A stretch of 64,000 nucleotides of DNA from Alloprevotella sp. GTDB taxonomy: Bacteria; Bacteroidota; Bacteroidia; Bacteroidales; Bacteroidaceae. This document shows, in pieces, positions 1-64,000 of the stretch. How positions within the stretch are numbered: the first letter of the stretch is position 1; every line of letters begins with the position of its first letter. Position numbers and translations under genes: made by a program. A model generated the notes under the pieces. The model made no database searches, had not been told where the DNA came from, and saw only the letters and a program-made list of their open reading frames with translations. The stretch spans positions 4,365-68,364 of the forward strand of contig JAZRYH010000081.1 in the NCBI GenBank assembly GCA_045600685.1, read 5' to 3'.

Positions 1-121
1 GGAATAGGCTTACCTCATGCCTTGATTTGTAAATAGTCGCAAGATATCTAACTCTTTTATACACATAAACTATGAGATTTGCCCCCCCCCCCCCCCCTGT
101 ATTAAAGGCTATGTCCTAACT

Positions 122-3100
122 ATGAACAAGTTACTTACAATTCTCCTCGGCCTCTTACTGAGCCTGCCTATGATGGCGCAGCTCACGGCCGAACAACGCG
201 TCGCCGGCGAGAAGGCTGCCACCGACATCATCAACCGCTTCACCGGCGGCAAGGTGGATGTCGTCGTGGAACTGTCGCTCACGCCCACCACGAAGGGCTG
301 CGACAAGTATGAATACAGTGCCTCAGGCAACACCGTGACGGTGAAGGCTTCCAGTGCCGTGGCTGCCTGCCGAGGCTTCTATGACTGGACGAAGAGCAAG
401 AATGCCGGCATGATGACATGGAGCGGTAAGCGCTTTGAGAAGCCCGCCGACCTCACCACTGCCACCAAGTCGCTCACCTCGCAGTACCGCGACCACCAGT
501 ACTTCAACGTCGTGACCTACGGCTATACCATGCCCTACTGGGATGAAGACCGCTGGGACAAGGAACTGGACTGGATGGCCCTGCACGGCGTGGATATGCC
601 GTTGTTCCTCATAGCCCAGGAAGCCATCTACCGTCGCGTGTTCCTCAGCATGGGACTCACGGCGAAAGACATTGACGCCTGGGAGGTAGGCCCCGCCCAT
701 CTGCCTTGGTTCCGCATGGGTAACCTCAGTTGCAACACCTTCGACGGCCCGCTGGGCGACGAATGGAACACCCGCCAGTTGGAAATCGCCCACCATGTGC
801 TCAACCGCATGGATTCGCTCGGCATGAAACCCATCTGTCCCGCTTTCGGCGGCTTCGTGCCCGGCAACTTCGCCACCCGCGTGAAGGGTACCGCCACCGA
901 GAAGGTGGGATGGGGATGGTGCATTGACGGCACACACCAGAACTACCGTCTCAACCCCACCAGCGAGGCCTTTGCTGAGGTGGGCTCGAAGTTCATCCAG
1001 GAATGGGAGAAGGAATTCGGTGTGCGCAAATACTACCTCTCCGACTCCTTCAACGAGATGAAGATACCCTCTGCCAGCGAACTCCCCGCCTACGGTCAGA
1101 ACATCTGGAAAAGCATCAAGGAAGGCTCAGCCAATCCCGATGTGGTGTGGGTTACGCAGGGCTGGACCTTCAACTATCAGCAGGGTGACTGGGGACTGAA
1201 CAAGTTCCAGGCACTCACCAGCAGCGTACCCGACAATCAGTTTATGGTGCTCTATATGAGTCCTGAGTACAGCTACGGCAACAAGAGCTGGGAAAACTAC
1301 AATTCCTTCGACGGCAAGGATTGGGTTTATACCCTCCTGCCCAACATGGGCGGCAAGAATGCCTTGTGCGGCAAAATCAGCGACTATGCTCAGGGCTTCC
1401 TCAATACCCTCAACAACTCCACGAAACGCAGTTCTCTCACTGGCTACGGCATGACGCCTGAAGGCGTGGAGAACAACGAACTGGTGTACGAACTCATCAC
1501 CGACGGCGGATGGGTGGCTTCAAAGAAGACCATCAACCTCGACACCTGGATGAAGCAGTATGCCAACTCACGTTACGGAGGCTACACCGCAGAGCAGCAA
1601 GCTTTCCACACCGCCCTGCGCAACTCCGTATATAATTACTTCACCGATCATCCGCGCTTCGGCTGGCAGTACGACGGCGGTCTGGGCACCGGCTCCGCCA
1701 GTCAGAACGACAACTTCTACAAAGGCGTAGAGACGCTCCTTTCCAACATTGAAGACATCCGCGCACTCAACAGTCCGCTGGCCCAGAACGACATGGTGGA
1801 AGCCGTAGCCATGTACTGTGGCGGTAAGGTGGAGAAACTCAACAGCCGCATCAGCAACTATGTCGCCACGGGCAACACTGTGATGGCAGACTCCCTTATC
1901 GGCGTGCTCGATCACCTGATGCTCAGCATGGACCGCGTGCTCACCTGCCACCCCATCTACAACCTCAAACGCTGGGAAGACTTTGCACAGAAGGGCTACA
2001 CCGGCAGTGCCCAGCGCAACGCCCGCAATGCCCGACGCATCGTCACCGTGTGGTTCGGAAAAGACCACAGCAAGGCCGAGCCCGTGCAGGACTATGCCGC
2101 CCGCGTATGGGCCGGACTCGTGCGCGACTACTACCGTCCCCGCATCCTCCACAAATGGAACGCCGCCCTCGGCCGCAAGGCATGGGACGGCAAAGCCAAC
2201 CAGTACAAGTGGGAAGAAGCCTGGGTGGAAACCGCTCCGTATCTCTCAGACTATGAGCCCGTGCCTGCCGACACACTCGCCTTCCTCGCCGAAGTTATGG
2301 CAGAAGCCAAGGCTGCGTGTGAAATCAACTTTGAGACGCTCGACTCCTACAAGGTCAGCACCGACCGCGACAACCACTGGTACGCCTTCCGCTGTGCCTA
2401 CGACGACAACATCGGACGCGTGCTCACCGCAGCCGGCGACAACGCCCGCCTCGACGCTCAGATTGACACCAAGACCGAGGCGCAGATATGGCGCATCCTC
2501 CAGAATGCCGACGGCACCCTCGTGCTCGAAAGCCGCAACGGCGACTATGTGGCCGTAGATGGCAGCACGCCATACTCCTTCCGCGCCCCCGTGAACGCAG
2601 ACATAAACATAGAATGGGCCCACAACGACGGCAACTGGCTGGCCCTCCTGCCCACGGCTGCCCCCTCCGGCTCGCCGGCCCTCCACTTCAACAAGCCCGC
2701 CGACCTCGTGAAGCTCTACGGCTACAAAAGCGCCACGGAATACTATGCTGGCAGCCACTGGACCATAGAGAACGTATCGCCCGCTATGGTGCTTGAAGCA
2801 CGCAACACTGACTACGCCCGATACATCAAACGCCTCTCCGGCTACACGCAAGAAAAACTATTCGGACAGCCCGGTTATCCCGTCAGCAAGCAGGCCCTGA
2901 ACGAAGCCATCGCACAGCTTGAGCAGGAAGCCCAGAACATCGACCACAAGTCATTTGACACCTTCCTCGCACAGTGGGCCGACCTCTGGGACGCTCTCAT
3001 CGTGAAGGGTTCCAACGCCGATGCCAACCGCCTCATCGACCTCGTGGCCTATGCCCACGGCGCCCTCAACGGCGATGCCGATGACACGCAGGTGGGTTAC

Positions 3101-3862
3101 TTCAACCCCGAAGCCACCGCCACCCTCCAGAAAGCCATCGCCGCTGCCGAGCAGACGGCCGCCACCGATCCCGTAGCCACGGCTGCCAAGCAGGCCTACA
3201 ACACGCTGAGCGCTGCTCTCGTCACTTACTTCCGCGCCTCCACCGGCACCATACACGGCCCGAAGAGCAGCACGGCCGACGTGAAGTACGGATACCGTTT
3301 CTACACACCCAACCGCGAGACCCGCTACGCCTATTCCCAAGGCAAGGCCAAAGGCATCATCGGCGTGCAGAACCCCAAGGACGACAAGAGCATCTGGTAC
3401 TTCTTCCAGCGCACTGACGGCTCCTACGACATCCAGAACAAGGCCGACGGCTCCTACATCGCTCCCACCGCCAGCAACGATACGCAGCTCAAGACCGTAG
3501 CCACCAAGCCCTCCGCCGGATGGAAACTCAAGGGCAGCGACGCCGAAGGTTGCTTCCGCATCTACAGCGGCAGCAACCAGATGATAAACCAGACGGGCTT
3601 CGACGACGGTATCGGTAAGAAACTCTATAACTGGGGCGCCGCCGTCAGCGACGCCACCAGCAGTGCCGACGCCGGTTGCCAGTACACCTTTGAGTTCGTG
3701 GGTGCCGAAGGCCTTCCCGACGCCATCACCACCGCAACGGTAGGCAAGGGCTCAACAGGAAAGGAGACCCAAGCCATCCCTTTCGCCATCAGCGGACGTC
3801 GCGCCGCTGACAACATGAAGCACGACATCATCATAGAGAGAAGAAGGAAGGTGATGAAGTAA
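122..3862 (+). CDS. GH89 alpha-N-acetylglucosaminidase with long C-terminal accessory region
   Basis: Signal peptide; GH89 motifs YFNVVTYGYT, ELDWMALHG, YLSDSFNE, GMTPEG; about 500-aa C-terminal extension. Confidence 0.9.
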   Translation: MNKLLTILLGLLLSLPMMAQLTAEQRVAGEKAATDIINRFTGGKVDVVVELSLTPTTKGCDKYEYSASGNTVTVKASSAVAACRGFYDWTKSKNAGMMTWSGKRFEKPADLTTATKSLTSQYRDHQYFNVVTYGYTMPYWDEDRWDKELDWMALHGVDMPLFLIAQEAIYRRVFLSMGLTAKDIDAWEVGPAHLPWFRMGNLSCNTFDGPLGDEWNTRQLEIAHHVLNRMDSLGMKPICPAFGGFVPGNFATRVKGTATEKVGWGWCIDGTHQNYRLNPTSEAFAEVGSKFIQEWEKEFGVRKYYLSDSFNEMKIPSASELPAYGQNIWKSIKEGSANPDVVWVTQGWTFNYQQGDWGLNKFQALTSSVPDNQFMVLYMSPEYSYGNKSWENYNSFDGKDWVYTLLPNMGGKNALCGKISDYAQGFLNTLNNSTKRSSLTGYGMTPEGVENNELVYELITDGGWVASKKTINLDTWMKQYANSRYGGYTAEQQAFHTALRNSVYNYFTDHPRFGWQYDGGLGTGSASQNDNFYKGVETLLSNIEDIRALNSPLAQNDMVEAVAMYCGGKVEKLNSRISNYVATGNTVMADSLIGVLDHLMLSMDRVLTCHPIYNLKRWEDFAQKGYTGSAQRNARNARRIVTVWFGKDHSKAEPVQDYAARVWAGLVRDYYRPRILHKWNAALGRKAWDGKANQYKWEEAWVETAPYLSDYEPVPADTLAFLAEVMAEAKAACEINFETLDSYKVSTDRDNHWYAFRCAYDDNIGRVLTAAGDNARLDAQIDTKTEAQIWRILQNADGTLVLESRNGDYVAVDGSTPYSFRAPVNADINIEWAHNDGNWLALLPTAAPSGSPALHFNKPADLVKLYGYKSATEYYAGSHWTIENVSPAMVLEARNTDYARYIKRLSGYTQEKLFGQPGYPVSKQALNEAIAQLEQEAQNIDHKSFDTFLAQWADLWDALIVKGSNADANRLIDLVAYAHGALNGDADDTQVGYFNPEATATLQKAIAAAEQTAATDPVATAAKQAYNTLSAALVTYFRASTGTIHGPKSSTADVKYGYRFYTPNRETRYAYSQGKAKGIIGVQNPKDDKSIWYFFQRTDGSYDIQNKADGSYIAPTASNDTQLKTVATKPSAGWKLKGSDAEGCFRIYSGSNQMINQTGFDDGIGKKLYNWGAAVSDATSSADAGCQYTFEFVGAEGLPDAITTATVGKGSTGKETQAIPFAISGRRAADNMKHDIIIERRRKVMK

Positions 3863-3863
3863 A

Positions 3864-4086
3864 AGCCTCTCCCCGTCGGAGCCACCTGCGGTGCTCCGCC
3901 ACCCCTCCCCTGTTAGGGATGGGAAGATACCCCTAAAGGTCCTAAACTTCAAAGTCCTATAATCTCACAGTCTCATAACCATACAACCTCAGAACCTCAA
4001 AGCCTTTCAACCTTTAGAGGTATCTCCCCCTCCCTACAGGGGGAGGGGTGGCGCGGTGCCGAAGGCAGCCGCGACGGGGTGAGGCT
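3864..4086. repeat. Inverted pair of ~77-bp GC-rich repeat arms with an 8-mer-rich spacer
   Basis: 3864-3940 and 4010-4086 are diverged reverse complements (AGCCTCxCCCCGTC...CCACCCCTCCCC...GAAGATACCxCTAAAGGT). Confidence 0.85.
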
Positions 4087-4786
4087 GTTGATAGACTCTA
4101 CCATAGGCCAGCTCCGCGGTCCCCGCCTGCAAGAAGCGCTCGCCGCGCTTCCCGAATGGCGCAGGGCCGAGGCGCTGGCCTATAAGTTTGAGAGTGGGCA
4201 GGCACAGTGTGCCGCCGCCTACATCTTGCTCTGCCGTCTTCTGCGCGAGCACTATGGCATCACCGAACAACCCCATTTCATTATCGGAGAACACGGCAAA
4301 CCCGAATTAGACCTAACAAGCCCCCTCCCCGCTTCGGCAGGCCCCCTCCCCGCTCCCCCTTTGGGGGAGTGCCCAAAGAGCGAAGAACACGCGCTGCAGC
4401 TCTCCCCCAAAGGGGGAGCGGGGAGGGGGCCTGCCGAAGCGGGGAGGGGCCTTTTCTTCAACCTCTCCCATTGCACCGAAGCCGTAGCGGCCGTCGTGGC
4501 GGAGCAGCCCGTGGGCATCGACATAGAGATGCGCGGCCGCTACACCCCTTCACTTGCCGAGTACGTCTGTTCGCCCGCAGAACTGCAGGCTTTGGAGGCA
4601 GTCCCCGAGGAGCGCGACCTCCGCTTCACCACCCTCTGGACAAAAAAAGAGGCGGCCCTGAAGCTCCTCGGCACAGGCCTCACCGACGGCGAGGAACTCA
4701 AACGGATCCTCGCCACCGACCGTTTCCTTTTTGAAACGCAGGTATTCCCCCATTATGTCTGCACCGTAGCCACGCTCAAAGTGTAA
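4079..4786 (+). CDS. Sfp-type 4'-phosphopantetheinyl transferase with in-frame palindromic insert
   Basis: HGKP, FNLSH, VGIDIE and WTKKEAALK motifs; GTG start lies in a repeat and is uncertain. Confidence 0.88.
   Translation: MRLLIDSTIGQLRGPRLQEALAALPEWRRAEALAYKFESGQAQCAAAYILLCRLLREHYGITEQPHFIIGEHGKPELDLTSPLPASAGPLPAPPLGECPKSEEHALQLSPKGGAGRGPAEAGRGLFFNLSHCTEAVAAVVAEQPVGIDIEMRGRYTPSLAEYVCSPAELQALEAVPEERDLRFTTLWTKKEAALKLLGTGLTDGEELKRILATDRFLFETQVFPHYVCTVATLKV
4322..4449. repeat. Perfect 48-bp inverted repeat within the PPTase CDS
   Basis: 4322-4369 is the exact reverse complement of 4402-4449; 32-nt spacer. Confidence 0.95.
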
Positions 4787-4872
4787 TTTCGTGCTATATT
4801 TGCTACATTGCTACATCGTTTGTCATTGGTACTCTTCGCAAACGTCCTTCCCCAATTATGCAGATTGGTTTC

Positions 4873-5326
4873 CCTGCCAGTCCTCGCCTATAAGGACTGG
4901 AGCATTGGGCTGAAGGCCCGTAATTGTTTAGCCTAGGGCAGAGTGACCGAAGGGAACGCCGTCCTAGGTTTATAAAGCAAACGCTGGGTAAGTGTTCCTC
5001 CCCCCCGCGGGGGAGGTGGCGCGAAGCGCCGGAGGGGGGCTTTATCCTACAGGCCAGTGAATTGGGGCGCTGCCCCGAAACAATTATGCCGCGTTGCGGC
5101 GCCGCAAGTGCGGCAACCATGTACCCTAGGGCGGCGTTCCCTTCGGTCACTCTGCCCTAGGCTGGACACTTCTGGACTTTCAGCCCGTGTCATCTAGGGT
5201 AAGCCTCAAAAGAACGTAACATTCCTGCCAGTCCTCGCCTTTAGGACTACAGTCCTCCCCCTTAGGACTGGAGTCCTCCCCCTTAGGATTGCAGTCCTCG
5301 CCCTTAGGATTGGAGTCCTAAGGGGG
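4873..5326. repeat. Composite intergenic repeat cluster (REP-like inverted pair plus 21-bp tandem palindromes)
   Basis: 39-bp IR 4930-4968/5125-5163 with 1 mismatch; AGTCCT recurs every 21 bp at 5230-5314; one more unit at 4873-4902. Confidence 0.85.
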
Positions 5327-5402
5327 AAAACTCAAATTAAGAGCGAGGAAAAACGGTTGCAAGGCCGATATGGGCCGGGCAAAGCCGAAGACAGAAAAGA
5401 CA

Positions 5403-5430
5403 GAGGGCACTCCTGATTGGGAGTGCCCTC
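5403..5430 (-). terminator. Probable intrinsic terminator after the GH5 gene
   Basis: GAGGGCACTCC/GGAGTGCCCTC stem followed by T-rich sequence on the minus strand. Confidence 0.65.
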
Positions 5431-5450
5431 TATTGTATTCGGAGGAGGGA

Positions 5451-6818
5451 TTACTTTTTGCCTTTGGCGCGGCGCAGGGCCTTGGCAGCCGTTTTGACGG
5501 CGCGGAGGGTGCCTTTGTCGGAGGAGAAGACGGAGTAGAGGCCTTGCTCCTCGTGGTTGGGGTCGCAGGTGTAGGGGTCGCCGGGCTGCCAGGTGTCGTG
5601 GGGTGGACAGGCGAGGCCGCCCCAGCCCCAGAAGTTGCAGCCGACGATTTGCGGATGGGACTGCATCTGGCGGAAGATGAAGGCGTAGTAGGCATCGCGC
5701 CACGTGGTGGACGACTCGCGGGTGATGGCGTAGCCATCGCGGGGGTAGCCGAACTCCTCGATTACTATGGGACGGCCGCTTCCCTCGAGGGCTTTGCAGG
5801 CCCCGTCGATATAGCGGAGACTCTCGTCGCAGGCGCTCTGAAAACCTTTCTCGGTGCCGTCGATGCCGTTGGCACGGCGCGCCTCGGCGGTGGGGGACTT
5901 GAAGAATCCCATCCATCCCCACGTGTGGGGCCAGATATGGATGCAGGCGTAGTCTATCTCGGGCAGCGTGTGGAGGCGGCGGAAGAGGTCCATATCCACT
6001 TCGCACCCGTAGAGGCCTTCGCTGCCGGTGGTGACGAGGTGGTTGGGGTCGAGGCTCTTGATGAGGGCGGAGAAGTTCCGGGCCCAGTCGAGGAAGGCCT
6101 CCTTCACGGCGGGCTGGCGGCTGAAGGCGCGGGGCTCGTTGGCGAGTTCCCAGGCCATGATGGCGGGGCTCTCGGCATAGGGACGGCCTGTGACGGTGTT
6201 GGTGCGGGAGACAATGCGGCGGACGTGGTTGGCCACGAGGGCCTTGGCGCGGGCATTCTGCACGAAATGGGAGTGGAAATCCACGAAGCCCTGCCAGTCG
6301 GAGGGCTCGGGGGCCTGTCCTTCGCCGGCCCATTCCAGATAAGCGCCGTAGCCGCCGCTCCACTCCCACGAATTGGTGAGGTAGAGCACAGCCGTCATTT
6401 GGCGGCGCTCCAGTTCGGCGAGGAAATAGTCGAGGCCGCGCAGGAGGGTGTCGTTGTACACGCCGGGCTCGGGCTGGAGGATGGGGCGTATGTGGGTGAG
6501 GCGTTCGGTGCTGCCCTCGGCACCGACGAGGACGCGGAGGTTGCGGATGCCCACCTTCTGCATGGCGTCCAGTTCGCGGGAGAGGCGCTGGCGGTCGCCG
6601 CCCTGTCCCTCGGAAGCCAGGATGGGGCCGTACCAGAAGTTGGTGCCTACGTAGGTGTAGGGCTTATCATCCAAAAGGAATTGGCCGTTGCGGACAGTGA
6701 TGAAAGGACCAACAGACCCTCCCTCACCCATAGAGGGAAGGGGGTAAGCGCCCTTTGCGGGTACAAAAGAGAAAAGGGCGCAAAAGGCCCCTATTATATA
6801 TATAATAATGTGTCGCAT
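5451..6818 (-). CDS. GH5 endo-beta-1,4-mannanase
   Basis: Signal peptide; GTNFWYG, WELANEPR (acid/base) and IEEFG (nucleophile). Confidence 0.88.
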   Translation of the reverse strand: MRHIIIYIIGAFCALFSFVPAKGAYPLPSMGEGGSVGPFITVRNGQFLLDDKPYTYVGTNFWYGPILASEGQGGDRQRLSRELDAMQKVGIRNLRVLVGAEGSTERLTHIRPILQPEPGVYNDTLLRGLDYFLAELERRQMTAVLYLTNSWEWSGGYGAYLEWAGEGQAPEPSDWQGFVDFHSHFVQNARAKALVANHVRRIVSRTNTVTGRPYAESPAIMAWELANEPRAFSRQPAVKEAFLDWARNFSALIKSLDPNHLVTTGSEGLYGCEVDMDLFRRLHTLPEIDYACIHIWPHTWGWMGFFKSPTAEARRANGIDGTEKGFQSACDESLRYIDGACKALEGSGRPIVIEEFGYPRDGYAITRESSTTWRDAYYAFIFRQMQSHPQIVGCNFWGWGGLACPPHDTWQPGDPYTCDPNHEEQGLYSVFSSDKGTLRAVKTAAKALRRAKGKK

Positions 6819-6847
6819 AACCAGCAGAAGATTTTACTCCCCTCCCT

Positions 6848-7165
6848 TTATGGGAGGGGTTGGGGGTGGGTCTGTAGGGTCTTCTCCCACTCCAAATACG
6901 CCAGAATGAGGTTCTGCAGACCAAAGCCCTTCATTTTGGCGTGGTAGATGACCTCGTAGCAGAGGTCAATGAGAGGCTTGGGGTTGTCGGCCGTAGCAAT
7001 GAGGGCGCGAATGTTGCACTTCAGTTTGTCGAGCGTCTGCTCGGTGACGTAGCCCGTGCTGTCCACAAGGTCGCGGAACAGGGCGTAGTCCTGAAGAGTC
7101 TGGAAATGGCGCTCGTCCACCTCAAGGTGATGAGTGCCCGATGCGTTGAGTTGGATGGTAAACAT
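6848..7165 (-). CDS. Hypothetical protein (105 aa)
   Basis: Start placed at MFTIQLNASG; the longer ORF start runs through a repeat. Confidence 0.7.
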   Translation of the reverse strand: MFTIQLNASGTHHLEVDERHFQTLQDYALFRDLVDSTGYVTEQTLDKLKCNIRALIATADNPKPLIDLCYEVIYHAKMKGFGLQNLILAYLEWEKTLQTHPQPLP

Positions 7166-7171
7166 AATTGA

Positions 7172-7247
7172 AGCCCCACCCCGTCTAAGCTGCCTTCGGC
7201 ACTTTTCCACCCCTCCCCGACAGGGAGGGGAAGATACCTCTAAAGGT
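7172..7247. repeat. Copy of the ~77-bp GC-rich arm
   Basis: Matches 3864-3940 and 10038-10195. Confidence 0.85.
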
Positions 7248-7318
7248 TGTATCTTGGGGTTTGGGGGTATTAGGTTGTGAGAATATTGGGCAACAAACTT
7301 TAGGCATTATTCCTTCCC

Positions 7319-8110
7319 CTATAGGGGGGAGGTGTCAGCGGCGGGTGCCGCTGACGAAGAGGGGCTGTTCTTTATCTTCTTAAAGAGATCGGAAGCGAAG
7401 ATGAAGGAGTTGAGACGCTCGTTGTCGGAGTTCATCACCTCGTCCTTGGAACCTTCCCAGGCAGCTTCGCCCTTGTGGATGTAGATGATGTGCTCGCCGA
7501 TGCCCATCACGGAGTTCATGTCGTGGGTGTTCATCACCGTGGTGGTGCCGAACTCCTGCGTGATGCCGTGGATGAGTTCGTCGATGACGAGGGAGGTCTT
7601 GGGGACAAGGCCGGAGTTGGGCTCGTCGCAGAAGAGGTAGGTGGGATTGAGGGCAATGGCGCGGGCAATGGCGGCGCGTTTCTGCATGCCGCCGCTTATC
7701 TCGCCGGGGTACTTATAGGCAGCGTCTTTGAGGTTGACGCGCTCCAGACAATAGAGGGCGCGGCGGGTGCGTTCCTTGTAACTGTCGGACGAGAACATAT
7801 CAAGCGGGAACATCACGTTCTCCAGCACGGAGAGGGAGTCGAAGAGGGCGGCGCTCTGGAAAATCATACCCATCTCGCGGCGCAGGAGGGCCTTCTCGCG
7901 CTTCGTCATCTTTACAAAGTCGCGGCCGTCGTAGAGTATCTCACCGCTGGTGGGCGTGAAGAGACCCACGATATTCTTCATGAGCACCGTCTTGCCGGAG
8001 CCGGACTGGCCGATGATGAGGTTGCACTTGCCGGGCTCAAAGGTGGTGGAGATATCCTTGAGCACCTCTTTGTCCTCGAAGGCCTTGTATAGGTGGCGTA
8101 TTTCTATCAT
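7319..8110 (-). CDS. mlaF: MlaF-like ABC transporter ATPase
   Basis: Walker A GQSGSGKT, ISGGMQKR, LFCDEP; adjacent to an MlaE permease. Confidence 0.85.
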   Translation of the reverse strand: MIEIRHLYKAFEDKEVLKDISTTFEPGKCNLIIGQSGSGKTVLMKNIVGLFTPTSGEILYDGRDFVKMTKREKALLRREMGMIFQSAALFDSLSVLENVMFPLDMFSSDSYKERTRRALYCLERVNLKDAAYKYPGEISGGMQKRAAIARAIALNPTYLFCDEPNSGLVPKTSLVIDELIHGITQEFGTTTVMNTHDMNSVMGIGEHIIYIHKGEAAWEGSKDEVMNSDNERLNSFIFASDLFKKIKNSPSSSAAPAADTSPL

Positions 8111-8122
8111 GAGGAAAAGCGT

Positions 8123-8869
8123 TTACGACAGTATGGACGTCAGGAAGACGTCGCTGAAAAGGATAAGCATGGAGCAAGCCACCACGGCGTTGGTGGAAGC
8201 TTTGCCCACTTCCTGGGAACCGCCTTCTACGCGGTAGCCGTAGTAGGAACTGACGCTGGCGATGATGAAGGCGAAGAAGAGACTTTTGACGACGCCCATC
8301 CAGAAGAACCACTGGTGGAAGTCGTGCTGCAGGCCTTCGGTGAGGTCGGCGGGTGTGATGATGCCCATAACGTATGCCGTGGCGTAGGCACCGCCGATGC
8401 CGCTGGCCGTGGCGAAGATGACGAGGAAAGGCATCATCGTGATGAGGCCGCACACCTTCGGTAGGATGATGTAGGCGGCGGGATTGACGCCCATAATCTC
8501 AAGGGCATCAAGTTGCTGCGTCACGCGCATCGTGCCGATTTCGGAGGCGATGTTGGAACCCACCTTGCCCGACAGGATAAGACACATGATACTGGAGGAA
8601 AACTCCAGCAACATTATCTCACGGGTGACGTAGCCGCTCACCCAGTGGGGCATCCACGAGGATTGGATGTTCAGCTTTATCTGGATACAGATTACGGCGC
8701 CGATGAAGAAACTGATGAGCAGCACGATGGGAATACTGTCGGTGCCGAGTTTCTGCATTTCCTGCACATACTGCTTGGCATACATGCGCAAGCGTTCAGG
8801 CCGTGAGAAGGTGCGGCCCATCAGTTGCAGGTACTGACCGAGGGATTGGAGATAATTGAAGGGAAACAT
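8123..8869 (-). CDS. mlaE: MlaE-family ABC permease
   Basis: GKVGSNIASEIGTMRVTQQLDALEIMGVNP motif; several TM segments. Confidence 0.88.
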   Translation of the reverse strand: MFPFNYLQSLGQYLQLMGRTFSRPERLRMYAKQYVQEMQKLGTDSIPIVLLISFFIGAVICIQIKLNIQSSWMPHWVSGYVTREIMLLEFSSSIMCLILSGKVGSNIASEIGTMRVTQQLDALEIMGVNPAAYIILPKVCGLITMMPFLVIFATASGIGGAYATAYVMGIITPADLTEGLQHDFHQWFFWMGVVKSLFFAFIIASVSSYYGYRVEGGSQEVGKASTNAVVACSMLILFSDVFLTSILS

Positions 8870-8873
8870 ACTA

Positions 8874-9395
8874 TCAATCTTCTACTTCTGCGGGGATTTC
8901 TATCGTAGGAGCGGCAGGCTCTTCAACGGCAGGGGCAGGCTCCTCTGCCGCGGGGGCAGCGGGTTCCTCTGCGGGAGCTGCAGGGGCTTCTGCCGGCAGT
9001 GTTTCCTCTACAGCCACGGCCTTCTTAGGTTCTCGCAGCGGATAGGCGATGATGGAGAGAAGGAGGACGATGAGGAAGATATAGAGTTCGGTGTCGGCAT
9101 CGGGGCGCATCATAAAGAAGAGCGCCTCCGTGCAGAGTATGGCGACATTGACCACGACGAGGCGCAGCACGCGGTGGCGGCGCTGTGCCAGAACGCAGTA
9201 GCCGGCAGCGAGGAGCAGCACCACGCTTATCATGTGGAAGATGTAGGTGGCTATGTCGGGCACATCGTTAAGTTGATGTTCCCAATCGGTAAACACAGGA
9301 ATTACTACGGCCAAGATGATGGCTATTGCCCAAAGGACGAGCTGGGCATACTGGAGGAACTTTGTCGTTTTAGACACAGGTTGTGACGTTGCCAT
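8874..9395 (-). CDS. Membrane protein with Ala/Pro/Glu-rich tail
   Basis: Four hydrophobic segments followed by EEPAAP repeats. Confidence 0.7.
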   Translation of the reverse strand: MATSQPVSKTTKFLQYAQLVLWAIAIILAVVIPVFTDWEHQLNDVPDIATYIFHMISVVLLLAAGYCVLAQRRHRVLRLVVVNVAILCTEALFFMMRPDADTELYIFLIVLLLSIIAYPLREPKKAVAVEETLPAEAPAAPAEEPAAPAAEEPAPAVEEPAAPTIEIPAEVED

Positions 9396-9421
9396 ATTGA
9401 TTTGTGTTTAATATTATACGT

Positions 9422-10027
9422 TTATAGCGGCACGCGGTTGATTATAGAGCGGCCGAGGGTTATTTCGTCGGTATATTCCAGGTCGTCGCCCACGGAGACG
9501 CCGCGGGCCAGAGTGGAGAGTTTCACGCCGTAGTCGCGGAGGCGGCGGGAGATGTAGAAGTTGGTGGTGTCGCCCTCCATCGTGGGGTTGAGGGCGAAGA
9601 TTACTTCCGCCACACCGCCCTCTGCCACGCGCTGCACGAGTCTCTCTATTTCCAGGTCGCTGGGGCCGATGCCGTCCATCGGCGAGATGACGCCGCCCAG
9701 CACATGGTAGAGCCCTTGATACTGGCCCGTAGCCTCCACGGCCATCACGTTCTGCACGTTTTCCACCACGCAGATGAGGGAGTGGTCCCTACGCGGCGAG
9801 GCACATATCTCACAGAGGTCGGTGTCGCTGATATTGTGGCAACACTGGCAGTAGTGCACCTCCTGTCGCAGCGTGGCGAGGGCGTCGGTGAGGGCCAGCA
9901 CGTCAGACGTCTCCTTGCGCAGCAGATGCAGCACGAGGCGCAAGGCGGTCTTGCGTCCCACGCCGGGCAGTTTGGCCATCTCGCCTACTGCGCGTTCAAG
10001 GAGTTTTGAAGGGTATTGGTCTATCAT
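9422..10027 (-). CDS. recR: Recombination protein RecR
   Basis: LPGVGRKTA HhH, C4 zinc finger, TOPRIM; start placed at MIDQYPS. Confidence 0.95.
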
Positions 10028-10037
10028 AGAATTAACC

Positions 10038-10349
10038 AGCCTCACCCCGTCAAAGCTTCCTTCGGAACTTTGCCACCCCTCCCCTTTTAGGGAGGGGAAG
10101 ATACCTCTATAGGGTGGAAGCCTCACCCCGTCAAAGCTTCCTTCGGAACTTTGCCACCCCTCCCCGAATAGGGAGGGGAAGATACCTCTAAAGGTTGTGA
10201 GGGCTTGGGGTTATAGGGGTATGAGGTTATAGGGTTGTAGGGTTATGAGGTTATAGGGTTATGGGGTCTTGAACCTTTAGGAGTATATCCCCCTCCCTAT
10301 TCGGGGAGGGGTGGCGCGGTGCCGTAGGCAGCCGCGACGGGGTGAGGCT
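10038..10349. repeat. Three ~77-bp arms (two tandem, one inverted) with 8-mer spacer
   Basis: 10038-10115 and 10119-10195 direct, 10273-10349 inverted; GGGTTATA-like 8-mers between. Confidence 0.9.
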
Positions 10350-10773
10350 ATTTACATTTCGCACACAGCCCGCGCACCACATAGGCGGCGGAGTGCTGAT
10401 GGAAGCCCTCGGGCAGAGCGACGGCGGGCAAGGGGTCAGCCTTGAGGCACCACACCTTCTTGCAACGCTCACATTCGAAGTGCGGATGCAGGTCGGCAAG
10501 GCCGTCGTGTTGGTCGTGGCAGTGGCAGTCGGCGGCGCAGAGGGCGTAGCGCGTCAGGCCCTGGCTGTCCTCAATGCTGTGGAGCAGACCTTTCTCCCAA
10601 AGCAGCGTCAGCGTGCGGAACAAGGTGCTCTTATCCACCGTCCCCAGTTTCGCCTCCAACTCGGAGAGCGAATAGGCGCGGTCATCAGGCCCGAAAGTGC
10701 TCAAAACAAGCTGCCTAATGGCCGTGGGACGGATGCCGTGAGCCTCTAAACGGGCATCTACCTCTGATTTCAT
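10348..10773 (-). CDS. Fur-family transcriptional regulator
   Basis: IRPTAIR, STLFRTL, HPHFECERC and C-terminal CAKC. Confidence 0.85.
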   Translation of the reverse strand: MKSEVDARLEAHGIRPTAIRQLVLSTFGPDDRAYSLSELEAKLGTVDKSTLFRTLTLLWEKGLLHSIEDSQGLTRYALCAADCHCHDQHDGLADLHPHFECERCKKVWCLKADPLPAVALPEGFHQHSAAYVVRGLCAKCK

Positions 10774-10892
10774 GCTGCAAATATACGAATTATTCGGCAA
10801 TTATTTGTAACTTTAAACAAGGTTTTTAGTTACTTTCGCTCGGAAAAGCACAGAAAAACGCTGTTTCCCTGTGTTTTTCGCTCGCTTATTTG

Positions 10893-10900
10893 TAACTTTG
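10893..10900 (+). promoter_or_regulatory. Bacteroidetes -7 promoter element for the GH92 gene
   Basis: TAACTTTG (TAnnTTTG) 23 nt before the ATG. Confidence 0.7.
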
Positions 10901-10923
10901 CCACGAAAAACTTACTTAAGCCC

Positions 10924-13200
10924 ATGAAACACACGCTTATTTTACTTCTTTCTTGCTTCCTGGGTAGTGCTTCGGCCTATTCCTTCGACCCCACTACCCT
11001 CGTGAATCCCTTTATCGGTACGACGAACTTCGGCACGTGCAATCCCGGCGCCGTGGTGCCGCAGGGCATGATGTCCGCCACGCCTTTCAACGTGATGGGC
11101 AGCGACTTGAACCACTACGACAAGGACGCCCGCTGGTGGAGTACGCCTTACGACAACACTAATTCTTACTTCACTGGTTTCTCCCACGTGAACCTTTCCG
11201 GCGTGGGCTGTCCCGACCTCGCCTCGCTCCTCTTGATGCCCACCTCCGGCGCTCTCGACGTGGACTACCACAACTACGGCTCCACCTACACCGCCGAGGA
11301 GGCTCACCCAGGATACTACACCAACCGCCTCACCAAGTACGGCATCACCACCGAGGTGACCGCCACCGAGCGCACCTCCCGCGCACGCTTCACTTTCCCC
11401 TCCGGCACCGGCCACATCCTCCTCAATCTGGGCGAGGGCCTCACCAACGAGAGCGGTGCCTGGGTGCGCTACGTGAGCGACACCGAGATTGAAGGCCAGA
11501 AGATGCTCGGCAACTTCTGTTACAATTCCCCCCGCGCGTATTACCCTATTTATTATGTCGTGCGCGTGAGCCGCTCTCCCGTCTCCCGCGGTTTCTGGAA
11601 ACTCCAGCGCGACGCCTATGGCGTGGAGAAGGAGTGGAACCCCGAGGCCGGCCGCTACAAACTCTACGACGGCTACCGCCGCGACCTGGCCGGCGACGAT
11701 ATCGGTGCCTACTGGAACTATGACCTCCAGGCCGGCGAGCAGGTGGAGGTCAGCATAGGCGTGAGTTTCGTAAGTGTAGCCAACGCACGTCTCAATCTCG
11801 ATGCCGAACAACCCGCCTCCGCCACCTTCGATGCCCTCTGCTGTCAGGCTCACGACAAGTGGCAGAAAGCGCTCTCCACCATTGAGGTAGAAGGCGGCAC
11901 ACCCGACGAGCGCACCGTCTTCTACACCGCCCTCTACCACACGCTCATCCACCCCAACATCCTCAACGACGTAAACGGCGACTACCCGCTCATGGAATCC
12001 GAAGGCGCGGGCAACCTCTCCCAAAAGGCTAACGCATCTTCCCCCTTTAAGGGGGATAAGAGGGGGTCTCACTTCACCGTCTTCTCCCTCTGGGACACCT
12101 ACCGCTGCACACACCAGCTCTTCACCCTTCTCTGGCCCGACCGTCAGGAGCAGATGCTCCGCTCCATGCTCCGGATGTACCGCGAGAGCGGCTGGCTACC
12201 CAAATGGGAACTCTACGGCCGCGAGACCTTCACGATGGAGGGCGACCCCGCCATCCCCGTCTTCGTGGACTCTTGGCTGAAGGGTCTTCGCGGTTTCGAC
12301 ATCGAGGAGGCCTACGCCGCCATGCGCAAGGGTGCCGTCACGCCCGGCAAGGACAACCCCCTGCGCCCCGACAACGACGACTACGTGCGCCTGGGCTACT
12401 GCCCGCTCCTGGAGCAGTACGACAACAGCGTGAGCCACGCCCTCGAATACTACGTGGCCGACGCCGCCCTCGCCACCCTCGCCGACTCCCTCGGCAAGAA
12501 GGACGACGCGCGCCTCTTCCGCGCCCGTTCCCTCGGCTACAAGCACTACTACAGCCCCGAATACGGCACGCTCCGCCCGCTTCTGCCCGACGGCTCCTTC
12601 CTTTCGCCCTTCAATCCCCGCCAGGGCGAGAACTTCGAGCCCTCACCCGGCTTCCACGAAGGCAACGCCTGGAACTACACCTTCTACGTGCCGCACGACA
12701 TTCCCGGCCTCTGCCGCCTGATGGGCGGTAAGAAGAAGTTCGTGGACCGCCTTCAGAGCGTCTTCGACCAGGGCTTCTACGACCCCGCCAACGAGCCCGA
12801 CATAGCCTTCCCCTATCTCTTCTCGCGCTGGACGGACGAGGCCTGGCGCACCCAGAAACTCACGCGCCAACTCCTCCGCAAGCATTTCCGCAACACTCCC
12901 GACGGCATCCCCGGCAACGACGACACCGGCACGATGTCGGCCTGGGCCGTGTTCTCCATGCTCGGCCTCTACCCCGACTGCCCCGGCCAGCCCTTCTACA
13001 CCCTCACGGCACCCGTATTCGAGAAGGCCACGCTCCACATTCCCGGCGGCGACATCGTAATCTTCGCCCCCGGTGCCGCAAAGAGCGACCGCGTAGGCCG
13101 CGTCAGCCTCGGCGGGAAAGCGCTCAAGACCTACCGCATCTCCCACGCCGACCTCATGCACGAGCGCAACCTTCAATTCACCTTTGCCCCCGCGCAGTAA
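10924..13200 (+). CDS. GH92 alpha-mannosidase
   Basis: Signal peptide; VNPFIGT, FSLWDTYR, EGNAW, NEPD, GNDDTGTMSAW. Confidence 0.93.
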   Translation: MKHTLILLLSCFLGSASAYSFDPTTLVNPFIGTTNFGTCNPGAVVPQGMMSATPFNVMGSDLNHYDKDARWWSTPYDNTNSYFTGFSHVNLSGVGCPDLASLLLMPTSGALDVDYHNYGSTYTAEEAHPGYYTNRLTKYGITTEVTATERTSRARFTFPSGTGHILLNLGEGLTNESGAWVRYVSDTEIEGQKMLGNFCYNSPRAYYPIYYVVRVSRSPVSRGFWKLQRDAYGVEKEWNPEAGRYKLYDGYRRDLAGDDIGAYWNYDLQAGEQVEVSIGVSFVSVANARLNLDAEQPASATFDALCCQAHDKWQKALSTIEVEGGTPDERTVFYTALYHTLIHPNILNDVNGDYPLMESEGAGNLSQKANASSPFKGDKRGSHFTVFSLWDTYRCTHQLFTLLWPDRQEQMLRSMLRMYRESGWLPKWELYGRETFTMEGDPAIPVFVDSWLKGLRGFDIEEAYAAMRKGAVTPGKDNPLRPDNDDYVRLGYCPLLEQYDNSVSHALEYYVADAALATLADSLGKKDDARLFRARSLGYKHYYSPEYGTLRPLLPDGSFLSPFNPRQGENFEPSPGFHEGNAWNYTFYVPHDIPGLCRLMGGKKKFVDRLQSVFDQGFYDPANEPDIAFPYLFSRWTDEAWRTQKLTRQLLRKHFRNTPDGIPGNDDTGTMSAWAVFSMLGLYPDCPGQPFYTLTAPVFEKATLHIPGGDIVIFAPGAAKSDRVGRVSLGGKALKTYRISHADLMHERNLQFTFAPAQ

Positions 13201-13281
13201 GGCGCACGATTCTTGGACTGTTTTCCCGCGCTCTACGCCTACGTCGAAAAACCCTTGCTCTGAGCACTGTTTCCCATTTCC

Positions 13282-13375
13282 TTGTCTCGTGACTGCTGTC
13301 ACGAGAACGCGTGACTACTGTCACGGAAACGCGCGACTGCAGTCACGAGAACGCGCGACTGCAGTCACGAGACAA
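13282..13375. repeat. Four 22-bp palindromic tandem units
   Basis: CGTGACTGCTGTCACGAGAACG-like units at 13288, 13310, 13332 and 13354. Confidence 0.9.
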
Positions 13376-13460
13376 CTGAAAGGGCTAAAGAAACGACTCT
13401 TCCTCCATAAGCATTACCCGCAAGAGAGACAGCGTTCTGTAAATCCATCAACCTTCCACC

Positions 13461-15452
13461 ATGTCCGCACCTCATACCCCACCCTCCTCCCAGAATCTTC
13501 CTCTCCCCGACAGGGGAGGCGCGGCTTCGGCGTCTGTCAGCAACGGGAAGAGGCATGAACTGAATCTTTCCGCCCAACTCTCTCTCCTCCGCCTGGAATA
13601 CGAGCACGAGAAGGCCGAGTTCCGTCGCGCCACCGAGCTGCAGGGCATCGCCCGCAAGGTGAAGCGCGGCGAGGCGTGGCATCCCGTGGCCGTGGGCCGG
13701 TCGTACTACAACTCGCTGGACCGCCTCGTGGTGGAAATCCTGCGCACGGAGGACACGGAGGACGAGCACTGCTTCGAATACGGCCGCCAGGTGTGCTTCT
13801 TTCAGGAGGATATGAGCGGCGGACTGCACTACCTCAACTTCGTGGGCACCGTGAGTTACGTAGAGGCCGACGCGCGCCTCGCCGGCGGGGCCCGTATGGT
13901 GGTGCAGCTGCCCAATGAAAAGGCTCTGGCCGAACTGCAGGCCCTGGAGCGCCCCGGCGTGCAACTGCATTTCGACGAGACCACCTACCAACTGATGTTT
14001 GAGGCCCTCAGCAAGGTCATCGCCACGAAGGACGGACGCCTGGCCGAACTTCGTGACATCTTTCACGGCGGGCAGCCCGTCCGGTGGGCCTCCGCGCCCG
14101 CCCTGCCCGTATCGCTGCCGTGGCTGAACGCCTCGCAGCAGGAAGCCGTGAGGCAGGTGCTACGGGCAAAGGACGTGATGGTGGTGCACGGCCCTCCGGG
14201 CACGGGCAAGACCACCACGCTGGTGGAGGCCATCGACGAGGTGCTGCGCCGCGAAGTGCAGGTCATGGTGTGCGCCCAGAGCAATACGGCCGTTGACTGG
14301 ATCAGTCAGCAACTGGCCGACCGCGGCATACAGGTGCTGCGCGTGGGGAACCCCACCCGCGTGACCGACGAGATGCTTGCCAACACCTACGAACGGCGCT
14401 TTGAGGCCCACCCCGACTACCCGCAGCTCTGGCAGATACGCCGCACGCTGCGCCAACTGCGCTCGCAGCCCCGCAAGGGACGCACGGAGGGATACCATCA
14501 GAAGGTGGCACGCCTCAGGGAGCGGGCCGACGAACTGGAACTGCGCATCCGCACGGCGCTTTTCGACGGCTGTCGCGTGGTGGCCTGCACGCTGGCCGGA
14601 AGCGCCAACCCCGTGCTTATGGGGCAGCGCTTCCACACCTTATTCATTGACGAGGCTGCACAGGCCCTGGAGGCCGCCTGCTGGATAGCCCTCCAAAAGG
14701 CCGACCGCGTCATCCTGGCCGGCGACCATCAGCAGTTGCCGCCCACCATCAAGTGCTACGAAGCCATGCGCCAGGGCCTGGGCCGAACACTGATGGAACA
14801 GATCGTGGCGCGCCACCCCGAGGCCGTCATGATGCTCAACGTGCAATACCGAATGAACGAGACGCTGATGCGCTTCTCCTCGGAGTGGTTCTACGACGGG
14901 CGCCTGACGGCCGCCGAGGAGGTGCGCCACCGCTCACTGCTCTCGCTGATGGACGAGCCCCTGGTGTGGCTGGACTGCGCCGCCGAGGAGGAATTCGTAG
15001 GCACCAACTTCGGGCGCGTAAACCGCCAGGAGGCCGCACTCACGCTGCAAGCCCTGCGCGACTACTGCCAGCGGCTCGGCATGGAGCGGATAAGGAATGA
15101 ACGCGTGGACTTCGGAATAATATCGCCCTACCGCGCACAGGTGCAACTGCTGCGCCACGTCATCAAGCACGACGAAGTGCTACGCCCCATCCGCAAGAGC
15201 ATCACCGTGAACACCGTGGATGCCTTCCAGGGTCAGGAGCGCGACGTGGTGTGCGTGAGTCTGGTGCGCGCCAACGACAGCGGACAGATAGGTTTCCTGT
15301 CCGACTTGCGCCGCATGAACGTGGCGATGACACGTGCACGGATGAAACTCATCCTCGTCGGCGACTCCGCCACACTCACCCGCCACCGCTTCTACAAAGC
15401 CCTCTATGAGCGCTGCTACAAGCCTGAAACGGAGAAAAAGGAGGGGGAATAG
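13461..15452 (+). CDS. SF1 helicase (Upf1/IGHMBP2-like)
   Basis: GPPGTGKT, IDEAAQ, GDHQQLPP, QYRM, VDAFQGQE, NVAMTRAR. Confidence 0.92.
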   Translation: MSAPHTPPSSQNLPLPDRGGAASASVSNGKRHELNLSAQLSLLRLEYEHEKAEFRRATELQGIARKVKRGEAWHPVAVGRSYYNSLDRLVVEILRTEDTEDEHCFEYGRQVCFFQEDMSGGLHYLNFVGTVSYVEADARLAGGARMVVQLPNEKALAELQALERPGVQLHFDETTYQLMFEALSKVIATKDGRLAELRDIFHGGQPVRWASAPALPVSLPWLNASQQEAVRQVLRAKDVMVVHGPPGTGKTTTLVEAIDEVLRREVQVMVCAQSNTAVDWISQQLADRGIQVLRVGNPTRVTDEMLANTYERRFEAHPDYPQLWQIRRTLRQLRSQPRKGRTEGYHQKVARLRERADELELRIRTALFDGCRVVACTLAGSANPVLMGQRFHTLFIDEAAQALEAACWIALQKADRVILAGDHQQLPPTIKCYEAMRQGLGRTLMEQIVARHPEAVMMLNVQYRMNETLMRFSSEWFYDGRLTAAEEVRHRSLLSLMDEPLVWLDCAAEEEFVGTNFGRVNRQEAALTLQALRDYCQRLGMERIRNERVDFGIISPYRAQVQLLRHVIKHDEVLRPIRKSITVNTVDAFQGQERDVVCVSLVRANDSGQIGFLSDLRRMNVAMTRARMKLILVGDSATLTRHRFYKALYERCYKPETEKKEGE

Positions 15453-15535
15453 AATAGAAAAATGCCTTTTTCCTTTGCCTCTCGCGCCTTTTTTCGTAAC
15501 TTTGTACCCGAATATTTCATAATACTCCAAATATA

Positions 15536-16096
15536 ATGAAAAAGCATTTCCTGAAAGCCCTGGCTATCGTCATGCTGGGCGCATCTTCTTTCACACTGAC
15601 GAGTTGCGATGAGGACACCCTCGGTTCCCTTATCGACGTCATCACCAACCTTATCGGTCAGCAAGGTGAGACCTACACCTATGAGACCAAAGGCACCGTG
15701 CAATGGGGCGCTTTGGCCTCCACGGGCGGCTACAAATGGGAAACTACCGGCCGCCAGCTGACGGCTACCATCCCCGTGACGGTGAACGGCCAGACGGCCA
15801 ACATCACTATTCCCGGCTTCTCCACCGAAGGCGTGGTCATGACCGACGTCTCGCTCTATTATCTCCCCATGACCAACACGGGTTCCTACACTACCCTCGA
15901 CCTTGGCGACAACTCCACCATCGACGGCAGTATCACCGTGGGCAACACCCAGCTGGCCGCCTCCAACGTTTACATGTACAACATCCGCCTTACCAGCGAG
16001 GAGATGATGATTGGCACCCTCGACCTCTACTTCGGCGATAATCTGGATTACTGCGTACACCTGACCAACGTGTCGGGCAGTATCGTTACTGAATAA
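15536..16096 (+). CDS. Lipoprotein, paralog 1
   Basis: Lipobox LTSC; shares motifs with the next two ORFs. Confidence 0.8.
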   Translation: MKKHFLKALAIVMLGASSFTLTSCDEDTLGSLIDVITNLIGQQGETYTYETKGTVQWGALASTGGYKWETTGRQLTATIPVTVNGQTANITIPGFSTEGVVMTDVSLYYLPMTNTGSYTTLDLGDNSTIDGSITVGNTQLAASNVYMYNIRLTSEEMMIGTLDLYFGDNLDYCVHLTNVSGSIVTE

Positions 16097-16108
16097 GTGC
16101 TGAAAACT

Positions 16109-16678
16109 ATGAAAAAGACCCTTTACCTCGCACTTATTGCCATCCTCGCCGGCTTCGGTATGGCTTCATTCTATTCCTGCGATGACCCCGCAGAAGAAGA
16201 CCCGGGTGCCGGCGGAAGCATATATGGGAAATACGGCAGTTATACCTACAGCCTGCAAGGCGGAACTCTTACGGTGGGCTTCGTAGGAGGCTCTGACAAC
16301 TACTTCAATACGGAAGACGGAGTTAAACGTGCCAAGTTGCCTAACATTATTGTAGAAGCCCGCGGCGACATGGCCGATGTCATCATCGAAGGATTTGTTT
16401 CCGACAACGAAGAGCACGTCATGACCAACCTCACGCTGGCAGATATGAAGCTTGATGCGGCAGGCGTCATCACCTTTATCCCCGGCCTTTCCACAATAAC
16501 CGGAAGCTACACGGCCTATGGCAAGGAAATGGCCGCCGACCGTGTGAAACTGAACGGTCTTAAGGTTTCCAGCAACCGCATTGCCATCTCTGAGATGCGC
16601 ATATTCTTCGGTGAAGGAGGCGCAGACTGCGTACGCTTTATGGACATACAGGGTGCTACCAGAAGCAGCAACCTATAA
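16109..16678 (+). CDS. Lipoprotein, paralog 2
   Basis: Lipobox FYSC; NRIAISEMRIFFG...DCVR. Confidence 0.8.
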   Translation: MKKTLYLALIAILAGFGMASFYSCDDPAEEDPGAGGSIYGKYGSYTYSLQGGTLTVGFVGGSDNYFNTEDGVKRAKLPNIIVEARGDMADVIIEGFVSDNEEHVMTNLTLADMKLDAAGVITFIPGLSTITGSYTAYGKEMAADRVKLNGLKVSSNRIAISEMRIFFGEGGADCVRFMDIQGATRSSNL

Positions 16679-16693
16679 CAATAAGATATCAGC

Positions 16694-17251
16694 ATGAAAC
16701 GACTGAACAGCCACGCCTTGTCTCTCCTTATGCTGCTCCTCGCAAGCTTCGGGTGCCTCACCCTCTGCGGCTGCAAGGAAGACAACATAGAAGACCGCGG
16801 GATATACGGAGTGACGGGCAACTTCGTCTATCGGGCCAAAGGCAGTTTGCAAGTAGGATTCGTTGACGGCTCAGCGTATTTCAACGAAGTTTATAAGCTG
16901 CCCGAAGTCCCCAACTTTATCGTCACGGCGCGAAGCGACAAGGCCGACCTCTTCATTGAAGGTTTCTCCACGGTGGACGGCTCGCGGCAGATGAGCAACG
17001 TCACTCTGGCCGACCTCCGCATGGCCCCCTCCGACGAGGGCACATACCTCGAAGAAATAAGAGGATACACCACCGCGGCCGGCAGCCTCACCATCAACGG
17101 CGAAGGCTTCCCTATCAGACAAATAAAACTGGGCGACGTCAAAGTCACCACCAACCGTATCGCCATCTCCGAAATGCGCCTCTTCTTCGGACTGAGCGGC
17201 ACCGACTGCGTACGTCTGACCAACATCACAGGCGTTGTGGTGAGAAACTGA
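16694..17251 (+). CDS. Lipoprotein, paralog 3
   Basis: Lipobox LCGC; NRIAISEMRLFFG...DCVR. Confidence 0.8.
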   Translation: MKRLNSHALSLLMLLLASFGCLTLCGCKEDNIEDRGIYGVTGNFVYRAKGSLQVGFVDGSAYFNEVYKLPEVPNFIVTARSDKADLFIEGFSTVDGSRQMSNVTLADLRMAPSDEGTYLEEIRGYTTAAGSLTINGEGFPIRQIKLGDVKVTTNRIAISEMRLFFGLSGTDCVRLTNITGVVVRN

Positions 17252-17348
17252 CAACCTCGCGGCATGCACACGGCTCTAACCACCAGCCACTGCATGCCGC
17301 TCACGTTATCCACGCGACATCCTTACTAATACACAAAGTCCATCCACC

Positions 17349-18311
17349 ATGAAAAACTGGATACTCGTATTTGTCGGCACCGCCATCATGTGTGCCGGAT
17401 TCGTATTCTTCATTAACCCCTACAACATCGTACCGGGCGGCACCTACGGCTGCAGCATCGTGCTCCACTCGCTGTTTCCCTCCGTGCAGGTAGGCACCTT
17501 CGGCTATTTCTTCGACATCCCCCTGCTCATCCTCTCCGCCGTGCTACTGGGCAAGAAGATTGGTGCCAAGACCCTCGCCAGCGTGCTCTCCACACCGCTG
17601 ATAATGAACGTCTTCTCCTGGCTCATCTACCCCTCGCCCGAGGCTCTGCAAGCCCTCGACCCCGCACAAATGATAGGCGGCAACCTCGACCTCACGTCGC
17701 ATCTCATCCTCGCCGTGATAATGGGCAGCGTGCTCATCGGCATCGGCTGCGGCATCGTCGTGAAGGCCGGTGCCACCAGCGGCGGCAGCGACATAGTGGC
17801 CATGATAATGCAGAAGTTCGCCCACATACGCTTCTCACGCAGCCTCATCATCGTGGACGGTGCCATCGTCATCTGCGCCCTCGGCGTCTTCATGGCACAA
17901 GCACTCGGCGTGCTCCCCAGCAGCGGCGACAAAGCCACAAGCCCCACCACGTTGATGCTCTATTCGCTCATCAGTATCTACATCATTGCCGTCGTCGTGG
18001 CCCGCACCATCAGCGGCTCAAAGGACGACAAGATGATGTTCGTCATCAGCGACAAGGACCTCACCGCCCTCCACGACTTCATCCTCGGTCCCCTCGACCG
18101 CACCGCCACCATCCTTCCCGCCACCGGCCTCTACAGCGGCAACGACAAGGAAATGCTCTGCATCGTCGTGCCCTACAAGCAAGTGGACGTCGTCAAGCGC
18201 AAGGTGCGCGAGACCGACGAGACCGCGTTCGTCATCGTCACCGACGCCTACGACACCTACGGCGAGGGCTGGAAGTCCCTGCCGAAGGAAGACGAGATTG
18301 AGGCGGAATAA
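17349..18311 (+). CDS. YitT-family membrane protein
   Basis: IVPGG, GATSGGSDIVA and C-terminal AFV...GEGW. Confidence 0.85.
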   Translation: MKNWILVFVGTAIMCAGFVFFINPYNIVPGGTYGCSIVLHSLFPSVQVGTFGYFFDIPLLILSAVLLGKKIGAKTLASVLSTPLIMNVFSWLIYPSPEALQALDPAQMIGGNLDLTSHLILAVIMGSVLIGIGCGIVVKAGATSGGSDIVAMIMQKFAHIRFSRSLIIVDGAIVICALGVFMAQALGVLPSSGDKATSPTTLMLYSLISIYIIAVVVARTISGSKDDKMMFVISDKDLTALHDFILGPLDRTATILPATGLYSGNDKEMLCIVVPYKQVDVVKRKVRETDETAFVIVTDAYDTYGEGWKSLPKEDEIEAE

Positions 18312-18449
18312 GACCCACAGACACCCAACAGCCCCCCCCCAGCCCCTCCCTAAATGGAGGGGAGTGGAATGGGGGAGCACTTTGCCCGAAAATCCGAAAT
18401 ATCGAAAACTCGAAATATCGAAATCCCGAAAACTCAATAACTCCAAAAT

Positions 18450-19679
18450 ATGTCACAGGAAGAAAACAGACAAACAGAAGTATCTACTCCCCGCCCTTTA
18501 GGGAGGGGTAAGGGGGAGGGTCTTTATTCTCTCCGCGGCGTATCCGCTATGAAAGAAGACGTGCACGCCGCCATCAAGAACATTGACAAGGGCCTCTTCC
18601 CCCAGGCCTTCTGCAAGATAATCCCCGACATCCTCGGCGGCGACCCCGACTACTGCAACATCATGCACGCCGACGGCGCCGGCACCAAGTCATCCCTCGC
18701 CTACGCCTATTGGCGCGAGACGGGCGACATCTCCGTGTGGAAAGGCATCGCACAGGATGCCCTCATCATGAACACCGACGACCTCCTCTGCGTAGGCGCC
18801 GTCGATAACATCCTCGTATCCTCCACCATCGGCCGCAACAAGATGCTTATCCCCGGCGAAGTCATCAGCGCCATCATCAACGGCACCGACGAACTCCTCG
18901 CCTGGATGCGCGAGATGGGCATCGGCATCCATGCCACCGGCGGTGAGACGGCCGACGTGGGCGACCTCGTGCACACCATCATCGTCGATAGCACCGTCAC
19001 CTGCCGCATGCGCCGCGCCGACGTCATCGACAACGCCAACATCCGTCCCGGCGACGTCATCGTGGGCCTCGCCTCCTTCGGCCAGGCCTCCTACGAGAGC
19101 GCCTACAACGGCGGCATGGGCTCCAACGGCCTCACCTCCGCCCGCCACGACGTGTTCGCCAAGTACCTCGCCGAGCGCTACCCCGAGACCTACGACCACG
19201 CTGTGCCCCAGGAACTCGTGTACAGCGGCCGCTGCCATCTCACCGACGCCGTGCCCGACGCCCCCGTCGATGCCGGCCACCTCGTCCTCTCCCCCACCCG
19301 CACCTACGCGCCCTTCGTGCGCCGTATGCTCGACCTCGTGCCCCGCTCGGAGATTCACGGCATGGTGCACTGCACCGGCGGCGCACAGACCAAGGTGCTC
19401 CATTTCGTAGGCCCCAACTGTCGTGTCATCAAGGACAACATGTTCCCCCTGCCGCCCCTCTTCCGCCTCATCCATGAGGAGAGCCACACCGACTGGAGCG
19501 AGATGTACAAAGTCTTCAACATGGGCCACCGCCTTGAAGTCTATGTCCGCCCCGAACTGGCCGAGCAAATCATCCAGATAGCCCAGTCCTTCAACATTGC
19601 CGCCCAAGTAGTGGGCCACATAGAGAAAGGCCCCCGCAGCCTTACCATCAAGAGCGAGTTCGGCGAGTTCAACTATTAA
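18450..19679 (+). CDS. purM: AIR synthase (Bacteroidetes type)
   Basis: HADGAGTK, GGETADV, HCTGGAQTK, VFNMGHR. Confidence 0.92.
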   Translation: MSQEENRQTEVSTPRPLGRGKGEGLYSLRGVSAMKEDVHAAIKNIDKGLFPQAFCKIIPDILGGDPDYCNIMHADGAGTKSSLAYAYWRETGDISVWKGIAQDALIMNTDDLLCVGAVDNILVSSTIGRNKMLIPGEVISAIINGTDELLAWMREMGIGIHATGGETADVGDLVHTIIVDSTVTCRMRRADVIDNANIRPGDVIVGLASFGQASYESAYNGGMGSNGLTSARHDVFAKYLAERYPETYDHAVPQELVYSGRCHLTDAVPDAPVDAGHLVLSPTRTYAPFVRRMLDLVPRSEIHGMVHCTGGAQTKVLHFVGPNCRVIKDNMFPLPPLFRLIHEESHTDWSEMYKVFNMGHRLEVYVRPELAEQIIQIAQSFNIAAQVVGHIEKGPRSLTIKSEFGEFNY

Positions 19680-19701
19680 GCATCCCCCTCTTATAAAGAA
19701 A

Positions 19702-19743
19702 GAGCGGGCACTCCTGACCATCAGGAGTGCCCGCTCTTTTTTC
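19702..19743 (+). terminator. Intrinsic terminator after purM
   Basis: GAGCGGGCACTCCTGA/TCAGGAGTGCCCGCTC stem plus T run. Confidence 0.85.
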
Positions 19744-19917
19744 ATCGTTCCCAAGCCGTAGGTATTTACTACGTTCCCAGCTGATTATACCGCATTGAAA
19801 CCAAACCGTCCCCGTTCCCGACCTTTTTTCACATATGTGAAAACGAAACGGAAAGGGGACTTAGAAAAAATAGCGCACGCAAGGCATAAATATAAACCTA
19901 CGTGCGCGTATAATAAA

Positions 19918-20856
19918 TCAAATGGAAGACGGGTGCTTCAATGCGTAGAAAGCCACGGCGCTGGCGGCGGCCACATTGAGGGAATCTACGCCGTTGGCCA
20001 TGGGGATGCGTACTACGTAGTCGGCATCATTGATGCTCTCGCGGGGGAGGCCGTCGCCCTCGGTGCCCATGATGAGGGCGAGGCGGGACTCGGAGCGCAG
20101 GGCGGGGTCGTCGAGCGTGACGGAATCGTCGGTGAGGGCGAGGGCGGCGGTGCGGAAACCCTCGCGGCGCAGGGCGGCATAGAGAGAGAGGTCGTCACCT
20201 TCCCACACCGTCCAGGGCACGAGGAACACATTGCCCATACTCACGCGGAGGGCCCTGCGGTTGAGGGGGTCGCACGAGCGGAGGAGTATCACGCCGTCCA
20301 CGCCGAGGGCGGCGGCGGAGCGGAAAATGGCCCCGACGTTGGTGGCCTCTACGACGTTGTTGAGGATGACAAAGAGAGAGGTGCGCTGGCTTTTGGGCAT
20401 AAGGGCGGCGAGAGGGCGCGGGGCAGGGCGCTTCATGGCGCACAGTACCCCCCTGGTAAGCCTAAAGCCGGTAATCTGCTCCAGCAAGGCGTCGTCGGCG
20501 GTGAGGACTTCCATTTCGGGGCAACGCGCTATGATGGGGGCGGCATCTCCCTTGATATGGCGCTCGGTAGTGAGGAGCGACACGGGCTCCGCGCCGGCAT
20601 TAAGAGCCACGTTGATGACCTTGGGACTCTCGGCAATGAAGAGTCCCTGCTGGCTGCAGAGCTGCGCCTCCGTCAGGCGGCAATAGGGCGCAACGGCGGG
20701 GTCGGAGAGGGAGGTTATGTAATTACCCCTTCCGGCGCTACGCGCCACCTCCCCCGGCCTCTCTCTGACTTCGCCATCTCTCCCCTGCTGGGGAAAGAGT
20801 TCGCTCTGCGAGCGAGGGAGGCCCTGCGGATTATACTCTCTTTTTTCTATTGTCAA
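19918..20856 (-). CDS. TrmH/SpoU RNA 2'-O-methyltransferase
   Basis: NVGAIFRSA, MGTEGDGL, IPMANGVDSLNV. Confidence 0.9.
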   Translation of the reverse strand: MTIEKREYNPQGLPRSQSELFPQQGRDGEVRERPGEVARSAGRGNYITSLSDPAVAPYCRLTEAQLCSQQGLFIAESPKVINVALNAGAEPVSLLTTERHIKGDAAPIIARCPEMEVLTADDALLEQITGFRLTRGVLCAMKRPAPRPLAALMPKSQRTSLFVILNNVVEATNVGAIFRSAAALGVDGVILLRSCDPLNRRALRVSMGNVFLVPWTVWEGDDLSLYAALRREGFRTAALALTDDSVTLDDPALRSESRLALIMGTEGDGLPRESINDADYVVRIPMANGVDSLNVAAASAVAFYALKHPSSI

Positions 20857-20918
20857 GGTTAAGGTTAAAGTTAAGGTTAAAGTTAAGGTTAAAGTTAAGG
20901 TTAAAGTTAAGGTTAGGT
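20855..20918. repeat. AA(G/A)GTT hexamer tandem repeat
   Basis: About ten consecutive units between fmt and trmH. Confidence 0.9.
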
Positions 20919-20920
20919 TA

Positions 20921-22030
20921 TTATAACTTTACACCCCTTAAGAAGTCGGCGGCGGGCATGCGTTTCTTGCCGGCGAGTTGTACGACGAGGAGTTCCTGCA
21001 CACCATCAGGCTGCTGCACGTAGAGGTGACCATCCTTTACGAAGAGAGAAGCCCCCTCCCCGCTCCCCCTTTGGGGGAGAGCCGCAGAGGGCGATGAAGA
21101 ACCCACGCTGCAGCACTCCCCCAAAGGGGGAGCGGGGGCTTTTGCCGAAGGGCAAAATGCAGGGCCGTGGGGGGCCGTCTTATATATCTTCATCACCTGC
21201 ATCTTCCCGCCTATCTCAAACTCGCTCCATGCACCGGGGTAAGGGGAGAGGCCGCGAATGAAGTCGTAGGTCTGCTTGACGGAGCGCGACCAGTCTATGC
21301 GACAGGTATCCTTGAATATCTTCGGTGCCTGGCGCTGGTGGTCGGCCACGGGAAGGGTCATCTCCTCCTGCGGAATGGGGCGGACGCGCCCGGCGAGGAT
21401 GTTGTCCACGGTCTCGGTGACGAGGCGGCCGCCGAGGCGCATGAGGCGGTCGTGGACGGTCTCGGCATTGTCGTCGGGAGTGATGGGTATGCGCTCCTGC
21501 TGGATGATGTGGCCGGTGTCGATGGCGTGCTGGAGGAAGAAGGTGGTGATGCCCGTCTCGGTGTCGCCGTTGATGATGGCCCAGTTGATGGGGGCGGCGC
21601 CGCGATAGCGCGGCAGGAGGGAGGCGTGGAGGTTGAAGGTGCCGAGGCGCGGCATCTGCCACACCACTTCGGGCAGCATGCGGAAGGCCACGACAATCTG
21701 GAGGTCGGCACGCAGGGCGCGGAGTTCCTCAATGAAGTTCTCGTCCTTGAGGCGCTCGGGCTGGAGCACGGGGAGGCCCTGACTGACGGCGTACTGCTTG
21801 ACGGGGCTCTGCGAGAGTTCCGTCTGGTGGCGTCCGATGGGCTTGTCGGGCATCGTGACGACGCCCACGACGTTGTAGCCGCCTTCCACAAGGCAACGCA
21901 GGGCCTCCACGGCGAAGTCGGGAGTGCCCATATAGACTATTCTGAGCCCCCCTCTTATCCCCCCAAGGGGGGAGGATGTTGTCGGGGGAAGGAAGTCTCC
22001 CTTTAAGGGAAATTTAGAGGGTCTTTCCAT
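20921..22030 (-). CDS. fmt: Methionyl-tRNA formyltransferase
   Basis: YMGTPDFA, NLHASLLPRYRGAAPI, IRGLSPYPGA. Confidence 0.95.
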   Translation of the reverse strand: MERPSKFPLKGDFLPPTTSSPLGGIRGGLRIVYMGTPDFAVEALRCLVEGGYNVVGVVTMPDKPIGRHQTELSQSPVKQYAVSQGLPVLQPERLKDENFIEELRALRADLQIVVAFRMLPEVVWQMPRLGTFNLHASLLPRYRGAAPINWAIINGDTETGITTFFLQHAIDTGHIIQQERIPITPDDNAETVHDRLMRLGGRLVTETVDNILAGRVRPIPQEEMTLPVADHQRQAPKIFKDTCRIDWSRSVKQTYDFIRGLSPYPGAWSEFEIGGKMQVMKIYKTAPHGPAFCPSAKAPAPPLGECCSVGSSSPSAALPQRGSGEGASLFVKDGHLYVQQPDGVQELLVVQLAGKKRMPAADFLRGVKL

Positions 22031-23082
22031 TTCGTAATAATATTTTCAATAAGCCGCGGGAGGGCGTAGCGGTCGAGGTCGTCCCAGCGGACAAAGGTGT
22101 AGCCGGGTATCTCGGTGCCCTCCTCCACTGCCACGGCGGTGGCGCGGCAAAGGATGGTGCGGTGGGTGAGATGATGGGTGAAGGAAGCCCCCTCCCCGCT
22201 CCCCCTTTGGGGGAGAGTTTCAAAGCCATTGGCACCTTTGCCCAAAGACACGTCCCTATCTCCGGCTCTCCCCCAAAGGGGGAGCGGGGAGGGGGCCGAG
22301 GAGTCGGTTGCAACGATTTCCCACAGCCCTGCCCATATTCCTTTCTTTCCTCTCTGCCGCAGGTAGAGTCCCGTGGGAGTGTGGACGAGGACGTAGTCCA
22401 TACGGACTTCGGTGGGCTTTATGCGGCGTGCCTTCACGGGGAGGTCCTCCACCCTACTCTCTGCCAGGGCGAGGCAGGAGGCGGCCACGGGGCAGTCGGG
22501 GCAACGGGGAGCACGGGGTGTGCAGAGCGTGGCGCCGAAGTCCATCATAGCCTGATTGTGGCGGGCGGGGTGCTTTTTGTCCAGCACCTCGTGGGCGAGG
22601 GCGGCGAAGGTGCGCTTTCCGGCGGGAGTGTCGATGGGCGTATCGATGCCGAAATGGCGGGAGAGCACGCGATAGACATTGCCATCGACTACGGCGCAAG
22701 GTTCACCGAAGGCGATGGAGGCTATGGCGGCGGCGGTGTAGTCGCCCACGCCGGCAAGGGTGCGCAGGCCTTTGAAATCAGTGGGGAAACCGCCTCGCTC
22801 TACCACTTGGCGTGACGCCTTATATATATTACGTGCGCGCGTATAATACCCCAGCCCCTGCCAGAGACGCAGCACCTCGTCCTCACTGGCGGCGGCCAGA
22901 GCCTCCACCGTGGGGAAACGCTCAAGGAAGCGCAGGTAATAATCGGTGCCTTGCTTGACGGTGGTCTGCTGGAGGATGACCTCGCTGAGCCACACCTTGT
23001 AAGCGTCAGGCGCGGCCCGCCATGGCAAGTCGCGCCCGTTATGCTCGTACCACAGGGCCAAAGCCTCCGATAAGGGGTGCAT
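22003..23082 (-). CDS. mutY: A/G-specific adenine glycosylase
   Basis: SEVILQQT, WQGLGYY, VDGNVYRV and CTPRAPRCPDCPVAASC Fe-S motif. Confidence 0.95.
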   Translation of the reverse strand: MHPLSEALALWYEHNGRDLPWRAAPDAYKVWLSEVILQQTTVKQGTDYYLRFLERFPTVEALAAASEDEVLRLWQGLGYYTRARNIYKASRQVVERGGFPTDFKGLRTLAGVGDYTAAAIASIAFGEPCAVVDGNVYRVLSRHFGIDTPIDTPAGKRTFAALAHEVLDKKHPARHNQAMMDFGATLCTPRAPRCPDCPVAASCLALAESRVEDLPVKARRIKPTEVRMDYVLVHTPTGLYLRQRGKKGIWAGLWEIVATDSSAPSPLPLWGRAGDRDVSLGKGANGFETLPQRGSGEGASFTHHLTHRTILCRATAVAVEEGTEIPGYTFVRWDDLDRYALPRLIENIITKWKDPLNFP

Positions 23083-23160
23083 GTTAGTTAAAAGTTAACA
23101 GTGAACAGTTAACAATAAAAAGTTTTTCAGGATAAACGGCTATTCAACTATGCAACGCTC

Positions 23161-24216
23161 TTAATGGAAGAGTTTTATGCGCTGTTCTTCCGTCAACTTG
23201 CAGATGAGGAGTGTGCCGTCCTTCTCGCATACTACGTAGCCGTCGAGGCCCTGCACCACGACCTTCTTCTCGCCAGCGGTGTGGACGATGCAGTTGTGGG
23301 TGTCGTAGAGATTTACGTCGGGGCCGACGGTGGCATTGCCGCGCTCGTCCTTCTGGAGTTGTTCCAAGAGGGAATGCCAACTGCCAAGGTCGCTCCAGCC
23401 GAAGTCGGAGGGGCGTACGAAGAAATCCTCGGCCTTTTCCATGATGGCGTAATCCACGCTGATGCTCTCACACTGCGGATACACCTCATCTATGCGGGCC
23501 TGCTCCTCCGGCGTGTCGTACACGTTCCAGAGGCCTTCAAAGAGCCGCGACATCTGTGCCTGGTACACGCGGAAGGCGTTCACCACGGTCGTGGCGCTCC
23601 AGATGAAGATGCCGGAGTTCCAGAAGTAACTGTTCTGGGCGTAGTACTCCTTGGCGTGATCCAGGTCGGGCTTTTCTATGAAGCCGTCCACGCGATAGAT
23701 GCTCTTGCGGCGCGAGGAGGCGTAGCTGAGGTCGGCCTTGATATAGCCGTAGCCCGTCTCCGGGCGCGTGGCTTTCATACCGAGCGTCACCATGGCGTCG
23801 GTCTCGGCAGCGAACTCCAGCGCGTCAATGATGGCCGTGCGGAAGGCGGGAAGGTTCTCTACGTAATGGTCGCTGGGCGTGGCTACGATATTGGCACGGG
23901 GGTCGCGCTTCTTTATCTTCCAACTCACGTAGCAGATACACGGTGCCGTATTGCGGCCGCAGGGTTCCAGCAGGAGATTCCCGGCGGGCAGCTCCGGCAA
24001 CTGCTCACGCACGATATTGGCATACTGGGCCAGCGTGACGACCCATACGTTCTCTATCGGCACGATGTCGTGGAAGCGGTCCAGCGTGCTCTGCAGCATC
24101 GTGCGACCGCAGCCCGTCACGTCGAGGAATTGCTTGGGCAGTTCCTCGCTGCTCAAGGGCCAGAAGCGGGCGCCTTTGCCGCCAGCCATGATGACCAGAT
24201 GGGTATGCTCGTTCAT
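23161..24216 (-). CDS. manC: Mannose-1-phosphate guanylyltransferase
   Basis: MAGGKGARFWPLS, PKQF, EPCGRNTAP, SVDYAIME, WSDLGSW. Confidence 0.92.
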   Translation of the reverse strand: MNEHTHLVIMAGGKGARFWPLSSEELPKQFLDVTGCGRTMLQSTLDRFHDIVPIENVWVVTLAQYANIVREQLPELPAGNLLLEPCGRNTAPCICYVSWKIKKRDPRANIVATPSDHYVENLPAFRTAIIDALEFAAETDAMVTLGMKATRPETGYGYIKADLSYASSRRKSIYRVDGFIEKPDLDHAKEYYAQNSYFWNSGIFIWSATTVVNAFRVYQAQMSRLFEGLWNVYDTPEEQARIDEVYPQCESISVDYAIMEKAEDFFVRPSDFGWSDLGSWHSLLEQLQKDERGNATVGPDVNLYDTHNCIVHTAGEKKVVVQGLDGYVVCEKDGTLLICKLTEEQRIKLFH

Positions 24217-24231
24217 AAGAAGGGCAGAATA

Positions 24232-24618
24232 CTAATTTGTCTTTCCGTTTACCGTCATCACGCCCTGTATGTAAAGGCGCGTCAGAGGCTCTTCGCTGTT
24301 GCTGCGCACGGTGATGGCCTTTTTAAAGGTGCCGGGGAACTTACCCTTGCCCGTGTACTGTACCTTTATCTCACCCTTCTCACCGGGCTTGATGGCCTCC
24401 TTGGGGAACGTGGGCACGGTGCAACCGCAACTGCTGTAGGCCTGATGAATAATCAGGGGTTCGTCGCCCGTGTTCGTGAAAGAGAACACGCAAACCTTCA
24501 CTTCGTTCTCGTCAAAAGAGCCGAAGTCGTGCGTCGTCTTGGCAAAGGTTATCTTGGCCTGTGCCATCATTGCCGTAGCCACCATTGCAACGACAAAAAA
24601 TGTGAAAATCCTTTTCAT
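24232..24618 (-). CDS. DUF1573-like exported protein
   Basis: Signal peptide; HDFG, SSCGCT, IKPGEKG. Confidence 0.85.
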   Translation of the reverse strand: MKRIFTFFVVAMVATAMMAQAKITFAKTTHDFGSFDENEVKVCVFSFTNTGDEPLIIHQAYSSCGCTVPTFPKEAIKPGEKGEIKVQYTGKGKFPGTFKKAITVRSNSEEPLTRLYIQGVMTVNGKTN

Positions 24619-24723
24619 AGGCTTTAATGAAATATAAATTTGTGGCAAAGATAGTAAAAAATAAGTAGATAAAGGCGCATGAATGACATATTTTTTGTAA
24701 TTTTGCCGCACACTCCTATTCAA

Positions 24724-25368
24724 ATGGTCACCCCATCCGCCAGAATCACCGCCACCGAGCGCATAATTATGGGCATAGACCCCGGCACCAATGTCCTCGG
24801 CTATGGTGTCCTGCGCGTCGTTGGCCGAAAGGCCGAAATGCTCACCCTCGGTGTGATTGACATGCGCAAGGTGCCCGACATCTATCTCAAGCTCGGCCGC
24901 ATCTACGAGCGCGTCATGGGCATCATCGACTCCTTCCACCCCGACGAACTCGCCATTGAGGCGCCGTTCTTCGGCAAGAACGCCCAGACGATGCTCAAGC
25001 TCGGCCGTGCGCAGGGCGTGGCCATCGCCGCCGCCATGGCCCGGCAGGTGCCCATTCACGAGTACGCCCCCATGCAAATCAAGCAGGCCATTACCGGCCG
25101 CGGTGCGGCTTCAAAGGAACAGGTGGCCGCCCTTCTCCAGCGCCAACTGGGCATCTCCGACGAGACTCTCAAGTCCGTCCCCTTCCTCGATGCCACCGAC
25201 GCTTTGGCCGCGGCCTACTGCCACCACCTCGGCACGATGTTCCCAAAGAAAAACGAAATCGCAGGCCTCCATACCACCAAGACCGGCGAGACACGGCGCG
25301 CAAAATCGCAGTCGTGGGCACAGTTCGCCGCCAACAACGCCGGACGAATCCATGGAGATAAAAAGTAA
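24724..25368 (+). CDS. ruvC: Holliday junction resolvase
   Basis: GIDPG, AIEAPF, LGRAQG, DATDALA. Confidence 0.95.
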
Positions 25369-25387
25369 AAGCAAAACAATCCACAAT

Positions 25388-25867
25388 ATGAAGCGCAAAT
25401 TATTTATACTTATTGCCCTTTTAGCCTTAAGCACCACATGTTCGCAAGTACGCGCACAGGAAGTATATAAAATGGTAATGGAGTCCGCCACCCGTGTCGT
25501 AAATAACCCAACGAGCAACTACACCCTCACGCGTGTGGCTCAATTCAAGCGCACCGCCCTCACCTATATGCGCGGCAAGGCTCTTGAAAACCCCGACAGC
25601 GCCACGGTGCACTTCCTCGACACGCAAGCCTACTACCTCAACGAGTTCACCGACCGCTTCTTCCGCGAGATTCTCAAGGTAAGCGGCAACGCCCGCAAAG
25701 ATTGCATCATGACCTTCGTCAAGGCATCCTCCGAGAATCCCATATGGAACGACCCCGACAAGGGCACCACCGAGAGCTACATCGGCACTGGCGAACTCAC
25801 CCCCTTCTCCCTCGACACCGACTGGGAAAAAGCCTACAAGAGCATAGAGGACACCTTGGGGAAATAA
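25388..25867 (+). CDS. Exported hypothetical protein
   Basis: Signal peptide MKRKLFILIALL...VRA. Confidence 0.75.
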   Translation: MKRKLFILIALLALSTTCSQVRAQEVYKMVMESATRVVNNPTSNYTLTRVAQFKRTALTYMRGKALENPDSATVHFLDTQAYYLNEFTDRFFREILKVSGNARKDCIMTFVKASSENPIWNDPDKGTTESYIGTGELTPFSLDTDWEKAYKSIEDTLGK

Positions 25868-25932
25868 CCAACGAGCGGGCTGTCCCCAAATTTTTAATTT
25901 TTAATTTTTAACTTTTAATTTTTAACTCTCCT

Positions 25933-26286
25933 TTGTACATCGTCTCCAAAACCCTCCAGGTCAGTTACGCCCATCGCCTCTCGCTCCCCTATGAGAGCGC
26001 CTGCACACAGTTCCACGGCCACAACGGCATCATCACCGTCTTCTGCTGCGCCGAGGAACTCAATGCCGAGGGCATGGTCATCGACTTCCACCACGTCAAG
26101 GACCTCGTAAAGTCCCATTTCGACCACACCTGCGTCAACGACCGTTTCCCCTTCAACCCCACGGCCGAGAATATGGCCCGTTGGATATGCGACAACGTGC
26201 CCCATTGCTTCAAGGTGCGATTCCAGGAGAGTGAGGGCAACACCGCCACATACATCAAGCCGGGATATGAAAACCTATCCTGTTAA
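25933..26286 (+). CDS. queD: 6-carboxytetrahydropterin synthase
   Basis: AHRL, C...HGHN, FDH, PTAENMA; TTG start. Confidence 0.88.
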   Translation: MYIVSKTLQVSYAHRLSLPYESACTQFHGHNGIITVFCCAEELNAEGMVIDFHHVKDLVKSHFDHTCVNDRFPFNPTAENMARWICDNVPHCFKVRFQESEGNTATYIKPGYENLSC

Positions 26287-26959
26287 CGAGATATTCTACA
26301 GTCTGCAGGGCGAAGGCATCAATGCCGGTCGCCCTGCCGTCTTCGTACGCTTCAGCGGCTGCAACCTCCGCTGCCCCTTCTGCGACACCGACCATACGGC
26401 CCACACAATGATGACGGCAGAGGAGATAATTAATAAAAGCCCTCTCCCCGCTCCCCCTTTGGAGGAGAGCTGCAACGCGGGGTCGCATTCGCTCTCTGAA
26501 CTCTCCCCCAAAGGGGGAGCGGGGCGGGGGCTTCTAATTCTCACCGGCGGCGAGCCCTCTCTCTTTATCGACGAAGCCCTCATCGCCGCCCTCCACGCCG
26601 CAGGCTTTGAGATAGCCATCGAGACCAACGGCACACGCCCCCTTCCCGCCGGCATCGACTGGGTAACCCTTTCTCCCAAAGACGCCTTCTGCCCCGATGC
26701 CACGCCCGTCATCACCGCCTGCGACGAGCTCAAGATAGTATTCACCGCCACCGGCCCCACCGACCCAGCCCTTGCCGACCTTGAGAAATGGGAGAGTGTC
26801 TTTCCCTCCACTTCTCCTCGGGGGCTTCTCATCCAGCCCTGCGACACCGGCAACCCCGAGCAGAATGTCGCCGTCACCCGCGCCGCCGTCGCCTGGGTCA
26901 AGGCCCATCCACTATGGCGGATTTCCTTACAGATACACAAGTTTTTAGGCATACGATAA
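26267..26959 (+). CDS. queE: 7-carboxy-7-deazaguanine synthase (radical SAM)
   Basis: EIFYSLQGEG, CNLRCPFCD, TGGEP, IETNG, LQIHK. Confidence 0.93.
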   Translation: MKTYPVNEIFYSLQGEGINAGRPAVFVRFSGCNLRCPFCDTDHTAHTMMTAEEIINKSPLPAPPLEESCNAGSHSLSELSPKGGAGRGLLILTGGEPSLFIDEALIAALHAAGFEIAIETNGTRPLPAGIDWVTLSPKDAFCPDATPVITACDELKIVFTATGPTDPALADLEKWESVFPSTSPRGLLIQPCDTGNPEQNVAVTRAAVAWVKAHPLWRISLQIHKFLGIR

Positions 26960-26965
26960 AGAATT

Positions 26966-27853
26966 ATGGCAGAAGACAAAAGTCAGAAAGTTTCCATCAG
27001 GTTCTACAACGACAGAGAAGTGAGAGCCGTATGGAGTGAAGAGGAAAACAAATGGTTCTTCTCCGTACTTGATGTCGTGGCTGCCATCAACGAGCAGGAT
27101 GACTACGCTAAGACGCGCAACTACTGGAAATACCTCAAAGCCAAACTCAAGGCCGAGGGCAGTGAAGTGGTTAGTGCCACTACCCAATTGAAACTCCTTG
27201 CCCCCGACGGCAAACGCCGTTTTACCGATACTCTTGACGCAGAAGGCATTGCAGCCCTTGCCAAGGCGATGCCCAACCAAAAGGCCATGGCTTTCCTCGA
27301 CTGGCTTGTCTATAGCGAGAATACTATTGACGGGCAGAGCCGTAAGAAAGCCTATACGCTCTTTGAGAGTGGTATGCTCTCTGCGCTGGAGCCCGGCACC
27401 ATCAAATGCCTTCAGCAAATACACGCCTATCTCTTCGGTGGGTTGTACGACTTCGCCGGACAGATACGCACGAAGAACATCAGCAAGGGCGGCTTTACCT
27501 TTGCCAACTGCCAACATTTCTCTACCACGCTCCCCAATATTGAAAACATGCCGGAAACGACTTTCGACGAGGTTGTGAGCAAATACGTTGAGATGAATGT
27601 GTGCCACCCCTTCATGGAGGGCAACGGCCGCAGCACCCGCATCTGGCTGGACCTCATGCTCAAGCGTTCATTGAGCAAATGCGTGGATTGGAGTCAGATT
27701 GACAAAAATGCCTATCTGGAAGCCATGCGCCAGAGCGTGGCCGACGACACGGACATACGCCGCTTGCTCCGTGGAGCCCTCACCGACGACATCCACAGTC
27801 GCGAGATGTTCATGAAAGGCATCGACTACTCTTATTATTACGAGAGCGAGTAA
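26966..27853 (+). CDS. Fic AMPylase with N-terminal BRO-like domain
   Basis: HPFMEGNGRSTR catalytic motif; C-terminal SYYYES resembling the class III inhibitory motif. Confidence 0.88.
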   Translation: MAEDKSQKVSIRFYNDREVRAVWSEEENKWFFSVLDVVAAINEQDDYAKTRNYWKYLKAKLKAEGSEVVSATTQLKLLAPDGKRRFTDTLDAEGIAALAKAMPNQKAMAFLDWLVYSENTIDGQSRKKAYTLFESGMLSALEPGTIKCLQQIHAYLFGGLYDFAGQIRTKNISKGGFTFANCQHFSTTLPNIENMPETTFDEVVSKYVEMNVCHPFMEGNGRSTRIWLDLMLKRSLSKCVDWSQIDKNAYLEAMRQSVADDTDIRRLLRGALTDDIHSREMFMKGIDYSYYYESE

Positions 27854-28287
27854 GGACTAAATATACAAAGACCATACTCACCCTTTACAACACCGCCGCC
27901 AGGGAGCAATCCTTGGCGGCGGCTTTATAATGTCCCGACACATTCGTTGGTTTGTACATTTTCCGCTGCACGTGCTACACACCATGAACAAACCGCCGCC
28001 AAGGAAGTCCCTGGCGGCGGCTATATTATCCGACACATTTATCGGTTTATACTTTTCTATATTGCGTGCGTCATAGCTCTTCCTTTTCCCGCTATAACAT
28101 ACTGATTCACAATAAATATTATTAGAAAGAAGCCAACAAATAATATTCAAACACTTCACACCTCTCTCGCAAGTGTTTATCTACTGACTTAAACGTTACA
28201 ATTTGTGACGCACATTCTTCCCACAAAATATGAAAAACCACTACTTTTGCACCCAGTTAACATTTTTAACCTCTTAAAACAAAATTT

Positions 28288-29031
28288 ATGAAAAAACTAC
28301 TTTCTTTCGTAGTAATGGTTTTGATGACTGTTCCTACCTTTGCTCAAATCACTGAAGGTGAACCTCGTGCAGATGTCCTTCCTACCGGAAACCGTTTAGA
28401 AAAAGGCATTTGGGGTCTTTACGTTGGCGCAGGCGCTACCTTTGACAAGAGAGACGACGAGTTTAATGATGGTAAACTTAGAGTTTCTCCTCTTGTAAAT
28501 GTTAAGTATATGTTTACTGACAAGTTGGAAGGCCGTATTGGCCTTGAGTTTGGTAAAAACAAGACTCGAGTTGGCTATCAGACAGTAGAAGAACGCGGCG
28601 ATGATTGCTTAGAGAAAAACGTATTATCGCACAACTACTTTAATCCCGGTGTAGCTTATCATTTCTCCAAAAAAAATCTATTGGACGTTTATGTAGGCGC
28701 AGAACTTCCTTTTGGTTGGGAACGCAATATGGGAAAAGACAAGATTGGTGATAATCTTGTAAAAACAAATGACAACCAATTTAACATTGGAGCCGGAGCA
28801 TTCATTGGTCTGCAGGCTTTCATCGGACGCCTTCCCTTGAGCATTGGTTTGGAATATGGCATCCAGACAATGTTTACCGCTGGAGCTGGCAATACCAAGA
28901 CTTATTCAAAATATGATGGCATTGAACAGACGACATATAACTATCACGGTGACTCAGGTTACCACATGAGCGCCCGCAAAGGTGAGATTTTGAATCAGGC
29001 CCGTCTGACCCTGTCTTACTACTTCAAATAA
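28288..29031 (+). CDS. Outer-membrane beta-barrel protein
   Basis: Signal peptide, amphipathic strands, C-terminal LSYYFK. Confidence 0.78.
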   Translation: MKKLLSFVVMVLMTVPTFAQITEGEPRADVLPTGNRLEKGIWGLYVGAGATFDKRDDEFNDGKLRVSPLVNVKYMFTDKLEGRIGLEFGKNKTRVGYQTVEERGDDCLEKNVLSHNYFNPGVAYHFSKKNLLDVYVGAELPFGWERNMGKDKIGDNLVKTNDNQFNIGAGAFIGLQAFIGRLPLSIGLEYGIQTMFTAGAGNTKTYSKYDGIEQTTYNYHGDSGYHMSARKGEILNQARLTLSYYFK

Positions 29032-29086
29032 TTCAATTTTGATTATTTAAAACAAATTCTATTAATTAATCAAAAAGGATAATCAT

Positions 29087-29569
29087 ATGAAGAAGTTTAA
29101 TCTATTTGCAATAGCCTTGTTGGGTGTGCTTTTGTCCAGTTGTGCAACTTCCAGACATAATAGTGCATATTCCAACATTGAGCCCAACGAAGTTCGTCTG
29201 AACATTGACATGCATGACATGGAGTGCCTCGGCGAAGTTGAAGTAAGCATTACCGAAGATATTTATTTTGGATTTATTAAGTCCACACGTTTCGTTAATG
29301 GTCAGAAATACAACAGTTGGAACAAAACAGCCACAAGCCTGACTGGTGCCACATGGGGACACTCTGCAAAGGGTATGAACAAGGCCACATCCAAGGTTCT
29401 TGAGAAGTATCCCAATGCCGACTTTTTCAAAGTTGTGCGTGAGACCTCTAGCACCAAACGCATGTTTGCCATGAAGGAAGTTACGCGAACAGCTACCATA
29501 AAAGCTTATCGTTTGAAAGCCGGCAATCATGGCATTACCACTTGCGCTTGCCATTGCGACAAAAAATAA
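29087..29569 (+). CDS. Lipoprotein
   Basis: Lipobox LSSC. Confidence 0.78.
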   Translation: MKKFNLFAIALLGVLLSSCATSRHNSAYSNIEPNEVRLNIDMHDMECLGEVEVSITEDIYFGFIKSTRFVNGQKYNSWNKTATSLTGATWGHSAKGMNKATSKVLEKYPNADFFKVVRETSSTKRMFAMKEVTRTATIKAYRLKAGNHGITTCACHCDKK

Positions 29570-29632
29570 TCATCAGTAATTATATAGCTACAGTGGCTGA
29601 CATAGTCACTGTAGCTTTTGTTTGGTATAATC

Positions 29633-30451
29633 ATGAAACCTATTTACAAATTATTTTTGCCAATTTTATTTGTCTGTTGCTATTGCATGTGCTTTACCTC
29701 ATGCAACGATGAATCTGATGCCACACCTATTTCCGTATGGTTTCACAGTGATGTCCCAGACACCATCGCCAGTGGTATGCGAATGAATGTTAAAGCCCTA
29801 CTTTTAACGGGGAATGGTGAACGCATAAAGAGCTATACCGCCATTTTTGATGACGGCAGACAAGAAATAGAATTAAAATCTGAAGAACTAAATGGAGCCA
29901 CTAGATACGACATTGATTTTAATGCAGAAGTACCATTTGTTCAGGATGATGAAGCTCTTTGCAAAATTAAAATAAAAGTTATTGGTGTAAATGGGTTTAC
30001 TAGCACCATAGACAAAAAAATTCTTGTATATGGGGCCCTCAAAGACCATTCTGCAGGTTTTAAACTTTATGCAGCAAACTCTACAGGTAATAATGGTTTC
30101 TATTTGTCTGATCTATCTACAACATTGAGAAAAGCCGATACGGATTCTTTGGACGTTTATTTCTATTACGACTCTTCTCAAGGGGACTGGGCGCACAAAT
30201 GTGAAGGATGGAAAACAGATTCAAAGGACATCAATTTTGTTTGTGCAGACAATTATGACTACGCAAAAGCTACAGCAGGAACCCTTCAGACAACATTTGA
30301 AAGTTCTGTAAAAGTTGTTGCAGTTAATCATATTGAGGCAGGAAACATCATTATTGTAGGTTATAAAGGAAAAGCGTGGGGGGTATTCTGTTGTATGGCT
30401 TACGACTCTGATTCCCGTCTTTACACATTTAGCTATAAGCTAATAGGATAA
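29633..30451 (+). CDS. Lipoprotein
   Basis: Lipobox FTSC followed by acidic NDESD. Confidence 0.75.
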   Translation: MKPIYKLFLPILFVCCYCMCFTSCNDESDATPISVWFHSDVPDTIASGMRMNVKALLLTGNGERIKSYTAIFDDGRQEIELKSEELNGATRYDIDFNAEVPFVQDDEALCKIKIKVIGVNGFTSTIDKKILVYGALKDHSAGFKLYAANSTGNNGFYLSDLSTTLRKADTDSLDVYFYYDSSQGDWAHKCEGWKTDSKDINFVCADNYDYAKATAGTLQTTFESSVKVVAVNHIEAGNIIIVGYKGKAWGVFCCMAYDSDSRLYTFSYKLIG

Positions 30452-30472
30452 GAATAATTCTCACATACCATC

Positions 30473-30513
30473 AAAAAGGAAAGAGAGCCATTAATGGCTC
30501 TCTTTCCTTTTTT
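30473..30513. terminator. Bidirectional intrinsic terminator
   Basis: AAAAAGGAAAGAGAGCCA/TGGCTCTCTTTCCTTTTT. Confidence 0.85.
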
Positions 30514-30684
30514 AGAGAAAGGCCTGTTCTTGCCAGTGGCAACAAACGCACACTTTTCCGTATCCTAAGTCGTATCACAGTTCTCCTTACAGCATTGCAA
30601 CAATAAAAGAAGTAGGAAGAAAAATTTTTCCTTCCTACTTGAACCCTATTTAATCATATGCGACATTGAATAAAAGACAGCAAA

Positions 30685-30990
30685 CTAAGTTGTGCTCTCT
30701 TTTTTCTGAAGAAGAATTTTCAACTCTTCATACAACCCCTTAAGTTGGTCTGGATTAAGAAAAGGGTTCTCTGCAAAATATACCTTGTGGATAAAATCAT
30801 AATCAAGGACAGAACTGATAATAATTAAACGCTCTACATCAATGCTCTTACTTTCAAAGATTCTATAGACATTTGTGCGAGAGGTATTAATACGGTGGGC
30901 AAACTCTGCATACGTCATTCCGCTCTCTTCCACCTTCTGACGGATAAGCGCACCTATAAAGATGTTCTTCAGTTCTGGAGCATTAAACAT
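30685..30990 (-). CDS. XRE-type HTH protein
   Basis: IGALIRQKV...EFAHRINTSRTNVYRIF...SID. Confidence 0.82.
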   Translation of the reverse strand: MFNAPELKNIFIGALIRQKVEESGMTYAEFAHRINTSRTNVYRIFESKSIDVERLIIISSVLDYDFIHKVYFAENPFLNPDQLKGLYEELKILLQKKESTT

Positions 30991-31266
30991 ACCTGCGATA
31001 GTATAAGCTACAAGAAAAGCGTAGGGACTTGTCCTTACTCATCTTAATAGGGTATCGCCAAACACCGCGCAGAAATGAATAAGAATATAGTAACCCCACG
31101 CTGGTATGCAATTGCTACACAGCGTGGAGAGCTATGTATCTTTACACACAGGTGGGCGTCACATGCCCTCTATCCTTCTGCTTAATGAAACTGGCGATTT
31201 CTATTAAAGGATAAAGCGTGGAACGCCTTCTTGACAGACGTTGTCTTACGCCTGCGTGTGCAAAGA

Positions 31267-31422
31267 TACGAATAAGTGAGCGAAAAGCCAAATTTATTTG
31301 AGATTTTCCGAGCGAAAGTATCTTGGGACGAAGTCCAGAGTACGAATAAGTGAGAGAAAAGCCAAATTTATTTGAGTTTTTCCGAGCGAAAGTACCTTGG
31401 GACGAAGTCCAGAGTACGAATA
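31267..31422. repeat. 74-bp tandem repeat (two copies plus a truncated third)
   Basis: TACGAATA recurs at 31267, 31341 and 31415; copies nearly identical. Confidence 0.93.
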
Positions 31423-31569
31423 TATAATCCGCAAAACGAAATGTTCTGAAAAAATAAAACGAAACGTTTCTTTCCGTAAAACGAAATGTTCTTTTTTTGA
31501 GTTCCCTCCCCCACAATGAAAAACGCCTCAGATTTCTCTGGGGCGTTTCTGTTTCCAAACCATTTATGT

Positions 31570-32208
31570 TTAGACGTTCAGGTCAAACTTGACATTTTCA
31601 TCGCCATCAAGCAACTGGTGCGTTTTCTCCTGATTGTTTTCGTATATGTGTACATTTCCGAGATTCAGCGTTATGCTTTTCAGCGGGAGATCTATCTGTC
31701 TGGCCATTAAATACAGGTGGTATATGTCAGCTGGCAATCCGAGATTCGCATCGCTGCTTCTTTGGTATGCTGACAATACCAGTTCACCGTCGTCTATTTG
31801 GAACTGCACAAGGCTCAGGCACGGAGCTTGGTTGCTCTCCGCACCAGTCTCGCCAAGGAACAGTACATAATTTTTGCTGTTGCGCTTCTCGCGGTTTATC
31901 TTCGCAATGAGTGGGGGGAGCTTTTCAAAGTAGGTCGGATAGCTGTTCACTAACACACTCCCGCAATAGTCCCACCAGTTGATTCCTACATCGCGGTATC
32001 GTTCCACATTCCTCTCCCCCTGCATAAACAGCTGCAATTCATTCTTCAGTTTTTTTCTGGCAATGCCGTGGCTCTCGAATATGTCAAGAAGGTCGGCAGG
32101 GGTCAGTGATAATTGCTCATTAAGCAGGTAGCGGATATTACCTTTCTTGTTCGTCTGGGTCTTTCCTTTCTCCAGAACCTTATCCAGTATCTGATAGTAT
32201 TTGTTCAT
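31570..32208 (-). CDS. Divergent thymidylate-synthase-fold protein
   Basis: APC catalytic Cys, YQRSSD, HIY; shorter than ThyA. Confidence 0.88.
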   Translation of the reverse strand: MNKYYQILDKVLEKGKTQTNKKGNIRYLLNEQLSLTPADLLDIFESHGIARKKLKNELQLFMQGERNVERYRDVGINWWDYCGSVLVNSYPTYFEKLPPLIAKINREKRNSKNYVLFLGETGAESNQAPCLSLVQFQIDDGELVLSAYQRSSDANLGLPADIYHLYLMARQIDLPLKSITLNLGNVHIYENNQEKTHQLLDGDENVKFDLNV

Positions 32209-32233
32209 AGTTCCAACGGTATTAGAATGCTAT

Positions 32234-33064
32234 TTAAGCAGCATTCGTATATAACATGATGTCCGTATAGGACGAGTTATAATTCATATGTGCATTGAAC
32301 TCACGACGCTGGCAGTTTTCAAACGGATTGCCGATGGTCTTGTTCCTTCCCATCCAATCACATAGTTCGATGATGGAAGACTTGTTTGATGTAAAATAGA
32401 TAAAGTGATGCCCTGCAAGCACCGTCAGCACGTCAAGGTAGTCAGACAGTTTCCAATACATCTTGTAGGTTTTGCTGTCTGTACTCAGATAGGGAGGGTC
32501 AACAAGAAATACCACACCAGGAATATCCTTGTATCGCTCAAACACCTCCCTATAATCGCAGGAAGTAATTGTAAGCCCGTCAAGGTAGTCCTGGCATAGA
32601 GGATAGCCAGTTGCCCTTATATTATTATATAATGTCTCTTTCTCCAGTTCCGTCAAGTCATTGGCATATTTCATAGAAAATAGTATCGATGAGGACAAGG
32701 TGATATAATCAATGTAGCCGTAGTCGCACTCATATTTTCGTATGCATGACAACACGCGTTCACGCAGTTCTCCCAAGATGGGTCTGTTTCGTGGTATATT
32801 CACAATAGTTCTCAACTCTGCCAGCAATGCATTTGTGATAGGAATGGCTTCAAGTCTTTTGCAGTAGCCGTCAAAGTCGTTATAAACCACTGTCGAATTA
32901 GGCTTCTGGCACTTGGCTATGTGCGACAGCAAACCGCTGCCGCCAAACAAGTCCACGAAGGTCGTACCGTCAGGGAACTGCTGGAGCACCTTGATGTACT
33001 CCTTGGCAAACATCCGCTTCTGCCCCTGGAAAGGAAGCGGTGCCGAAAGATATTGTTTTCTCAT
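32234..33064 (-). CDS. Dam-like DNA amino-methyltransferase
   Basis: PFQGQK, DLFGGSG (motif I), VYND, DPPY (motif IV); start placed at MRKQYL. Confidence 0.88.
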   Translation of the reverse strand: MRKQYLSAPLPFQGQKRMFAKEYIKVLQQFPDGTTFVDLFGGSGLLSHIAKCQKPNSTVVYNDFDGYCKRLEAIPITNALLAELRTIVNIPRNRPILGELRERVLSCIRKYECDYGYIDYITLSSSILFSMKYANDLTELEKETLYNNIRATGYPLCQDYLDGLTITSCDYREVFERYKDIPGVVFLVDPPYLSTDSKTYKMYWKLSDYLDVLTVLAGHHFIYFTSNKSSIIELCDWMGRNKTIGNPFENCQRREFNAHMNYNSSYTDIMLYTNAA

Positions 33065-33131
33065 TGTCTCGCTGGTTTTGCTGGTGCAAAGTTCGCTACT
33101 TTCCGCGAGACGAAGAAATGCTCGCGCCAAA

Positions 33132-33374
33132 TCACACTGCACCAATCGTGCAGTGCCTTCCGAAGCGCTTAATCAAATCATACACCTTGCGCTCACAAAC
33201 ATTGTACCTGTCGTGGAGCACTGACACAATGTAAGTCATTTTATCCCCAGCCTCGTGCATGCGCTTGTAATCCTCGTAAAGTGTCAGATACTGGCAGTCT
33301 TCCAGTCGAAAACCAGCAGAATTTAGCCTGTCAATAGGTTCTTTGCTTAATTTTATTATCTCGTAGTAGGTCAT
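33132..33374 (-). CDS. Small putative HTH regulator
   Basis: C-terminal LHDRYNVCERKVYDLIKRF resembles an HTH. Confidence 0.65.
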   Translation of the reverse strand: MTYYEIIKLSKEPIDRLNSAGFRLEDCQYLTLYEDYKRMHEAGDKMTYIVSVLHDRYNVCERKVYDLIKRFGRHCTIGAV

Positions 33375-33558
33375 TTCAATTTTATTTTGTACTTTTGTAT
33401 CGCCAATCATTTACGCATAAAAAACCCATATAGGGGAGCGAAGGGCATAGGCCCCCAGCTGTCCCCTATATGGGTGCTTATGTTAATAAATGATTGGCGT
33501 CTATATTAACAGGCTGGGGGCCTTCTTTGTGCCCGCCCCCAAGGGCTTTCTTCACGTT

Positions 33559-34044
33559 CTATTCTACTTGGTATTGTGCCAAGTCAAACGCAACCTTTTT
33601 CTGCCATCCGGTCTCCAGAGTTTTCTGAATGTGTTGTATGGCCTTGGTATAGAAGTCCGTCAGGTCGTCCAGTTTCTCGAACACCCTGAACACAGGCTGC
33701 TCGTCTGTTCCGAGCTTAAACTTCACAGGAAGCGTTGCGCCTTCTGACTGCACGGCAAGGTCGTAAGATGCCTTGTAGTTGAACTGATTTTCTGCTGACA
33801 GCCATACCATGTTCCCTTCATACTCGAAACCAGACAGTATGGTTTGGTTGGTATATTGGTCGTACCAGCCAATGACAGCAGCTTTTATTTCCTCATCGCA
33901 TGGCTTGTGGTTGAACTCTGCTTCCATATAGTCAGCAGCCCCATCCTCATGCACATTCACATCCCAACGGATGCGCCACTTGTTTCTTGCCGGACTGGTG
34001 CATTCAATCAGTTTTACACCGGCTGTGCCTTCTATTCTTTGCAT
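33559..34044 (-). CDS. Phage protein, possibly DUF4376-like tail-fibre chaperone
   Basis: 161-aa ORF directly after the RT; family call from recollection only. Confidence 0.55.
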   Translation of the reverse strand: MQRIEGTAGVKLIECTSPARNKWRIRWDVNVHEDGAADYMEAEFNHKPCDEEIKAAVIGWYDQYTNQTILSGFEYEGNMVWLSAENQFNYKASYDLAVQSEGATLPVKFKLGTDEQPVFRVFEKLDDLTDFYTKAIQHIQKTLETGWQKKVAFDLAQYQVE

Positions 34045-34049
34045 TGTCT

Positions 34050-35354
34050 CTAAGAAAAAACATACTTTGTTCTACCTTTCCCGAAGGTCTCCGTCTTGAT
34101 GGTAGTCTCGAATGGGAACCCATCGGGCATTTCTCTGATTTGGGCGAGGATATTCTTCATTTCCTCGCTGTTTGTGAAAAACTTCTTGGGTTCACCGTTC
34201 TGCTCAATGGCAACGATGCAGCGGTCTTCACCCTGTTCTGTTTTGATGCCCGTCTCGAAGTCTTTGACTACAATAGGGAGGTTCACTAACTCTCTGATGC
34301 TTACTACCGCACCAGAGAAGCGCTTCTTGCCGTCCTCGGGCTTGTAAGCGACTTTCAAATCCTTAAATGATTTCATTGTTTTGCCTGTTAATTTATAAAA
34401 CAACATATTACAGTTGGCGTGTTTTGCCATGCCATAGAAGCTCGCTATCAATTCACGCCGCCTTTTCCTACTTTTGACCTCGTGCATCTTGCAGGCCATC
34501 TTCTTCTTGATACGCTTGCGGAGCTCTACATGTTTGGAGCCGTATATCACATAGCCAAGAAAGTCGATGCCCTCACTCACAGGGAACACACGCTCGTTGG
34601 CTTTCACCTCCAAGTCTATCTGCTCCACCAACTCGTGTACCACATCACGAATAAGCCACAATTCCGCTTTCGATTTTCCGAGTACGACGCCGTCATCACA
34701 ATAGCGGTAGAAATGACGCACGCCGTACCTGTCTTTCAAATAGTGGTCTAAAAACACAGACAATAAGAGATTGCCCAGCCCCTGGGAACTCCGCAGTCCG
34801 ATGCTGATACCCGATGGCATCATGCGCACGAACCCGTCCAGCAGGTTGATGAGCTTTTCATCCTTGAAGATACGTTTCACGCAGTACATCACAAAGTCAG
34901 GCCGTACGTTGTCATAGAACTTTGAAATGTCGAACTTGTAGCAATACCGCGTTCCGTCCGGATCTTCCTTCAAGTCCCGCCGGATGTACGACAGCAAATC
35001 GTGCATCCCCCGTTCCTTGATGCTTGCAGAGGTAGTACGGATGAAACGCTTGCGCATGTGCTTGTCCACGACATTCATCACGGCATGTACGCCTATGCGG
35101 TCATACATTGAGAGCACTTGTATCTTGCGCAGCTTGCCGCCTTCAAAAATCTCGCGTTCCTTGTAGTCCTTTACGGTGAATGTGCCAGCAGTTATACGTT
35201 CTGTCAAATCCCGTATTACCTCATCTCTATGCGCAAGAAGCCAGCGTCCCTGGCGTGAGCGTTTTCGCTTAGAACCACGGAGAACCGTATCAAAGGATTC
35301 CGACATGTTGCCATAGTCCACAATCTCCTCGATGATGTAACCTTCCCTGTGCAT
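34050..35354 (-). CDS. DGR reverse transcriptase with C-terminal extension
   Basis: KFDISKFYD, GISIGLRSSQ (DGR-type SQ), YRYCDD, IDFLGY; adjacent TR/VR pair. Confidence 0.95.
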   Translation of the reverse strand: MHREGYIIEEIVDYGNMSESFDTVLRGSKRKRSRQGRWLLAHRDEVIRDLTERITAGTFTVKDYKEREIFEGGKLRKIQVLSMYDRIGVHAVMNVVDKHMRKRFIRTTSASIKERGMHDLLSYIRRDLKEDPDGTRYCYKFDISKFYDNVRPDFVMYCVKRIFKDEKLINLLDGFVRMMPSGISIGLRSSQGLGNLLLSVFLDHYLKDRYGVRHFYRYCDDGVVLGKSKAELWLIRDVVHELVEQIDLEVKANERVFPVSEGIDFLGYVIYGSKHVELRKRIKKKMACKMHEVKSRKRRRELIASFYGMAKHANCNMLFYKLTGKTMKSFKDLKVAYKPEDGKKRFSGAVVSIRELVNLPIVVKDFETGIKTEQGEDRCIVAIEQNGEPKKFFTNSEEMKNILAQIREMPDGFPFETTIKTETFGKGRTKYVFS

Positions 35355-35589
35355 AGTTGAACTTTTGTTGGTAATTTAGGAAGATGCCTTCCTTCCTTGG
35401 GTCCAAGTTCTTCGAGATGCTGCCACCCTACCAAACTCTACCCGTCACTCCGTTTTTCACCTTTCCAGTACATGGGACAAAGCCATGTCCTTCATGTGCG
35501 AAGGTAAACTGCTTTTGGTGAGGCTCGGCTCCCTCGGCTCCGCATCGGGGACACGTCCCCATTGCTGTACGCCGATTTTGTTTCCTTTG

Positions 35590-35710
35590 GTTGTTGTCCA
35601 GGCGCGACCCGACATTCGTGTTCGAGTTCGACGCATCGTTACTCGCATTCGCGTACGACACACCGCCATTCGCATTCGCGTTGTTGTTGCCGCGATAGAC
35701 CACACGGCCT
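35590..35710 (-). repeat. DGR template repeat (TR)
   Basis: Ungapped match to 35968-36088; rich in AAY codons; all differences at TR adenines. Confidence 0.96.
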
Positions 35711-35755
35711 ATGAGAGCTTCTACCTTGAAAAGTGCGTGGCAAACTTTTCCTCTG

Positions 35756-35763
35756 CAAAGGTA
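35756..35763 (-). promoter_or_regulatory. -7 promoter element for the TR-RT transcript
   Basis: TACCTTTG on the minus strand about 45 nt before TR. Confidence 0.7.
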
Positions 35764-35907
35764 CGAAATTTTAGCGAGCCTACCCCGATTTTTTACATAC
35801 TTCGACGGGCTTCGCCCGTATTTCTTGATGTCTTCGTTCCTCAGACATTGCGTTTTTCGCTTTACGCTGCGCTTTTGTCGCTTCGCTCCCGCTTTACGTG
35901 TTTTCGC

Positions 35908-38900
35908 TTACGCAACCTCGGTGGCCGACTTGAACGCGGCCACGCTTGCCGCTTTCTCGATTTCTCCGCGGAAGGCCAGGCGCGACCCGACATACGTGAC
36001 CGAGTTCGACGCATCGCCACTCGCATACGCGGACGACACACCGCCAAACGCACTCGCGTAGCTGTAGCCGCGATAGACCACACGGCCTGCCGATCCAGAG
36101 TATTGATAATAGTCACAGTAATGGGTTGTGCTGCTCCCCGTCGCTGCCGCAGGCACCACATCCATGTATTTGCCGTGAACCACGCCGTTGATGTAGCCCG
36201 TAGCTTCCACGCCTTTCACGCGGCGGTACGTTCCGTCCGGCATCTGGTAGCGCCATTTGCCCACATTTCCGCTGTCGTTCGGCACGTCCACGCAGTCCAT
36301 CATGTCGTACTTGTGTCCATACACGTCTTCGTAACCCAGGCAGTTCGTGTTGTTCAAGGTGCTATAGACCGTCTCACCGACAGAGTTCGTCTCTTTGTAG
36401 AACGACTTGCCGTTGCCCTCCACACCGCCAATAGTCGTACCGTCCGTATTCACCGTGTCTTGCATGCCTATCTTGGCCGTGCCGCCCGTCGTCCTTGACG
36501 TTGAGTGCTGGCCTGCACCGCACTGCATCTGGCTGTCTCGCCTGCCGTACTTCGCAAAGAACAGGTTCGCAATGTCATTGTGCATAAGTCCGTCTATCTG
36601 CTGCATACCGCGCTGCGCAGAGTAGAAATGGAAGTCGGTCCATGTCATGGAGTGAGTTGTCGAACCGCCAGTGATGCAGGCACGTAGCTTGTCGCCCACT
36701 ACGCTGCTACCTACCACACCGCACAAATAGGGCTCCACTTCAACCCAGTCTGGCTCCATGTCCTCTATCTTATCCGAGTTGCTCAACACCACCATGTCAA
36801 ACTCTGCAGTCTTCCTTATTGTAAAATTCAGTGCGATTGCTCCCTCCGGAACGTCGGCTATCAGGTACATACCATCCGTGAACTTCGCGCCAAGAGTGCT
36901 CACCACGATTGTATCTACCACATTACCTTCGGCATCCGTAAATACCGAACCCACCAGGTTCGTACCAGGCACGCTCGGGAAGCGAACCTTCTGGAAACCA
37001 CTCACGCTAACCCTGCATACGGCAAAGTTACTGTCTGATGTATAGCTGGCTGATAGCGTTTCCTTCCCGCTCATTATCTTGTAGTTGTTTCGGTAGTCGC
37101 CTGCCTCGGTGATGTCTTCCAGCGTCAATACCATGCACTCCGGACGCTTCGGCATTGCCGCATTACTGCTCCAGCACGCATAATGCTTGCCGTTCAGGTA
37201 GTCGTTCACGCCCTTCATCCAGCGGTGTGGCTCATACATCATCCAGTCGCCCTCCGTACCGTCAAGATTTGCCTCCGTGCAGTTGCGCAGGTTCTCGGCA
37301 TCTGCATAGTAGTTGGAGTTCTCGTCGTGCAGCGGGTATATCGTCATCCTGCCGTCAGTGTTGTTCTGGGTCGTCTGTACGCCTGCGTGCGTAATGTTTC
37401 GGGAAGTAGGCCTCTTTGTCAGCTTGGCCAGGCAGCGGAACCGCTTCTTCAGAATGGCCAGTACATGGCCGCTGGCCTCATAGTCGCTGCCGTACTTGTA
37501 GCCTGTCTCGTTGTCAAGGTTGCTCACGTTGGCATCATCGCTCACCGTGTCGTCAAACTCCAGCACAGAATACTCAGGCTGATGGATTGTAAGTTCCGGA
37601 TAATGCTCCTGCATAGTTGCAAATTCGGTATCGTCCATGTAGCGTGTCAGCTGAACAGTGCCGACCATGGCACAGTAATCCACCGCGTTTCCGCTAGCAT
37701 CCACGCCCTTCAGCGTTTTGTATCGGTTCAGCATAGTGCCGTCATCCTCTATGTTGATGCCTTCTATGCGTACACGCTCTATATTTACGCATTTGTTGAT
37801 TATCGACTGCCAGCTGATGTATGGGCAGCCGGCATAGCGCAGCGTCTTCACCGTACGCCAGCTCTGCAGCGTCAGGCCGCTTTCCGTCAGCAACGGCAGG
37901 TACTCCAGTCGAAGTGTCTGTATGTTGCTGCCCAGTTTCGCACTTGTCAAGGGGCTGCCCTGGGCAAACAGCACGGCTTGCACGTCCACACCGCGCGCAT
38001 CAAGCGTCTCAAGCCTGGTCTGGTTCCTGAAATCAAGCTCCGTACTGCTCAGCGTGCCCGTCCTGGCACTCCCTTGGCCCTGTAGGTTCACATCGACCAG
38101 TTGGCGGCACTGGTCAAGCACAAGGCACCACCCCTGGCTCCCGCTCCCGCTCGTACTGATATTCAGCACACGCAGTACCTTGCACTTGTTAAGGTTCAAG
38201 TCGCCCGTCAGGTTGCCAGCCGACCCACGCATGTCCAGCTCGGCCATCTGGCTCGCTCCGTAAAGGCGGATGGGGTCATTCACCGTGAAGGCGTTAGTGA
38301 ACGTCAGCGTCACCGTCTCGCCCTTCGCAGCTTTGGCCGAAGGCTGCAGGTGTGGTGCGTTGTTCGTGCCATAACCATAGTAGTATAGGCTGTTCGACTT
38401 CACCTTTATCGTGTTGGCAGTCGCACCAGCCTGGCGTGTCATGTACATATCGACATTGTCGCTGAGGTAGTTTCCTGTCTCGTACTTCGCATCGAGCAGG
38501 GCGAAGCGGTTCTTGATGAACCAGTGCCTGAAGGCTTTCTTATCTCCTTTCAGTGCATAGATGTAAGGGTACTTCACGGTCTCACCATTCACCTCTACTC
38601 CTTCGGTCTGTGGCTTGATGTATTTCAGTTCGCCGCTCTTGTTGAAGGCACGCCCGCACCAGTTGCCTTGCTGCTCTTCGTCAAACATGGTGTTCACCTT
38701 GTCCTCGGTCAGCTTCGCACGCATGGCTGTGGCCATTGCCTTCAGGTCGTCGCCGAGGTTGGCCAGTACCAGACACCACAGCCACGAGTCATGACCCTCG
38801 AAGGCATACTTGCTTTTCTCCGAGTCCCATGTATCACGGGTTACGTCATACAAGTATGCCAGCATCGAGTCGTTTCTGTCACCAAGCTGCGTGTCGCCGT

Positions 38901-41900
38901 CATAATAGATAAAGTACCATACAAGCTGGTCCCATGTCGCCAGTATCATGTTCTTCGCCCTCTGGTCCACATTCACGAAATAGTCAGTGAACAGATACCA
39001 GCACAGCAGGAAGTTCTTGTCGAAATAGTCCTCCAGCTCTTCCACGAATTTCTCGCTCTCGAAGGTGCTGATGTCGTCCACGTCGGCATCTTCAGGAACA
39101 CAGTCTCTCACCCATCCCCACAGTCTCTTGAAGGCGTTCTTTTGGGCTGTCGTTGCCGTTGCCCATGTTGTGTCTGCAGGGTGGTTGAACTCCAGTGCGT
39201 CGTCAAATTCATCCGCTGCCTGTGCATCAAGGTCTGCCTCGCCCTGGAACAGGCACAGCGGCTGCGTGTTGTTCAGGAACTCGAAAGCCATCGAGTCCTC
39301 CGTCTCAAGGCCATCGACATTAGTCAGGCCCAGTATGTCCGTCCAGTCGCTCTTGTCGTGGTTCAGGTTGTACTGTCCGTAGTATTCCGGGGTGTCTTCA
39401 AGGCTCTCGGCTGAGAACACGTCAATAGGATAGCCGTCAACGGCTGTGCGTTTCGTGACATCAATTGCCTGCGCCGGGGTCAGGAACCCGAGCGACTTCA
39501 TCAGGTCGTTCCACAGTTTCGCGCCGCCCGTGTTCTGCGCCATTGAAGAGTCGCTGTAGTCCGCTTTCGGACACAGTATCTTCACCGTCGGCTGTCCTAT
39601 GCGCAGCGGCAGGCGGTTGCTCCCCTGCAGCACGCCGTTCACATACATCTCGGGGCTTTCGCCTTTTGCACAGTAAATGCGGTAGTTCTTCGTCGGGTAC
39701 TTCGTCGAACTGGTTCCCTGGATTCTCACATATACATTCTTCAGATACACATAGCGTCCGTCCGGCAGCCATAGGTGCACGTCGCTCAGGAAGTCGGTCT
39801 TCTTGTTATTCTCGGCATTCACTGGGGCAAGGCCGTTCTCCCTGCACACCAGCATCAGGCCCTTGCCCTTCGCGCTCAACTTGTCGAAGTCTATGCTCCT
39901 GCCGTCTTCGGTAAGCACGTCATTCTCCTCGAACAGCTCGGCCATCTCGTCCAGCGTCTGGCGGTCCACGATGTAGTTGTCCATCTCTTCGTCATCGCTC
40001 AGCGCACGCTCATAAACGCGCACCTTGCGCACTTCCACGTCGGCACCCTCGCCGCTCAGTGTGATGCCTTGCGCTGTGCCCTGGATGAAGTTGTCGCTGT
40101 CTCCGTAGATGTCGGCAGCCGCACGCACGCCGTTCACATAGAGCTCCATCAGCCTGCCGTCGGCACGCTTGCCTATCACGAAGGCTATCTTCACCCACAT
40201 GTCCGCTCCGTACTGGCGGCCTACGCCAACAGCCTGCTCCGTCGTGCCCCCGTCATCATCCGTCACCTCTTTAGTGGAACCCGTGTACATCATGGCCTTC
40301 TCTGCCGTTATCTGGAAGCCTTTGTTGCCGTTCATGCAGCTCACCACGTCGGCCTCGCTGTCCACGATGTTGCTCACCTTCATCTCCACCTCTATCGTGC
40401 AGCCGTTTGTGGCGGCATCCTGGATGAAGGGCTTGTAGCCGATGACGGCCTTCGCGCCGTTCATCAGTTTCAAGGCGTCGCCGGTCCAGCCGCTCGTCTG
40501 CCAATCTACATCTTCGAAGGATGTATGCACCGTGCCCGCCTCCCAGTGCGCAGGGTCGCTCTCGCCGTTGCTGCGGCCAGAGGCGTCAAGCTTCAGCTCC
40601 AGCCCAAGGGTGGCTTCACTGGCGTCTATGCTGCTCGCTGACACATCCACGTTGAAAGCATACTCCGTCGCACCGCACACAAATTTCATTTCCTGCTCTC
40701 CCTGCTCCGTGAAGCGGTTGGTGTAGGTCTGGGTACTTCGGGGCACGCTCACTGTCTGGATCACGCTCTCACCCTGCCATACGCTCACCGTCGCAGGGGT
40801 CACGCCAGCATCATACACGGCATACTCCAGCGTCATCTGTTCATACTGGCCTACCTTGACTGTCGGGGTCAGGTGCTCGTCCTCGTCAAACACCCTGCCG
40901 TCAGCGAACGTCAGTTTCATGCCTATCAGCGGAACACTGCTCCCTGCCTTGAAAACGTCCATGTAGATGCTCTCGCTCCGCAGCGTCAGCGTCTCGCTGG
41001 CTTCCATCTCTGCCACTATCTGCACCGTGTGCCTCCCCACGCTCAGACCGCTCATGGCCACACTGAAACTGCCGTTCGTCGTGCCGCTTCGCGTCACCGT
41101 CGTGCTGTCGGCCTGCTCGCCGTCAACATAGAGGAACACGGTCTTTGTACCCGTGCCCTGAATGGTCCACGGGATGACGGCACTCTCCGTCTGAAGGTAG
41201 CCGCCACCTGTCAGCCCGTTGCTCAGGCTGTAGCTGCTGCTCAGGCGGAGGTTCACCACGCGCACGTTTGCATAGGCCTGCTTCGTCTGGGTGTTGCCCG
41301 TGGCTGGGTCAGTCGTTGTGGCCTTCACATAGATGTCGGTAGTGCCGGCCTGCAGGTACTTGCTCACGTCCAGGGTGTAGCTCCCAGCGCTCACATCGCT
41401 CTTTTCCTCGCGGTATGCCTGGATGCTGCCGCGCATCACGCGTATCTCCACTGTCGCCTTCTGGCCCGTGGTCTCGCCGGCATCGTCACCGCCCACATAC
41501 TGGTGGTCGTAAATCCAGGTCAGCACGCAAGCACCGCCTTCCTTGATGATGCCTTGGCTTACGCTCGCGCCAAGCACTATCTTGGCGGTCTGCGCCTCGC
41601 CACCCCCGCCGCCGCTTCCGGCAGGAATATCCACGCTGGCTATTTCCGCCCCGCTGCTGTTCTTCAGGCTCAGGGTCACAGTGCTCTCGTCATCGCTCAG
41701 GTCCGCATCCATCGAGAACACCGTACCGGCTTCTATCTCTGCTATCTTGCCGGCCACGGCCCGGTTCTCCACCGGATTGGTGCTCTCCGTGTCAAGACTC
41801 GAGTCCACTTCAACCTCTTCCACGGTCATGTTGATATTGCCCTGGGCATCCGGACTGACCGTTTCTCCGTTCAGCGTCACGCTCTTCACCGTCCCGCCGC

Positions 41901-42780
41901 CGCCGAAGTCATCCCAGCTACCCGCGCTCTCCCAGCTGTTGAGGTTCGTACCCACAAACTGCTTGGTCACCCATTTCCCCTGCGCCGACTCAAAGGTCAC
42001 GCACGCTCCCTTCACGCGCTTCTTCTCTTCCACGGCAGCGACGGCCGTGGCAAGCGTATGGAAACCCTCTTCCAGCGGGTAGGCCTCGCTCACATTGATG
42101 ATGGTGCCGCCACCCTTGCCGCTTGCCTCCACAAGGTCTTCCTCCTCCGCGTTCCATGCGTAGAGGACATCGCCAAGAAGGTAGAGCTTGTCTTGCTTGA
42201 TGCGCTGGGGGGAGGCACTCAGGTCGTTGTACATCTCGCACCCGGCCCATGAACTGCTGTAATTCCCGCCGTTTTTACCCACAAACAGTTTTTTCGCCGC
42301 CACATAGTAGATGGCTGCCACCGACACAAAACTCTGCGGTTGCAGCGTCACGTCGTCAAGGATGCCGTCAAACCTCGCGGTCGCACCGTCAAAGGCTTTA
42401 CCTGCCACCGTGGCATGGTCGGCCACAACGCCTGCCGCTGCCTCCGTCACTGTCTCTGTCGCCGCCATGGCGGACAGAGCGGCCTCCTTGGCTTCCAAAG
42501 CCGCTTCTGCGGCTGCTCCTGCTGTTTCACTCGCAGTTTCTGCTTCTTCCTTGGCGGCCAGGGCCTGCGTCGCAGCGGCCAGAGCCTGAGCTGCGGCAGC
42601 GGTGGCTGGAGCACCCAGCAGACTGACCGGGGCCAGCACCATTTCCTCGCCGCGCAGTGCGGGGAGGGCATTCACTCCTGCCAGCGACGTCACCTCGTCC
42701 AGTTCCGTCACATCCTGGCTCTCGCTCTTAATCTGGTTGACGATTTCTTCAACCAATGCTTCTTTCTCTTGATCTGTCAT
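35908..42780 (-). CDS. Giant tail/receptor-binding protein, DGR target (2290 aa)
   Basis: Follows tail genes; C-terminus carries the VR (GRVVYRG...VGSRLAF). Confidence 0.9.
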   Translation of the reverse strand: MTDQEKEALVEEIVNQIKSESQDVTELDEVTSLAGVNALPALRGEEMVLAPVSLLGAPATAAAAQALAAATQALAAKEEAETASETAGAAAEAALEAKEAALSAMAATETVTEAAAGVVADHATVAGKAFDGATARFDGILDDVTLQPQSFVSVAAIYYVAAKKLFVGKNGGNYSSSWAGCEMYNDLSASPQRIKQDKLYLLGDVLYAWNAEEEDLVEASGKGGGTIINVSEAYPLEEGFHTLATAVAAVEEKKRVKGACVTFESAQGKWVTKQFVGTNLNSWESAGSWDDFGGGGTVKSVTLNGETVSPDAQGNINMTVEEVEVDSSLDTESTNPVENRAVAGKIAEIEAGTVFSMDADLSDDESTVTLSLKNSSGAEIASVDIPAGSGGGGGEAQTAKIVLGASVSQGIIKEGGACVLTWIYDHQYVGGDDAGETTGQKATVEIRVMRGSIQAYREEKSDVSAGSYTLDVSKYLQAGTTDIYVKATTTDPATGNTQTKQAYANVRVVNLRLSSSYSLSNGLTGGGYLQTESAVIPWTIQGTGTKTVFLYVDGEQADSTTVTRSGTTNGSFSVAMSGLSVGRHTVQIVAEMEASETLTLRSESIYMDVFKAGSSVPLIGMKLTFADGRVFDEDEHLTPTVKVGQYEQMTLEYAVYDAGVTPATVSVWQGESVIQTVSVPRSTQTYTNRFTEQGEQEMKFVCGATEYAFNVDVSASSIDASEATLGLELKLDASGRSNGESDPAHWEAGTVHTSFEDVDWQTSGWTGDALKLMNGAKAVIGYKPFIQDAATNGCTIEVEMKVSNIVDSEADVVSCMNGNKGFQITAEKAMMYTGSTKEVTDDDGGTTEQAVGVGRQYGADMWVKIAFVIGKRADGRLMELYVNGVRAAADIYGDSDNFIQGTAQGITLSGEGADVEVRKVRVYERALSDDEEMDNYIVDRQTLDEMAELFEENDVLTEDGRSIDFDKLSAKGKGLMLVCRENGLAPVNAENNKKTDFLSDVHLWLPDGRYVYLKNVYVRIQGTSSTKYPTKNYRIYCAKGESPEMYVNGVLQGSNRLPLRIGQPTVKILCPKADYSDSSMAQNTGGAKLWNDLMKSLGFLTPAQAIDVTKRTAVDGYPIDVFSAESLEDTPEYYGQYNLNHDKSDWTDILGLTNVDGLETEDSMAFEFLNNTQPLCLFQGEADLDAQAADEFDDALEFNHPADTTWATATTAQKNAFKRLWGWVRDCVPEDADVDDISTFESEKFVEELEDYFDKNFLLCWYLFTDYFVNVDQRAKNMILATWDQLVWYFIYYDGDTQLGDRNDSMLAYLYDVTRDTWDSEKSKYAFEGHDSWLWCLVLANLGDDLKAMATAMRAKLTEDKVNTMFDEEQQGNWCGRAFNKSGELKYIKPQTEGVEVNGETVKYPYIYALKGDKKAFRHWFIKNRFALLDAKYETGNYLSDNVDMYMTRQAGATANTIKVKSNSLYYYGYGTNNAPHLQPSAKAAKGETVTLTFTNAFTVNDPIRLYGASQMAELDMRGSAGNLTGDLNLNKCKVLRVLNISTSGSGSQGWCLVLDQCRQLVDVNLQGQGSARTGTLSSTELDFRNQTRLETLDARGVDVQAVLFAQGSPLTSAKLGSNIQTLRLEYLPLLTESGLTLQSWRTVKTLRYAGCPYISWQSIINKCVNIERVRIEGINIEDDGTMLNRYKTLKGVDASGNAVDYCAMVGTVQLTRYMDDTEFATMQEHYPELTIHQPEYSVLEFDDTVSDDANVSNLDNETGYKYGSDYEASGHVLAILKKRFRCLAKLTKRPTSRNITHAGVQTTQNNTDGRMTIYPLHDENSNYYADAENLRNCTEANLDGTEGDWMMYEPHRWMKGVNDYLNGKHYACWSSNAAMPKRPECMVLTLEDITEAGDYRNNYKIMSGKETLSASYTSDSNFAVCRVSVSGFQKVRFPSVPGTNLVGSVFTDAEGNVVDTIVVSTLGAKFTDGMYLIADVPEGAIALNFTIRKTAEFDMVVLSNSDKIEDMEPDWVEVEPYLCGVVGSSVVGDKLRACITGGSTTHSMTWTDFHFYSAQRGMQQIDGLMHNDIANLFFAKYGRRDSQMQCGAGQHSTSRTTGGTAKIGMQDTVNTDGTTIGGVEGNGKSFYKETNSVGETVYSTLNNTNCLGYEDVYGHKYDMMDCVDVPNDSGNVGKWRYQMPDGTYRRVKGVEATGYINGVVHGKYMDVVPAAATGSSTTHYCDYYQYSGSAGRVVYRGYSYASAFGGVSSAYASGDASNSVTYVGSRLAFRGEIEKAASVAAFKSATEVA
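35968..36088 (-). repeat. DGR variable repeat (VR)
   Basis: 13 mismatches in the 113-bp core and 18 over 121 bp versus TR. Confidence 0.96.
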
Positions 42781-42801
42781 ATTGATTGGGATATTATAGG
42801 G

Positions 42802-45800
42802 TTAATCTTGTCTGTTGAGTATGCGGGCCGTATATTGAGTCGTGAAGTTATCCAGTGTGGCTGTCCTGTCGGGGTCATATACCAGGAGTATCTCTATCGA
42901 GTCTCCCTGACCCATTGCCACGCTTTCCCACTTTCCGCCATCCCAATGGGTCAGCAGCGGATAGTCCTCCGTGTTCCATGGTGACGCGCCGCTGCTGTCA
43001 CTCTTGGCGTTGCGCCCGTATATTGAAAAGTTGTCGCTGCCCAGATCTGACATAACCGTCAGGCGCAAGGCAAACGGCGTGCTGCCTCCGATGCTCAGGG
43101 CTTGGCGCACTTCTGACAGTCTCGGAAGAGCAATACCGGCATTGCTCGCCGTGCAGGCCACTATGATGCGGTTACTGTCCGTTAAGGCAACATCGTATAT
43201 CGAGTTCGCTCTGTTTACGGACACCTTCTTCATCTTGTAGCCGTCAATGAAGCCGTTCAGGGCACCGTTCCCGTTTCCAGCCATGGCGAGATTGGCACTC
43301 GCAGAGTTCCTGACATCAAACAAAATTCCGTATTTCGGCAGCAAGCCGTAGTCAAGTCCTGGATCTTTATATGTATCGACAAGGCGGCAAAGCATCGGCT
43401 GCCCCAGACTGCTCCAAGTGCCGAAAATAGCCTGCCGGTTCGTGCCGTTGAAGCCAATCATGTTGTCGTATAGGAACAGGCCGTCATTATCATCTTTCAC
43501 CACGGGCTGCAGGTTCCCGTCATCGTCTTCCTCGTAGGTCACACTGCCTACGCCTATGTGGTCCGAGCCTATCACGAAGCCGCCGACATTGCCGCTGCTG
43601 GCTTCTATCTGCCCGCCGAACTTGCCGTTCGCCGCCTCGATGCTGCCATCCTCCTTTATCTTGAAATTCTGGTTGGCCGTAACAAGACCCTCCAGACTGA
43701 TGTTGTCCGCCGTCAGCTTTACCACGGTACGCGTCTTTTCCTCGCCGTCCGTGTCTGTATAGTTCTTTTCCACGCCCACGCCTATCAGGGCAAGACTTCC
43801 GTCGGGCCCCTGGGCGTAGATACCCGTCCCCCGGCTCTTCACCATAATGCCGCTCTCACTTAGCACATTGCCGTTTGCATCGAAGTTCTGGGCCGCTATC
43901 TTCACCAGCTTCTCGCTTTGCTCAAACAGAGTGCGGTATTTGTAGGTCAGGCTCTCTATCTTGTCTGTGCTCAATATGAGCATATACAGGTAGATGTCGC
44001 CCGTGAAACTCAGCTTGAAATCGCCCGTACCGTTCCACAAGCCGCTGCAACTGTACTGCTTGTAGCCCTCTGTCACTTCCAGAGCCTCCTCCACCTCCAT
44101 TGAGTTGAAATTCTCGAACCCTGTCTTATCCACGTTCTCAAACTCCACCTTCAGAGTGCCACTCCCGGCACAGCGGTACAAGAAGCTTAGATATACGGCC
44201 TTCGCCTCCTTCTTTCCCCCTGCGTTTGTCTCCATCGCAGGGATGCTCCGCAGGTTCGCGTTCTTTTGGCTGATGTACTTGTTCTTGATGCGCACCACCA
44301 CGCGCCCGTCGTCCTTCATGACACTCGCGCCGTCGCCCTTCTTCGTCAGCACTTTCCTGTTCGCCCATATCCATTTGTTGCCGGCCAGCCAGAACACCGT
44401 CTCGTTCTCCGTCAACCATTTGCTCAGGCCATCGTCGAAGCTCGGGTTGTTCAGGTAGCCTCTATCCTGTGCGAAGTCCTGGCGCAGCGTACTCACGCTG
44501 CTCTCTATCTTTCCCTCCGTAATCTCAAACTTAGTCTTGATGTCCTCACCCGTCGTAAGGAGGAAAGTGCCCCTCAGGTAGGCGTTGTCGCTGTAAAGGC
44601 CGTCCCCATGGGGCTGGTTGTCGGCTGGGAACCAATCGTCGCTGATGCCGTCCAGATGGCCCAGACGGGCTCGCAGACACCCGGCCAGCGTCTTCTCCCT
44701 CACGCCGTCCATCACATCGATGCGAGGCTCGCCGTCTTCCGTCGCGGAGATAAGTATCAGGCTCTGGCGGTCACCGTTCTCTGTGTTACCCATCAGAACC
44801 ACTTCGTCTGCTTCTGTGGGGAGCGAGGTGTCAAACTCGTTTTTATCAATGAGCACGGAATGACCACTGACAGCCGATACTTCAACCCAGTAACTTTTCA
44901 GGCTTCCGCCGCTGAATGTCTGGCAGCGCATCAGGTCATGGGCCTGGAATGTGTTTTCCTGCTCGAAGGTGATGACATAGTAGTCTTCGCTTTCCTCAAC
45001 CGTCTTTATTTTGCCGTTGGCGGCACTCACCACTATCTGGCCGCCGACGCTCCGCACCTTCTCCACCAGAAGCTCAAAAACGGTCATCACCTGGCGAACT
45101 GTCAGTTTGTCGATGGTCAGGTTTGCCAGCTCGTTCTCATCTATCCACAACTGCCAGCCTTCGCCTCCGAAGCCATCCACGAAACGGGCACTGCGCAGCA
45201 GCTGTCTCACGACGAGTGTCAGCAGTTCGGCATTGCCGGCTCCGTCGATGCGCCCGCCTTGCTCGCCAGCCTCGAAGTCACCGGTTTCAAGACCTTCCTC
45301 AAAGATGATTTTCTTCTTCGCCCTGTCGGCTCTGTTCTTGTTCAGGAACTCCTTGTGGCTGCGCCTTGCGCTATACAGGTTGTTGTCCGTCGGCTGCGTG
45401 GTGTCCCAGCTCCTGATAATGTCGGGCACGTTCAGGCTCCCCACAAGCGTACCCGTGTAGTTTTTCACCTCCGTAATGGCATCGTCTATCTTCGCCATCG
45501 TCCCCGTCGAGAGAGCATCGCTTATCTCGAGGTCCATCTGGCTCGGAAGTGTCACCTGGCGACTTATCCGCGTGATGCGGCTCTGACGGTAGCCAGTGTC
45601 AGGAAAATACTCATCGCTCTCCAGACGCACCTTGCTGCCAATGTGCAGTTCCACTTCCTCATTCTCTATCCACACATGATCCGTCGGACCCTTGTAGCGC
45701 GACACGTCCAGGGCGTGCTTCGCGTTGTACGCTTCCACGGCACTCTCCAACTCGCGCTCGGCCAGCTCGTAGTATTCTTCCGGCATCTTTATGTTCCATA

Positions 45801-46905
45801 GCACATACTTGTTGCCAGCCTTCGGAACAAGCGTGCCACCTGGCAGCTGGGTGTCGTCATCGTAGGGCCATATCGTGATTATTTCAAACTCTCCAGTCTC
45901 ACTGTCGTAGTTCACCTCGAAGTAGTGGTCATCGTCAGTGCCCAGTCCGGCAAGCTCGCCATCCTGGAACGACACGCGTTTCACCAGTCCTCCTATCTCG
46001 TAGTCGTTCGGATCGAAGGGAATGTCGCTGTCCTTGAAATAATATATGGTGTAGGGATTGCCGTCACCGTCACTCACGTTCTCGCTCCGCACAGAGCTCA
46101 CCACGCCCACCCTTCGCGGATATATCCCCGAGAAGGCTTCCTGCTCATAATGGTGGATGATGCCGTAGCGGTCTGTGTTCACATCCACATACTTCGCCCC
46201 CCCGGGAAGCTGAAGGCGGCTCGCACCGTAGTCTTCTGGGTCGATGTTTCTGCTGCTGCCTATCGGGAACAGGCGCGTGTAGAACTTGGCGTTGTCAGCC
46301 GTGTCCCTCTCAAGGCGCGTCAGACCATTGCCATAGCCCAACGTTACAGTCTCGCCCCTCTCGCAACGGCACAGGTTTATCGTTGTACCCTCTATCCACC
46401 ATTCCACGCCTACCTTCTCAGCAAGTTCCTTCAAGCCCTCGTCACAGTACTTTCCGATGTAGTCAATGGTCACGTTCTCGTCGCCTTCCACCGTGCCAAC
46501 CTTGAAGTTCGTCGTGCCGTCCATGCCGTCGTTGATGTTTTGCACAATCAGCCGCATGTGTTCAATAGGCTTTGCCGTCAGGGTGAACACGGCTTCGTTA
46601 TCCCCGTCTGCGGTCTTCAGCACAAGAAAGCGCTTGATGAGGCTTTCTATGCCGTACAGTTTAAGGTCGTACGTCCATTCCACCGTGCTCTTTTCCTCTG
46701 GAAGGTATTTCTCCGTAGCCCAATAGCGCTCACCCTCAAAATCCACATAGTCGTTCACGTCGATGCTCACATATTCATACAGCGTGAACGACAGCGTCAG
46801 CACGTTGTCGCCCTGTATCTCTTTGTCCTGGCTGCTCGTGTCGTTCGGCGAGATTGTCGCCTTCTCGTTGTCGTATTGGTCGTATAGCGTCAGTAGCATA
46901 TTCAA
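42802..46905 (-). CDS. Minor tail / hub-spike protein
   Basis: Position after distal tail gene; YTRLFPIGSSRN motif; start may be 46899. Confidence 0.78.
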   Translation of the reverse strand: MNMLLTLYDQYDNEKATISPNDTSSQDKEIQGDNVLTLSFTLYEYVSIDVNDYVDFEGERYWATEKYLPEEKSTVEWTYDLKLYGIESLIKRFLVLKTADGDNEAVFTLTAKPIEHMRLIVQNINDGMDGTTNFKVGTVEGDENVTIDYIGKYCDEGLKELAEKVGVEWWIEGTTINLCRCERGETVTLGYGNGLTRLERDTADNAKFYTRLFPIGSSRNIDPEDYGASRLQLPGGAKYVDVNTDRYGIIHHYEQEAFSGIYPRRVGVVSSVRSENVSDGDGNPYTIYYFKDSDIPFDPNDYEIGGLVKRVSFQDGELAGLGTDDDHYFEVNYDSETGEFEIITIWPYDDDTQLPGGTLVPKAGNKYVLWNIKMPEEYYELAERELESAVEAYNAKHALDVSRYKGPTDHVWIENEEVELHIGSKVRLESDEYFPDTGYRQSRITRISRQVTLPSQMDLEISDALSTGTMAKIDDAITEVKNYTGTLVGSLNVPDIIRSWDTTQPTDNNLYSARRSHKEFLNKNRADRAKKKIIFEEGLETGDFEAGEQGGRIDGAGNAELLTLVVRQLLRSARFVDGFGGEGWQLWIDENELANLTIDKLTVRQVMTVFELLVEKVRSVGGQIVVSAANGKIKTVEESEDYYVITFEQENTFQAHDLMRCQTFSGGSLKSYWVEVSAVSGHSVLIDKNEFDTSLPTEADEVVLMGNTENGDRQSLILISATEDGEPRIDVMDGVREKTLAGCLRARLGHLDGISDDWFPADNQPHGDGLYSDNAYLRGTFLLTTGEDIKTKFEITEGKIESSVSTLRQDFAQDRGYLNNPSFDDGLSKWLTENETVFWLAGNKWIWANRKVLTKKGDGASVMKDDGRVVVRIKNKYISQKNANLRSIPAMETNAGGKKEAKAVYLSFLYRCAGSGTLKVEFENVDKTGFENFNSMEVEEALEVTEGYKQYSCSGLWNGTGDFKLSFTGDIYLYMLILSTDKIESLTYKYRTLFEQSEKLVKIAAQNFDANGNVLSESGIMVKSRGTGIYAQGPDGSLALIGVGVEKNYTDTDGEEKTRTVVKLTADNISLEGLVTANQNFKIKEDGSIEAANGKFGGQIEASSGNVGGFVIGSDHIGVGSVTYEEDDDGNLQPVVKDDNDGLFLYDNMIGFNGTNRQAIFGTWSSLGQPMLCRLVDTYKDPGLDYGLLPKYGILFDVRNSASANLAMAGNGNGALNGFIDGYKMKKVSVNRANSIYDVALTDSNRIIVACTASNAGIALPRLSEVRQALSIGGSTPFALRLTVMSDLGSDNFSIYGRNAKSDSSGASPWNTEDYPLLTHWDGGKWESVAMGQGDSIEILLVYDPDRTATLDNFTTQYTARILNRQD

Positions 46906-46923
46906 ATGGTGTTCTTATGTCGT

Positions 46924-47388
46924 TTATATAATCGGTTCAGGCTCCTTGAATTTCACCTTGTAACGGCTCGCCTGTATGCCTTCCCTCCACAAATAGGTCA
47001 GCGGGGTGTACGCGCTGCAGTCCATGTAAAACATGCGAAGCGTCAGCTCCAACTCAGGAAACTCCACCTCCAACCAACCCTCATCGCCTTCTTTCAGAAA
47101 CGCGATGAAGGCCGCATACTTCTGCAGCCACTCGCCTTGCGTCGTTGCATACTGCGCGAAATGAAGCGTCACCTCACGTTCCTCGTTAGCCACTGTCAGG
47201 CTTTCGGAGTATCGCTTCCCGTCCTCCTCCCTGATGTCAACGCCCACGTGGGCCTTCACCTTGCTCGGTTTCAGGATGGACTGCAGGTTCTCCATGCCGC
47301 CCTTCTTCTCCTCGGTCAGGAACACGCCGTATTCCTCCCAGATGTCGGTGCCGTTTATCAGCACCTGTCCGCTTAATATATGGCTCAT
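46924..47388 (-). CDS. Distal-tail-like protein
   Basis: Position immediately after tape measure. Confidence 0.6.
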   Translation of the reverse strand: MSHILSGQVLINGTDIWEEYGVFLTEEKKGGMENLQSILKPSKVKAHVGVDIREEDGKRYSESLTVANEEREVTLHFAQYATTQGEWLQKYAAFIAFLKEGDEGWLEVEFPELELTLRMFYMDCSAYTPLTYLWREGIQASRYKVKFKEPEPII

Positions 47389-47389
47389 G

Positions 47390-50300
47390 TCATTTCACTT
47401 TTATGCCGTCACGTTTGATAATCTTGATGTCTTCCTTTATTTCTTCGAGGCTACGCGCGCTGCTGCCCGTATGCTCTTCTATGCGCTTCAGAGTATCGCT
47501 GGCCAGCCCTATTTGCATGCTCACGTCTTTCATCTTCTCGTCCATGCTCGCCCAGTGCATCTGCCCGCTCACGAATAGACCTTCCAACTTCGTGCCCTGA
47601 TCCTGGCTAATTGTTGTGAGGGCCCCGACCTTGCCAGTCTGCTGCTGGCCTTCACCCGTACCAATGTCTATTCCCGCATCCTTCATAGCCATTTCTATCA
47701 CCTCCGCAGCATTCTGCATGACTGGTAACTGAACTTCAATAGCAGCAGATGCTTGCTTGGCAAACTCTGCCACACCAGCCATGTAGGCAGTCTCGTCAAT
47801 CTGGCCCGTGGAGTAGGCAATGGTTAAATCTTCAAGTTGCTCTTGAAACGGCTCAAAGATATTCTTCGTTATCATGGCCTTCAAAGCGTCCTTTGCTATA
47901 TCCCGAAATGTGTCACCTGCATATTCCTTAAATTTGTCCATCACGTCCTCACCATTGGAAAGCCAATCCCAAATTGCATCCGTTAGGTTATCAACGAGAG
48001 GCGAGAAAGCTTCGGACACATACTCATGTACCTGATCGAGAAACTCATGTATCTTCTCTGAGTATTCAAGAAGTTGCTCTAAGGTCTCACGTGTCTCTCC
48101 GACCAAAGTTGGGCCATCTTCGAGAAGTTTTTTTGCCACCTCTGGGTCTATTAACTGCACACCTTTCACATCCTCAAACAAATCCTGGCCCCAATTTTCC
48201 TTGACCCACGACTGTAAATCCTGCGTCTTCTCGGAGCGGAAGAATGTCTTATGCCGTGTCTGCACACGCATATTGTTGATTGCTGCAGTCTGACCTTCCT
48301 TATAAGTCAGCCCTTCGATACCGGCCCTCACTGCATTGCCAAGTGCAGCTCCTACACCGGAGAATATAGCAGTGCCTATCGCGGCCACCACTGTCGCACC
48401 AAGAGCCGCACCAATGGCAGTTCCGCCAATAGCGGAGCCGATGGCTGCACCAAGAGCCGCACCTGCACCTGCACCTGCTCCAAATGTAAAAACACCTGCG
48501 ACTATGCCAACTATCGCACCTATTATGGCGGGTGCCCATTTAGAGAAACCGCTACTGGCGTTCTTGTACACCTCTTGCGGCATGGCAGCAACTTCACCAT
48601 AAGCCTTTGCATACTCTGCGTTCAGTTCTGCGTTTTTCTTCAGCTGGGTCAAACCGTTCTCATAGAACCATGACTCCGCATCAAGCCGTTGTTCCAACTG
48701 CTCAATCTCCAACTCAATCATGCGCATACGCTTCTCGTTCAGTTCCCGTTGCTTGGCTGCATAGTGCTCGTATAGAGAGTCTGCATCTGGCAATAGTTTA
48801 TCAAGTTGGCGATTCATCTCAACCATTGCCGAAACAGTCCCCGCAACTGCAGAGAACTGCCCAATAGTCTTTTCAAAGCCTGTCGCATTGACATTGAGCC
48901 CCTTGATATTATCAAAAGCTCCACTTACCGATTCGAGCATACTGCCGAGTGCGCCGAGCGAATCACCAAGCTTGCCACCAACCATTTCCCCGAGTTGGTT
49001 CATGGTGTCAGAAAATTGTTTGAGACGTTGGGCACAAGCTGTCGCCGCTTTCGTCAGCTTCGTATAAGCCTTGGATTCTTTGTCCTTGGCATTAGCAAGT
49101 AGTTCGCTGGCTTCAGCTTCCGTATAAGAAATTCCCGTACTTTTGTTGATGACAGTCTGCCCACCTTTTACCTTATTGAAGATGTCTTGCGCATCCTTGG
49201 CTTCCTTTTGTGCGTCTGCAAGTTCTTGTAGAGCCTTTGTAAGTGCTTCAAACGGATTGCGGTTGGCAAGTTCATCATACATCTGTTGTAAGGTGTCTGT
49301 GTACTCCCTCAGCTGGTTTGTATCAAGGCTCTTAGCTGCGGCCTCCTTAGCGTCTTCAAACTTCTTAATGAGTGACTGCAAGGTCTGCGTTGAGATTTTT
49401 CCTAAATCCTCAAACGCACGGATGTACTCTGGCGACTTGCGTAGGTTCGTCAACCTCATATTGCTCAACTCCTCTTGTAGCTTCCGTTCCAAGATTAAGG
49501 CCTTCCCTTCGTCACCATTGGCACGCGCCTTTGCTATCTGCTCTTGGTAGTCCTCTGTGATGGCCACTTCTTGCTGCAATTCATCGCCATACTCCTTCAG
49601 GTATTCACGCATAGACTGAAGGTTAGCTTTGTTAACATCATCTGTTTTTTTCTTGCGGATGGCATCCGCCTGGCTATGTGCCTCCCGTAAGGCGTCCGCT
49701 TGGTCGGTAGTCAGTCCATCGGCACCAGTGACAATACCTGCTTTCTTATTGTCTCTTTTCCATTTGCTCTCCAGTTTGTCGAGTGCATTCTTTCGTGCCT
49801 GATATTCGTTCTCTATCTCACGGAGCTTCTTCTGCAGTCCTTCATCCATCGCCTCTATCTCCGCCTCATCATTGGCTTGTTGGAGTTCAACAAGCTCCTG
49901 ACCTAATCTTTCCTGTGTTTGTTTCCGTCGTTCTACATCGGCTTGTTCTTTTTTACGTTGTTTCGCTTTTTTATCTGCGTCAGAATCTGTGGATGGTTTT
50001 ACATTGTCGTATTCTTTTTTCTTTTGGTCAAGGTCATCCTTCAATTCTTTCCGGCGTTTCTCAAATTCTTCCTCTGTCAATTTATGGTTTTTGTCTCCGA
50101 TAAAATCGTTATAGGCTTTCAAAGCATTTTCGTAATCCTTCTTTGCTTTCGATGCCCATTCACTTCCGGAATTGCGAGGAGCATTACGCTTGTTTTTCTC
50201 TGTTCTCAATTTATTCAATTGATATTGCAACTCATCGCGGGAATAAGTTCCAGTCAAATTGCTGTCACCTCGTGTTATTGTACCATATTTCTTTTCACTG

Positions 50301-51958
50301 GAAACCATCTTCGCAAGTAGGTTTTCCCTCTGCTTTATTTGCTGGTCAATAGTCTCGTTGCTGACACCAGTCAGATTCTCAAAATACGAATTGACTTGAT
50401 TCTTGCGTATGGTAGTATTTAGAGAATCACGCTTCCCCTTTAGCATTTTAAGTTCTTCCGCCTGGCTGCTGCTCAATGTTCCGTGCACAGTTTCCTCTTT
50501 CCTTTCCCATTGTAAGGTTTGATGATTATAAACGTTTTTTGTAACTGTGTATGTGGATTTAAGGATTGACTCTAATTCCTCAATTCGTTTGTTTACATCC
50601 TTAACCTCGTTTTCAGGCCTGCTAATCGATTTCTGGCCTTCAAGGGCAGCTATCTCCTCTTTGATTTTTTTGATATTTTTCAGTTTTTCTATTTCGGTAT
50701 CATACTTTGCGAAGATGTCCGGGTATTTCTGCTCCAACTTGTTCAAAGCTTCTCGACGTGTATCTGTTGAGAGGGATTCATCACCAGCAACACCTGCGAG
50801 TTCCTCCAACCTACGCTTGTGTTCTTCCTCTGCTTCGATTACTTTTTGTTTCTGGGCCTCATAAGCTTCATCTGCTTCTTTCATTCGTTCAGCTTCGGTT
50901 TTCATACTGACCATCGCAGCAACCACTCCAGTTATCAATGTTGCCACTAAAACGTATGGATTAGCAAGCATGGTTGCGTTGAGCATTTTCTGAGCTTTTT
51001 CCACCAACAGCAACCAATTGTAATGTAGTGCTTCAGCTGCTGTAGCCCATCCTTTAGCAGCGGTCACAAGCATAATAGCAGACTTATAGGTTCCATAAGT
51101 GGCTACCAGCCCCAACAATATGCGACCGAAACGCTCATAATGTTCTATCACATCCGATATGTTAGATAAAGTTGTATTGATGATACCCTCACTCTGTTGC
51201 CCAAGTTCATTAAACATCATTGATATGGAATCCTCAATGTTTGAGATCTGGCCCGTTATGGTTTTCGACTGTTCTTCCATGAGCCCTCCGAACTTGCCAC
51301 CCTCATTGGTCAAACTCTCCACAACTTTCTGTACTTCTGGGAAGCCAACCTTTCCAGCTTCCACCAATTCTTTTACCTTGTCCTCGGCCACACCGAATTG
51401 CTTGGCGAGTTCGGCAATCATTGGAATACCACGGTTGGTAAACTGATTAAGGTCTTGGGTGTACATGCGACCCTGCGCCATCGTAGTACCATACAAATAC
51501 ACGAGGTCGTTCAGTGGAACACTCAAACCTGCTGCTATGTCTCCGAGGCGTATCAACGTCTCATTCACTTTCTCAGCTTCAAATCCGTAGGCAAGCAACT
51601 GCTTGGCTCCCTGCGCCACATCTTCTAAGCCGAATGGCGTTGTCGCTGCAGTCTTGGTCAACTGCTGCATCAAGGAATCAGCCTTCTCTGCACTCTGGAG
51701 CATGGTCGTGAACGCGACCTCCAGCTGTTGGAACTGGCCTCGCACCTTGGTAACATTCGCCACCAGTTCTTTTATGGAGAACGCTGCCGCCAATTTACCG
51801 ACAGAACGTGTCAGACGATTAGAGATTTTCTCTGTCTGTTCAAGCTCTTTGTTTGTATTTGACACATTCTGATGCAACTCTTTCACCTTCCTCTGGCTTT
51901 TATCCATATTTGAGGAAAGTTTATCCACCATTAGTATCTCAATCTTTACTGGTTCCAT
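47390..51958 (-). CDS. Tail tape measure protein
   Basis: 1522 aa; AATTPF...GAKQLLAYG tape-measure motif, coiled coils, Gly/Ala hydrophobic stretch. Confidence 0.92.
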   Translation of the reverse strand: MEPVKIEILMVDKLSSNMDKSQRKVKELHQNVSNTNKELEQTEKISNRLTRSVGKLAAAFSIKELVANVTKVRGQFQQLEVAFTTMLQSAEKADSLMQQLTKTAATTPFGLEDVAQGAKQLLAYGFEAEKVNETLIRLGDIAAGLSVPLNDLVYLYGTTMAQGRMYTQDLNQFTNRGIPMIAELAKQFGVAEDKVKELVEAGKVGFPEVQKVVESLTNEGGKFGGLMEEQSKTITGQISNIEDSISMMFNELGQQSEGIINTTLSNISDVIEHYERFGRILLGLVATYGTYKSAIMLVTAAKGWATAAEALHYNWLLLVEKAQKMLNATMLANPYVLVATLITGVVAAMVSMKTEAERMKEADEAYEAQKQKVIEAEEEHKRRLEELAGVAGDESLSTDTRREALNKLEQKYPDIFAKYDTEIEKLKNIKKIKEEIAALEGQKSISRPENEVKDVNKRIEELESILKSTYTVTKNVYNHQTLQWERKEETVHGTLSSSQAEELKMLKGKRDSLNTTIRKNQVNSYFENLTGVSNETIDQQIKQRENLLAKMVSSEKKYGTITRGDSNLTGTYSRDELQYQLNKLRTEKNKRNAPRNSGSEWASKAKKDYENALKAYNDFIGDKNHKLTEEEFEKRRKELKDDLDQKKKEYDNVKPSTDSDADKKAKQRKKEQADVERRKQTQERLGQELVELQQANDEAEIEAMDEGLQKKLREIENEYQARKNALDKLESKWKRDNKKAGIVTGADGLTTDQADALREAHSQADAIRKKKTDDVNKANLQSMREYLKEYGDELQQEVAITEDYQEQIAKARANGDEGKALILERKLQEELSNMRLTNLRKSPEYIRAFEDLGKISTQTLQSLIKKFEDAKEAAAKSLDTNQLREYTDTLQQMYDELANRNPFEALTKALQELADAQKEAKDAQDIFNKVKGGQTVINKSTGISYTEAEASELLANAKDKESKAYTKLTKAATACAQRLKQFSDTMNQLGEMVGGKLGDSLGALGSMLESVSGAFDNIKGLNVNATGFEKTIGQFSAVAGTVSAMVEMNRQLDKLLPDADSLYEHYAAKQRELNEKRMRMIELEIEQLEQRLDAESWFYENGLTQLKKNAELNAEYAKAYGEVAAMPQEVYKNASSGFSKWAPAIIGAIVGIVAGVFTFGAGAGAGAALGAAIGSAIGGTAIGAALGATVVAAIGTAIFSGVGAALGNAVRAGIEGLTYKEGQTAAINNMRVQTRHKTFFRSEKTQDLQSWVKENWGQDLFEDVKGVQLIDPEVAKKLLEDGPTLVGETRETLEQLLEYSEKIHEFLDQVHEYVSEAFSPLVDNLTDAIWDWLSNGEDVMDKFKEYAGDTFRDIAKDALKAMITKNIFEPFQEQLEDLTIAYSTGQIDETAYMAGVAEFAKQASAAIEVQLPVMQNAAEVIEMAMKDAGIDIGTGEGQQQTGKVGALTTISQDQGTKLEGLFVSGQMHWASMDEKMKDVSMQIGLASDTLKRIEEHTGSSARSLEEIKEDIKIIKRDGIKVK

Positions 51959-52001
51959 GTTTTTTCTTGTTTAATTTGTCGCTATTTCATAGCAACTTTT
52001 T

Positions 52002-52313
52002 TCACTTCAGACGGCTCTGAAAGAATCCCACGATGTCGCCGGCTTCTTCCTCGGCACTCCGATTGTCCTTTTTCGCTTTCTTCTCGTCCACATAGCGAGG
52101 CGCGTCGGAAATCATCATGATTAGCGTCTGGTAGTTCACATCGTGAAGGATATATTCCACGCTCCAGCCAGTCGCACTCGCTATCTGCCATATAAAACCG
52201 AAAGGGCTATGGGAGCCTTCCCAACGGCTCTTTAACTCCCTTTCTTCATTCGGCTCAGTCTCAGCTTCATCGGATTCGCTATCTCGGCTGATCTGATAAT
52301 AGGTATAAAAGGG
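52002..52313 (-). CDS. Putative frameshifted tail-chaperone extension (T-like frame)
   Basis: Open -1 frame overlapping the chaperone end and stopping at 52002. Confidence 0.6.
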   Translation of the reverse strand, partial: PFYTYYQISRDSESDEAETEPNEERELKSRWEGSHSPFGFIWQIASATGWSVEYILHDVNYQTLIMMISDAPRYVDEKKAKKDNRSAEEEAGDIVGFFQSRLK

Positions 52314-52723
52314 TCTGTTCCCATCAGTGTAACGAATTTCTTCATCACTTCCATCTGGTACTCATACGTCATCATGTTGCGTATAAACCATGCCATGAGC
52401 CACACACAAAACTTACGGGCAAGATAACCGCGGCAAATCATATAAGCTATCATTCGGCTCACCTTCTTCCCATGGTTGACAAGGAACTGCATCTCCTCTT
52501 CTTTAGTGAAGTTCCACATTTGTTCACTTGTCACGCCCATAGAAAGATATGTCCGGGCAATTCGTAACTGCCCGGACATACTCGGTCGCTTCATGGTCAC
52601 ACGCAGCACTAAGGGAGTCTTCTTGAATGGTATGCGTATTGCCTTCAAGGGCACACTCACACCAATGTCAAGCAACGCATCTGCACCCTCCCTTTGTATC
52701 TGTCTGATCACATTTTCTTCCAT
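52232..52723 (-). CDS. Tail assembly chaperone (G-like)
   Basis: Lies between major tail and tape measure genes. Confidence 0.65.
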   Translation of the reverse strand: MEENVIRQIQREGADALLDIGVSVPLKAIRIPFKKTPLVLRVTMKRPSMSGQLRIARTYLSMGVTSEQMWNFTKEEEMQFLVNHGKKVSRMIAYMICRGYLARKFCVWLMAWFIRNMMTYEYQMEVMKKFVTLMGTDPFIPIIRSAEIANPMKLRLSRMKKGS

Positions 52724-53235
52724 CAGCCTTCACTCGGTGTGTCGTTGATTTCGTAAGGAGCACTGCCGTCAGAAGGCTTCAGCACCTTAAGCTGGCACTC
52801 CAGCTTCGACACCTCTGTCAGTGTCAGCTTGCCGCCAAGGTTTGCCAGCAGCTGGCCGGCAGGAATGGTCATCGTCTGGCCGCTCACAAAGTCGATGGTA
52901 ATCTTGTCACTAATCTCTACAAGGCTCGTAGGGGCCTTCCAGCCTGTCACAGTCTGGCTACCGCTTGTGCCGGTAGTCACCAGAGTTCCGCCAAGCACCT
53001 TCTGAATCTGCTCATAGTTCAGCTGGATGAGGTTGAACGTAGGACTAATCTGACCGTTCTTCGTCAGCAGGGTCAGCACAGGGGCATCGGGAACCTGCTC
53101 CGCTTCCACGTCTGTGCTCTCGGGCTTTGTGCCGCCCCAATCCCAGCTGCCTTTCTCAATGTAACCCAATGTCACTGCCGATGAGCCAGTGCCCATCTTA
53201 ACGGCTGCTATGCCGTAAATAAAATTCTTGTTCAT
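52723..53235 (-). CDS. Major tail tube protein
   Basis: 170-aa beta-rich ORF in the expected position; start placed at MNKNFIY. Confidence 0.65.
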   Translation of the reverse strand: MNKNFIYGIAAVKMGTGSSAVTLGYIEKGSWDWGGTKPESTDVEAEQVPDAPVLTLLTKNGQISPTFNLIQLNYEQIQKVLGGTLVTTGTSGSQTVTGWKAPTSLVEISDKITIDFVSGQTMTIPAGQLLANLGGKLTLTEVSKLECQLKVLKPSDGSAPYEINDTPSEG

Positions 53236-53876
53236 TTTTTCAGTTTTATAAAGATGATTGTTGTTACTAACATACCGGACAAAAGTCCGAAGAAATACCA
53301 TTTCAATGCCGTTCCAATGCCGCTGCGACTGCATTCCTTCACCTCTTCCTGCTCATGGGAAGCGGAGGACTGCTTCTCCGCTGTGGAGCTCATAGCCTCT
53401 CCATAAGCCTTGCGAAGGTTCTTGATGGTGCGCTCATACCGCTCGCACTGCATCGCCAGACTGTCGCATGAGGCATACACATAGATGTATTCGGGTTCTG
53501 TCGCCGTGGCGTCTTTCCGGCTTACGCTTACGCTCGCCTGGCCGCTCCGGCCGCTGTAGCTCGCTCCAGGAGGAAGACTACGGAGGCTGTCCGTCGCTAT
53601 CGTCAGGCTCACTGCCGACATCGGCACTATCACCGCCTCCGTCCGTACTTCCGTAACCTCGCTTACGCTGTCTGCGGACAGAACCGTCACGTTCTCCGCG
53701 CTGACAGTCTCGGACGCATAGTCCGCTCTCTCCTGGGTCTCGCTCTTTCGCGATGTTGCGCATCCGGTCAAGAACAGGGCAAGTAGCGCTGTAACGACAG
53801 CTGTTCGCACTGTCAATCGCTTTCCTGAGACGTGCCATCTCGCGCTTGACGCCGCTAAGGTCTTTTCTTGTGTCAT
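53232..53876 (-). CDS. Lipoprotein with C-terminal TM helix (spanin-like)
   Basis: Lipobox LTGC; C-terminal hydrophobic helix plus KLKK; start uncertain. Confidence 0.65.
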   Translation of the reverse strand: MTQEKTLAASSARWHVSGKRLTVRTAVVTALLALFLTGCATSRKSETQERADYASETVSAENVTVLSADSVSEVTEVRTEAVIVPMSAVSLTIATDSLRSLPPGASYSGRSGQASVSVSRKDATATEPEYIYVYASCDSLAMQCERYERTIKNLRKAYGEAMSSTAEKQSSASHEQEEVKECSRSGIGTALKWYFFGLLSGMLVTTIIFIKLKK

Positions 53877-54093
53877 TCAGCTCTTCTGTTAAGGGTTTTA
53901 CAATGTTCTGCATCAATATACGGGTGGCCTGCTCAGTGTTAGTTATCTTCACCGTGTCGCTTTCGGCAAGAGCCTTCTCTGCCTCCGCACGCGCTTTCTT
54001 CAAGGCGCTGCGGATGGTCACTATGGAGATAATGGCACCGACCAGACTCCCGCCCAAAACCACATTGAGGATTTCACTGAGTTCCATTTCCAT
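53578..54093 (-). CDS. TM plus coiled-coil lysis protein (holin or i-spanin-like)
   Basis: N-terminal TM then coiled coil; directly after the endolysin. Confidence 0.6.
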   Translation of the reverse strand: MEMELSEILNVVLGGSLVGAIISIVTIRSALKKARAEAEKALAESDTVKITNTEQATRILMQNIVKPLTEELNDTRKDLSGVKREMARLRKAIDSANSCRYSATCPVLDRMRNIAKERDPGESGLCVRDCQRGERDGSVRRQRKRGYGSTDGGGDSADVGSEPDDSDGQPP

Positions 54094-54099
54094 ATATCG

Positions 54100-54567
54100 T
54101 TATTGCTTGATTCCTATTTCCGTGAGCCAAGCCTGAACGTCAAAGCTCGGGCAGGCCTTGTTCGCCACCTCCCTGTGACCGATAATCCGTACTTGCGGGA
54201 AACGCTGGTGAAAGTCCGTCACATACGATGCCAGAGCTCTTTTCTGGGCTTCCGTACGGGTGTCTTTCGGTGTCTGGCCGTCAACGGCAAGACCACCGAC
54301 ATACACCACGTGGCGGCTGATGCCATTGTAGTCCTTGGCTCCGTTGGTGATTTCCCACGAATCCACTTTCACGTCTTCGTTGTTGTCCACCAGACGCTCA
54401 ACGCGCCCGTCCAGATGTATCATGTCTGTGTAACCCACCTGCTTCCAGCCACGACCACCCTTCGACACAGGGTCTGTGTGCCAGTGGCGAATCTCACTGG
54501 ATTTCACCTCACGGCCTTCGCGCGTGGCTGTGCAGTGGATTATAAGGTATTGAAGCGACTTGCTCAT
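54100..54567 (-). CDS. Endolysin, N-acetylmuramoyl-L-alanine amidase
   Basis: IIHCTA, GWKQVGY, YVGG, GHRE, KACPSF. Confidence 0.92.
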   Translation of the reverse strand: MSKSLQYLIIHCTATREGREVKSSEIRHWHTDPVSKGGRGWKQVGYTDMIHLDGRVERLVDNNEDVKVDSWEITNGAKDYNGISRHVVYVGGLAVDGQTPKDTRTEAQKRALASYVTDFHQRFPQVRIIGHREVANKACPSFDVQAWLTEIGIKQ

Positions 54568-54782
54568 GACTTCTTTCTCTTTTTTGACACCGTGCCAGAC
54601 GGCTCTTCTTCTGGGCCTTCTGCGTCCGAAGTGCCTGTGGCAGTCTCCTGTGCCGCGCACAGACCTCGGTTGATGAGGTCTTGTGCACGTACAGGGTCTT
54701 CCACGTCTATCACTTCCTGCGGACGATACACCGTCACATGGTCGGTCTTGTCACGGAAGGGTTTCTTTACTGTCAGTTTCAT
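54564..54782 (-). CDS. Small phage protein
   Basis: 72-aa ORF coupled (ATGA overlap) to the amidase. Confidence 0.7.
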   Translation of the reverse strand: MKLTVKKPFRDKTDHVTVYRPQEVIDVEDPVRAQDLINRGLCAAQETATGTSDAEGPEEEPSGTVSKKRKKS

Positions 54783-54794
54783 GATGCCTGCAGT

Positions 54795-56135
54795 TTAAGC
54801 TTCTGCCATTGCCTGGGTAACGGAAACTTCCATGGTTACGTCGCTGCCTTCCACGCCGATGGTCACGGTTGCAGTTCGGGTTGACGGAGATGCGGCAAAG
54901 TAGTTGTAGGCGGTGCGGGTGAAGGTCACCTTGTTGCCTTCTACTGCTACGGTCAGCCAGTCCTGATCACTCTCTGCCGTAATGCCGGCTCCGTTGCTCG
55001 TTGCATACGTGCGGGTGTTGCTGCCACTTGTGGCGGCAAGGCTCAGGCTGTTGGCACCGGTAATCGTAGGCTCATCGTCTTCGCCTGCCTCGTAGCCGCT
55101 GTATATGACGGCTCCCGCATCTGCCTTCTTAGGCATACACACAAACATGTGGCGGAAGTTTATCTTGTTGCGCTGGTATTCAGGGTCGGTGCTGGCCTCG
55201 CTGTAGTACATCTTGGTTGAACCGGTTGCCTTGAACACACGTTGTACATAGAAGGCAAACGAACACTGGAACTCGCCGCTCTGAGGTGTATAGCCCACGG
55301 CCTTCTTCACACCGCTTGAACTATACACAGGGTTGTTCGCGAACTCGTAGATGTCAAAGCCATACTGGCGGCCAATAGTGCCATTGCCACGGTCTATGTT
55401 GTATTGCTCCTTGAAACGCTGGTCCGTCTCCAACAGGTCGTTCACGTGGTCCGAGCACAGCACCAGGCGGCGGCCCGCAGCAGGAACCTTCAGATTATCA
55501 AGCGCACGCTTCAGGTTGATGATGTCTTGCATGCACAGTTTCACACGGCCTGTTTCCGCATCCCGTGAACCTGTGGTCGCAAGTACAGGCGTCTTGGAAG
55601 TGTGTTGCTGAGCACAGAGCGCATGGGCCGCTTTCTGGAATTTTGAGTCGTTGATGGCATTGCCGTGGCTTTCCTTCACACGCGACATCTTGTCATAGCT
55701 GATGGCGTAGAGCTCATCATCGGTCACAGGCGTCACCTTTGTCTGGAACTTGTCCAGCTGGATGGCGATGTCGGCATCTTCCAGAGCCTGGAGGGGAATA
55801 GGATAGGTCGTGTTGTTAATCAGCACCTCAGGGTCAACGCCTACTTCTACAAGGTGTATCACATCATTGTTCACGATGCTCGAACTGTCAGGGATGCCGT
55901 CAAGCCATGTGGCTTCAAGGCCACGGCGAAGGTGCTTTACAAGCTCGCCGGTCCAAATCTCGGTATATACACCGGCACGGAAACTTCCGGCAGGAGCCAC
56001 CTCGCCAAGAGTGGCGGCAATAACATTCAGGCCTACGGCACCCGTCATGGGGTCGAGGCCGACTACGGCGGCAAGCGTGCCGCCCATCAGGCAGTTCACA
56101 AGAACCGCTCCAATCATTGCTAAAATTCGAATCAT
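54795..56135 (-). CDS. Major capsid protein with C-terminal BACON-like domain
   Basis: Follows protease/scaffold; C-terminal DWLTV...RTATVTI...VTQA. Confidence 0.8.
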   Translation of the reverse strand: MIRILAMIGAVLVNCLMGGTLAAVVGLDPMTGAVGLNVIAATLGEVAPAGSFRAGVYTEIWTGELVKHLRRGLEATWLDGIPDSSSIVNNDVIHLVEVGVDPEVLINNTTYPIPLQALEDADIAIQLDKFQTKVTPVTDDELYAISYDKMSRVKESHGNAINDSKFQKAAHALCAQQHTSKTPVLATTGSRDAETGRVKLCMQDIINLKRALDNLKVPAAGRRLVLCSDHVNDLLETDQRFKEQYNIDRGNGTIGRQYGFDIYEFANNPVYSSSGVKKAVGYTPQSGEFQCSFAFYVQRVFKATGSTKMYYSEASTDPEYQRNKINFRHMFVCMPKKADAGAVIYSGYEAGEDDEPTITGANSLSLAATSGSNTRTYATSNGAGITAESDQDWLTVAVEGNKVTFTRTAYNYFAASPSTRTATVTIGVEGSDVTMEVSVTQAMAEA

Positions 56136-56162
56136 TGTTTTCTTCTTTTTGTTGGTTTAACT

Positions 56163-57110
56163 TCAGATTGCGCACTCAATGCCGTACTCGGCCTTGTACA
56201 GTTTCTTGTACTGGGCAGGGTTCTGTTCGCGGAGCTTTTCAAGTTCCTCGCACGGGACGTCGCTCAGTTTTTTGTACTCAGCATTTCCACCGATCGGGGC
56301 ATTTCCACCTCCCACGATGTGGCTCAGCTTTACCTGGGGTGACATCGCATCGAATGTCTGCTTCAACTCTTCGGCGCCAATCTTGCCACCGAGGTTCATG
56401 AAATGCTGCTTCTTGTCCTCGCCAATCTTCTTCTCGGAAATCGCGGCGTTCACAAGGGTTTCGATACGTGCGGCACGCAGAGTGTCGCGTTCCTGGCGCA
56501 AGGTCTCGGCCTCTGCACCGTCAGCCTGCAACTTGGCCAACTTGGCGGTGATGGTCGCTTCATCGGCATCTTTCGGCAAGCCCAATTGAAGAGCTAACTT
56601 CTCTTGATCCATTTGGTTTGTTTTTTTATTAGGGTTGGTAATATGCAGCTGCGGCAACACCTCTGCCGCATTCTTGCCTAATGTCAGGAGCACACCGTCT
56701 TTCTGCAGGACGATGGCATCGTCATTCGCGCCTATGTCAACAAGCGACACCTCAAACAGTTTGCTCTTGGTGATGGTCGGGGTCGTCTGTCCCTGCATCA
56801 GGAACTCTGGCGCATCGCTGGTTTCAAGTATATCAATCCCCGCGCTCACCATCTTCAGGCTCCCGAACTCCCACTGCTTCTTGCAACGCAGGCTCAACTC
56901 ACTGGCCTCGTCAAACACCAGTTCGCCGGTAACCTCGGTTCCCTCCACCTTCAGGTCTTTTACATACCCTATTACTTGACCGCGCTCGTGCATATACAGA
57001 AGCACAGGATTCCTGTTGTATTGCTCTACGTTCATGCCGGAGGTCAGCACGCGCGTTCCGTAGCTGTTCAGGCTCTCGTTGCTGATTCTTACTCGTTTTG
57101 CTTTTCCCAT
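56163..57110 (-). CDS. Prohead protease/scaffold
   Basis: NPVLLYMH, SAG, LFEVSLVDIGAN; helical C-terminal half. Confidence 0.85.
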   Translation of the reverse strand: MGKAKRVRISNESLNSYGTRVLTSGMNVEQYNRNPVLLYMHERGQVIGYVKDLKVEGTEVTGELVFDEASELSLRCKKQWEFGSLKMVSAGIDILETSDAPEFLMQGQTTPTITKSKLFEVSLVDIGANDDAIVLQKDGVLLTLGKNAAEVLPQLHITNPNKKTNQMDQEKLALQLGLPKDADEATITAKLAKLQADGAEAETLRQERDTLRAARIETLVNAAISEKKIGEDKKQHFMNLGGKIGAEELKQTFDAMSPQVKLSHIVGGGNAPIGGNAEYKKLSDVPCEELEKLREQNPAQYKKLYKAEYGIECAI

Positions 57111-57306
57111 TGTTGTATTCTTTATGCTGTGCGGTTCCGCACAGCTGCAATTGTTTGTGGTGCAAAATTGCAGACTATAATTGACCCTGCAAAAAAAGTG
57201 TGAAACGGTTGCACACTTCTATGCAACCATTGCACACTTATTTCTCAGAACGGCTGAAAATAGCCAATTTTGCAGCAGTTTCCAAATCCTTAATAAAAAC
57301 GTTTTT

Positions 57307-57780
57307 ATGACAAAGCAAGAAATTGAAAGAAAGAAACAGCTCGGACGGTCTCTCTACATGTCCGGCATGGAACTGACTGAGATTGCCGACCAGCTTGGCG
57401 TATCTCGCCAGTCTGTCTCAAAGTGGTGCAGCACCGACGGGTGGAAGGAGGCGCGTGCTGCCAAGAACATCTCACGCCCAGAACTTGTCAACAAGCTTCT
57501 TCTCGCCATTGACAATCTCATCGGGCAGGTCAATGCCTCCGGCGACCCTGAAGCCATCGGCTCACTCGCCGACAAACTCTCGAAACTCTCTGCCACCATC
57601 GAGAAACTGGACAAGAAGGCCAATGTCATCGATGCCATTGAGGTATTTATGGCCTTCAATCGCTGGATTCAGGACCAGGCTTGCTATGACCCTGACATCA
57701 CGCCGGAACTCATCAAGGCCATCAACAAGTACCAGAACAAGTTCCTCATGGAAAAGATGACTCACACCGCTGAACTGTAA
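57307..57780 (+). CDS. HTH protein, probable terminase small subunit
   Basis: EIADQLGVSRQSVSKW; directly before the terminase. Confidence 0.7.
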   Translation: MTKQEIERKKQLGRSLYMSGMELTEIADQLGVSRQSVSKWCSTDGWKEARAAKNISRPELVNKLLLAIDNLIGQVNASGDPEAIGSLADKLSKLSATIEKLDKKANVIDAIEVFMAFNRWIQDQACYDPDITPELIKAINKYQNKFLMEKMTHTAEL

Positions 57781-57783
57781 ACC

Positions 57784-59346
57784 ATGGCATCCATAGCGGA
57801 CTTCAAGAAACTGCAGGAGGAGTGGCGTGAGCATTGCCGGCAAATCCAGGCTATCACTGACACCAAGTCTCTCCAAAGGGAGAACGCCTCGCAAAAGGAG
57901 CAGCGCATAAAGCGGCTCCAGAAAGACTATGCCGCTTTCTGTGAGTATTATTTCCCGCATTTCCTTACGTTGCGCGACAAGGTGACGGGGGAGGCTATTC
58001 GCACCATACACAACGCACCGTTTCACAACGCTGCCGCCACCAAAGTCAAGAATACGCCTAACCTTAAGGCGGTTTTCAAGTGGCCGCGAGGACATGCAAA
58101 ATCCACGCACTTCGACATTTTCATGCCGCTCTGGTTGATGTTCCAGCCGAAGCGGCTCATCAATTTTATGGTCATCGTCGGTAAGTCCGAGGACAGTGCC
58201 GACCGTCTCCTTGGCGACATCCAGGCGGAACTGCAGTACAACAAACGAATCATCGCCGACTTCGGAAAACAGATGTCTATGGGCAACTGGACGGAAGGGG
58301 AGTTCACCACCAAGGACGGGGTCTATTTCCTGGCTTGTGGACGTGGACAGTCACCGCGTGGCCTACGTAAGCGGGAGGCACGGCCGGACTACATCGTCAT
58401 CGACGACCTCGATGATGATGAGCTTTGCCGTAACGAGCGACGCGTACGTGAACTCACCGATTGGGTCAAGGAGGCGCTTTTCGGGGCCCTGGATGTGGGA
58501 CGTGGACGTTTCCTCATGGTGGGTAACCTCATCTCAAAGACTTCTGTTCTGGCCAATATCTGTGCCACCAAAGGAGTACATGTTTCTACCATATATGCCG
58601 TCGATAGCGAAGGAAACCCCGTATGGAAAGAGAAATGGACTAAGGAAGAGGCACGAGAGTATGCCGACTTCGTCGGGTATCGCGCTTGGAACAAGGAGAT
58701 GATGCACAACCCCATCGTCGAGGGAACCGTATTCCGCCAGGAGTGGATACGTTGGGCCAAAAGGCCGGCGTGGAAGGACTTCACCGAATTTGTCCTCTAC
58801 ATCGACCCGTCTTGGAAAAGCAAGAAGACCAACGACACTAAGGCCGCCAAACTATGGGCTAAGCACAACACCAACCTTTGGCATCTACGCGCTTTTGTCC
58901 GCAAGGCATCGGTAGCAGAACTTGTACGCTGGTGTTATGACCTCTACGAATGGAGCCAGACTGTAGGCATTGCCATACGCTTTGCCATGGAGGCTTCTTT
59001 CATGCAGGATATGATTCTCGACGACTTCACCGAGGAGGGAAATCTACGTGGCTACCAACTCCCCATCACCGGCGACACACGAAAGAAGCCGGACAAGTTC
59101 CAGCGCGTCGAGGCTATCAGTCCGCTTTGGGAGAGAGGTTTCGTGTTCTACGACATCGCACAAAAGGACGACCCCGACATGCAAGCCGGACTCGAGCAGC
59201 TCCTTGCCTTCGAGAAAGGAATGGCAGGTAACGACGACGCACCCGATGCCGATGAGGGAGCCATCTACATCCTCCAAAAGAATACAAGACAACAGATTTA
59301 TTCACCGAGGTTCGGCAAACGACCCTCCTCAAAAAACCAGTGGTAA
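57784..59346 (+). CDS. Terminase large subunit
   Basis: PRGHAKST, IVIDD, YIDPS, DDAPDA. Confidence 0.92.
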   Translation: MASIADFKKLQEEWREHCRQIQAITDTKSLQRENASQKEQRIKRLQKDYAAFCEYYFPHFLTLRDKVTGEAIRTIHNAPFHNAAATKVKNTPNLKAVFKWPRGHAKSTHFDIFMPLWLMFQPKRLINFMVIVGKSEDSADRLLGDIQAELQYNKRIIADFGKQMSMGNWTEGEFTTKDGVYFLACGRGQSPRGLRKREARPDYIVIDDLDDDELCRNERRVRELTDWVKEALFGALDVGRGRFLMVGNLISKTSVLANICATKGVHVSTIYAVDSEGNPVWKEKWTKEEAREYADFVGYRAWNKEMMHNPIVEGTVFRQEWIRWAKRPAWKDFTEFVLYIDPSWKSKKTNDTKAAKLWAKHNTNLWHLRAFVRKASVAELVRWCYDLYEWSQTVGIAIRFAMEASFMQDMILDDFTEEGNLRGYQLPITGDTRKKPDKFQRVEAISPLWERGFVFYDIAQKDDPDMQAGLEQLLAFEKGMAGNDDAPDADEGAIYILQKNTRQQIYSPRFGKRPSSKNQW

Positions 59347-59585
59347 TGAAACATATTAAAGCACTCATCAAAAGGCTTGTCTTTGCCTGCCGTTTCAAGC
59401 GGGCCGTCAAGAAAGCAGACCACTTTCACCATATCACCCACCGCAAATATATGGTGCTCGTCATTAACAAACGCCTCGAAGTACTCTCCAAGCAGGAACT
59501 CAAAAAGTTCATCGCCAGCGGGGTATTTCGCAAAGGTACCACCATCTCTGACATTGAAGCAAAGGCGCTTTACATAACACTCTAA
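59346..59585 (+). CDS. Small basic phage protein
   Basis: Start overlaps the terminase stop (TAATG). Confidence 0.7.
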   Translation: MKHIKALIKRLVFACRFKRAVKKADHFHHITHRKYMVLVINKRLEVLSKQELKKFIASGVFRKGTTISDIEAKALYITL

Positions 59586-59595
59586 ACTTCTGGCT

Positions 59596-60015
59596 ATGTT
59601 TATCACGGATGAAGACTACAAAGTGGTCATCGGCGACCAGGCACTCAAAGTCGTCTCACAGGTCAGTCAGGACAACCGCGCCAATGCCGAGACAGAAGCC
59701 ATTGAAGAAATCAGCGGATACCTCCGGCCTAAATATGACACCGAGGCCGTTTTCTCGGCATCGGGTACCGAACGCAACCGACTTGTCGTCATGTACACTT
59801 GCGACATTGCTCTCTATCACATGGCAGCCAGTGCACCCCAGAAGATGGGCATGGAGATTCGCAAGGAACGATATGAACGTGCCGTCAAGTGGCTTGAAGG
59901 CGTGCAATCCGGGAAAATCGTTCCAGACCTTCCCATCACCACCGACGACGAAGGCAACCCACTCGGATTCCCTATGGTATATGGAGCACAAAAAAAACTC
60001 AGACACAACTGGTAG
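59596..60015 (+). CDS. Mu gp36-like (DUF1320) head-tail adaptor
   Basis: EISGYL..KYD, DIALYH, RYERAVKWL. Confidence 0.82.
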   Translation: MFITDEDYKVVIGDQALKVVSQVSQDNRANAETEAIEEISGYLRPKYDTEAVFSASGTERNRLVVMYTCDIALYHMAASAPQKMGMEIRKERYERAVKWLEGVQSGKIVPDLPITTDDEGNPLGFPMVYGAQKKLRHNW

Positions 60016-60018
60016 AAT

Positions 60019-61350
60019 ATGGCAAAAAATAAAAAAAATACCAATCAAATGCTGGTGCGTACGCCCTTCGGAACGCTGCGACTGGCTAAGAAGGAGGCAC
60101 AGCGCTTCAAGAAAACGGTCATGGAACTGCAGCGCACCACAGACTCCCTCACACGAAAGGACATGGGCGACTGGCGCCAGGCATGGCAACGCGCCATCAA
60201 TATCGACAGTCCTAACCGACAGCCACTCTACGACATCTACCGAGATGTCGATGTGGACCTCCATCTTTCCGGATGCATACAGCAGCGCGAAGGATTTGTA
60301 CTCTCACGCTCTTTCAAACTCGTAAACGAAAAAGGAGACGAGGACGAGGAGGCTGCCAATTATTTCAACACCTCATGGTTCAAACTACTCATGAAGCTCG
60401 CCCTCGATGCCAATTATTGGGGGCACTCCCTCATAGAACTGGGAGGTGTTACCACAGACATCAACGGACGGCTCACCTACGATGGCGTAAACCTCATTCC
60501 GCGCAAGCATGTCATTCCTGAATACCACCGCGTCATCACCGACCTAGGGCAGGACTGGAAATCCGGTATCGACTATCATGAGCCACCTTTCGCCGACTGG
60601 CTCATCGAGGTCGGACAGCCCGACAGTCTCGGACTCTACCTCAAGGCAGCCACCCAGACAATACCCAAGAAGAACGCACTCGCCTTCTGGGATACCTTCG
60701 CTGAAATCTTTGGGATGCCTATGCGCATAGCACGCACCACGTCCCGAGATGACAAGGAACTCGCACGCATGGAAAAGATGATGGCCGACATGGGGACCGA
60801 GGGATGGGGTATCTTCCAGCAGGGCACCGAAATTGAGGTCGTCGAGTCATCCAAGGGCGACGCCTTCAATGTCTATGACAAGCGTATCGACCGCGCCAAC
60901 TCCGAACTCTCAAAGCTCATCATCGGGCAGACCATGACCATAGAGGACGGAAGCAGCTTATCACAGTCGGAAACGCATCTTGAGGTCTTCCAAAACCTTG
61001 TCGAGGCTGACTGCGACACACTGCGCGACATGGTCAACAACCAGCTCATACCTCACATGATTCGCCACGGGTTCCCGCTCGCAGGCATTCACTTTGACTG
61101 GGACTACTCCGTGGACTACACACCTGAACAGCAGGTGGCCTATGAGTCCATGGTGCTTGGCGAATATGAGGTTGACCCTGCCTATTTCGAGGAGAAATAC
61201 AATATGCCGGTAGGTGAGCGCAGGCAGCAGCTTCCGCCTGTCGCCCCGACAGAGCCCACACAGGACGGCGAAGACACCGAAGACGGTGAAACACCCAAGC
61301 CAGGCAAAAAGACGCGACAGGAAAGAAATGTGCACCTTTTTTTCGACTGA
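60019..61350 (+). CDS. Portal protein (Mu gp29/DUF935-like)
   Basis: FAEIFGMP, ELSKLIIGQTMT, SQSETH. Confidence 0.88.
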   Translation: MAKNKKNTNQMLVRTPFGTLRLAKKEAQRFKKTVMELQRTTDSLTRKDMGDWRQAWQRAINIDSPNRQPLYDIYRDVDVDLHLSGCIQQREGFVLSRSFKLVNEKGDEDEEAANYFNTSWFKLLMKLALDANYWGHSLIELGGVTTDINGRLTYDGVNLIPRKHVIPEYHRVITDLGQDWKSGIDYHEPPFADWLIEVGQPDSLGLYLKAATQTIPKKNALAFWDTFAEIFGMPMRIARTTSRDDKELARMEKMMADMGTEGWGIFQQGTEIEVVESSKGDAFNVYDKRIDRANSELSKLIIGQTMTIEDGSSLSQSETHLEVFQNLVEADCDTLRDMVNNQLIPHMIRHGFPLAGIHFDWDYSVDYTPEQQVAYESMVLGEYEVDPAYFEEKYNMPVGERRQQLPPVAPTEPTQDGEDTEDGETPKPGKKTRQERNVHLFFD

Positions 61351-61472
61351 GCCCCAGTGACTACCTGGGGCTGCATGAACGATATGCGAGCCTTCTGGGC
61401 GACAAGACGCTGCAGGCTGCCTTCAGCCGCGAAGATGAAATACGGGGCGAACTCTCACGTCTCTTCGAGGGA

Positions 61473-62666
61473 ATGATGCAGACGCTCTACAAAGTGGAGG
61501 GGGCACAGTTCCGCATAGAACTCCTCGAGACACCGAAGATGCAGGAGTTCATCAACACACATGCAGAGGCTCTCGATTCTTCGTTCACGCAGGTTCCCAT
61601 GTCCGAGACCATGCGCCAGAGGCTCCAACGATCCAACTATATCTTCTCCGGGCTCAAAACGTTCCACGAACTCGGCGAAGCATTCCCCTCTCTCATCGAT
61701 GAGAACGGCAACAGAAAGCCATTCGAACAGTTCTTGAATGACGTTCAAAAGATTGACCGCACCTACAACCAGAACTACCTTCGCGCCGAATACAACTTCT
61801 GCCAGGCTTCTGCCGACATGGCTGCCAAGTGGGAAGGTTTCATGCAGGACGGCGACCGTTACAACCTCCAGTACCGCACACAGCGCGACAAGAAGGTCAG
61901 ACCGGCACATGCCGCCCTCGACCGTGTCACACTGCCCATCACTGACCCCTTCTGGCAGGAGTATTATCCGCCCAATGGATGGAACTGCCGATGCACGGTC
62001 GTACAGGTACGCAAATCAAAATACCCCGTAACGCCGCACGATGAGGCAATGGCACTCGGCGAGGAAGCCACAGCGGGCGACACGCGGGGCATCTTCCACT
62101 TCAATCCTGGAATTGAGCAGAAGACATTCCCAGACTACAACCCCTACACCATACGCCAGTGCAGGGACTGTGATATCGCCCAAGGGAAAATAAAACTGGA
62201 TTTTGTGCCAAGCAACTTATTGTGCGATGGTTGCCGGTTCATCCATGAGTGTTATGAGAACAGGGCCAAGTCAGAGAATAGGGTGCTTAAAGATCATTAT
62301 ATGCACGAAATGGAACCGCTGCTCAGTGTTAAGCACATGATGTCAACAGGGTCCTCTAATCCTGACATCAGAGTCGGTTTCACGAAAATAGGCAACGAGC
62401 ATCTTTACTCTGATACTTTCGGACGGTCAAAGGTTCTCAGAAAGGAAGACCTAAAATCACTTGACCAACTGCTCACACAAGCCACCTATATTGACGACAA
62501 CGATGCCTATGGCCACAAATACAACATTGAGCACTTCTACTATTATGAAGCAGAATTGCACGGTCATAAAATAAGGTTGAATGTTGCTAAAGAGGTTAGA
62601 ACATACACAAATGGAAAGACCCGAATAAAGTTCTATCTCTACTCCATCAATGACATAAAAGAATAA
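61473..62666 (+). CDS. MuF (Mu gp30-like) minor head protein with C-terminal extension
   Basis: YLRAEY, DKKVRPAH, YPPNGWNCRC; frame is open upstream to the portal end. Confidence 0.9.
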   Translation: MMQTLYKVEGAQFRIELLETPKMQEFINTHAEALDSSFTQVPMSETMRQRLQRSNYIFSGLKTFHELGEAFPSLIDENGNRKPFEQFLNDVQKIDRTYNQNYLRAEYNFCQASADMAAKWEGFMQDGDRYNLQYRTQRDKKVRPAHAALDRVTLPITDPFWQEYYPPNGWNCRCTVVQVRKSKYPVTPHDEAMALGEEATAGDTRGIFHFNPGIEQKTFPDYNPYTIRQCRDCDIAQGKIKLDFVPSNLLCDGCRFIHECYENRAKSENRVLKDHYMHEMEPLLSVKHMMSTGSSNPDIRVGFTKIGNEHLYSDTFGRSKVLRKEDLKSLDQLLTQATYIDDNDAYGHKYNIEHFYYYEAELHGHKIRLNVAKEVRTYTNGKTRIKFYLYSINDIKE

Positions 62667-62743
62667 GCACCGAAGGCGGCAGTTAGGATTACTATGTCCA
62701 GGTAACCATTCCTTCGATGCTTTTTCTGCCTGCAAAATTACAA

Positions 62744-62782
62744 AAAAATCCGCTACTTCCAACAAAAGTAGCGGACTTTTTT
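62744..62782. terminator. Bidirectional terminator between convergent phage operons
   Basis: TCCGCTACTT/AAGTAGCGGA stem flanked by A and T runs. Confidence 0.8.
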
Positions 62783-62806
62783 CATTTTTAGGCTGTTTTT
62801 CTGGCT

Positions 62807-63301
62807 TTATAGGCTTTTTATGGCCACGCATTGGTAAGTTTCGATGTTTTCTATCACATCTTCATGGTTGTGGTTCGTGCTGCTCCCTACAAGGTCAAAC
62901 TCCATAAACGTCTCGCCATTCATGCAGATCAGGGCCGCGTGCATCTCCTCCATCAGGTCGAACACCTCAAGGCTCTTCCCGAGGAAAGCACTCTCGGAAC
63001 TGCTGCTTCCCTGCCAGTCTGTCACCACATGAAGGTTCACAGTCGGCTCCGCACGATATTCCACGCCGTTCCGAATGGCGTTCCACTGGATAGGCTGAAA
63101 CTCCACAAACACTGCGGGGCGTTCCCAGTTCTCTTCCTGCTCGATGAACTCCACATTGTGATTCCACAGGTCGATGTACTTTATCGCACGCTCCCAACCT
63201 TCAGGAACTTCTTCCCCTGGTTCGACTACGACAAAACCATTTGGTGTGCTGTAAATGCTTGACAAACGCTCAATGAGCATGTTGTATAGTTCTTTTCTCA
63301 T
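62807..63301 (-). CDS. Phage protein, possibly tail terminator
   Basis: 164-aa ORF after the gpG-like gene; PAVFVEF motif. Confidence 0.6.
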   Translation of the reverse strand: MRKELYNMLIERLSSIYSTPNGFVVVEPGEEVPEGWERAIKYIDLWNHNVEFIEQEENWERPAVFVEFQPIQWNAIRNGVEYRAEPTVNLHVVTDWQGSSSSESAFLGKSLEVFDLMEEMHAALICMNGETFMEFDLVGSSTNHNHEDVIENIETYQCVAIKSL

Positions 63302-63389
63302 TGTCTTTTTTGTTTTTTTGTTCAGTGCGGCGAGGCATTGCCTTGCCGTTTCCGTCTTCAGTCAGGGCAGCCGTGAATGGCTGCCTTCA

Positions 63390-63953
63390 TCACGATTCAC
63401 GAATTTCAAAATTGATTGCTTCCTCAATGTAACCGTTCAGGTTCTCCTCGATGATGCTGCGCACGGCTTCCTCCACTTCGGGACTGGTACCCAAGAACCT
63501 TCGTCTCGGTATCTTGATAGTCGTGCCGGCTTTCTTCAGGGCCATAAACTTCCAGAAAGCGGCTTCATCGCTCAACTGTACTGTGCGCTTGTCGTTGCGC
63601 TTGCTGCCGTCTTTCTTCCTGCCAAACGAACCGGTCGCCTCGTAGTATTTGTGCCAGAAGTATTTCTTCATACGCGTTGTCACCACGATTTCTCCGCCTT
63701 CATTGTGGATGGCCGCATAGGGCTCGGTCGTGAAGAACGTGATGCTGTTCTCCGTCATCCGGCTCTGGATGCTGCGGCGCAACTGGCCTGTGGCCACCAG
63801 TATGTGGCCGTCACGCCGCACAGGGCTGCGCCGACGCTGCCACGCTTCGGAGAAAAAGGCCTCGCGCTCAAAGTTCTGGTCGAACTCGTCGGCCATTTCC
63901 ACCTGGATGTCCTTAAGGATCCTTCCTAAAATAGCTCGGGTCTCTGACTTCAT
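63390..63953 (-). CDS. Phage virion morphogenesis protein (Mu gpG-like)
   Basis: NFEREAF, TGQLRRSI, YAAIHNEG, IPRRRFLG. Confidence 0.85.
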   Translation of the reverse strand: MKSETRAILGRILKDIQVEMADEFDQNFEREAFFSEAWQRRRSPVRRDGHILVATGQLRRSIQSRMTENSITFFTTEPYAAIHNEGGEIVVTTRMKKYFWHKYYEATGSFGRKKDGSKRNDKRTVQLSDEAAFWKFMALKKAGTTIKIPRRRFLGTSPEVEEAVRSIIEENLNGYIEEAINFEIRES

Positions 63954-64000
63954 CTTCGGGGTATAATAACTCTGGGAATAAAAAGCCCTCTGCTGAAAGC

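Follow-up and report, generated by a model that had tools for sequence, protein, structure and literature searches.

In-frame hairpin elements that overwrite coding sequence in an Alloprevotella genome and their likely spread by DUF559 nucleases

Introduction

Judged from sequence, the repeat described here is closest by structure to BoxC/PIT, the triplex repeats also called TM-ECO (Holder et al. 2015, PMC4666352). As that paper presents them in its available text, these repeats share with ours the class II order (C-stem, loop, G-stem, loop, mirror G-stem), the occurrence as single and inverted-pair copies, and local instability including symmetric deletions. However, the stems here have seven triplets while the BoxC/PIT consensus has 9 nt, and our element lies mostly in genes, whereas TM-ECO copies are described there as always intergenic in K-12. 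Holder et al. report no mobility gene, and the word nuclease is absent from the available text.

Rickettsia palindromic elements (RPEs) are palindromic repeats that sit in frame in unrelated conserved genes, and the available accounts (PMC10969869, PMC3733652) describe them as about 150 bp long, CGTC-ended, encoding a conserved peptide and with no known mobiliser. The original prediction named them as precedent. In-frame residence in conserved single-copy genes, by which RPEs are recognized, was found here as well, so this part of the comparison stands. By its triplex motif, however, the element is nearer to BoxC/PIT, and unlike RPEs it uses several frames, overwrites native codons and has an evident nuclease partner.

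REP/REPIN/RAYT systems, as outlined in PMC3733652, resemble our element in that repeats occur singly, as inverted doublets and on either side of an enzyme gene with a repeat type of its own, and several enzyme-repeat pairs can occur in one genome, as with DUF559. Here an enzyme gene is also flanked by inverted repeat copies, but it is DUF559, a Vsr-like PD-(D/E)XK nuclease, instead of an HUH tyrosine transposase; in addition, the GTAG tag is absent and the copies are mostly intragenic. Like MITEs, the elements have terminal inverted repeats and encode nothing themselves, but inspection by eye showed replacement instead of clean insertion with target-site duplication. Finally, Vsr/EDxHD homing endonucleases such as I-Bth0305I belong to the same nuclease group as DUF559, 3HRL and 3R3P and have the same catalytic motif, according to the available parts of PMC3239194 and PMC3424549 (group 58). 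Their spread by breaking and copying, in which target bases are lost, is proposed as an analogy for our element, although DUF559 is a bare domain of ~120 aa that lacks an intron, an intein and a NUMOD DNA-binding region, and the element occupies many unrelated sites and not one allele.

Results and discussion

Elements inside four housekeeping genes

The window analysed is a 64,000-nt stretch of Alloprevotella sp. (Bacteroidaceae; GCA_045600685.1, contig JAZRYH010000081.1, 4,365-68,364, forward strand), and the host genome, G000, is a binned draft that is 85% complete. Eight arm matches (seven exact, one with a single mismatch) were found in the window, while 100 shuffles gave none. Together they make up four inverted pairs (4348-4423, 21058-21137, 22194-22289 and 26446-26524), each within an open frame, and by Pfam/NCBIfam names the frames are PPTase, fmt, mutY and queE. 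The predicted in-frame copies in these four genes are therefore real, with near-identical arms read in the different frames that had been listed. In contrast, the spacers, which had been thought to differ mostly, are two homologous cores present in both orientations. The four sites also hold as predicted, but two of the bounds do not, for the PPTase arms are 55 nt long (4318-4453) and the fmt copy has an extra hairpin to about 21176.

The P-type element in PPTase (4318-4453, + strand) has core arms at 4340-4369 and 4402-4431, and its spacer (4370-4401) has the opposite orientation in genome G051. Its host, the 4'-phosphopantetheinyl transferase gene (4079-4786, +), is the sole ACPS match in the genome. 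The fmt gene (methionyl-tRNA formyltransferase; 20921-22030, -) carries a P-type element in its C-terminal domain (21049-21176, -; arms 21050-21079 and 21116-21137), in which part of one tip is absent and which is 21 nt shorter in run X11. In mutY (22003-23082, -; one full-length copy found), the P-type element (22185-22297, -) lies in the C-terminal domain, is predicted to be disordered and replaces most of a native segment of 35-40 aa. The P-type element of queE (26231-26959, +; likely start 26267) occupies the loop that links the first helix to the GGEP strand (26437-26534, +); both spacer orientations are seen, and it is collapsed in other strains.

Two features had been missed in the original prediction. 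One is a C-type double hairpin of 80 nt at the start of fmt (21944-22023, -), which stands in place of 11 other nt of runs X1, X2, X4, X11 and X15 (net +69, in frame). The other, in queE (about 26797-26827, +), is a further footprint in collapsed form that reads SPRGLL; in close relatives, either a native-like loop or a C-type arm occupies this site. Moreover, a related inverted-arm element (18308-18543, +), absent in G051 and G050, takes the place of intergenic DNA together with the initial codons of purM. A-type inverted-arm elements are located at 3861-4089 and 10038-10352, and the A-type arm also brackets five DUF559 genes elsewhere in G000.

All four host frames are open, and no second copy of PPTase, fmt, mutY or queE was found in G000 (85% complete), on which ground we rejected pseudogenes with intact copies elsewhere.

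Arm family and triplex rule

The basic unit is a GC-rich hairpin arm of ~30 nt, and whole elements measure 30-136 nt. Three arm forms exist: single, an inverted pair around a short spacer, and an inverted pair around a DUF559 gene. G000 contains 41 P-type arms among about 260 related arms. Of the 41, 38 are in open frames (ileS, prfC, priA, topB and others) and 3 are intergenic. The P arms use at least three reading frames and have no CGTC end, and the stems are very stable (z -6 to -15).

All P arms (41 of 41) fit the class II intrastrand-triplex rule (ITxF: stems 6-15, loops 1-6, at most one mismatch), as do 6 of the 8 window arms, five of them with a perfect 7-triplet, in counts on which the preference of our arm detector for C-rich tips bears. 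Every intact arm follows this published rule and is in this respect BoxC/PIT-like. The exact TM-ECO consensus (9-nt stems) has no match in G000, and it matches in 2 of 29 DUF559 loci of the phylum (L268, L269). Rfam gave no match in window positions 3500-27500, and a structured RNA family was rejected accordingly.

Beside the elements, A has a frequency of 0.28 versus 0.21 at positions -14 to -3, and a clear A/G bias is confined to -3 to -1; any preference for A-rich targets is weak. In 133 GTDB loci, 125 of 131 non-edge clusters fall in frames of at least 100 aa, a figure of little weight because any of six frames was counted and a G000 homolog existed for only 56.

Replacement, inversion and collapse between strains

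The sites differ between strains, and ortholog alignment shows that the segments are absent from relatives, which bears out the prediction of a recently active DNA-level element. In pairs inspected by eye, filled and empty sites differ by replacement and no target-site duplication was seen; the nearest empty sites share 76-91% identity or lie on metagenome contigs, which leaves the exact junctions uncertain. For example, mutY gains only 39 nt net (+13 aa) relative to G050 for a 113-nt element, and a 104-nt element lengthens a Lon-like frame by a net 63 nt. The predicted addition of new peptide loops is too simple a description: the element takes the place of native codons, and filled sites change further by inversion, arm swaps and collapse.

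The queE and PPTase spacers are inverted between strains (z 9.3 and 9.4 inverted, versus 0.9 and 1.7 direct), and in QueE each orientation was found in 4 protein clusters. Other arm types stand in for the P arm at the same site in other strains, and collapse to a fused-tip footprint was observed at occupied sites. In total, the QueE loop is native, filled in two orientations, collapsed, or refilled by other arm types among relatives. For the run comparison, X19 and X21-24 were left out, and none of the runs contained as much as half of the words sampled.

The persistence of two open spacer orientations at queE and PPTase would also suit a selected phase-variable inverton, or a regulatory RNA hairpin, whose flip or stem tunes the host enzymes; intragenic inversions are reported from gut bacteria (PMC10028968), and single arms inside genes are mostly in G-rich sense (21 of 28 internal arms). 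However, the flip alters only a predicted disordered loop, close relatives show sites lost, collapsed or occupied by other arm types, and no strand-switch joint within one copy appears among the matches listed (contigs only), so this reading has a low probability. Assembly can mis-orient palindromes, and G000 is a draft bin, but these sites are also filled in G051, in 7 other QueE protein clusters and partly in contigs of other studies. An assembly artefact is largely refuted, and its chance is practically negligible.

Frame preservation and translation

Length changes are multiples of three in 10 of 11 coding cases and in 6 of 16 non-coding cases (p 0.008, with sites that are not independent), in agreement with the predicted frame preservation. 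Mapped on predicted structures, the inserts are low-confidence segments (pLDDT 48-66) beside protein cores near 90.

The great stability of the stems and RNA-library contigs that skip 26425-26524 and 21944-22023 could indicate excision of the element from the RNA, or its bypass by the ribosome, with the peptides never made. But the same joined forms occur in DNA runs with strain-specific letters, so the skip forms are alleles, and excision at RNA level was rejected. Besides, overwritten native residues and length changes by three matter only if the insert is translated. This reading is extremely improbable. Contigs of the X15 RNA library extend into the arms in mutY and queE, but they end at the repeat and run flat over divergent genes; we did not accept them as signs of transcription.

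DUF559 nucleases and the P arm

At 12 of 133 GTDB loci, a DUF559 (Vsr-like) gene stands between exact P arms; these loci represent two unrelated gene junctions in other Bacteroidaceae. By eye, each of the 7 full DUF559 genes in G000 is surrounded by inverted sister arms, as is each of the 7 in G050/G051. Across Bacteroidota, 22 of 29 DUF559 loci have hairpins on both sides, compared with 1 of 214 control windows, and 2 of the 29 have no hairpin at all. In the tree, the 8 P-armed nucleases form one clade (support 100/97; 2 sites) and the 10 A-armed nucleases another (100/99; 6 sites), that is, arm type tracks nuclease clade across separate genomic sites. At least 20 triplex-hairpins were found in 4 of 61 genomes, all holding DUF559, and the 41 genomes without a DUF559 match have at most 3 each; 11 of the 20 DUF559-holding genomes have no match to the hairpin pattern used. 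The E-x-D-G-x-x-H catalytic motif is conserved in DUF559 proteins, which are free-standing frames of ~120-130 aa at many junctions, and 3HRL is a related solved structure (E 6.5e-18). A DUF559-type mobiliser had been a guess, and it is now strongly supported by the bracketing arms, the clades that follow arm types and the flanking hairpins throughout the phylum. No published link between DUF559 and a repeat was found in open-access main texts; Bacteroidetes repeats may be tabulated in the supplements of PMC3733652 and PMC4666352.

The other guess, a RAYT, was not supported. Movement of a classical REP/MITE by a RAYT (Y1 transposase) or other transposase would match the architecture, and G000 does contain one full Y1_Tnp gene; but that gene is flanked by a different repeat, with a copy at window positions 5053-5186, and RAYT was rejected as mobiliser. 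Further, the arm has no GTAG/CGTC tag, native DNA is lost with no target duplication seen, and genome G048 has 40 hairpin matches but no Y1_Tnp match (80% complete). We assign a transposase a very low probability. A GIY-YIG search gave one match, in a 617-aa frame.

P-armed DUF559 was not found in G000 (85% complete), whose 7 full genes carry other arm types; the P-arm enzyme must then lie in the missing part, have been lost, or be one that acts across arm types. This absence is in favour of DUF559 as a mere passenger, with arms that spread and turn over by stalled host replication and recombination. According to the available text of PMC4666352, triplex motifs in E. coli go together with local instability, and no mobility gene was identified for them; inverted repeats alone suffice for inversion and collapse. 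Such a reading leaves unexplained the repeated DUF559 cargo between arms, the tracking of nuclease clade by arm type, the conserved catalytic motif and the presence of DUF559 in all arm-rich genomes, and we hold it to be unlikely.

We consider it probable that this hairpin element, which overwrites sequence at in-frame sites, is the non-autonomous partner of a DUF559 cassette and is spread by DUF559 nicking and copy repair. In this process, the arm would fold as a hairpin or triplex when single-stranded, and DUF559, with its Vsr/EDxHD fold, would nick at or beside it. Repair may then copy an arm or pair from another locus via short tip homology, erasing native bases. The frame would be kept by selection, helped by stop-free arms, and the insert peptides would be tolerated as disordered surface segments without being selected themselves. 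Long inverted repeats can undergo inversion and collapse without a dedicated enzyme. When DUF559 cassette interiors were compared with spacers, the best z reached 4.3 (null up to 2.8) and only the first few inner bases agreed, so that the spacers do not clearly derive from these interiors.

More tentatively, we propose a class of bacterial mobile elements free of transposase and integrase, in which DUF559 recognises its own triplex-hairpin arms, spreads them by nick-and-overwrite repair and time and again rewrites loops and termini of essential proteins; such nucleases, E. coli ycjD among them, would be the missing mobiliser of BoxC/PIT. This would provide a concrete candidate enzyme for repeats that were described in the 1990s without a mobiliser, a testable candidate function for DUF559/YcjD in E. 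coli K-12, and a route by which selfish DNA changes the sequence of essential proteins, and not only their length, over the time that separates strains. Together with its paired arms, a small nicking enzyme that is specific for structure might serve as a tool. In practice, such elements would account for unusual inserts rich in Pro and Gly, and for false N-terminal extensions, in the annotation of Bacteroidales genomes. In E. coli, TM-ECO no. 9 is located about 170 nt downstream of ycjD (DUF559), in right-arm orientation.

Four elements in the window and their host genes

The arm pairs predicted inside four open housekeeping frames are present: the window carries 8 copies of the P arm, a GC-rich hairpin repeat of ~30 nt, arranged as four inverted pairs, versus 0 in 100 shuffles. 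The host frames are open and identified as PPTase, fmt, mutY and queE, each the sole copy seen in the genome (G000; a 2.36-Mb draft, 85% complete), and the four elements contain 0–2 stop codons over six frames. QueE retains the motifs CxxxCxxC and GGEP, and MutY retains its catalytic region and iron-sulfur cysteines. In predicted structures the folds are intact, with low confidence for the inserts (pLDDT 57–66 for the QueE insert block and 48–62 for the MutY insert).

The window also has related copies where fmt, purM and a SpoU-family methylase gene begin. More hairpin relatives were seen at 20725–20820, 9425–10352, 6831–6882, 7172–7262, 12040–12068 and 13461–13520, at the starts of SpoU-family methylase, recR, GH5 and helicase genes and inside a GH92 gene, and several called N-terminal extensions in the window are element-derived. 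Short tandem arrays occupy 20852–20915, 10193–10275, 5230–5334, 13288–13384 and 31267–31414, several of them beside or inside hairpin elements, and the array at 20852 differs in length between sequencing runs. From ~31500 to 64000 the window is prophage-like, with frames resembling tail, capsid, terminase and portal genes (N-termini judged by eye), and the arm detector found no hairpin arm in this region.

Census and distribution

G000 contains 23 exact arms and 88 at no more than 4 mismatches, which were grouped as 66 clusters. Lone GAG-loop arms within a longer intergenic repeat make up 28 of the 66, and 33 of the remaining 38 lie in open frames of at least 100 codons with a positive coding score from a purpose-built hexamer gene model. 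Outside the window, 20 of 28 scanned host frames match NCBIfam, including ileS, prfC, priA, topB, radA, menC, menD, lpdA, aroA, an asparaginase and a DEAD-box helicase. A looser detector identified 260 related arms (types A, B, C, P and P2) versus 1 in each of two shuffles. P arms lie mostly in open frames genome-wide, with 28 internal and 10 in an open frame upstream of the called start versus 3 intergenic; in contrast, most A arms (39 of 53) are intergenic.

The intergenic repeat, seen at 28 places (e.g. contig 4:16327, contig 19:12257 and contig 53:1559), is several hundred bases long; it has tandem units containing AAAAGGG and carries a single GAG-loop P arm. A second arm is often present, and no ORF was seen.

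In GTDB, the exact arm was found at at least 133 loci (23 of 64 parts of GTDB), and the 80 matches listed all come from Bacteroidaceae, Prevotellaceae, Alloprevotella or Bacteroidales. Among 60 sampled relatives, only two, G050 and G051, carry it.

Replacement of native DNA

Alignments of filled and empty sites indicate that the element replaces native bases and is not simply inserted. At the fmt start, five runs show 11 bases in place of the window's 80-base double hairpin. The mutY element is 113 nt long with a net gain of just 39 nt against G050, and the corresponding segment has 47 residues in the window versus 35–40 in 17 relatives (those measurable by pattern, of 23 aligned). Between G051 and G000, a 104-nt element nets +63 nt in a Lon-like frame (named by reading the sequence), among further such cases. 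No target duplication was seen in the alignments of the fmt start, mutY, or G051 versus G000.

Turnover and reading frame

In both PPTase and queE, the G051 spacer is the reverse complement of the window spacer (inverted z 9.3 and 9.4; direct z 0.9 and 1.7), and the frames are open both ways. Among 120 QueE homologs, the loop has 33 residues in 57, 57 residues in 8 and 32 residues in 4. The eight longest, including the window's own, are split four per spacer orientation, and in the four 32-residue loops nothing is left of the element but fused tips. This collapsed form is an allele, because it was found in DNA runs and RNA runs alike. At least five more QueE proteins have this loop filled by different inserts, Pro/Gly-rich and hairpin-like (peptides judged by eye). 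In the PPTase of G050, the loop that holds the element in the window's PPTase is taken by a different, decayed hairpin arm.

We compared 32 sites between G000 and 394 kb of G051, picked around known arms, which favours filled sites; of the 32, 16 are coding and 16 non-coding or junction. Reading frame is preserved at all but one coding site: five are equal in length, 10 differ by multiples of three and one does not, several having a different arm type in each genome, versus 10 of 16 non-coding or junction sites differing by non-multiples of three (Fisher p 0.008, sites not being independent). The lone exception is a DEAD-box helicase (contig 57:430–2649) with two elements, the second of which puts the last ~35 codons out of frame compared with G051. 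This fits selection keeping frame, though an assembly error is possible.

DUF559 as partner gene

G000 contains seven full genes and one fragment of DUF559, a small Vsr-like nuclease family. Each of the seven full genes sits at a gene junction and is bracketed by inverted sister arms (types A, B and C), as are the seven of G050 and G051; none of the seven in G000 is P-armed. In GTDB, DUF559 is present in 12 of 133 exact-arm loci, corresponding to eight distinct places plus L256, whose flank is the same as that of L156, and falling at two unrelated junctions. Both arms are seen in seven, the right arm is disrupted in one, and one is cut off. In these cassettes the downstream gene's N-terminus is partly coded by the right arm, and the upstream gene takes its C-terminus from the left arm at the second junction.

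DUF559 is matched in 68 of 120 Bacteroidota genomes. Among 29 such loci, C/G hairpins stand on both sides in 22 and on one side in 5, compared with 1 of 214 control windows. Twelve of the 29 lie in long frames, and all 11 scanned are fusions within other genes (leuS 3, metH 2, acsA, hsdR 2, hsdM, a PglX-like methylase and a helicase). In a 52-row tree, P-armed and A-armed DUF559 each form one supported clade spanning separate sites. Among 61 related genomes, many incomplete, all four with at least 20 triplex-hairpin matches carry DUF559 (7, 6, 1 and 1 genes). Those lacking a DUF559 match, 41 in all, have at most 3. Counting against the association, 11 of the 20 DUF559 genomes show no match to that single pattern.

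These comparisons show three forms (a single arm, a pair round a spacer and a pair round DUF559), replacement, turnover, a frame filter and enzyme-arm pairing. We consider it fairly probable that the arm folds, that DUF559 nicks, and that repair would then copy from another locus through tip homology. In the main alternative, host recombination would spread the arms with DUF559 as a passenger; it accounts for inversion and collapse but leaves the enzyme-arm pairing unexplained, and we regard it as rather unlikely. Each feature has a precedent: RPE for in-frame palindromes, BoxC for triplex repeats and REP/RAYT for repeat-bracketed enzymes. We found no paper in the open-access literature connecting DUF559 to such repeats. 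If nuclease-driven overwriting is confirmed, the element would represent a new class.

Published groupings (PMC3424549, PMC3239194) place DUF559 alongside Vsr and the homing nuclease I-Bth0305I, and its solved structural relative is 3HRL. Entire DUF559 domains were seen in frame within LeuRS, MetH and AcsA of other Bacteroidota (L267, L271, L276, L280, L285 and L277), L280 and L285 sharing about the same MetH position with differing arms. In G000, a cassette 3' end with its right arm is tandemly duplicated (contig 66:43359–43869), and at contig 7:1319–1700 the right arm appears to give the next gene, dTDP-glucose dehydratase-like as named by reading the sequence, its TTG start codon. A Y1/RAYT gene was rejected as the arm's partner, being flanked by a different repeat. 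An inverted repeat matching the flanks of the genome's RAYT-type gene lies at 4907–5186 of the window, with a triplex-type arm (4997–5041) lodged inside.

Arm structure and triplex repeats

Under the rules of Holder et al., the arm's G-rich strand is predicted to form a perfect seven-triplet class II intrastrand triplex. That work (PMC4666352) reports that triplex repeats of the BoxC/PIT type have intergenic copies, inverted pairs and local instability, and reports no mobility gene. The arm departs from the nine-base consensus given there for E. coli, which has 0 matches in G000. In E. coli K-12, Holder motif no. 9 (TM-ECO no. 9) lies ~170 nt behind the DUF559 gene ycjD in right-arm orientation. 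The gene (L295:2705–3261) ends in a decayed hairpin, followed by the published motif, and no left arm was seen in the 67 nt before sapF. The exact E. coli motif is present in two Bacteroidota DUF559 loci.

Follow-up and report, generated by a model that had tools for sequence, protein, structure and literature searches.

The last gene before the right end of a probable Hankyphage-like transposable prophage in Alloprevotella sp. encodes a compact enzyme of the thymidylate synthase (TS) fold with a cytosine-type active site, and it stands beside a gene for a predicted broad-specificity m6A methylase. The reading favored here, to which we give a probability of about 45%, is that the two enzymes place partial, sequence-independent 5-methylcytosine (5mC) plus m6A in phage DNA for anti-restriction. 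Using methylene-tetrahydrofolate, the TS-fold enzyme would methylate dCMP to 5-methyl-dCMP, a product that kinases and the polymerase of the host would then carry into a fraction of the C positions of the replicating phage DNA. The adjacent methylase would independently add m6A, and both bases would then resist restriction enzymes. Incorporation of 5mC into virion DNA, and the resulting protection, are predictions from sequence. The window is the whole stretch of 64,000 nucleotides that was analyzed; its relevant features are collected in Table 1.

Table 1. Features of the prophage end, in positions of the window
Feature	Position	Strand	Remarks
Right end of the prophage; short direct repeats here resemble ends bound by transposases (role inferred)	31423..31495	.	
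Hairpin and T run directly behind the stop codon of TS; probable intrinsic terminator of the cassette	31521..31548	-	inverted repeat 31521-31532/31537-31548
Compact ThyA-fold enzyme, predicted dCMP C5-methyltransferase	31570..32208	-	212 aa; cytosine-type, Asp161 = Asn177
D12-class amino-methyltransferase, Hia5/Hin1523-type, predicted broad-specificity m6A methylase	32234..33064	-	276 aa; PF02086
Small winged-helix protein, head of cassette; possible Mor/C-type activator	33132..33374	-	phrog_17790; start may be 33410
Conserved structured element before cassette; candidate regulatory or antisense RNA	33390..33545	.	fold z-score -7.1
DUF4376 gene, reverse transcriptase and RT-3 RNA of a diversity-generating retroelement (DGR) (context)	33559..35577	-	order same as Hankyphage

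A TS-fold enzyme and its active site

The 212-aa open reading frame (32208-31570, minus strand), which contains YQRSSDANLGLPADI, is a member of the TS superfamily (Pfam PF00303, 74 bits against a cut-off of 24) that falls short of all NCBIfam cut-offs for ThyA equivalogs (64 bits at best, against 327; TIGR03284, 59 against 108). Its predicted model (pLDDT 96) has ThyA as top structural match (Z 21.4, rmsd 2.4 over 202 residues), with the dCMP hydroxylase 9iqc (Z 19.9), MilA (18.5) and T4 gp42 (17.1) ranked lower. The extra clusters returned by a search of ESM Atlas all came from the enzyme's own family. The preliminary description had reported a short C-terminus; instead, ~45 internal residues are missing relative to E. 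coli ThyA, and the last residues, K-F-x-L-N-V, match up with the tail that closes the E. coli enzyme at Ala263-Ile264. A truncated C-terminus was consequently rejected.

That description had also read Asp in place of Asn177, a cytosine-type specificity residue, with the catalytic Cys, Glu58, Arg166 and His207/Tyr209 retained, and alignment to E. coli ThyA bears out each of these points. Asn177 corresponds to Asp161, and Cys146, Glu58, Arg166 and His207/Tyr209 to Cys130, Glu57, Arg150 and His187/Tyr189. All 239 distinct proteins of the family have Asp at position 177, and position 147 is non-His (Leu/Ile; Leu131 here), whereas canonical ThyA has Asn177 and His147; these two positions mark cytosine-modifying TS homologues (PMC8670742). 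Asp161 is found in all 118 distinct proteins from the two scans run in part with patterns that left this residue open, as well as in the 120 closest database matches (120/120), and is therefore not a chance occurrence. Trp80, Tyr94, Glu58 and Cys146 (Cys130 in the numbering of the 212-aa protein) are invariant across the family, as are, in that numbering, Arg150 and Asp153. The folate-closing C-terminal tail, which T4 gp42 is without (PMC5175136), is also kept.

With regard to the product, hydroxymethylases carry Asp/Glu at position 143 and hydroxylases carry D169N (PMC13326640). Position 143 (Gln127 here) is Gln in 238/239 family proteins; the verified Xp12 dCMP methylase likewise has an amide there (Asn), T4 gp42 has Asp and RB69 gp48 Glu. 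Asp169 (Asp153 here) is present in 239/239, and the enzyme is therefore not a hydroxylase of the RB69 (D169N) type. Ser167 (Ser151 here) is kept in 237/239, in place of the Ala167 of MilA, although Lys112 (Arg126) is present. Asp161, Asp153 and Gln127 have their counterparts in Asp196, Asp188 and Asn162 of the Xp12 dCMP methylase, and the motifs R-S-S-D and G-L-P-x-D are common to both. The active-site signature thus resembles that of the Xp12 enzyme more than those of the T4-type hydroxymethylases and the RB69-type hydroxylases. Overall, the sequence is closer to ThyA: the family profile scores E. coli ThyA at 90 bits against 34 bits for the Xp12 enzyme, and a tree keeps the clade apart from the Xp12 enzyme and puts it closer to ThyA than to the enzymes of T4, RB69 and Xp12, although long branches meet there; the likeness to Xp12 is therefore in motifs only. 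These residues strongly suggest dCMP as the substrate and give moderate grounds for a methyl, rather than hydroxymethyl, product.

Purifying selection on this gene is severe. Its dN/dS is 0.016 in the comparison with locus L002 (99% amino acid identity, 57% of synonymous sites differing), against a weaker constraint of 0.07 for the methylase, and the median is 0.034 over the 16 of 184 comparisons that were unsaturated; among these 16, the value of 1.17 for L123 comes from an ungapped, out-of-register alignment. A premature stop occurs in 3 of 320 loci (redundant set). A decayed ThyA or pseudogene was rejected on these figures, and the protein belongs to a distinct, strongly conserved clade. 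None of 300 further genomes, sampled evenly across the class of the host, carries the family at E<=1e-45, and its distribution is therefore patchy, not general. No viral loci were found for the most distant members (P0229, P0264, P0233), whose contigs are short, and a metagenome scan for distant relatives gave nine loci, short or from the clade already sampled. The GenBank label "thymidylate synthase", or auxiliary thyA of gut viromes, is likely a common mis-annotation.

The terminal cassette and its partners

Homology to related phages ceases at 31,423, where the contigs of three public runs (X1, X2, X3) stop too, and this position is the prophage boundary. Direct repeats lie close to it (31428-31447/31473-31492 and 31455-31495). 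The late genes, the DGR and the terminal cassette of the prophage are present in the window, and its transposase end lies past the contig. The hairpin behind the TS gene is kept in relatives and was not among the calls of a terminator scan; a sigma-70 promoter scan remained at chance level. At the head of the cassette, the winged-helix protein is 49% identical to Hankyphage hp44, itself a weak Mor match (E 0.004, under the Pfam cut-off). The structured element has no Rfam match at E<=1; its marker motif occurs in 187 of 208 loci, and across 35 sequences its 10-bp helix keeps pairing in 98% of cells, G-U pairs and compensatory changes included.

The methylase (33064-32234, minus strand) carries DLFGGSG and DPPY motifs, of the D12-class FxGxG plus DPPY kind, and ends 25 bp ahead of the TS start; DPPY is present in 165 of 166 intact relatives. 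It is 34% identical over its whole length to SuMu_53, a post-Com gene of Haemophilus phage SuMu. A PDB sequence search returned T4 Dam matches only, non-significant. Its product is predicted to be sequence-relaxed m6A; DPPY enzymes can also produce m4C. Placement of a DPPY methylase and the TS gene at the phage end, in the slot where Mu keeps mom, had been proposed before and is upheld by this homology to a post-Com gene and by the right-end position in a Mu-like phage. Hia5-type methylases are the type that replaces mom in Mu-like prophages (PMC3299994).

Are the two genes one module? Among 73 informative genome loci, the methylase lies upstream of the TS gene in some phages and downstream in others; it is missing from 13, and in 4 an unrelated methylase of the Dam type stands in for it. 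At locus L236 an ABC-ATPase/GNAT plus formyltransferase pair takes its place. These alternative partners are other DNA-modifying genes, and in 60 of the 73 loci the TS gene occupies a late terminal slot beside such genes. Solo copies exist in unrelated mobile elements, including conjugative-element contexts. Because of the order swaps, partner swaps and solo copies, a single pathway of TS gene and methylase is not supported. What survives of the two-enzyme module first proposed is an uncharacterized enzyme with a probable anti-restriction role. No characterization of the pair was found in the literature; a 2013 computational survey of base-modification systems in DNA (Iyer and colleagues) may mention the clade or the ABC-ATPase/GNAT partner. 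In non-Mu relatives the gene sits among replication and recombination genes, without the D12 methylase, a setting that equally suits a nucleotide-supply gene and counts against the favored reading.

Host metabolism and competing explanations

The favored reading depends on the host for the steps after dCMP methylation. No dNMP kinase, dCTPase, DNA polymerase, DHFR or deaminase was found in 26 small or unknown Hankyphage proteins and the record annotation, in 93 neighbor proteins of TS relatives, or in 140 proteins from 14 non-Mu loci; one 225-aa Hankyphage P-loop protein has weak AAA_24/DnaB family matches, not NMP kinase ones. The full cytosine-replacement pathway of T4, RB69 and Xp12 (phage kinase, dCTPase/deaminase, polymerase) is thus not present in the scanned proteins, yet those three phages do carry such helper genes, a second observation against the favored reading. 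In published E. coli assays of TS homologues a phage kinase was used, and without it only trace product formed (PMC13326640; bioRxiv 2024.12.05.627091); two of seven Asp177 homologues in one screen gave no 5mdC (bioRxiv 2024.12.05.627091). These findings, too, speak against the favored reading. In its favor, transcripts of the Hankyphage ThyA and methylase rise on repressor knock-down (PMC12135933 S2 Data).

The host has a canonical thyA of its own and a ComEB-type dCMP deaminase. Of 50 genomes from the host's class, 3 have a canonical thymidylate kinase (Tmk) scoring above cut-off, compared with 149 of 150 from the phylum's other classes; in a set of 14 controls, B. thetaiotaomicron is the only one without it. 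These hosts must therefore use a non-canonical kinase for 5-methyl-pyrimidine dNMP, and such a kinase may, as a weak suggestion, also pass on 5-methyl-dCMP. The host's weak Tmk-like match is actually a deoxynucleoside-kinase pair. An altered host Cmk specificity was considered as well and rejected, as the one Bacteroidia Cmk aligned to solved Cmks looks canonical at the base-binding motifs; cmk was not found in the host genome, which is 85% complete, so that its absence is uninformative. A literature search on host kinases for 5-methyl-dCMP, or on absent Tmk in Bacteroidetes, turned up no relevant paper.

Canonical dCMP deaminases are expected to accept 5-methyl-dCMP, and that of the host could drain it to dTMP, which also speaks against the favored reading. 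If most of it went this way, the gene would serve as a thymidylate bypass that boosts dTTP or rebalances dCTP/dTTP in lytic replication and leaves little 5mC in DNA, an explanation that we regard as unlikely. It makes a phage kinase unnecessary, agrees with retention of the gene among replication genes in non-Mu relatives, and follows the deamination of 5-methyl-deoxycytidine nucleotides to thymine nucleotides proposed for Xp12-type phages (bioRxiv 2024.12.05.627091); however, the host already has ThyA, and the late terminal slot is beside DNA-modifying genes, not with replication genes. Rather improbable, in turn, is a dCMP hydroxymethylase: water let in by Gln143 would yield 5-hydroxymethyl-dCMP, and part of the C would become 5hmC that is not glycosylated. 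A polar residue instead of Leu at 143, Lys at Arg21 as in T4 gp42, an internal C-terminal loss resembling the shorter gp42 C-terminus, and no DHFR beside the gene are compatible with it; the acidic residue of known hydroxymethylases against the amide of the Xp12 methylase, the retained terminal lid and a kinase problem worse for 5hm-dCMP are not, nor is the lack of a glycosyl- or carbamoyltransferase among the scanned neighbors. The least probable explanation is the ordinary dUMP-to-dTMP thymidylate synthase of the GenBank annotation, which we hardly credit: the best sequence and fold matches, and the tree, point to ThyA, against which stand the replacement of uracil-linked Asn177 and His147 throughout the family, scores far under the equivalog cut-offs and the host's thyA.

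The preliminary description had further suggested that the phosphate-binding arginines are replaced and that the substrate may not be a free monophosphate. Canonical ThyA has four such arginines (21, 126', 127' and 166), for which this enzyme has Lys21, Lys112, Asn113 and Arg150. The replacement therefore holds, with the lost residues mostly lysines that have precedents in enzymes acting on monophosphates, Lys at Arg21 in T4 gp42 (alignment) and Lys at Arg126 in MilA (PMC5175136). Arg127>Asn is the sole phosphate-site change without precedent among the enzymes compared, and its occurrence together with Gln143 is again a point against the favored reading. Ser167, His207 and Tyr209, which contact the deoxyribose 3'-OH (PMC5175136), are kept, the latter two invariably. 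Since the 3'-OH binders are invariant and the lysines have these precedents, a free nucleotide is the likeliest substrate, which leaves the non-monophosphate proposal weakly supported. A site remodeled by Lys21, Lys22, Lys112 and Asn113 could in principle take dCDP/dCTP or cytosine in DNA and bypass the monophosphate-kinase step. This would explain why no kinase was found with the gene, whether in Mu-like phages, at non-Mu loci or in conjugative elements; Lys22 (238/239) and Asn113 (239/239) are invariants specific to the family, and pI values run higher in the family (median 8.35) than in reference enzymes (5.6-6.4), but the protein encoded in the window is itself net acidic (pI 6.1) and the binders of a free 3'-OH argue against DNA. 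We know of no TS-fold enzyme that acts on triphosphates or DNA, and consider this a rather doubtful alternative. Equally doubtful is its corollary, that one 212-aa kinase-free gene, acting at the di-/triphosphate level or on DNA, enables temperate phages, and conjugative elements too, to mark their own DNA and that of the host with 5-modified C irrespective of sequence. A very unlikely option is interference without DNA marking, such as cytosine-nucleotide buffering against dCTP-depleting defenses or mixed-dimer poisoning of host ThyA; extreme conservation could reflect a host partner and stand-alone copies occur in unrelated elements, but the complete catalytic set is invariant and there is no positive sign of a partner.

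Pre-replicative cytosine modification has been described in lytic phages equipped with a kinase, a dCTPase and a polymerase of their own. If the favored reading were true, partial random 5mC would arise from one gene and host machinery alone in temperate, host-polymerase-dependent phages; together with random m6A it would form a double anti-restriction coat, and induced Hankyphage-type lysogens would mark host DNA too. These phages are common prophages of gut bacteria and among the most widespread human-gut phage groups. The analysis also exposes a gap in host biology, the canonical thymidylate kinase being mostly absent in Bacteroidia.

Comparison with known systems

The closest named system is Hankyphage (Bacteroides phage p00, BK010646; jmh43_hp, PV107405), whose terminal ThyA and methylase are 86% and 65% identical to those of the window. 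It has the same active-site signature and an hp44-TS-methylase cassette after the DGR at its right end, with the TS gene first where the window has the methylase first. Its TS is annotated as plain ThyA, and the main text of two Hankyphage papers contains no discussion of it.

The dCMP methylase of Xanthomonas phage Xp12 (QNN97214) and the TS homologues that make 5mdCMP (bioRxiv 2024.12.05.627091) have in common with this clade Asp177, Asp169, an amide at 143 and a non-His residue at 147. The homology to the Xp12 enzyme is distant (31% over 91 aa), and that enzyme retains Arg21/126/127, unlike the phage clade. Xp12 is a lytic phage with its own DHFR, dCMP deaminase and ribonucleotide reductase, and has all C replaced, whereas the clade described here is of 212 aa, temperate and without helper genes. 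The enzyme type is already known from lytic phages; a kinase-free temperate version of it is predicted here.

T4 gp42, a dCMP hydroxymethylase, and Streptomyces MilA, a CMP hydroxymethylase, resemble the enzyme in fold, in Asp177 and in one phosphate-site lysine each, and differ in having Asp at 143 where the clade has Gln. T4 gp42 works with T4's own kinase, dCTPase, polymerase and glucosyltransferases; MilA, with Ala at Ser167, prefers CMP, while the clade keeps Ser. The flavin dCMP hydroxylases RB69 gp48 and DLP3 gp80 (PMC13326640) share the fold (9iqc) and Asp177; their D169N is missing here, and Glu58 and Trp80, lost in RB69 gp48, are kept.

As for the methylase, it has the right-end position, the size and the FxGxG and DPPY motifs of the non-specific m6A methylases Hia5, Hin1523 and Nma1821 (PMC3299994), its 34% identity being to SuMu_53, not Hia5. 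SuMu_53 follows Com; no Com gene was seen here, and a Mor-like gene and structured leader precede the methylase. Unlike the Hia5-type methylases of the mom slot, it is paired with a cytosine-type TS homologue.

Active site, family and ancestry of the thymidylate synthase homologue

The thymidylate synthase (TS) homologue was aligned to E. coli ThyA, which served as reference for residue mapping (ThyA position first). At the phosphate site, Arg21 is Lys21, Arg126 is Lys112, Arg127 is Asn113 and Arg166 is Arg150. The catalytic and pocket residues (Glu58=Glu57, Trp80=Trp79, Tyr94=Tyr90, Cys146=Cys130) and those of the deoxyribose site (Ser167=Ser151, His207/Tyr209=His187/Tyr189) are kept. The specificity residues read Leu143=Gln127, His147=Leu131, Asp169=Asp153 and Asn177=Asp161, and the C-terminal Ala263/Ile264 are Asn211/Val212. 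An internal stretch of ∼45 residues is absent; the terminal K-F-x-L-N-V is retained in nearly all family members.

The family set comprises 239 distinct proteins (106 clusters at 90%; 33–100% identity), all of which share Glu57, Trp79, Tyr90, Asn113, Cys130, Arg150, Asp153, Asp161, His187 and Tyr189. Gln127 and Lys22 are each found in 238/239, Lys112 in 235/239 (Arg in 4), and Lys21 in 198/239 (Arg in 21). Two scans had searched with a pattern containing Asp177, so the Asp counts were redone without them: Asp177 occurs in 118/118 distinct proteins of this pattern-independent recount and in 120/120 closest database matches. Among 150 representatives, mostly fragments, 52 span the motif, with Asp177 in 48 and another residue in 4. 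An AlphaFold model built on a 107-row alignment (pLDDT 96) has ThyA as its best structural match (Z 21.4, rmsd 2.4 over 202), followed by the flavin dCMP hydroxylase 9iqc (Z 19.9), the CMP hydroxymethylase MilA (Z 18.5) and the dCMP hydroxymethylase T4 gp42 (Z 17.1), a ranking with which Foldseek agrees.

The family is large yet patchy in distribution. It counts at least 8000 scored candidates and ∼850 IMG/VR stretches; species genomes gave 505 stretches among 185,579, the best 80 of the 505 being nearly all from Bacteroidales, Flavobacteriales and relatives, and 0/300 other genomes sampled evenly from the host's class carry a member. Between the window and the related locus L002 the TS homologue is 99% identical in amino acids, yet 57% of synonymous sites have changed (dN 0.017, dS 1.08); the methylase gives dN 0.088 and dS 1.27. 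Premature stops interrupt the TS gene in 3/320 loci of a redundant set, and the methylase is intact in 166/177 distinct relatives.

In the tree the clade stands on a long stem (support 100/98). Its neighbours are ThyA and ThyA-like proteins of full length that carry Asp177; the Xp12 dCMP methylase, T4 gp42 and the dCMP hydroxylase RB69 gp48 fall elsewhere. Its Asp177 may therefore have arisen independently of theirs, a suggestion limited by contact between long branches and by a bootstrap that had yet to converge. Three full-length ThyA-like proteins (P0259, P0268, P0270) have Asp177, keep Leu143 and Arg21, and are partly altered at Arg127 (RR, RK, RQ); they are possible intermediates between ThyA and the compact clade.

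The prophage end and its partner genes

Features at and around the prophage end (window positions)
Feature	Position	Strand	Description
Methylase	33064-32234	-	276 aa; Pfam MethyltransfD12 match; DLFGGSG and DPPY motifs
TS homologue	32208-31570	-	212 aa; Pfam Thymidylat_synt match, 74 bits
Prophage end	31,423		147 bp past TS stop codon
Conserved structured element	33390-33545		before Mor-like gene; long nested stems
GC-rich helix arms	~33449-33459, ~33513-33523		10 bp, then T run on + strand
Host repeat	31000-31420		82-bp direct repeat, many genomic copies; adjoins prophage insertion
Diversity-generating retroelement (DGR)	34050-42780		complete
DGR reverse transcriptase	34050-35354		
RT-3 RNA	35398-35577		
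QueD-like, QueE-like (radical SAM), then Fic-domain genes	25933-26959		host side; predicted from translation

In a profile search the TS homologue scored far under every NCBIfam ThyA cut-off, and the host genome encodes a thyA of its own, canonical in carrying Asn177 and Arg-Arg. Hankyphage (Bacteroides phage p00) ends in the same two genes in reversed order, with identities of 86% (TS) and 65% (methylase) to those of the window. Upstream (5′) lie a small winged-helix (Mor-like) gene, a DUF4376 gene, the DGR reverse transcriptase and Mu-type tail, head and terminase genes. Similarity to related phages ceases at the prophage end, and contigs from sequencing runs X1, X2 and X3 break at the same base. 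The DGR targets the C-terminus of a 2290-aa tail-fibre gene, and its repeat joint (35994/35617) is visible in run contigs.

How tightly are the two genes bound to each other? Hankyphage and 80 viral contigs gave 81 close loci, and in 73 of these a Hia5-type methylase accompanies the TS gene, upstream in 42 and downstream in 31; 5 loci end too early to judge and 3 have none. Across 80 species-genome loci it occurs in 56, a Dam-type methylase barely alignable to the window's in 4, and no methylase in 13 with full flanks, the flanks of 7 being incomplete. After the TS gene of L236 (3335-4901) and L037 (5926-7029) an ABC-ATPase/GNAT fusion replaces the methylase, joined in L236 by a formyltransferase; it may represent a Mom-like system for adenine acylation that uses the methylase slot. 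Solo copies end tail/lysis operons in Flavobacterium prophages. Another member (L163:6001-6636) sits in the transfer region of a conjugative element, preceded by a DUF4138/TraN-type gene and followed by an integrase; the TS gene is therefore not restricted to phages. At 15 non-Mu aquatic loci it lies amid replication genes with no D12 methylase, 3 having a methylase of a different class no more than a few kb away. Given these order swaps, partner replacements and solo copies, the TS gene is a self-standing unit that occupies a shared DNA-protection slot. In freshwater or marine non-Mu phages (seen at L138:8636-9055 and L246:3742-4200) the TS gene stands among ERF, DnaB and NinG genes, often with a short protein directly 3′ of it that looks PD-(D/E)xK nuclease-like by eye and has no Pfam match.

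From end to end the methylase shares 34% identity with SuMu_53, the gene that comes after Com at the terminus of a Mu-like Haemophilus phage. That slot houses Hia5 and Hin1523, non-specific m6A enzymes whose activity was not seen in their native lysogens (PMC3299994).

Expression, proposed reaction and rival readings

Hankyphage repressor knock-down (PMC12135933) raised ThyA transcripts by log2 1.99, 1.54, 1.77 and 4.37, and methylase transcripts by 3.88, 4.24, 1.62 and 2.40, at 1, 2, 6 and 22 h; the early TS rise is below that of most structural genes and may reflect basal expression in the lysogen, a distinction beyond the reach of fold changes alone. The conserved structured element is found in 187/208 loci carrying the Mor-like gene, 54 of them lacking an upstream DGR reverse transcriptase, and has no Rfam match. 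It contains a promoter motif resembling the Bacteroides consensus TAnnTTTG, directed away from the cassette. The G-U variation pattern favours transcription as an RNA antisense to the cassette, a lead only, because kinship alone can let unstructured sequences beat the shuffle control.

We propose, with a probability of roughly 0.45, that the enzyme makes 5-methyl-dCMP, giving partial 5mC in phage DNA that acts with m6A against restriction. Induction would switch on the cassette, as seen in Hankyphage; the TS-fold dimer would methylate a portion of the dCMP pool; host kinases and the replicative polymerase would then, in the weakest step, carry 5mC into random C positions as the phage transposes replicatively; the methylase, judging by homology, would add m6A after replication; and progeny DNA is predicted to withstand restriction upon entry to new hosts.

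Cytosine-modifying TS homologues are marked by Asp177 with an altered His147 (PMC8670742), and Asp or Glu at 143 accompanies hydroxymethylation, D169N hydroxylation (PMC13326640). Because the clade has Asp177, Asp169 and Gln143, shares R-S-S-D and G-L-P-x-D with Xp12 (Asn at 143, against Asp in T4 gp42 and Glu in RB69 gp48) and keeps its terminal tail, a methyl product is favoured. A hydroxymethylase, improbable in our view, fits less well: the last six residues of ThyA, which shut over folate, have no counterpart in T4 gp42 (PMC5175136). Equally improbable is action on dCDP/dCTP or DNA. The phosphate-site lysines have precedents in monophosphate enzymes, T4 gp42 at Arg21 and MilA at Arg126; Arg127>Asn is the sole change there without precedent among the enzymes compared, and near-invariant Lys22 may make up the lost charge. 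The same source has His207/Tyr209 binding the 3′-OH and Ser167 selecting deoxyribose; their retention argues for a free deoxynucleotide, rather than DNA or CMP, as substrate.

The main weakness of the 5mC-marking reading is that no helper genes of the kind that the verified pathway phages T4, RB69 and Xp12 bring were found. Expressed in E. coli, TS homologues gave no more than traces of product unless a phage kinase was supplied (PMC13326640), and a screen in which 5/7 Asp177 enzymes yielded 5mdC supplied T4 gp1 (bioRxiv 2024.12.05.627091). Kinase, dCTPase, polymerase, DHFR, deaminase and glycosyltransferase genes were found neither in the Hankyphage annotation or its 26/46 proteins scanned, nor in 93/144 neighbour ORFs scanned, save one weak exception (126-aa ORF, C-terminal 'nucleotide kinase' PHROG match, E 4e-4), nor in 140 proteins representing the 210 ORFs of 14 non-Mu loci. 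A TIGR00041 match above cut-off, the mark of canonical thymidylate kinase, occurs in 3/50 genomes of the host's class (taken to be Bacteroidia) versus 149/150 in the phylum's other classes, B. thetaiotaomicron being the sole one of 14 controls without it; Cmk was found in 56/61, and the one examined looks canonical. Host-class genomes must therefore phosphorylate 5-methyl-pyrimidine dNMP by another enzyme, which may also take 5-methyl-dCMP, and the kinase problem is thus eased. The host also encodes a ComEB-type dCMP deaminase, opening a route to dTMP; such a bypass is unlikely, if the strongest of the rivals. Counter-defence without DNA marking seems quite unlikely, and a plain ThyA very much so.

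Relation to known systems

These genes carry the GenBank label 'thymidylate synthase'. The literature search, on which subscription papers and a 2013 survey may bear, found no paper on this clade; neither PMC12135933 nor PMC6199706 uses the word 'thymidylate' in its main text, nor does the available part of the Bacteroides methylome paper PMC10333322, and Bacteroidetes go unmentioned in that of PMC10653934. The present analysis adds the amide that position 143 shares with Xp12, the retention of the C-terminal lid, the precedent for the lysines, counts of partner swaps, the lack of a canonical Tmk on the host side, the rival route through dCMP deaminase and the structured leader. The TS homologue is not of the ThyA, T4 gp42, RB69 gp48 or MilA type, because it does not carry their defining residue sets, and it stands outside the full-replacement pathways, because helper genes were not found. 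In its mode of action it would appear to work like the Xp12 dCMP methylase.

Follow-up and report, generated by a model that had tools for sequence, protein, structure and literature searches.

A probable programmed -1 ribosomal frameshift at the portal/MuF junction of Bacteroidota phages

Introduction

Several phage genes use a -1 shift of the ribosome to make two products from one start. In lambda-type G/GT genes, a shift near the end of a morphogenesis gene yields a short and an extended protein, tail chaperones that leave the particle (PMC5009743, PMC6316719). A UUUUUUC slippery site has been predicted for 17.5/17.5* of SPP1 (PMC5009743, PMC6316719), and the same heptamer is predicted for Pseudomonas phage PaMx73 (PMC4378225). 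In Lactobacillus phage A2, T3/T7 gene 10 and Listeria phages A118/A500/PSA, the frameshifted fraction gains a C-terminal domain and enters the virion; these extensions are small, often Ig-like domains carried by major head or tail proteins (PMC5009743). A cellular gene, dnaX, likewise gives a long and a short product (tau/gamma) by a -1 shift. At an efficiency near 50%, as in dnaX, one nucleotide change can reverse which of the two products comes from the shift, so that the shift yields the long one (PMC5009743).

A second body of work concerns MuF proteins. In the MuF toxin family and in SPP1, muf lies directly after the portal gene and its product carries a variable, toxin-like C-terminal domain; SPP1 gp7 binds the portal and enters the head in one or two copies (PMC5576092, PMC6316719, PMC11699363, PMC5512222). 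PBECR fused to MuF and portal domains is mentioned in PMC5512222. These papers treat MuF as separately made, and the word 'frameshift' is absent from the main text of PMC5576092, PMC5512222 and PMC11699363.

Here we analyse a portal/MuF junction in a 64,000-nucleotide stretch of Alloprevotella sp. DNA (the window). A preliminary description proposed that the portal gene ends in a programmed -1 frameshift signal producing a minority portal-MuF fusion, and knew of no earlier description of such recoding. The literature searched is in line with the second point. The word 'portal' does not occur in the first 300,000 of the 449,034 characters of the recoding review PMC5009743, and no description of a portal frameshift was found in a search that included PMC10367356, PMC13596623, PMC10885494 and PMC11445458 and that covered subscription papers and supplements thinly.

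How does this locus compare with the known systems? Like G/GT, it has a candidate -1 site near the end of a morphogenesis gene. Unlike G/GT, the portal would be extended by a whole MuF protein with variable cargo, and a mirror layout occurs among relatives. It is not itself a G/GT pair: the site lies in portal/MuF rather than upstream of the tape measure, and a chaperone-like pair is found near 52002-52723. As with the capsid and tail-tube extensions, a frameshifted fraction would gain a C-terminal domain and enter the virion, but the addition here would be some 440 aa long, include a predicted enzyme and sit on the portal, probably on the inside of the head. The reversibility reported for dnaX is the same two-layout pattern as we find at portal/MuF loci, although the proteins are unrelated and the dnaX heptamer is A_AAA_AAG. 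Finally, where MuF and portal of the toxin family are described as separate proteins, the link here would be covalent and set by recoding. We conclude that programmed -1 frameshifting very probably operates at this junction.

Results

A slippery site and a hairpin at the end of the portal gene

The junction belongs to a Mu-like prophage with a Mu-type head module: a terminase (assigned by gene position, without a Pfam match), gp36 adaptor, Portal_Mu, MuF and a Mu I-like protease. This module agrees with that of the Mu-like transposable Bacteroidota phages (hankyphage, the proposed Alisviridae, Winoviridae). The features discussed below are listed in Table 1.

Table 1. Features at and around the portal/MuF junction (positions in the window)
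Feature	Position	Strand	Remarks
Mu-type portal gene	60019..61350	+	443 aa, 51 kDa; Pfam PF06074 (Portal_Mu), E 3.6e-75
Slippery heptamer U_UUU_UUC	61338..61344	+	two Phe codons; re-pairing one base back possible
Spacer GAC and portal stop TGA	61345..61350	+	-1 frame reading: CGA CTG, Arg-Leu
3' stimulatory hairpin (putative)	61350..61372	+	8 bp stem, GCCCC/GGGGC core, 7-nt loop
Unannotated -1-frame segment	61345..61472	+	predicted to encode the true N-terminal helices of MuF; synonymous bias, no stops, modelled helices
First in-frame ATG (ATG ATG)	61473..61475	+	residue 46 of the -1 ORF, within modelled helix 24-51
Phage_Mu_F domain (PF04233)	61725..62000	+	residues 130-221 of the -1 ORF; E 6.7e-14
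C-terminal cargo domain, LPD3-like	62364..62618	+	Pfam PF18798, E 3.1e-4, below cut-off
Terminator-like hairpin	62742..62782	called on both strands	3' of the MuF stop (62666); consensus scan only

The portal gene ends as the preliminary description read it, with CTT TTT TTC GAC TGA preceded by a CAC codon and the stop at 61348-61350. The corresponding protein ends in a low-complexity linker rich in Pro, Glu and Asp, followed by ...HLFFD*. Relative to the portal frame, the heptamer T TTT TTC reads as X XXY YYZ. Five nucleotides further on (six to the first G) comes the hairpin AGCCCCAG-TGACTAC-CTGGGGCT, present as claimed, with a stability of -14.1 kcal/mol. When 61345-61385 was folded, the z-score was -4.13 and none of 200 shuffles folded equally well. 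From about 61290 onward the -1 frame lacks stops; it runs through the 45 codons before the MuF ATG and continues to 62666. A shift at the heptamer would give a predicted fusion of 882 aa and 102 kDa, in line with the product of about 880 aa first suggested.

This combination is rare in the genome. Among 1462 ORFs of at least 250 aa, 50 contain an in-register heptamer within their last 55 nt and three have both a heptamer and a hairpin of -12 kcal/mol or lower. The portal gene alone adds to these a -1 ORF of at least 200 codons.

The junction is conserved in close relatives

Conservation in related phages had been named as a check on the frameshift reading. Of 86 loci chosen by protein similarity, 10 without a portal end or MuF match were dropped. 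All 76 evaluable loci match TTTTTTCGAYTRA and place MuF in an open -1 frame; they represent 41 unique 72-nt junctions and share ancestry, so that the counts overstate independence. A local hairpin of -12 kcal/mol or lower forms in 72 of the 76. In the other four the loop contains an insertion of 78 nt that preserves the frame, and the two of these that were folded keep the basal stem within a branched structure (z about -5). The site is always spelled xxT TTT TTC, while the residue before it uses 11 different codons. Across 171 unique junctions, many of them selected by pattern, the T run is 6 in 165 and 7 in 6, never longer, and the distance from heptamer to GCCC is 6 nt in all 168 that were scored for the stem.

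The stem also covaries. We aligned 76 distinct junctions, 28 selected by protein and 48 by pattern; in the pattern-selected rows the outer pairs are set by the query and the two innermost pairs are free. Paired bases fill 96.9% of the stem cells, compared with 29-57% when control positions are slid along the alignment. Two-sided changes at three pairs account for 66 cells, against 21 in shuffles (0/500). Two of the five covariation measures are not above shuffles: the number of pairs with a two-sided change (175/500) and the number of further pair types (435/500). Inspection by eye found no conserved pseudoknot partner for the loop, which varies in sequence and ranges from 3 to 16 nt. An Rfam search over 59500-64000 returned a single chance-level match, Thr_leader (E 0.88), on the terminator-like hairpin.

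The element is widespread in Bacteroidota phages

To what extent does the element occur beyond the close group? Three genome searches gave a Pfam-selected set of 77 loci, 47 of which passed our filter (a portal profile score of at least 250 bits plus a MuF match); the 30 that failed were mostly distant or without a MuF match. In 29 of the 47, an in-register heptamer lies in an open -1 overlap, so that a shift is needed to reach MuF. Nine have the mirror layout: portal and MuF are fused in frame, a slippery site is present, and the -1 frame closes with a stop shortly after it. Three are fusions in which no heptamer was found, and six have separate genes. Of the 30 loci whose -1 overlap is open, 29 thus have the in-register heptamer, where chance would give about 7% each, as do 9 of 12 fused ORFs, where chance would give about 14%; both figures derive from a background of 71 heptamers in 16,691 codons, applied to the windows used.

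The heptamer itself changes among loci of the clade, with its position and frame constant: the 29 shift-to-fuse loci have 13 UUUUUUC, 3 UUUUUUU, 4 AAAUUUU, 4 AAAAAAG, 3 GGGAAAG and 2 others. Several A-type slippery sites have little hairpin.

Two pattern scans of viral contigs sampled 120 loci each, from matching stretches estimated at about 650 and 1300. Where both profiles could be evaluated, 99 of 99 and 76 of 77 patterns lie in register at a portal/MuF junction, counts that show the specificity of the pattern and not its conservation. In L253, the one exception, the frame is broken once more, upstream.

Hankyphage p00, whose portal is 29% identical to ours, carries the U_UUU_UUC element too, and its MuF likewise lies in the -1 frame. 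An ATG overlaps its portal stop; a relative lacks that ATG. Separate portal and MuF genes without the signal are found in two Flavobacterium phages and also in JBD30 and PhiR68_1. Since 6 of the 47 loci and the two Flavobacterium phages are unfused without a signal, and 3 of the 47 are fused without a heptamer, a mixture of short and long portal would not be universally required.

Relatives with the mirror layout

Looking for longer relatives, we obtained 32 natural proteins that join Portal_Mu and Phage_Mu_F in frame. The closest, P0002 and P0003, were compared as proteins; the portal of P0002 is 73% identical. In the DNA of many fusions a heptamer and hairpin sit where the two domains meet, and the -1 frame reaches a stop after 2-32 codons. 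Porphyromonas phage012a has this mirror layout and is annotated as a single 853-aa 'portal'.

Is a shift also used in these loci? A near -1 stop proves little alone, being often expected by chance. A stronger sign from the sequences is the synonymous retention of a WxxPH motif in the -1 tail. It occurs in 12 of 19 unique mirror junctions, where Pro is CCT, CCC or CCG and His is CAC or CAT, and the 0-frame residues vary. The sequences that carry it are related, yet they spread over at least two portal clades. More generally, loci of the two layouts are intermixed in the portal phylogeny. A quick tree with SH-aLRT support only (87 rows, of which 47 are unbiased and 40 hand-picked) requires 11 changes of the mirror label, and well-supported branches force at least 8 of these.

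We infer that relatives reach the same two products by opposite layouts, one shifting to join MuF and the other, with the fusion in frame, shifting to a stop. For this reason it appears to be the mixture of short and long portals that selection favours. As some fusions have no visible slippery site, a fully loaded ring, or later cleavage, seems to be tolerated as well.

Other routes to MuF

Could MuF simply start alone, at ATG 61473 or at a non-AUG codon coupled to portal termination, with the hairpin tuning that coupling or RNA stability? The in-frame ATG ATG is widely kept in the close group (in 79 of 111 unique FFD* junctions an ATG falls no more than 30 nt from where the MuF profile begins), an ATG sits at the hankyphage portal stop, and the Proteobacterial Mu-like phages JBD30 and PhiR68_1 have separate, coupled genes. 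One point against a separate start is the behaviour of the 43 codons upstream of the ATG. Among 24 unique sequences of the segment from hairpin to ATG, differences at the three MuF-frame codon positions number 2444/1553/4811, and codons with a single change are synonymous in 2486 cases and non-synonymous in 736. Stops occur in 0 of the 24 in the MuF frame but in 19 and 23 of the 24 in the other two. Because of this synonymous bias and a stop-free MuF frame only, the sequences indicate that the 'intergenic' DNA before the annotated ATG is evolving as MuF-frame protein. Some relatives even carry in-frame domain insertions of 190 aa upstream of the ATG.

Nor is a start codon conserved. No upstream ATG, GTG or TTG position is common to more than 4 of 45 sequences, candidate CTG codons vary (GAG, GCG, TTG; CTA, CTC, CTT), and 17 of the 29 more distant shift-to-fuse loci lack an ATG as far as 60 nt into the MuF profile. 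The structure model points the same way. An alignment-based model of the -1 ORF (68 rows, pLDDT 88; a single-sequence AlphaFold model with pLDDT 34 was discarded) has helices at residues 7-20 and 24-51, and a start at the ATG would cut the second. A Met at the equivalent position is found inside natural fusions such as P0002-P0004, and the Met at 61473 is probably internal rather than the start of MuF. Invariant, too, are the Phe codons and the wobble T that precedes them. As a full account of MuF synthesis we consider a separate start very unlikely; some separate initiation at ATG 61473 is possible alongside frameshifting, since the in-frame ATG exists and is common in the close subgroup.

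A second route would leave the ribosome in frame. If RNA polymerase added one U on the T run, normal translation would yield the fusion, a product identical to that of frameshifting. Transcriptional slippage usually needs a homopolymer run of roughly 8-9 nt, and the runs at these junctions stop at 6-7. Moreover, the conserved structure lies 3' of the site at ribosomal spacing, where it would be untranscribed at the moment of slippage; the heptamer is always in codon register; and mixed heptamers (A_AAU_UUU, G_GGA_AAG) stand in among relatives. Slippage is therefore highly improbable here. It is plausible in some distant relatives (such as L393, L394, L398, L381 and Peternella_1) that have long runs of 9-11 A and little or no junction hairpin.

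Might the FF motif and the GCCCC/GGGGC stem instead reflect a protein constraint, such as a cleavage site, or a terminator, their likeness to a frameshift signal being incidental? FFxxAP does recur among in-frame fusion proteins. A constraint on protein would explain neither the fixed xxT TTT TTC codons after a residue encoded in 11 ways nor a stem kept through compensatory pairs that change amino acids, and a T run that precedes its hairpin is in the wrong order for a terminator on either strand; the terminator scan made no call there. We regard this reading as remote. An assembly error or a broken fused gene, to which in-frame fusions as close as P0002 might lend some credit, can practically be dismissed: all 76 close loci share the offset and the stop, and in a comparison of DNA contigs from 4 of 19 sequencing runs, independent contigs from three runs and three studies (X1, X4 and X5) span the junction gap-free, with a difference at 61337 (T to C), outside the heptamer.

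The MuF domain and its cargo

The MuF domain is encoded directly after the portal, as in the MuF polymorphic toxin family. PF04233 matched all 95 ORFs scanned, from 103 representatives. Among these relatives, the MuF tips that score over the cut-off are PBECR2, CdiA_C, Gln_amidase (glutamine deamidase) or LPD3. In our locus, the modelled C-terminal domain aligns with 7m5f_C at a middling VIA-align Z of 6.0 (rmsd 3.5, 93 aligned) and with 3u97, 9v8i and 6cp9 at Z 5.2, suggesting a weak similarity in fold to BECR-type RNase toxins. Foldseek gave no match in the PDB at E 0.001 or better for the C-terminal domain folded within a longer model. As to an adjacent immunity gene, no ORF of at least 60 aa starts on the + strand between the MuF stop and the converging gene.

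Discussion

At the end of this portal gene an in-register heptamer is followed 5-6 nt downstream by a conserved 3' structure, and the -1 frame beyond it is under coding selection. Conservation, covariation, the coding signature, the lack of a conserved start codon and the natural in-frame fusions all favour the reading first proposed, and we hold it very probable that heptamer and hairpin direct programmed -1 ribosomal frameshifting to give a portal-MuF fusion.

In the mechanism we envisage, the ribosome would pause against the hairpin, 5-6 nt downstream, while UUU occupies the P site and UUC the A site. Both tRNA-Phe would then re-pair on UUU UUU in a tandem slippage. Shifted translation would read FFRLSP... 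and continue to the 882-aa product, while unshifted ribosomes would terminate two codons later to leave the 443-aa portal. In this way some of the portal chains would carry MuF as an extension of their C-terminus.

In phage portals generally, the C-termini point into the head. General portal structure and the precedent of SPP1 gp6/gp7 suggest that plain and MuF-bearing portals would co-assemble in the portal ring, and that MuF with its predicted RNase-like tip would be tethered inside the head on the low-complexity linker. The covalent link would replace the non-covalent gp6-gp7 targeting of SPP1 (PMC6316719, PMC5576092). Delivery would then need release by cleavage, possibly by the prohead protease encoded at 56163-57110.

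How much fusion is made? The preliminary description called it a minority product. Comparison supports the fusion itself; the word 'minority' is uncertain. In mirror loci it is the fusion that arises without a shift, and certain relatives have fused genes in which no slippery site is visible, so the ratio of fusion to portal may be near 1:1, or only loosely constrained. The flipping of layouts also recalls dnaX, with its efficiency near 50%; by this analogy the fusion need not be a small minority.

A fuller picture can be drawn tentatively, and we think it somewhat less likely to be right than wrong. The portal ring would be mixed, with plain and MuF-effector subunits. A shift of high efficiency, like that of dnaX, would set their ratio, and its polarity would have flipped many times; in mirror loci the shift would add a functional WxxPH tail to the short portal. 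Toxins would be tethered covalently at the DNA-packaging vertex in a dose set by recoding and released proteolytically for delivery.

If frameshifting does operate here, the portal joins the phage genes known as recoded, in a group that is widespread and to which the hankyphage of the gut and Porphyromonas phages of the mouth belong. It would also suggest, in concrete terms, how heads come to be loaded with MuF effectors and what limits the dose. In this group the annotated N-termini of many MuF genes would be cut short, and a shorter second product would lie hidden in many 'fused portal' genes. The recurrent switch of layout would amount to a natural experiment on frameshift efficiency and on the tolerance of the portal ring for cargo.

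Particle proteomics exist for hankyphage, for which strains with genetic tools are also available (PMC12135933). In a gel slice of 250-85 kDa, the portal is represented by 20 peptides and MuF by 3 (PMC12135933 Table S6). Because small proteins such as Gam and the adaptor appear in the same slice (PMC12135933 Table S6), these data do not separate a fusion from a separate MuF. For the present locus, trypsin would cut the junction peptide put forward in the preliminary description. The predicted diagnostic tryptic pieces are NVHLFFR and LSPSDYLGLHER for the fusion and NVHLFFD for the unshifted portal.

Portal-MuF junctions and insertions in related phages

The slippery junction between portal and MuF takes several forms among relatives. 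In Winogradskyella phage Peternella_1 (L212), the portal gene ends in A-run slippery sites (near 3685-3715 of the locus), from which the -1 frame is open into MuF; the annotated MuF start lies about 100 nt downstream of these sites. Porphyromonas phage012a (L419, BK068093) has the mirror layout, in which portal and MuF are fused in frame: its annotated 853-aa 'portal' is such a fusion, with the site at codon 423 and a -1 frame that stops 21 codons past it. A distant portal (L346, from genome G293) falls outside our clade filter; its heptamer is C_CCU_UUC, its hairpin reaches -14 kcal/mol, and a -1 ORF of 481 codons leads into MuF. Judging from this arrangement, the probable portal-MuF frameshift device may extend beyond the filtered clade.

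Insertions occur both within the signal and downstream of it. The hairpin loop of four loci, L043 (4275-4400), L044, L045 (4242-4367) and L086, holds an in-frame 78-nt insertion; in the two that were folded, it forms a branched structure atop an intact basal stem (z about -5). Four others, L018 (4269-6362), L023 (4317-6287), L099 and L162, have an insertion of about 190 aa that separates the shift site from the core of MuF. It carries a zinc-peptidase-like motif (HELAH/HELGH) and could be a processing protease acting on the predicted portal-MuF fusion. In L021 (3512-5998), MuF is interrupted by an intein-like (Hint) insertion, with Hint hits below the cut-off.

At the C-terminal end, PBECR2 was found in seven of the nine mirror ORFs scanned (L230, L235, L250, L260, L262, L271 and L291) and in few ORFs that require the shift to fuse. 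This enrichment may simply be due to kinship.

Other features of the window

In the probable tail assembly chaperone pair, a -1 frame free of stops overlaps the 163-aa ORF and continues to ...GFFQSRLK*. No canonical heptamer was seen at the end of the 163-aa ORF (AAG AAA GGG AGT TAA); a short inverted repeat lies 3' of the stop. The pair may hold a second, non-canonical recoding site.

Beyond MuF, the window differs from hankyphage, a distant relative in which the neck-type gene and its neighbour lie downstream on the same strand as MuF; here both face MuF instead.

Further features of the window
Feature	Position	Strand	Context
Probable tail assembly chaperone pair, with 163-aa ORF	52002-52723	-	Precedes tape measure gene
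Terminator-like hairpin	62742-62782	both	3' of MuF
Neck-type gene and its neighbour	62807-63953		Oriented toward MuF
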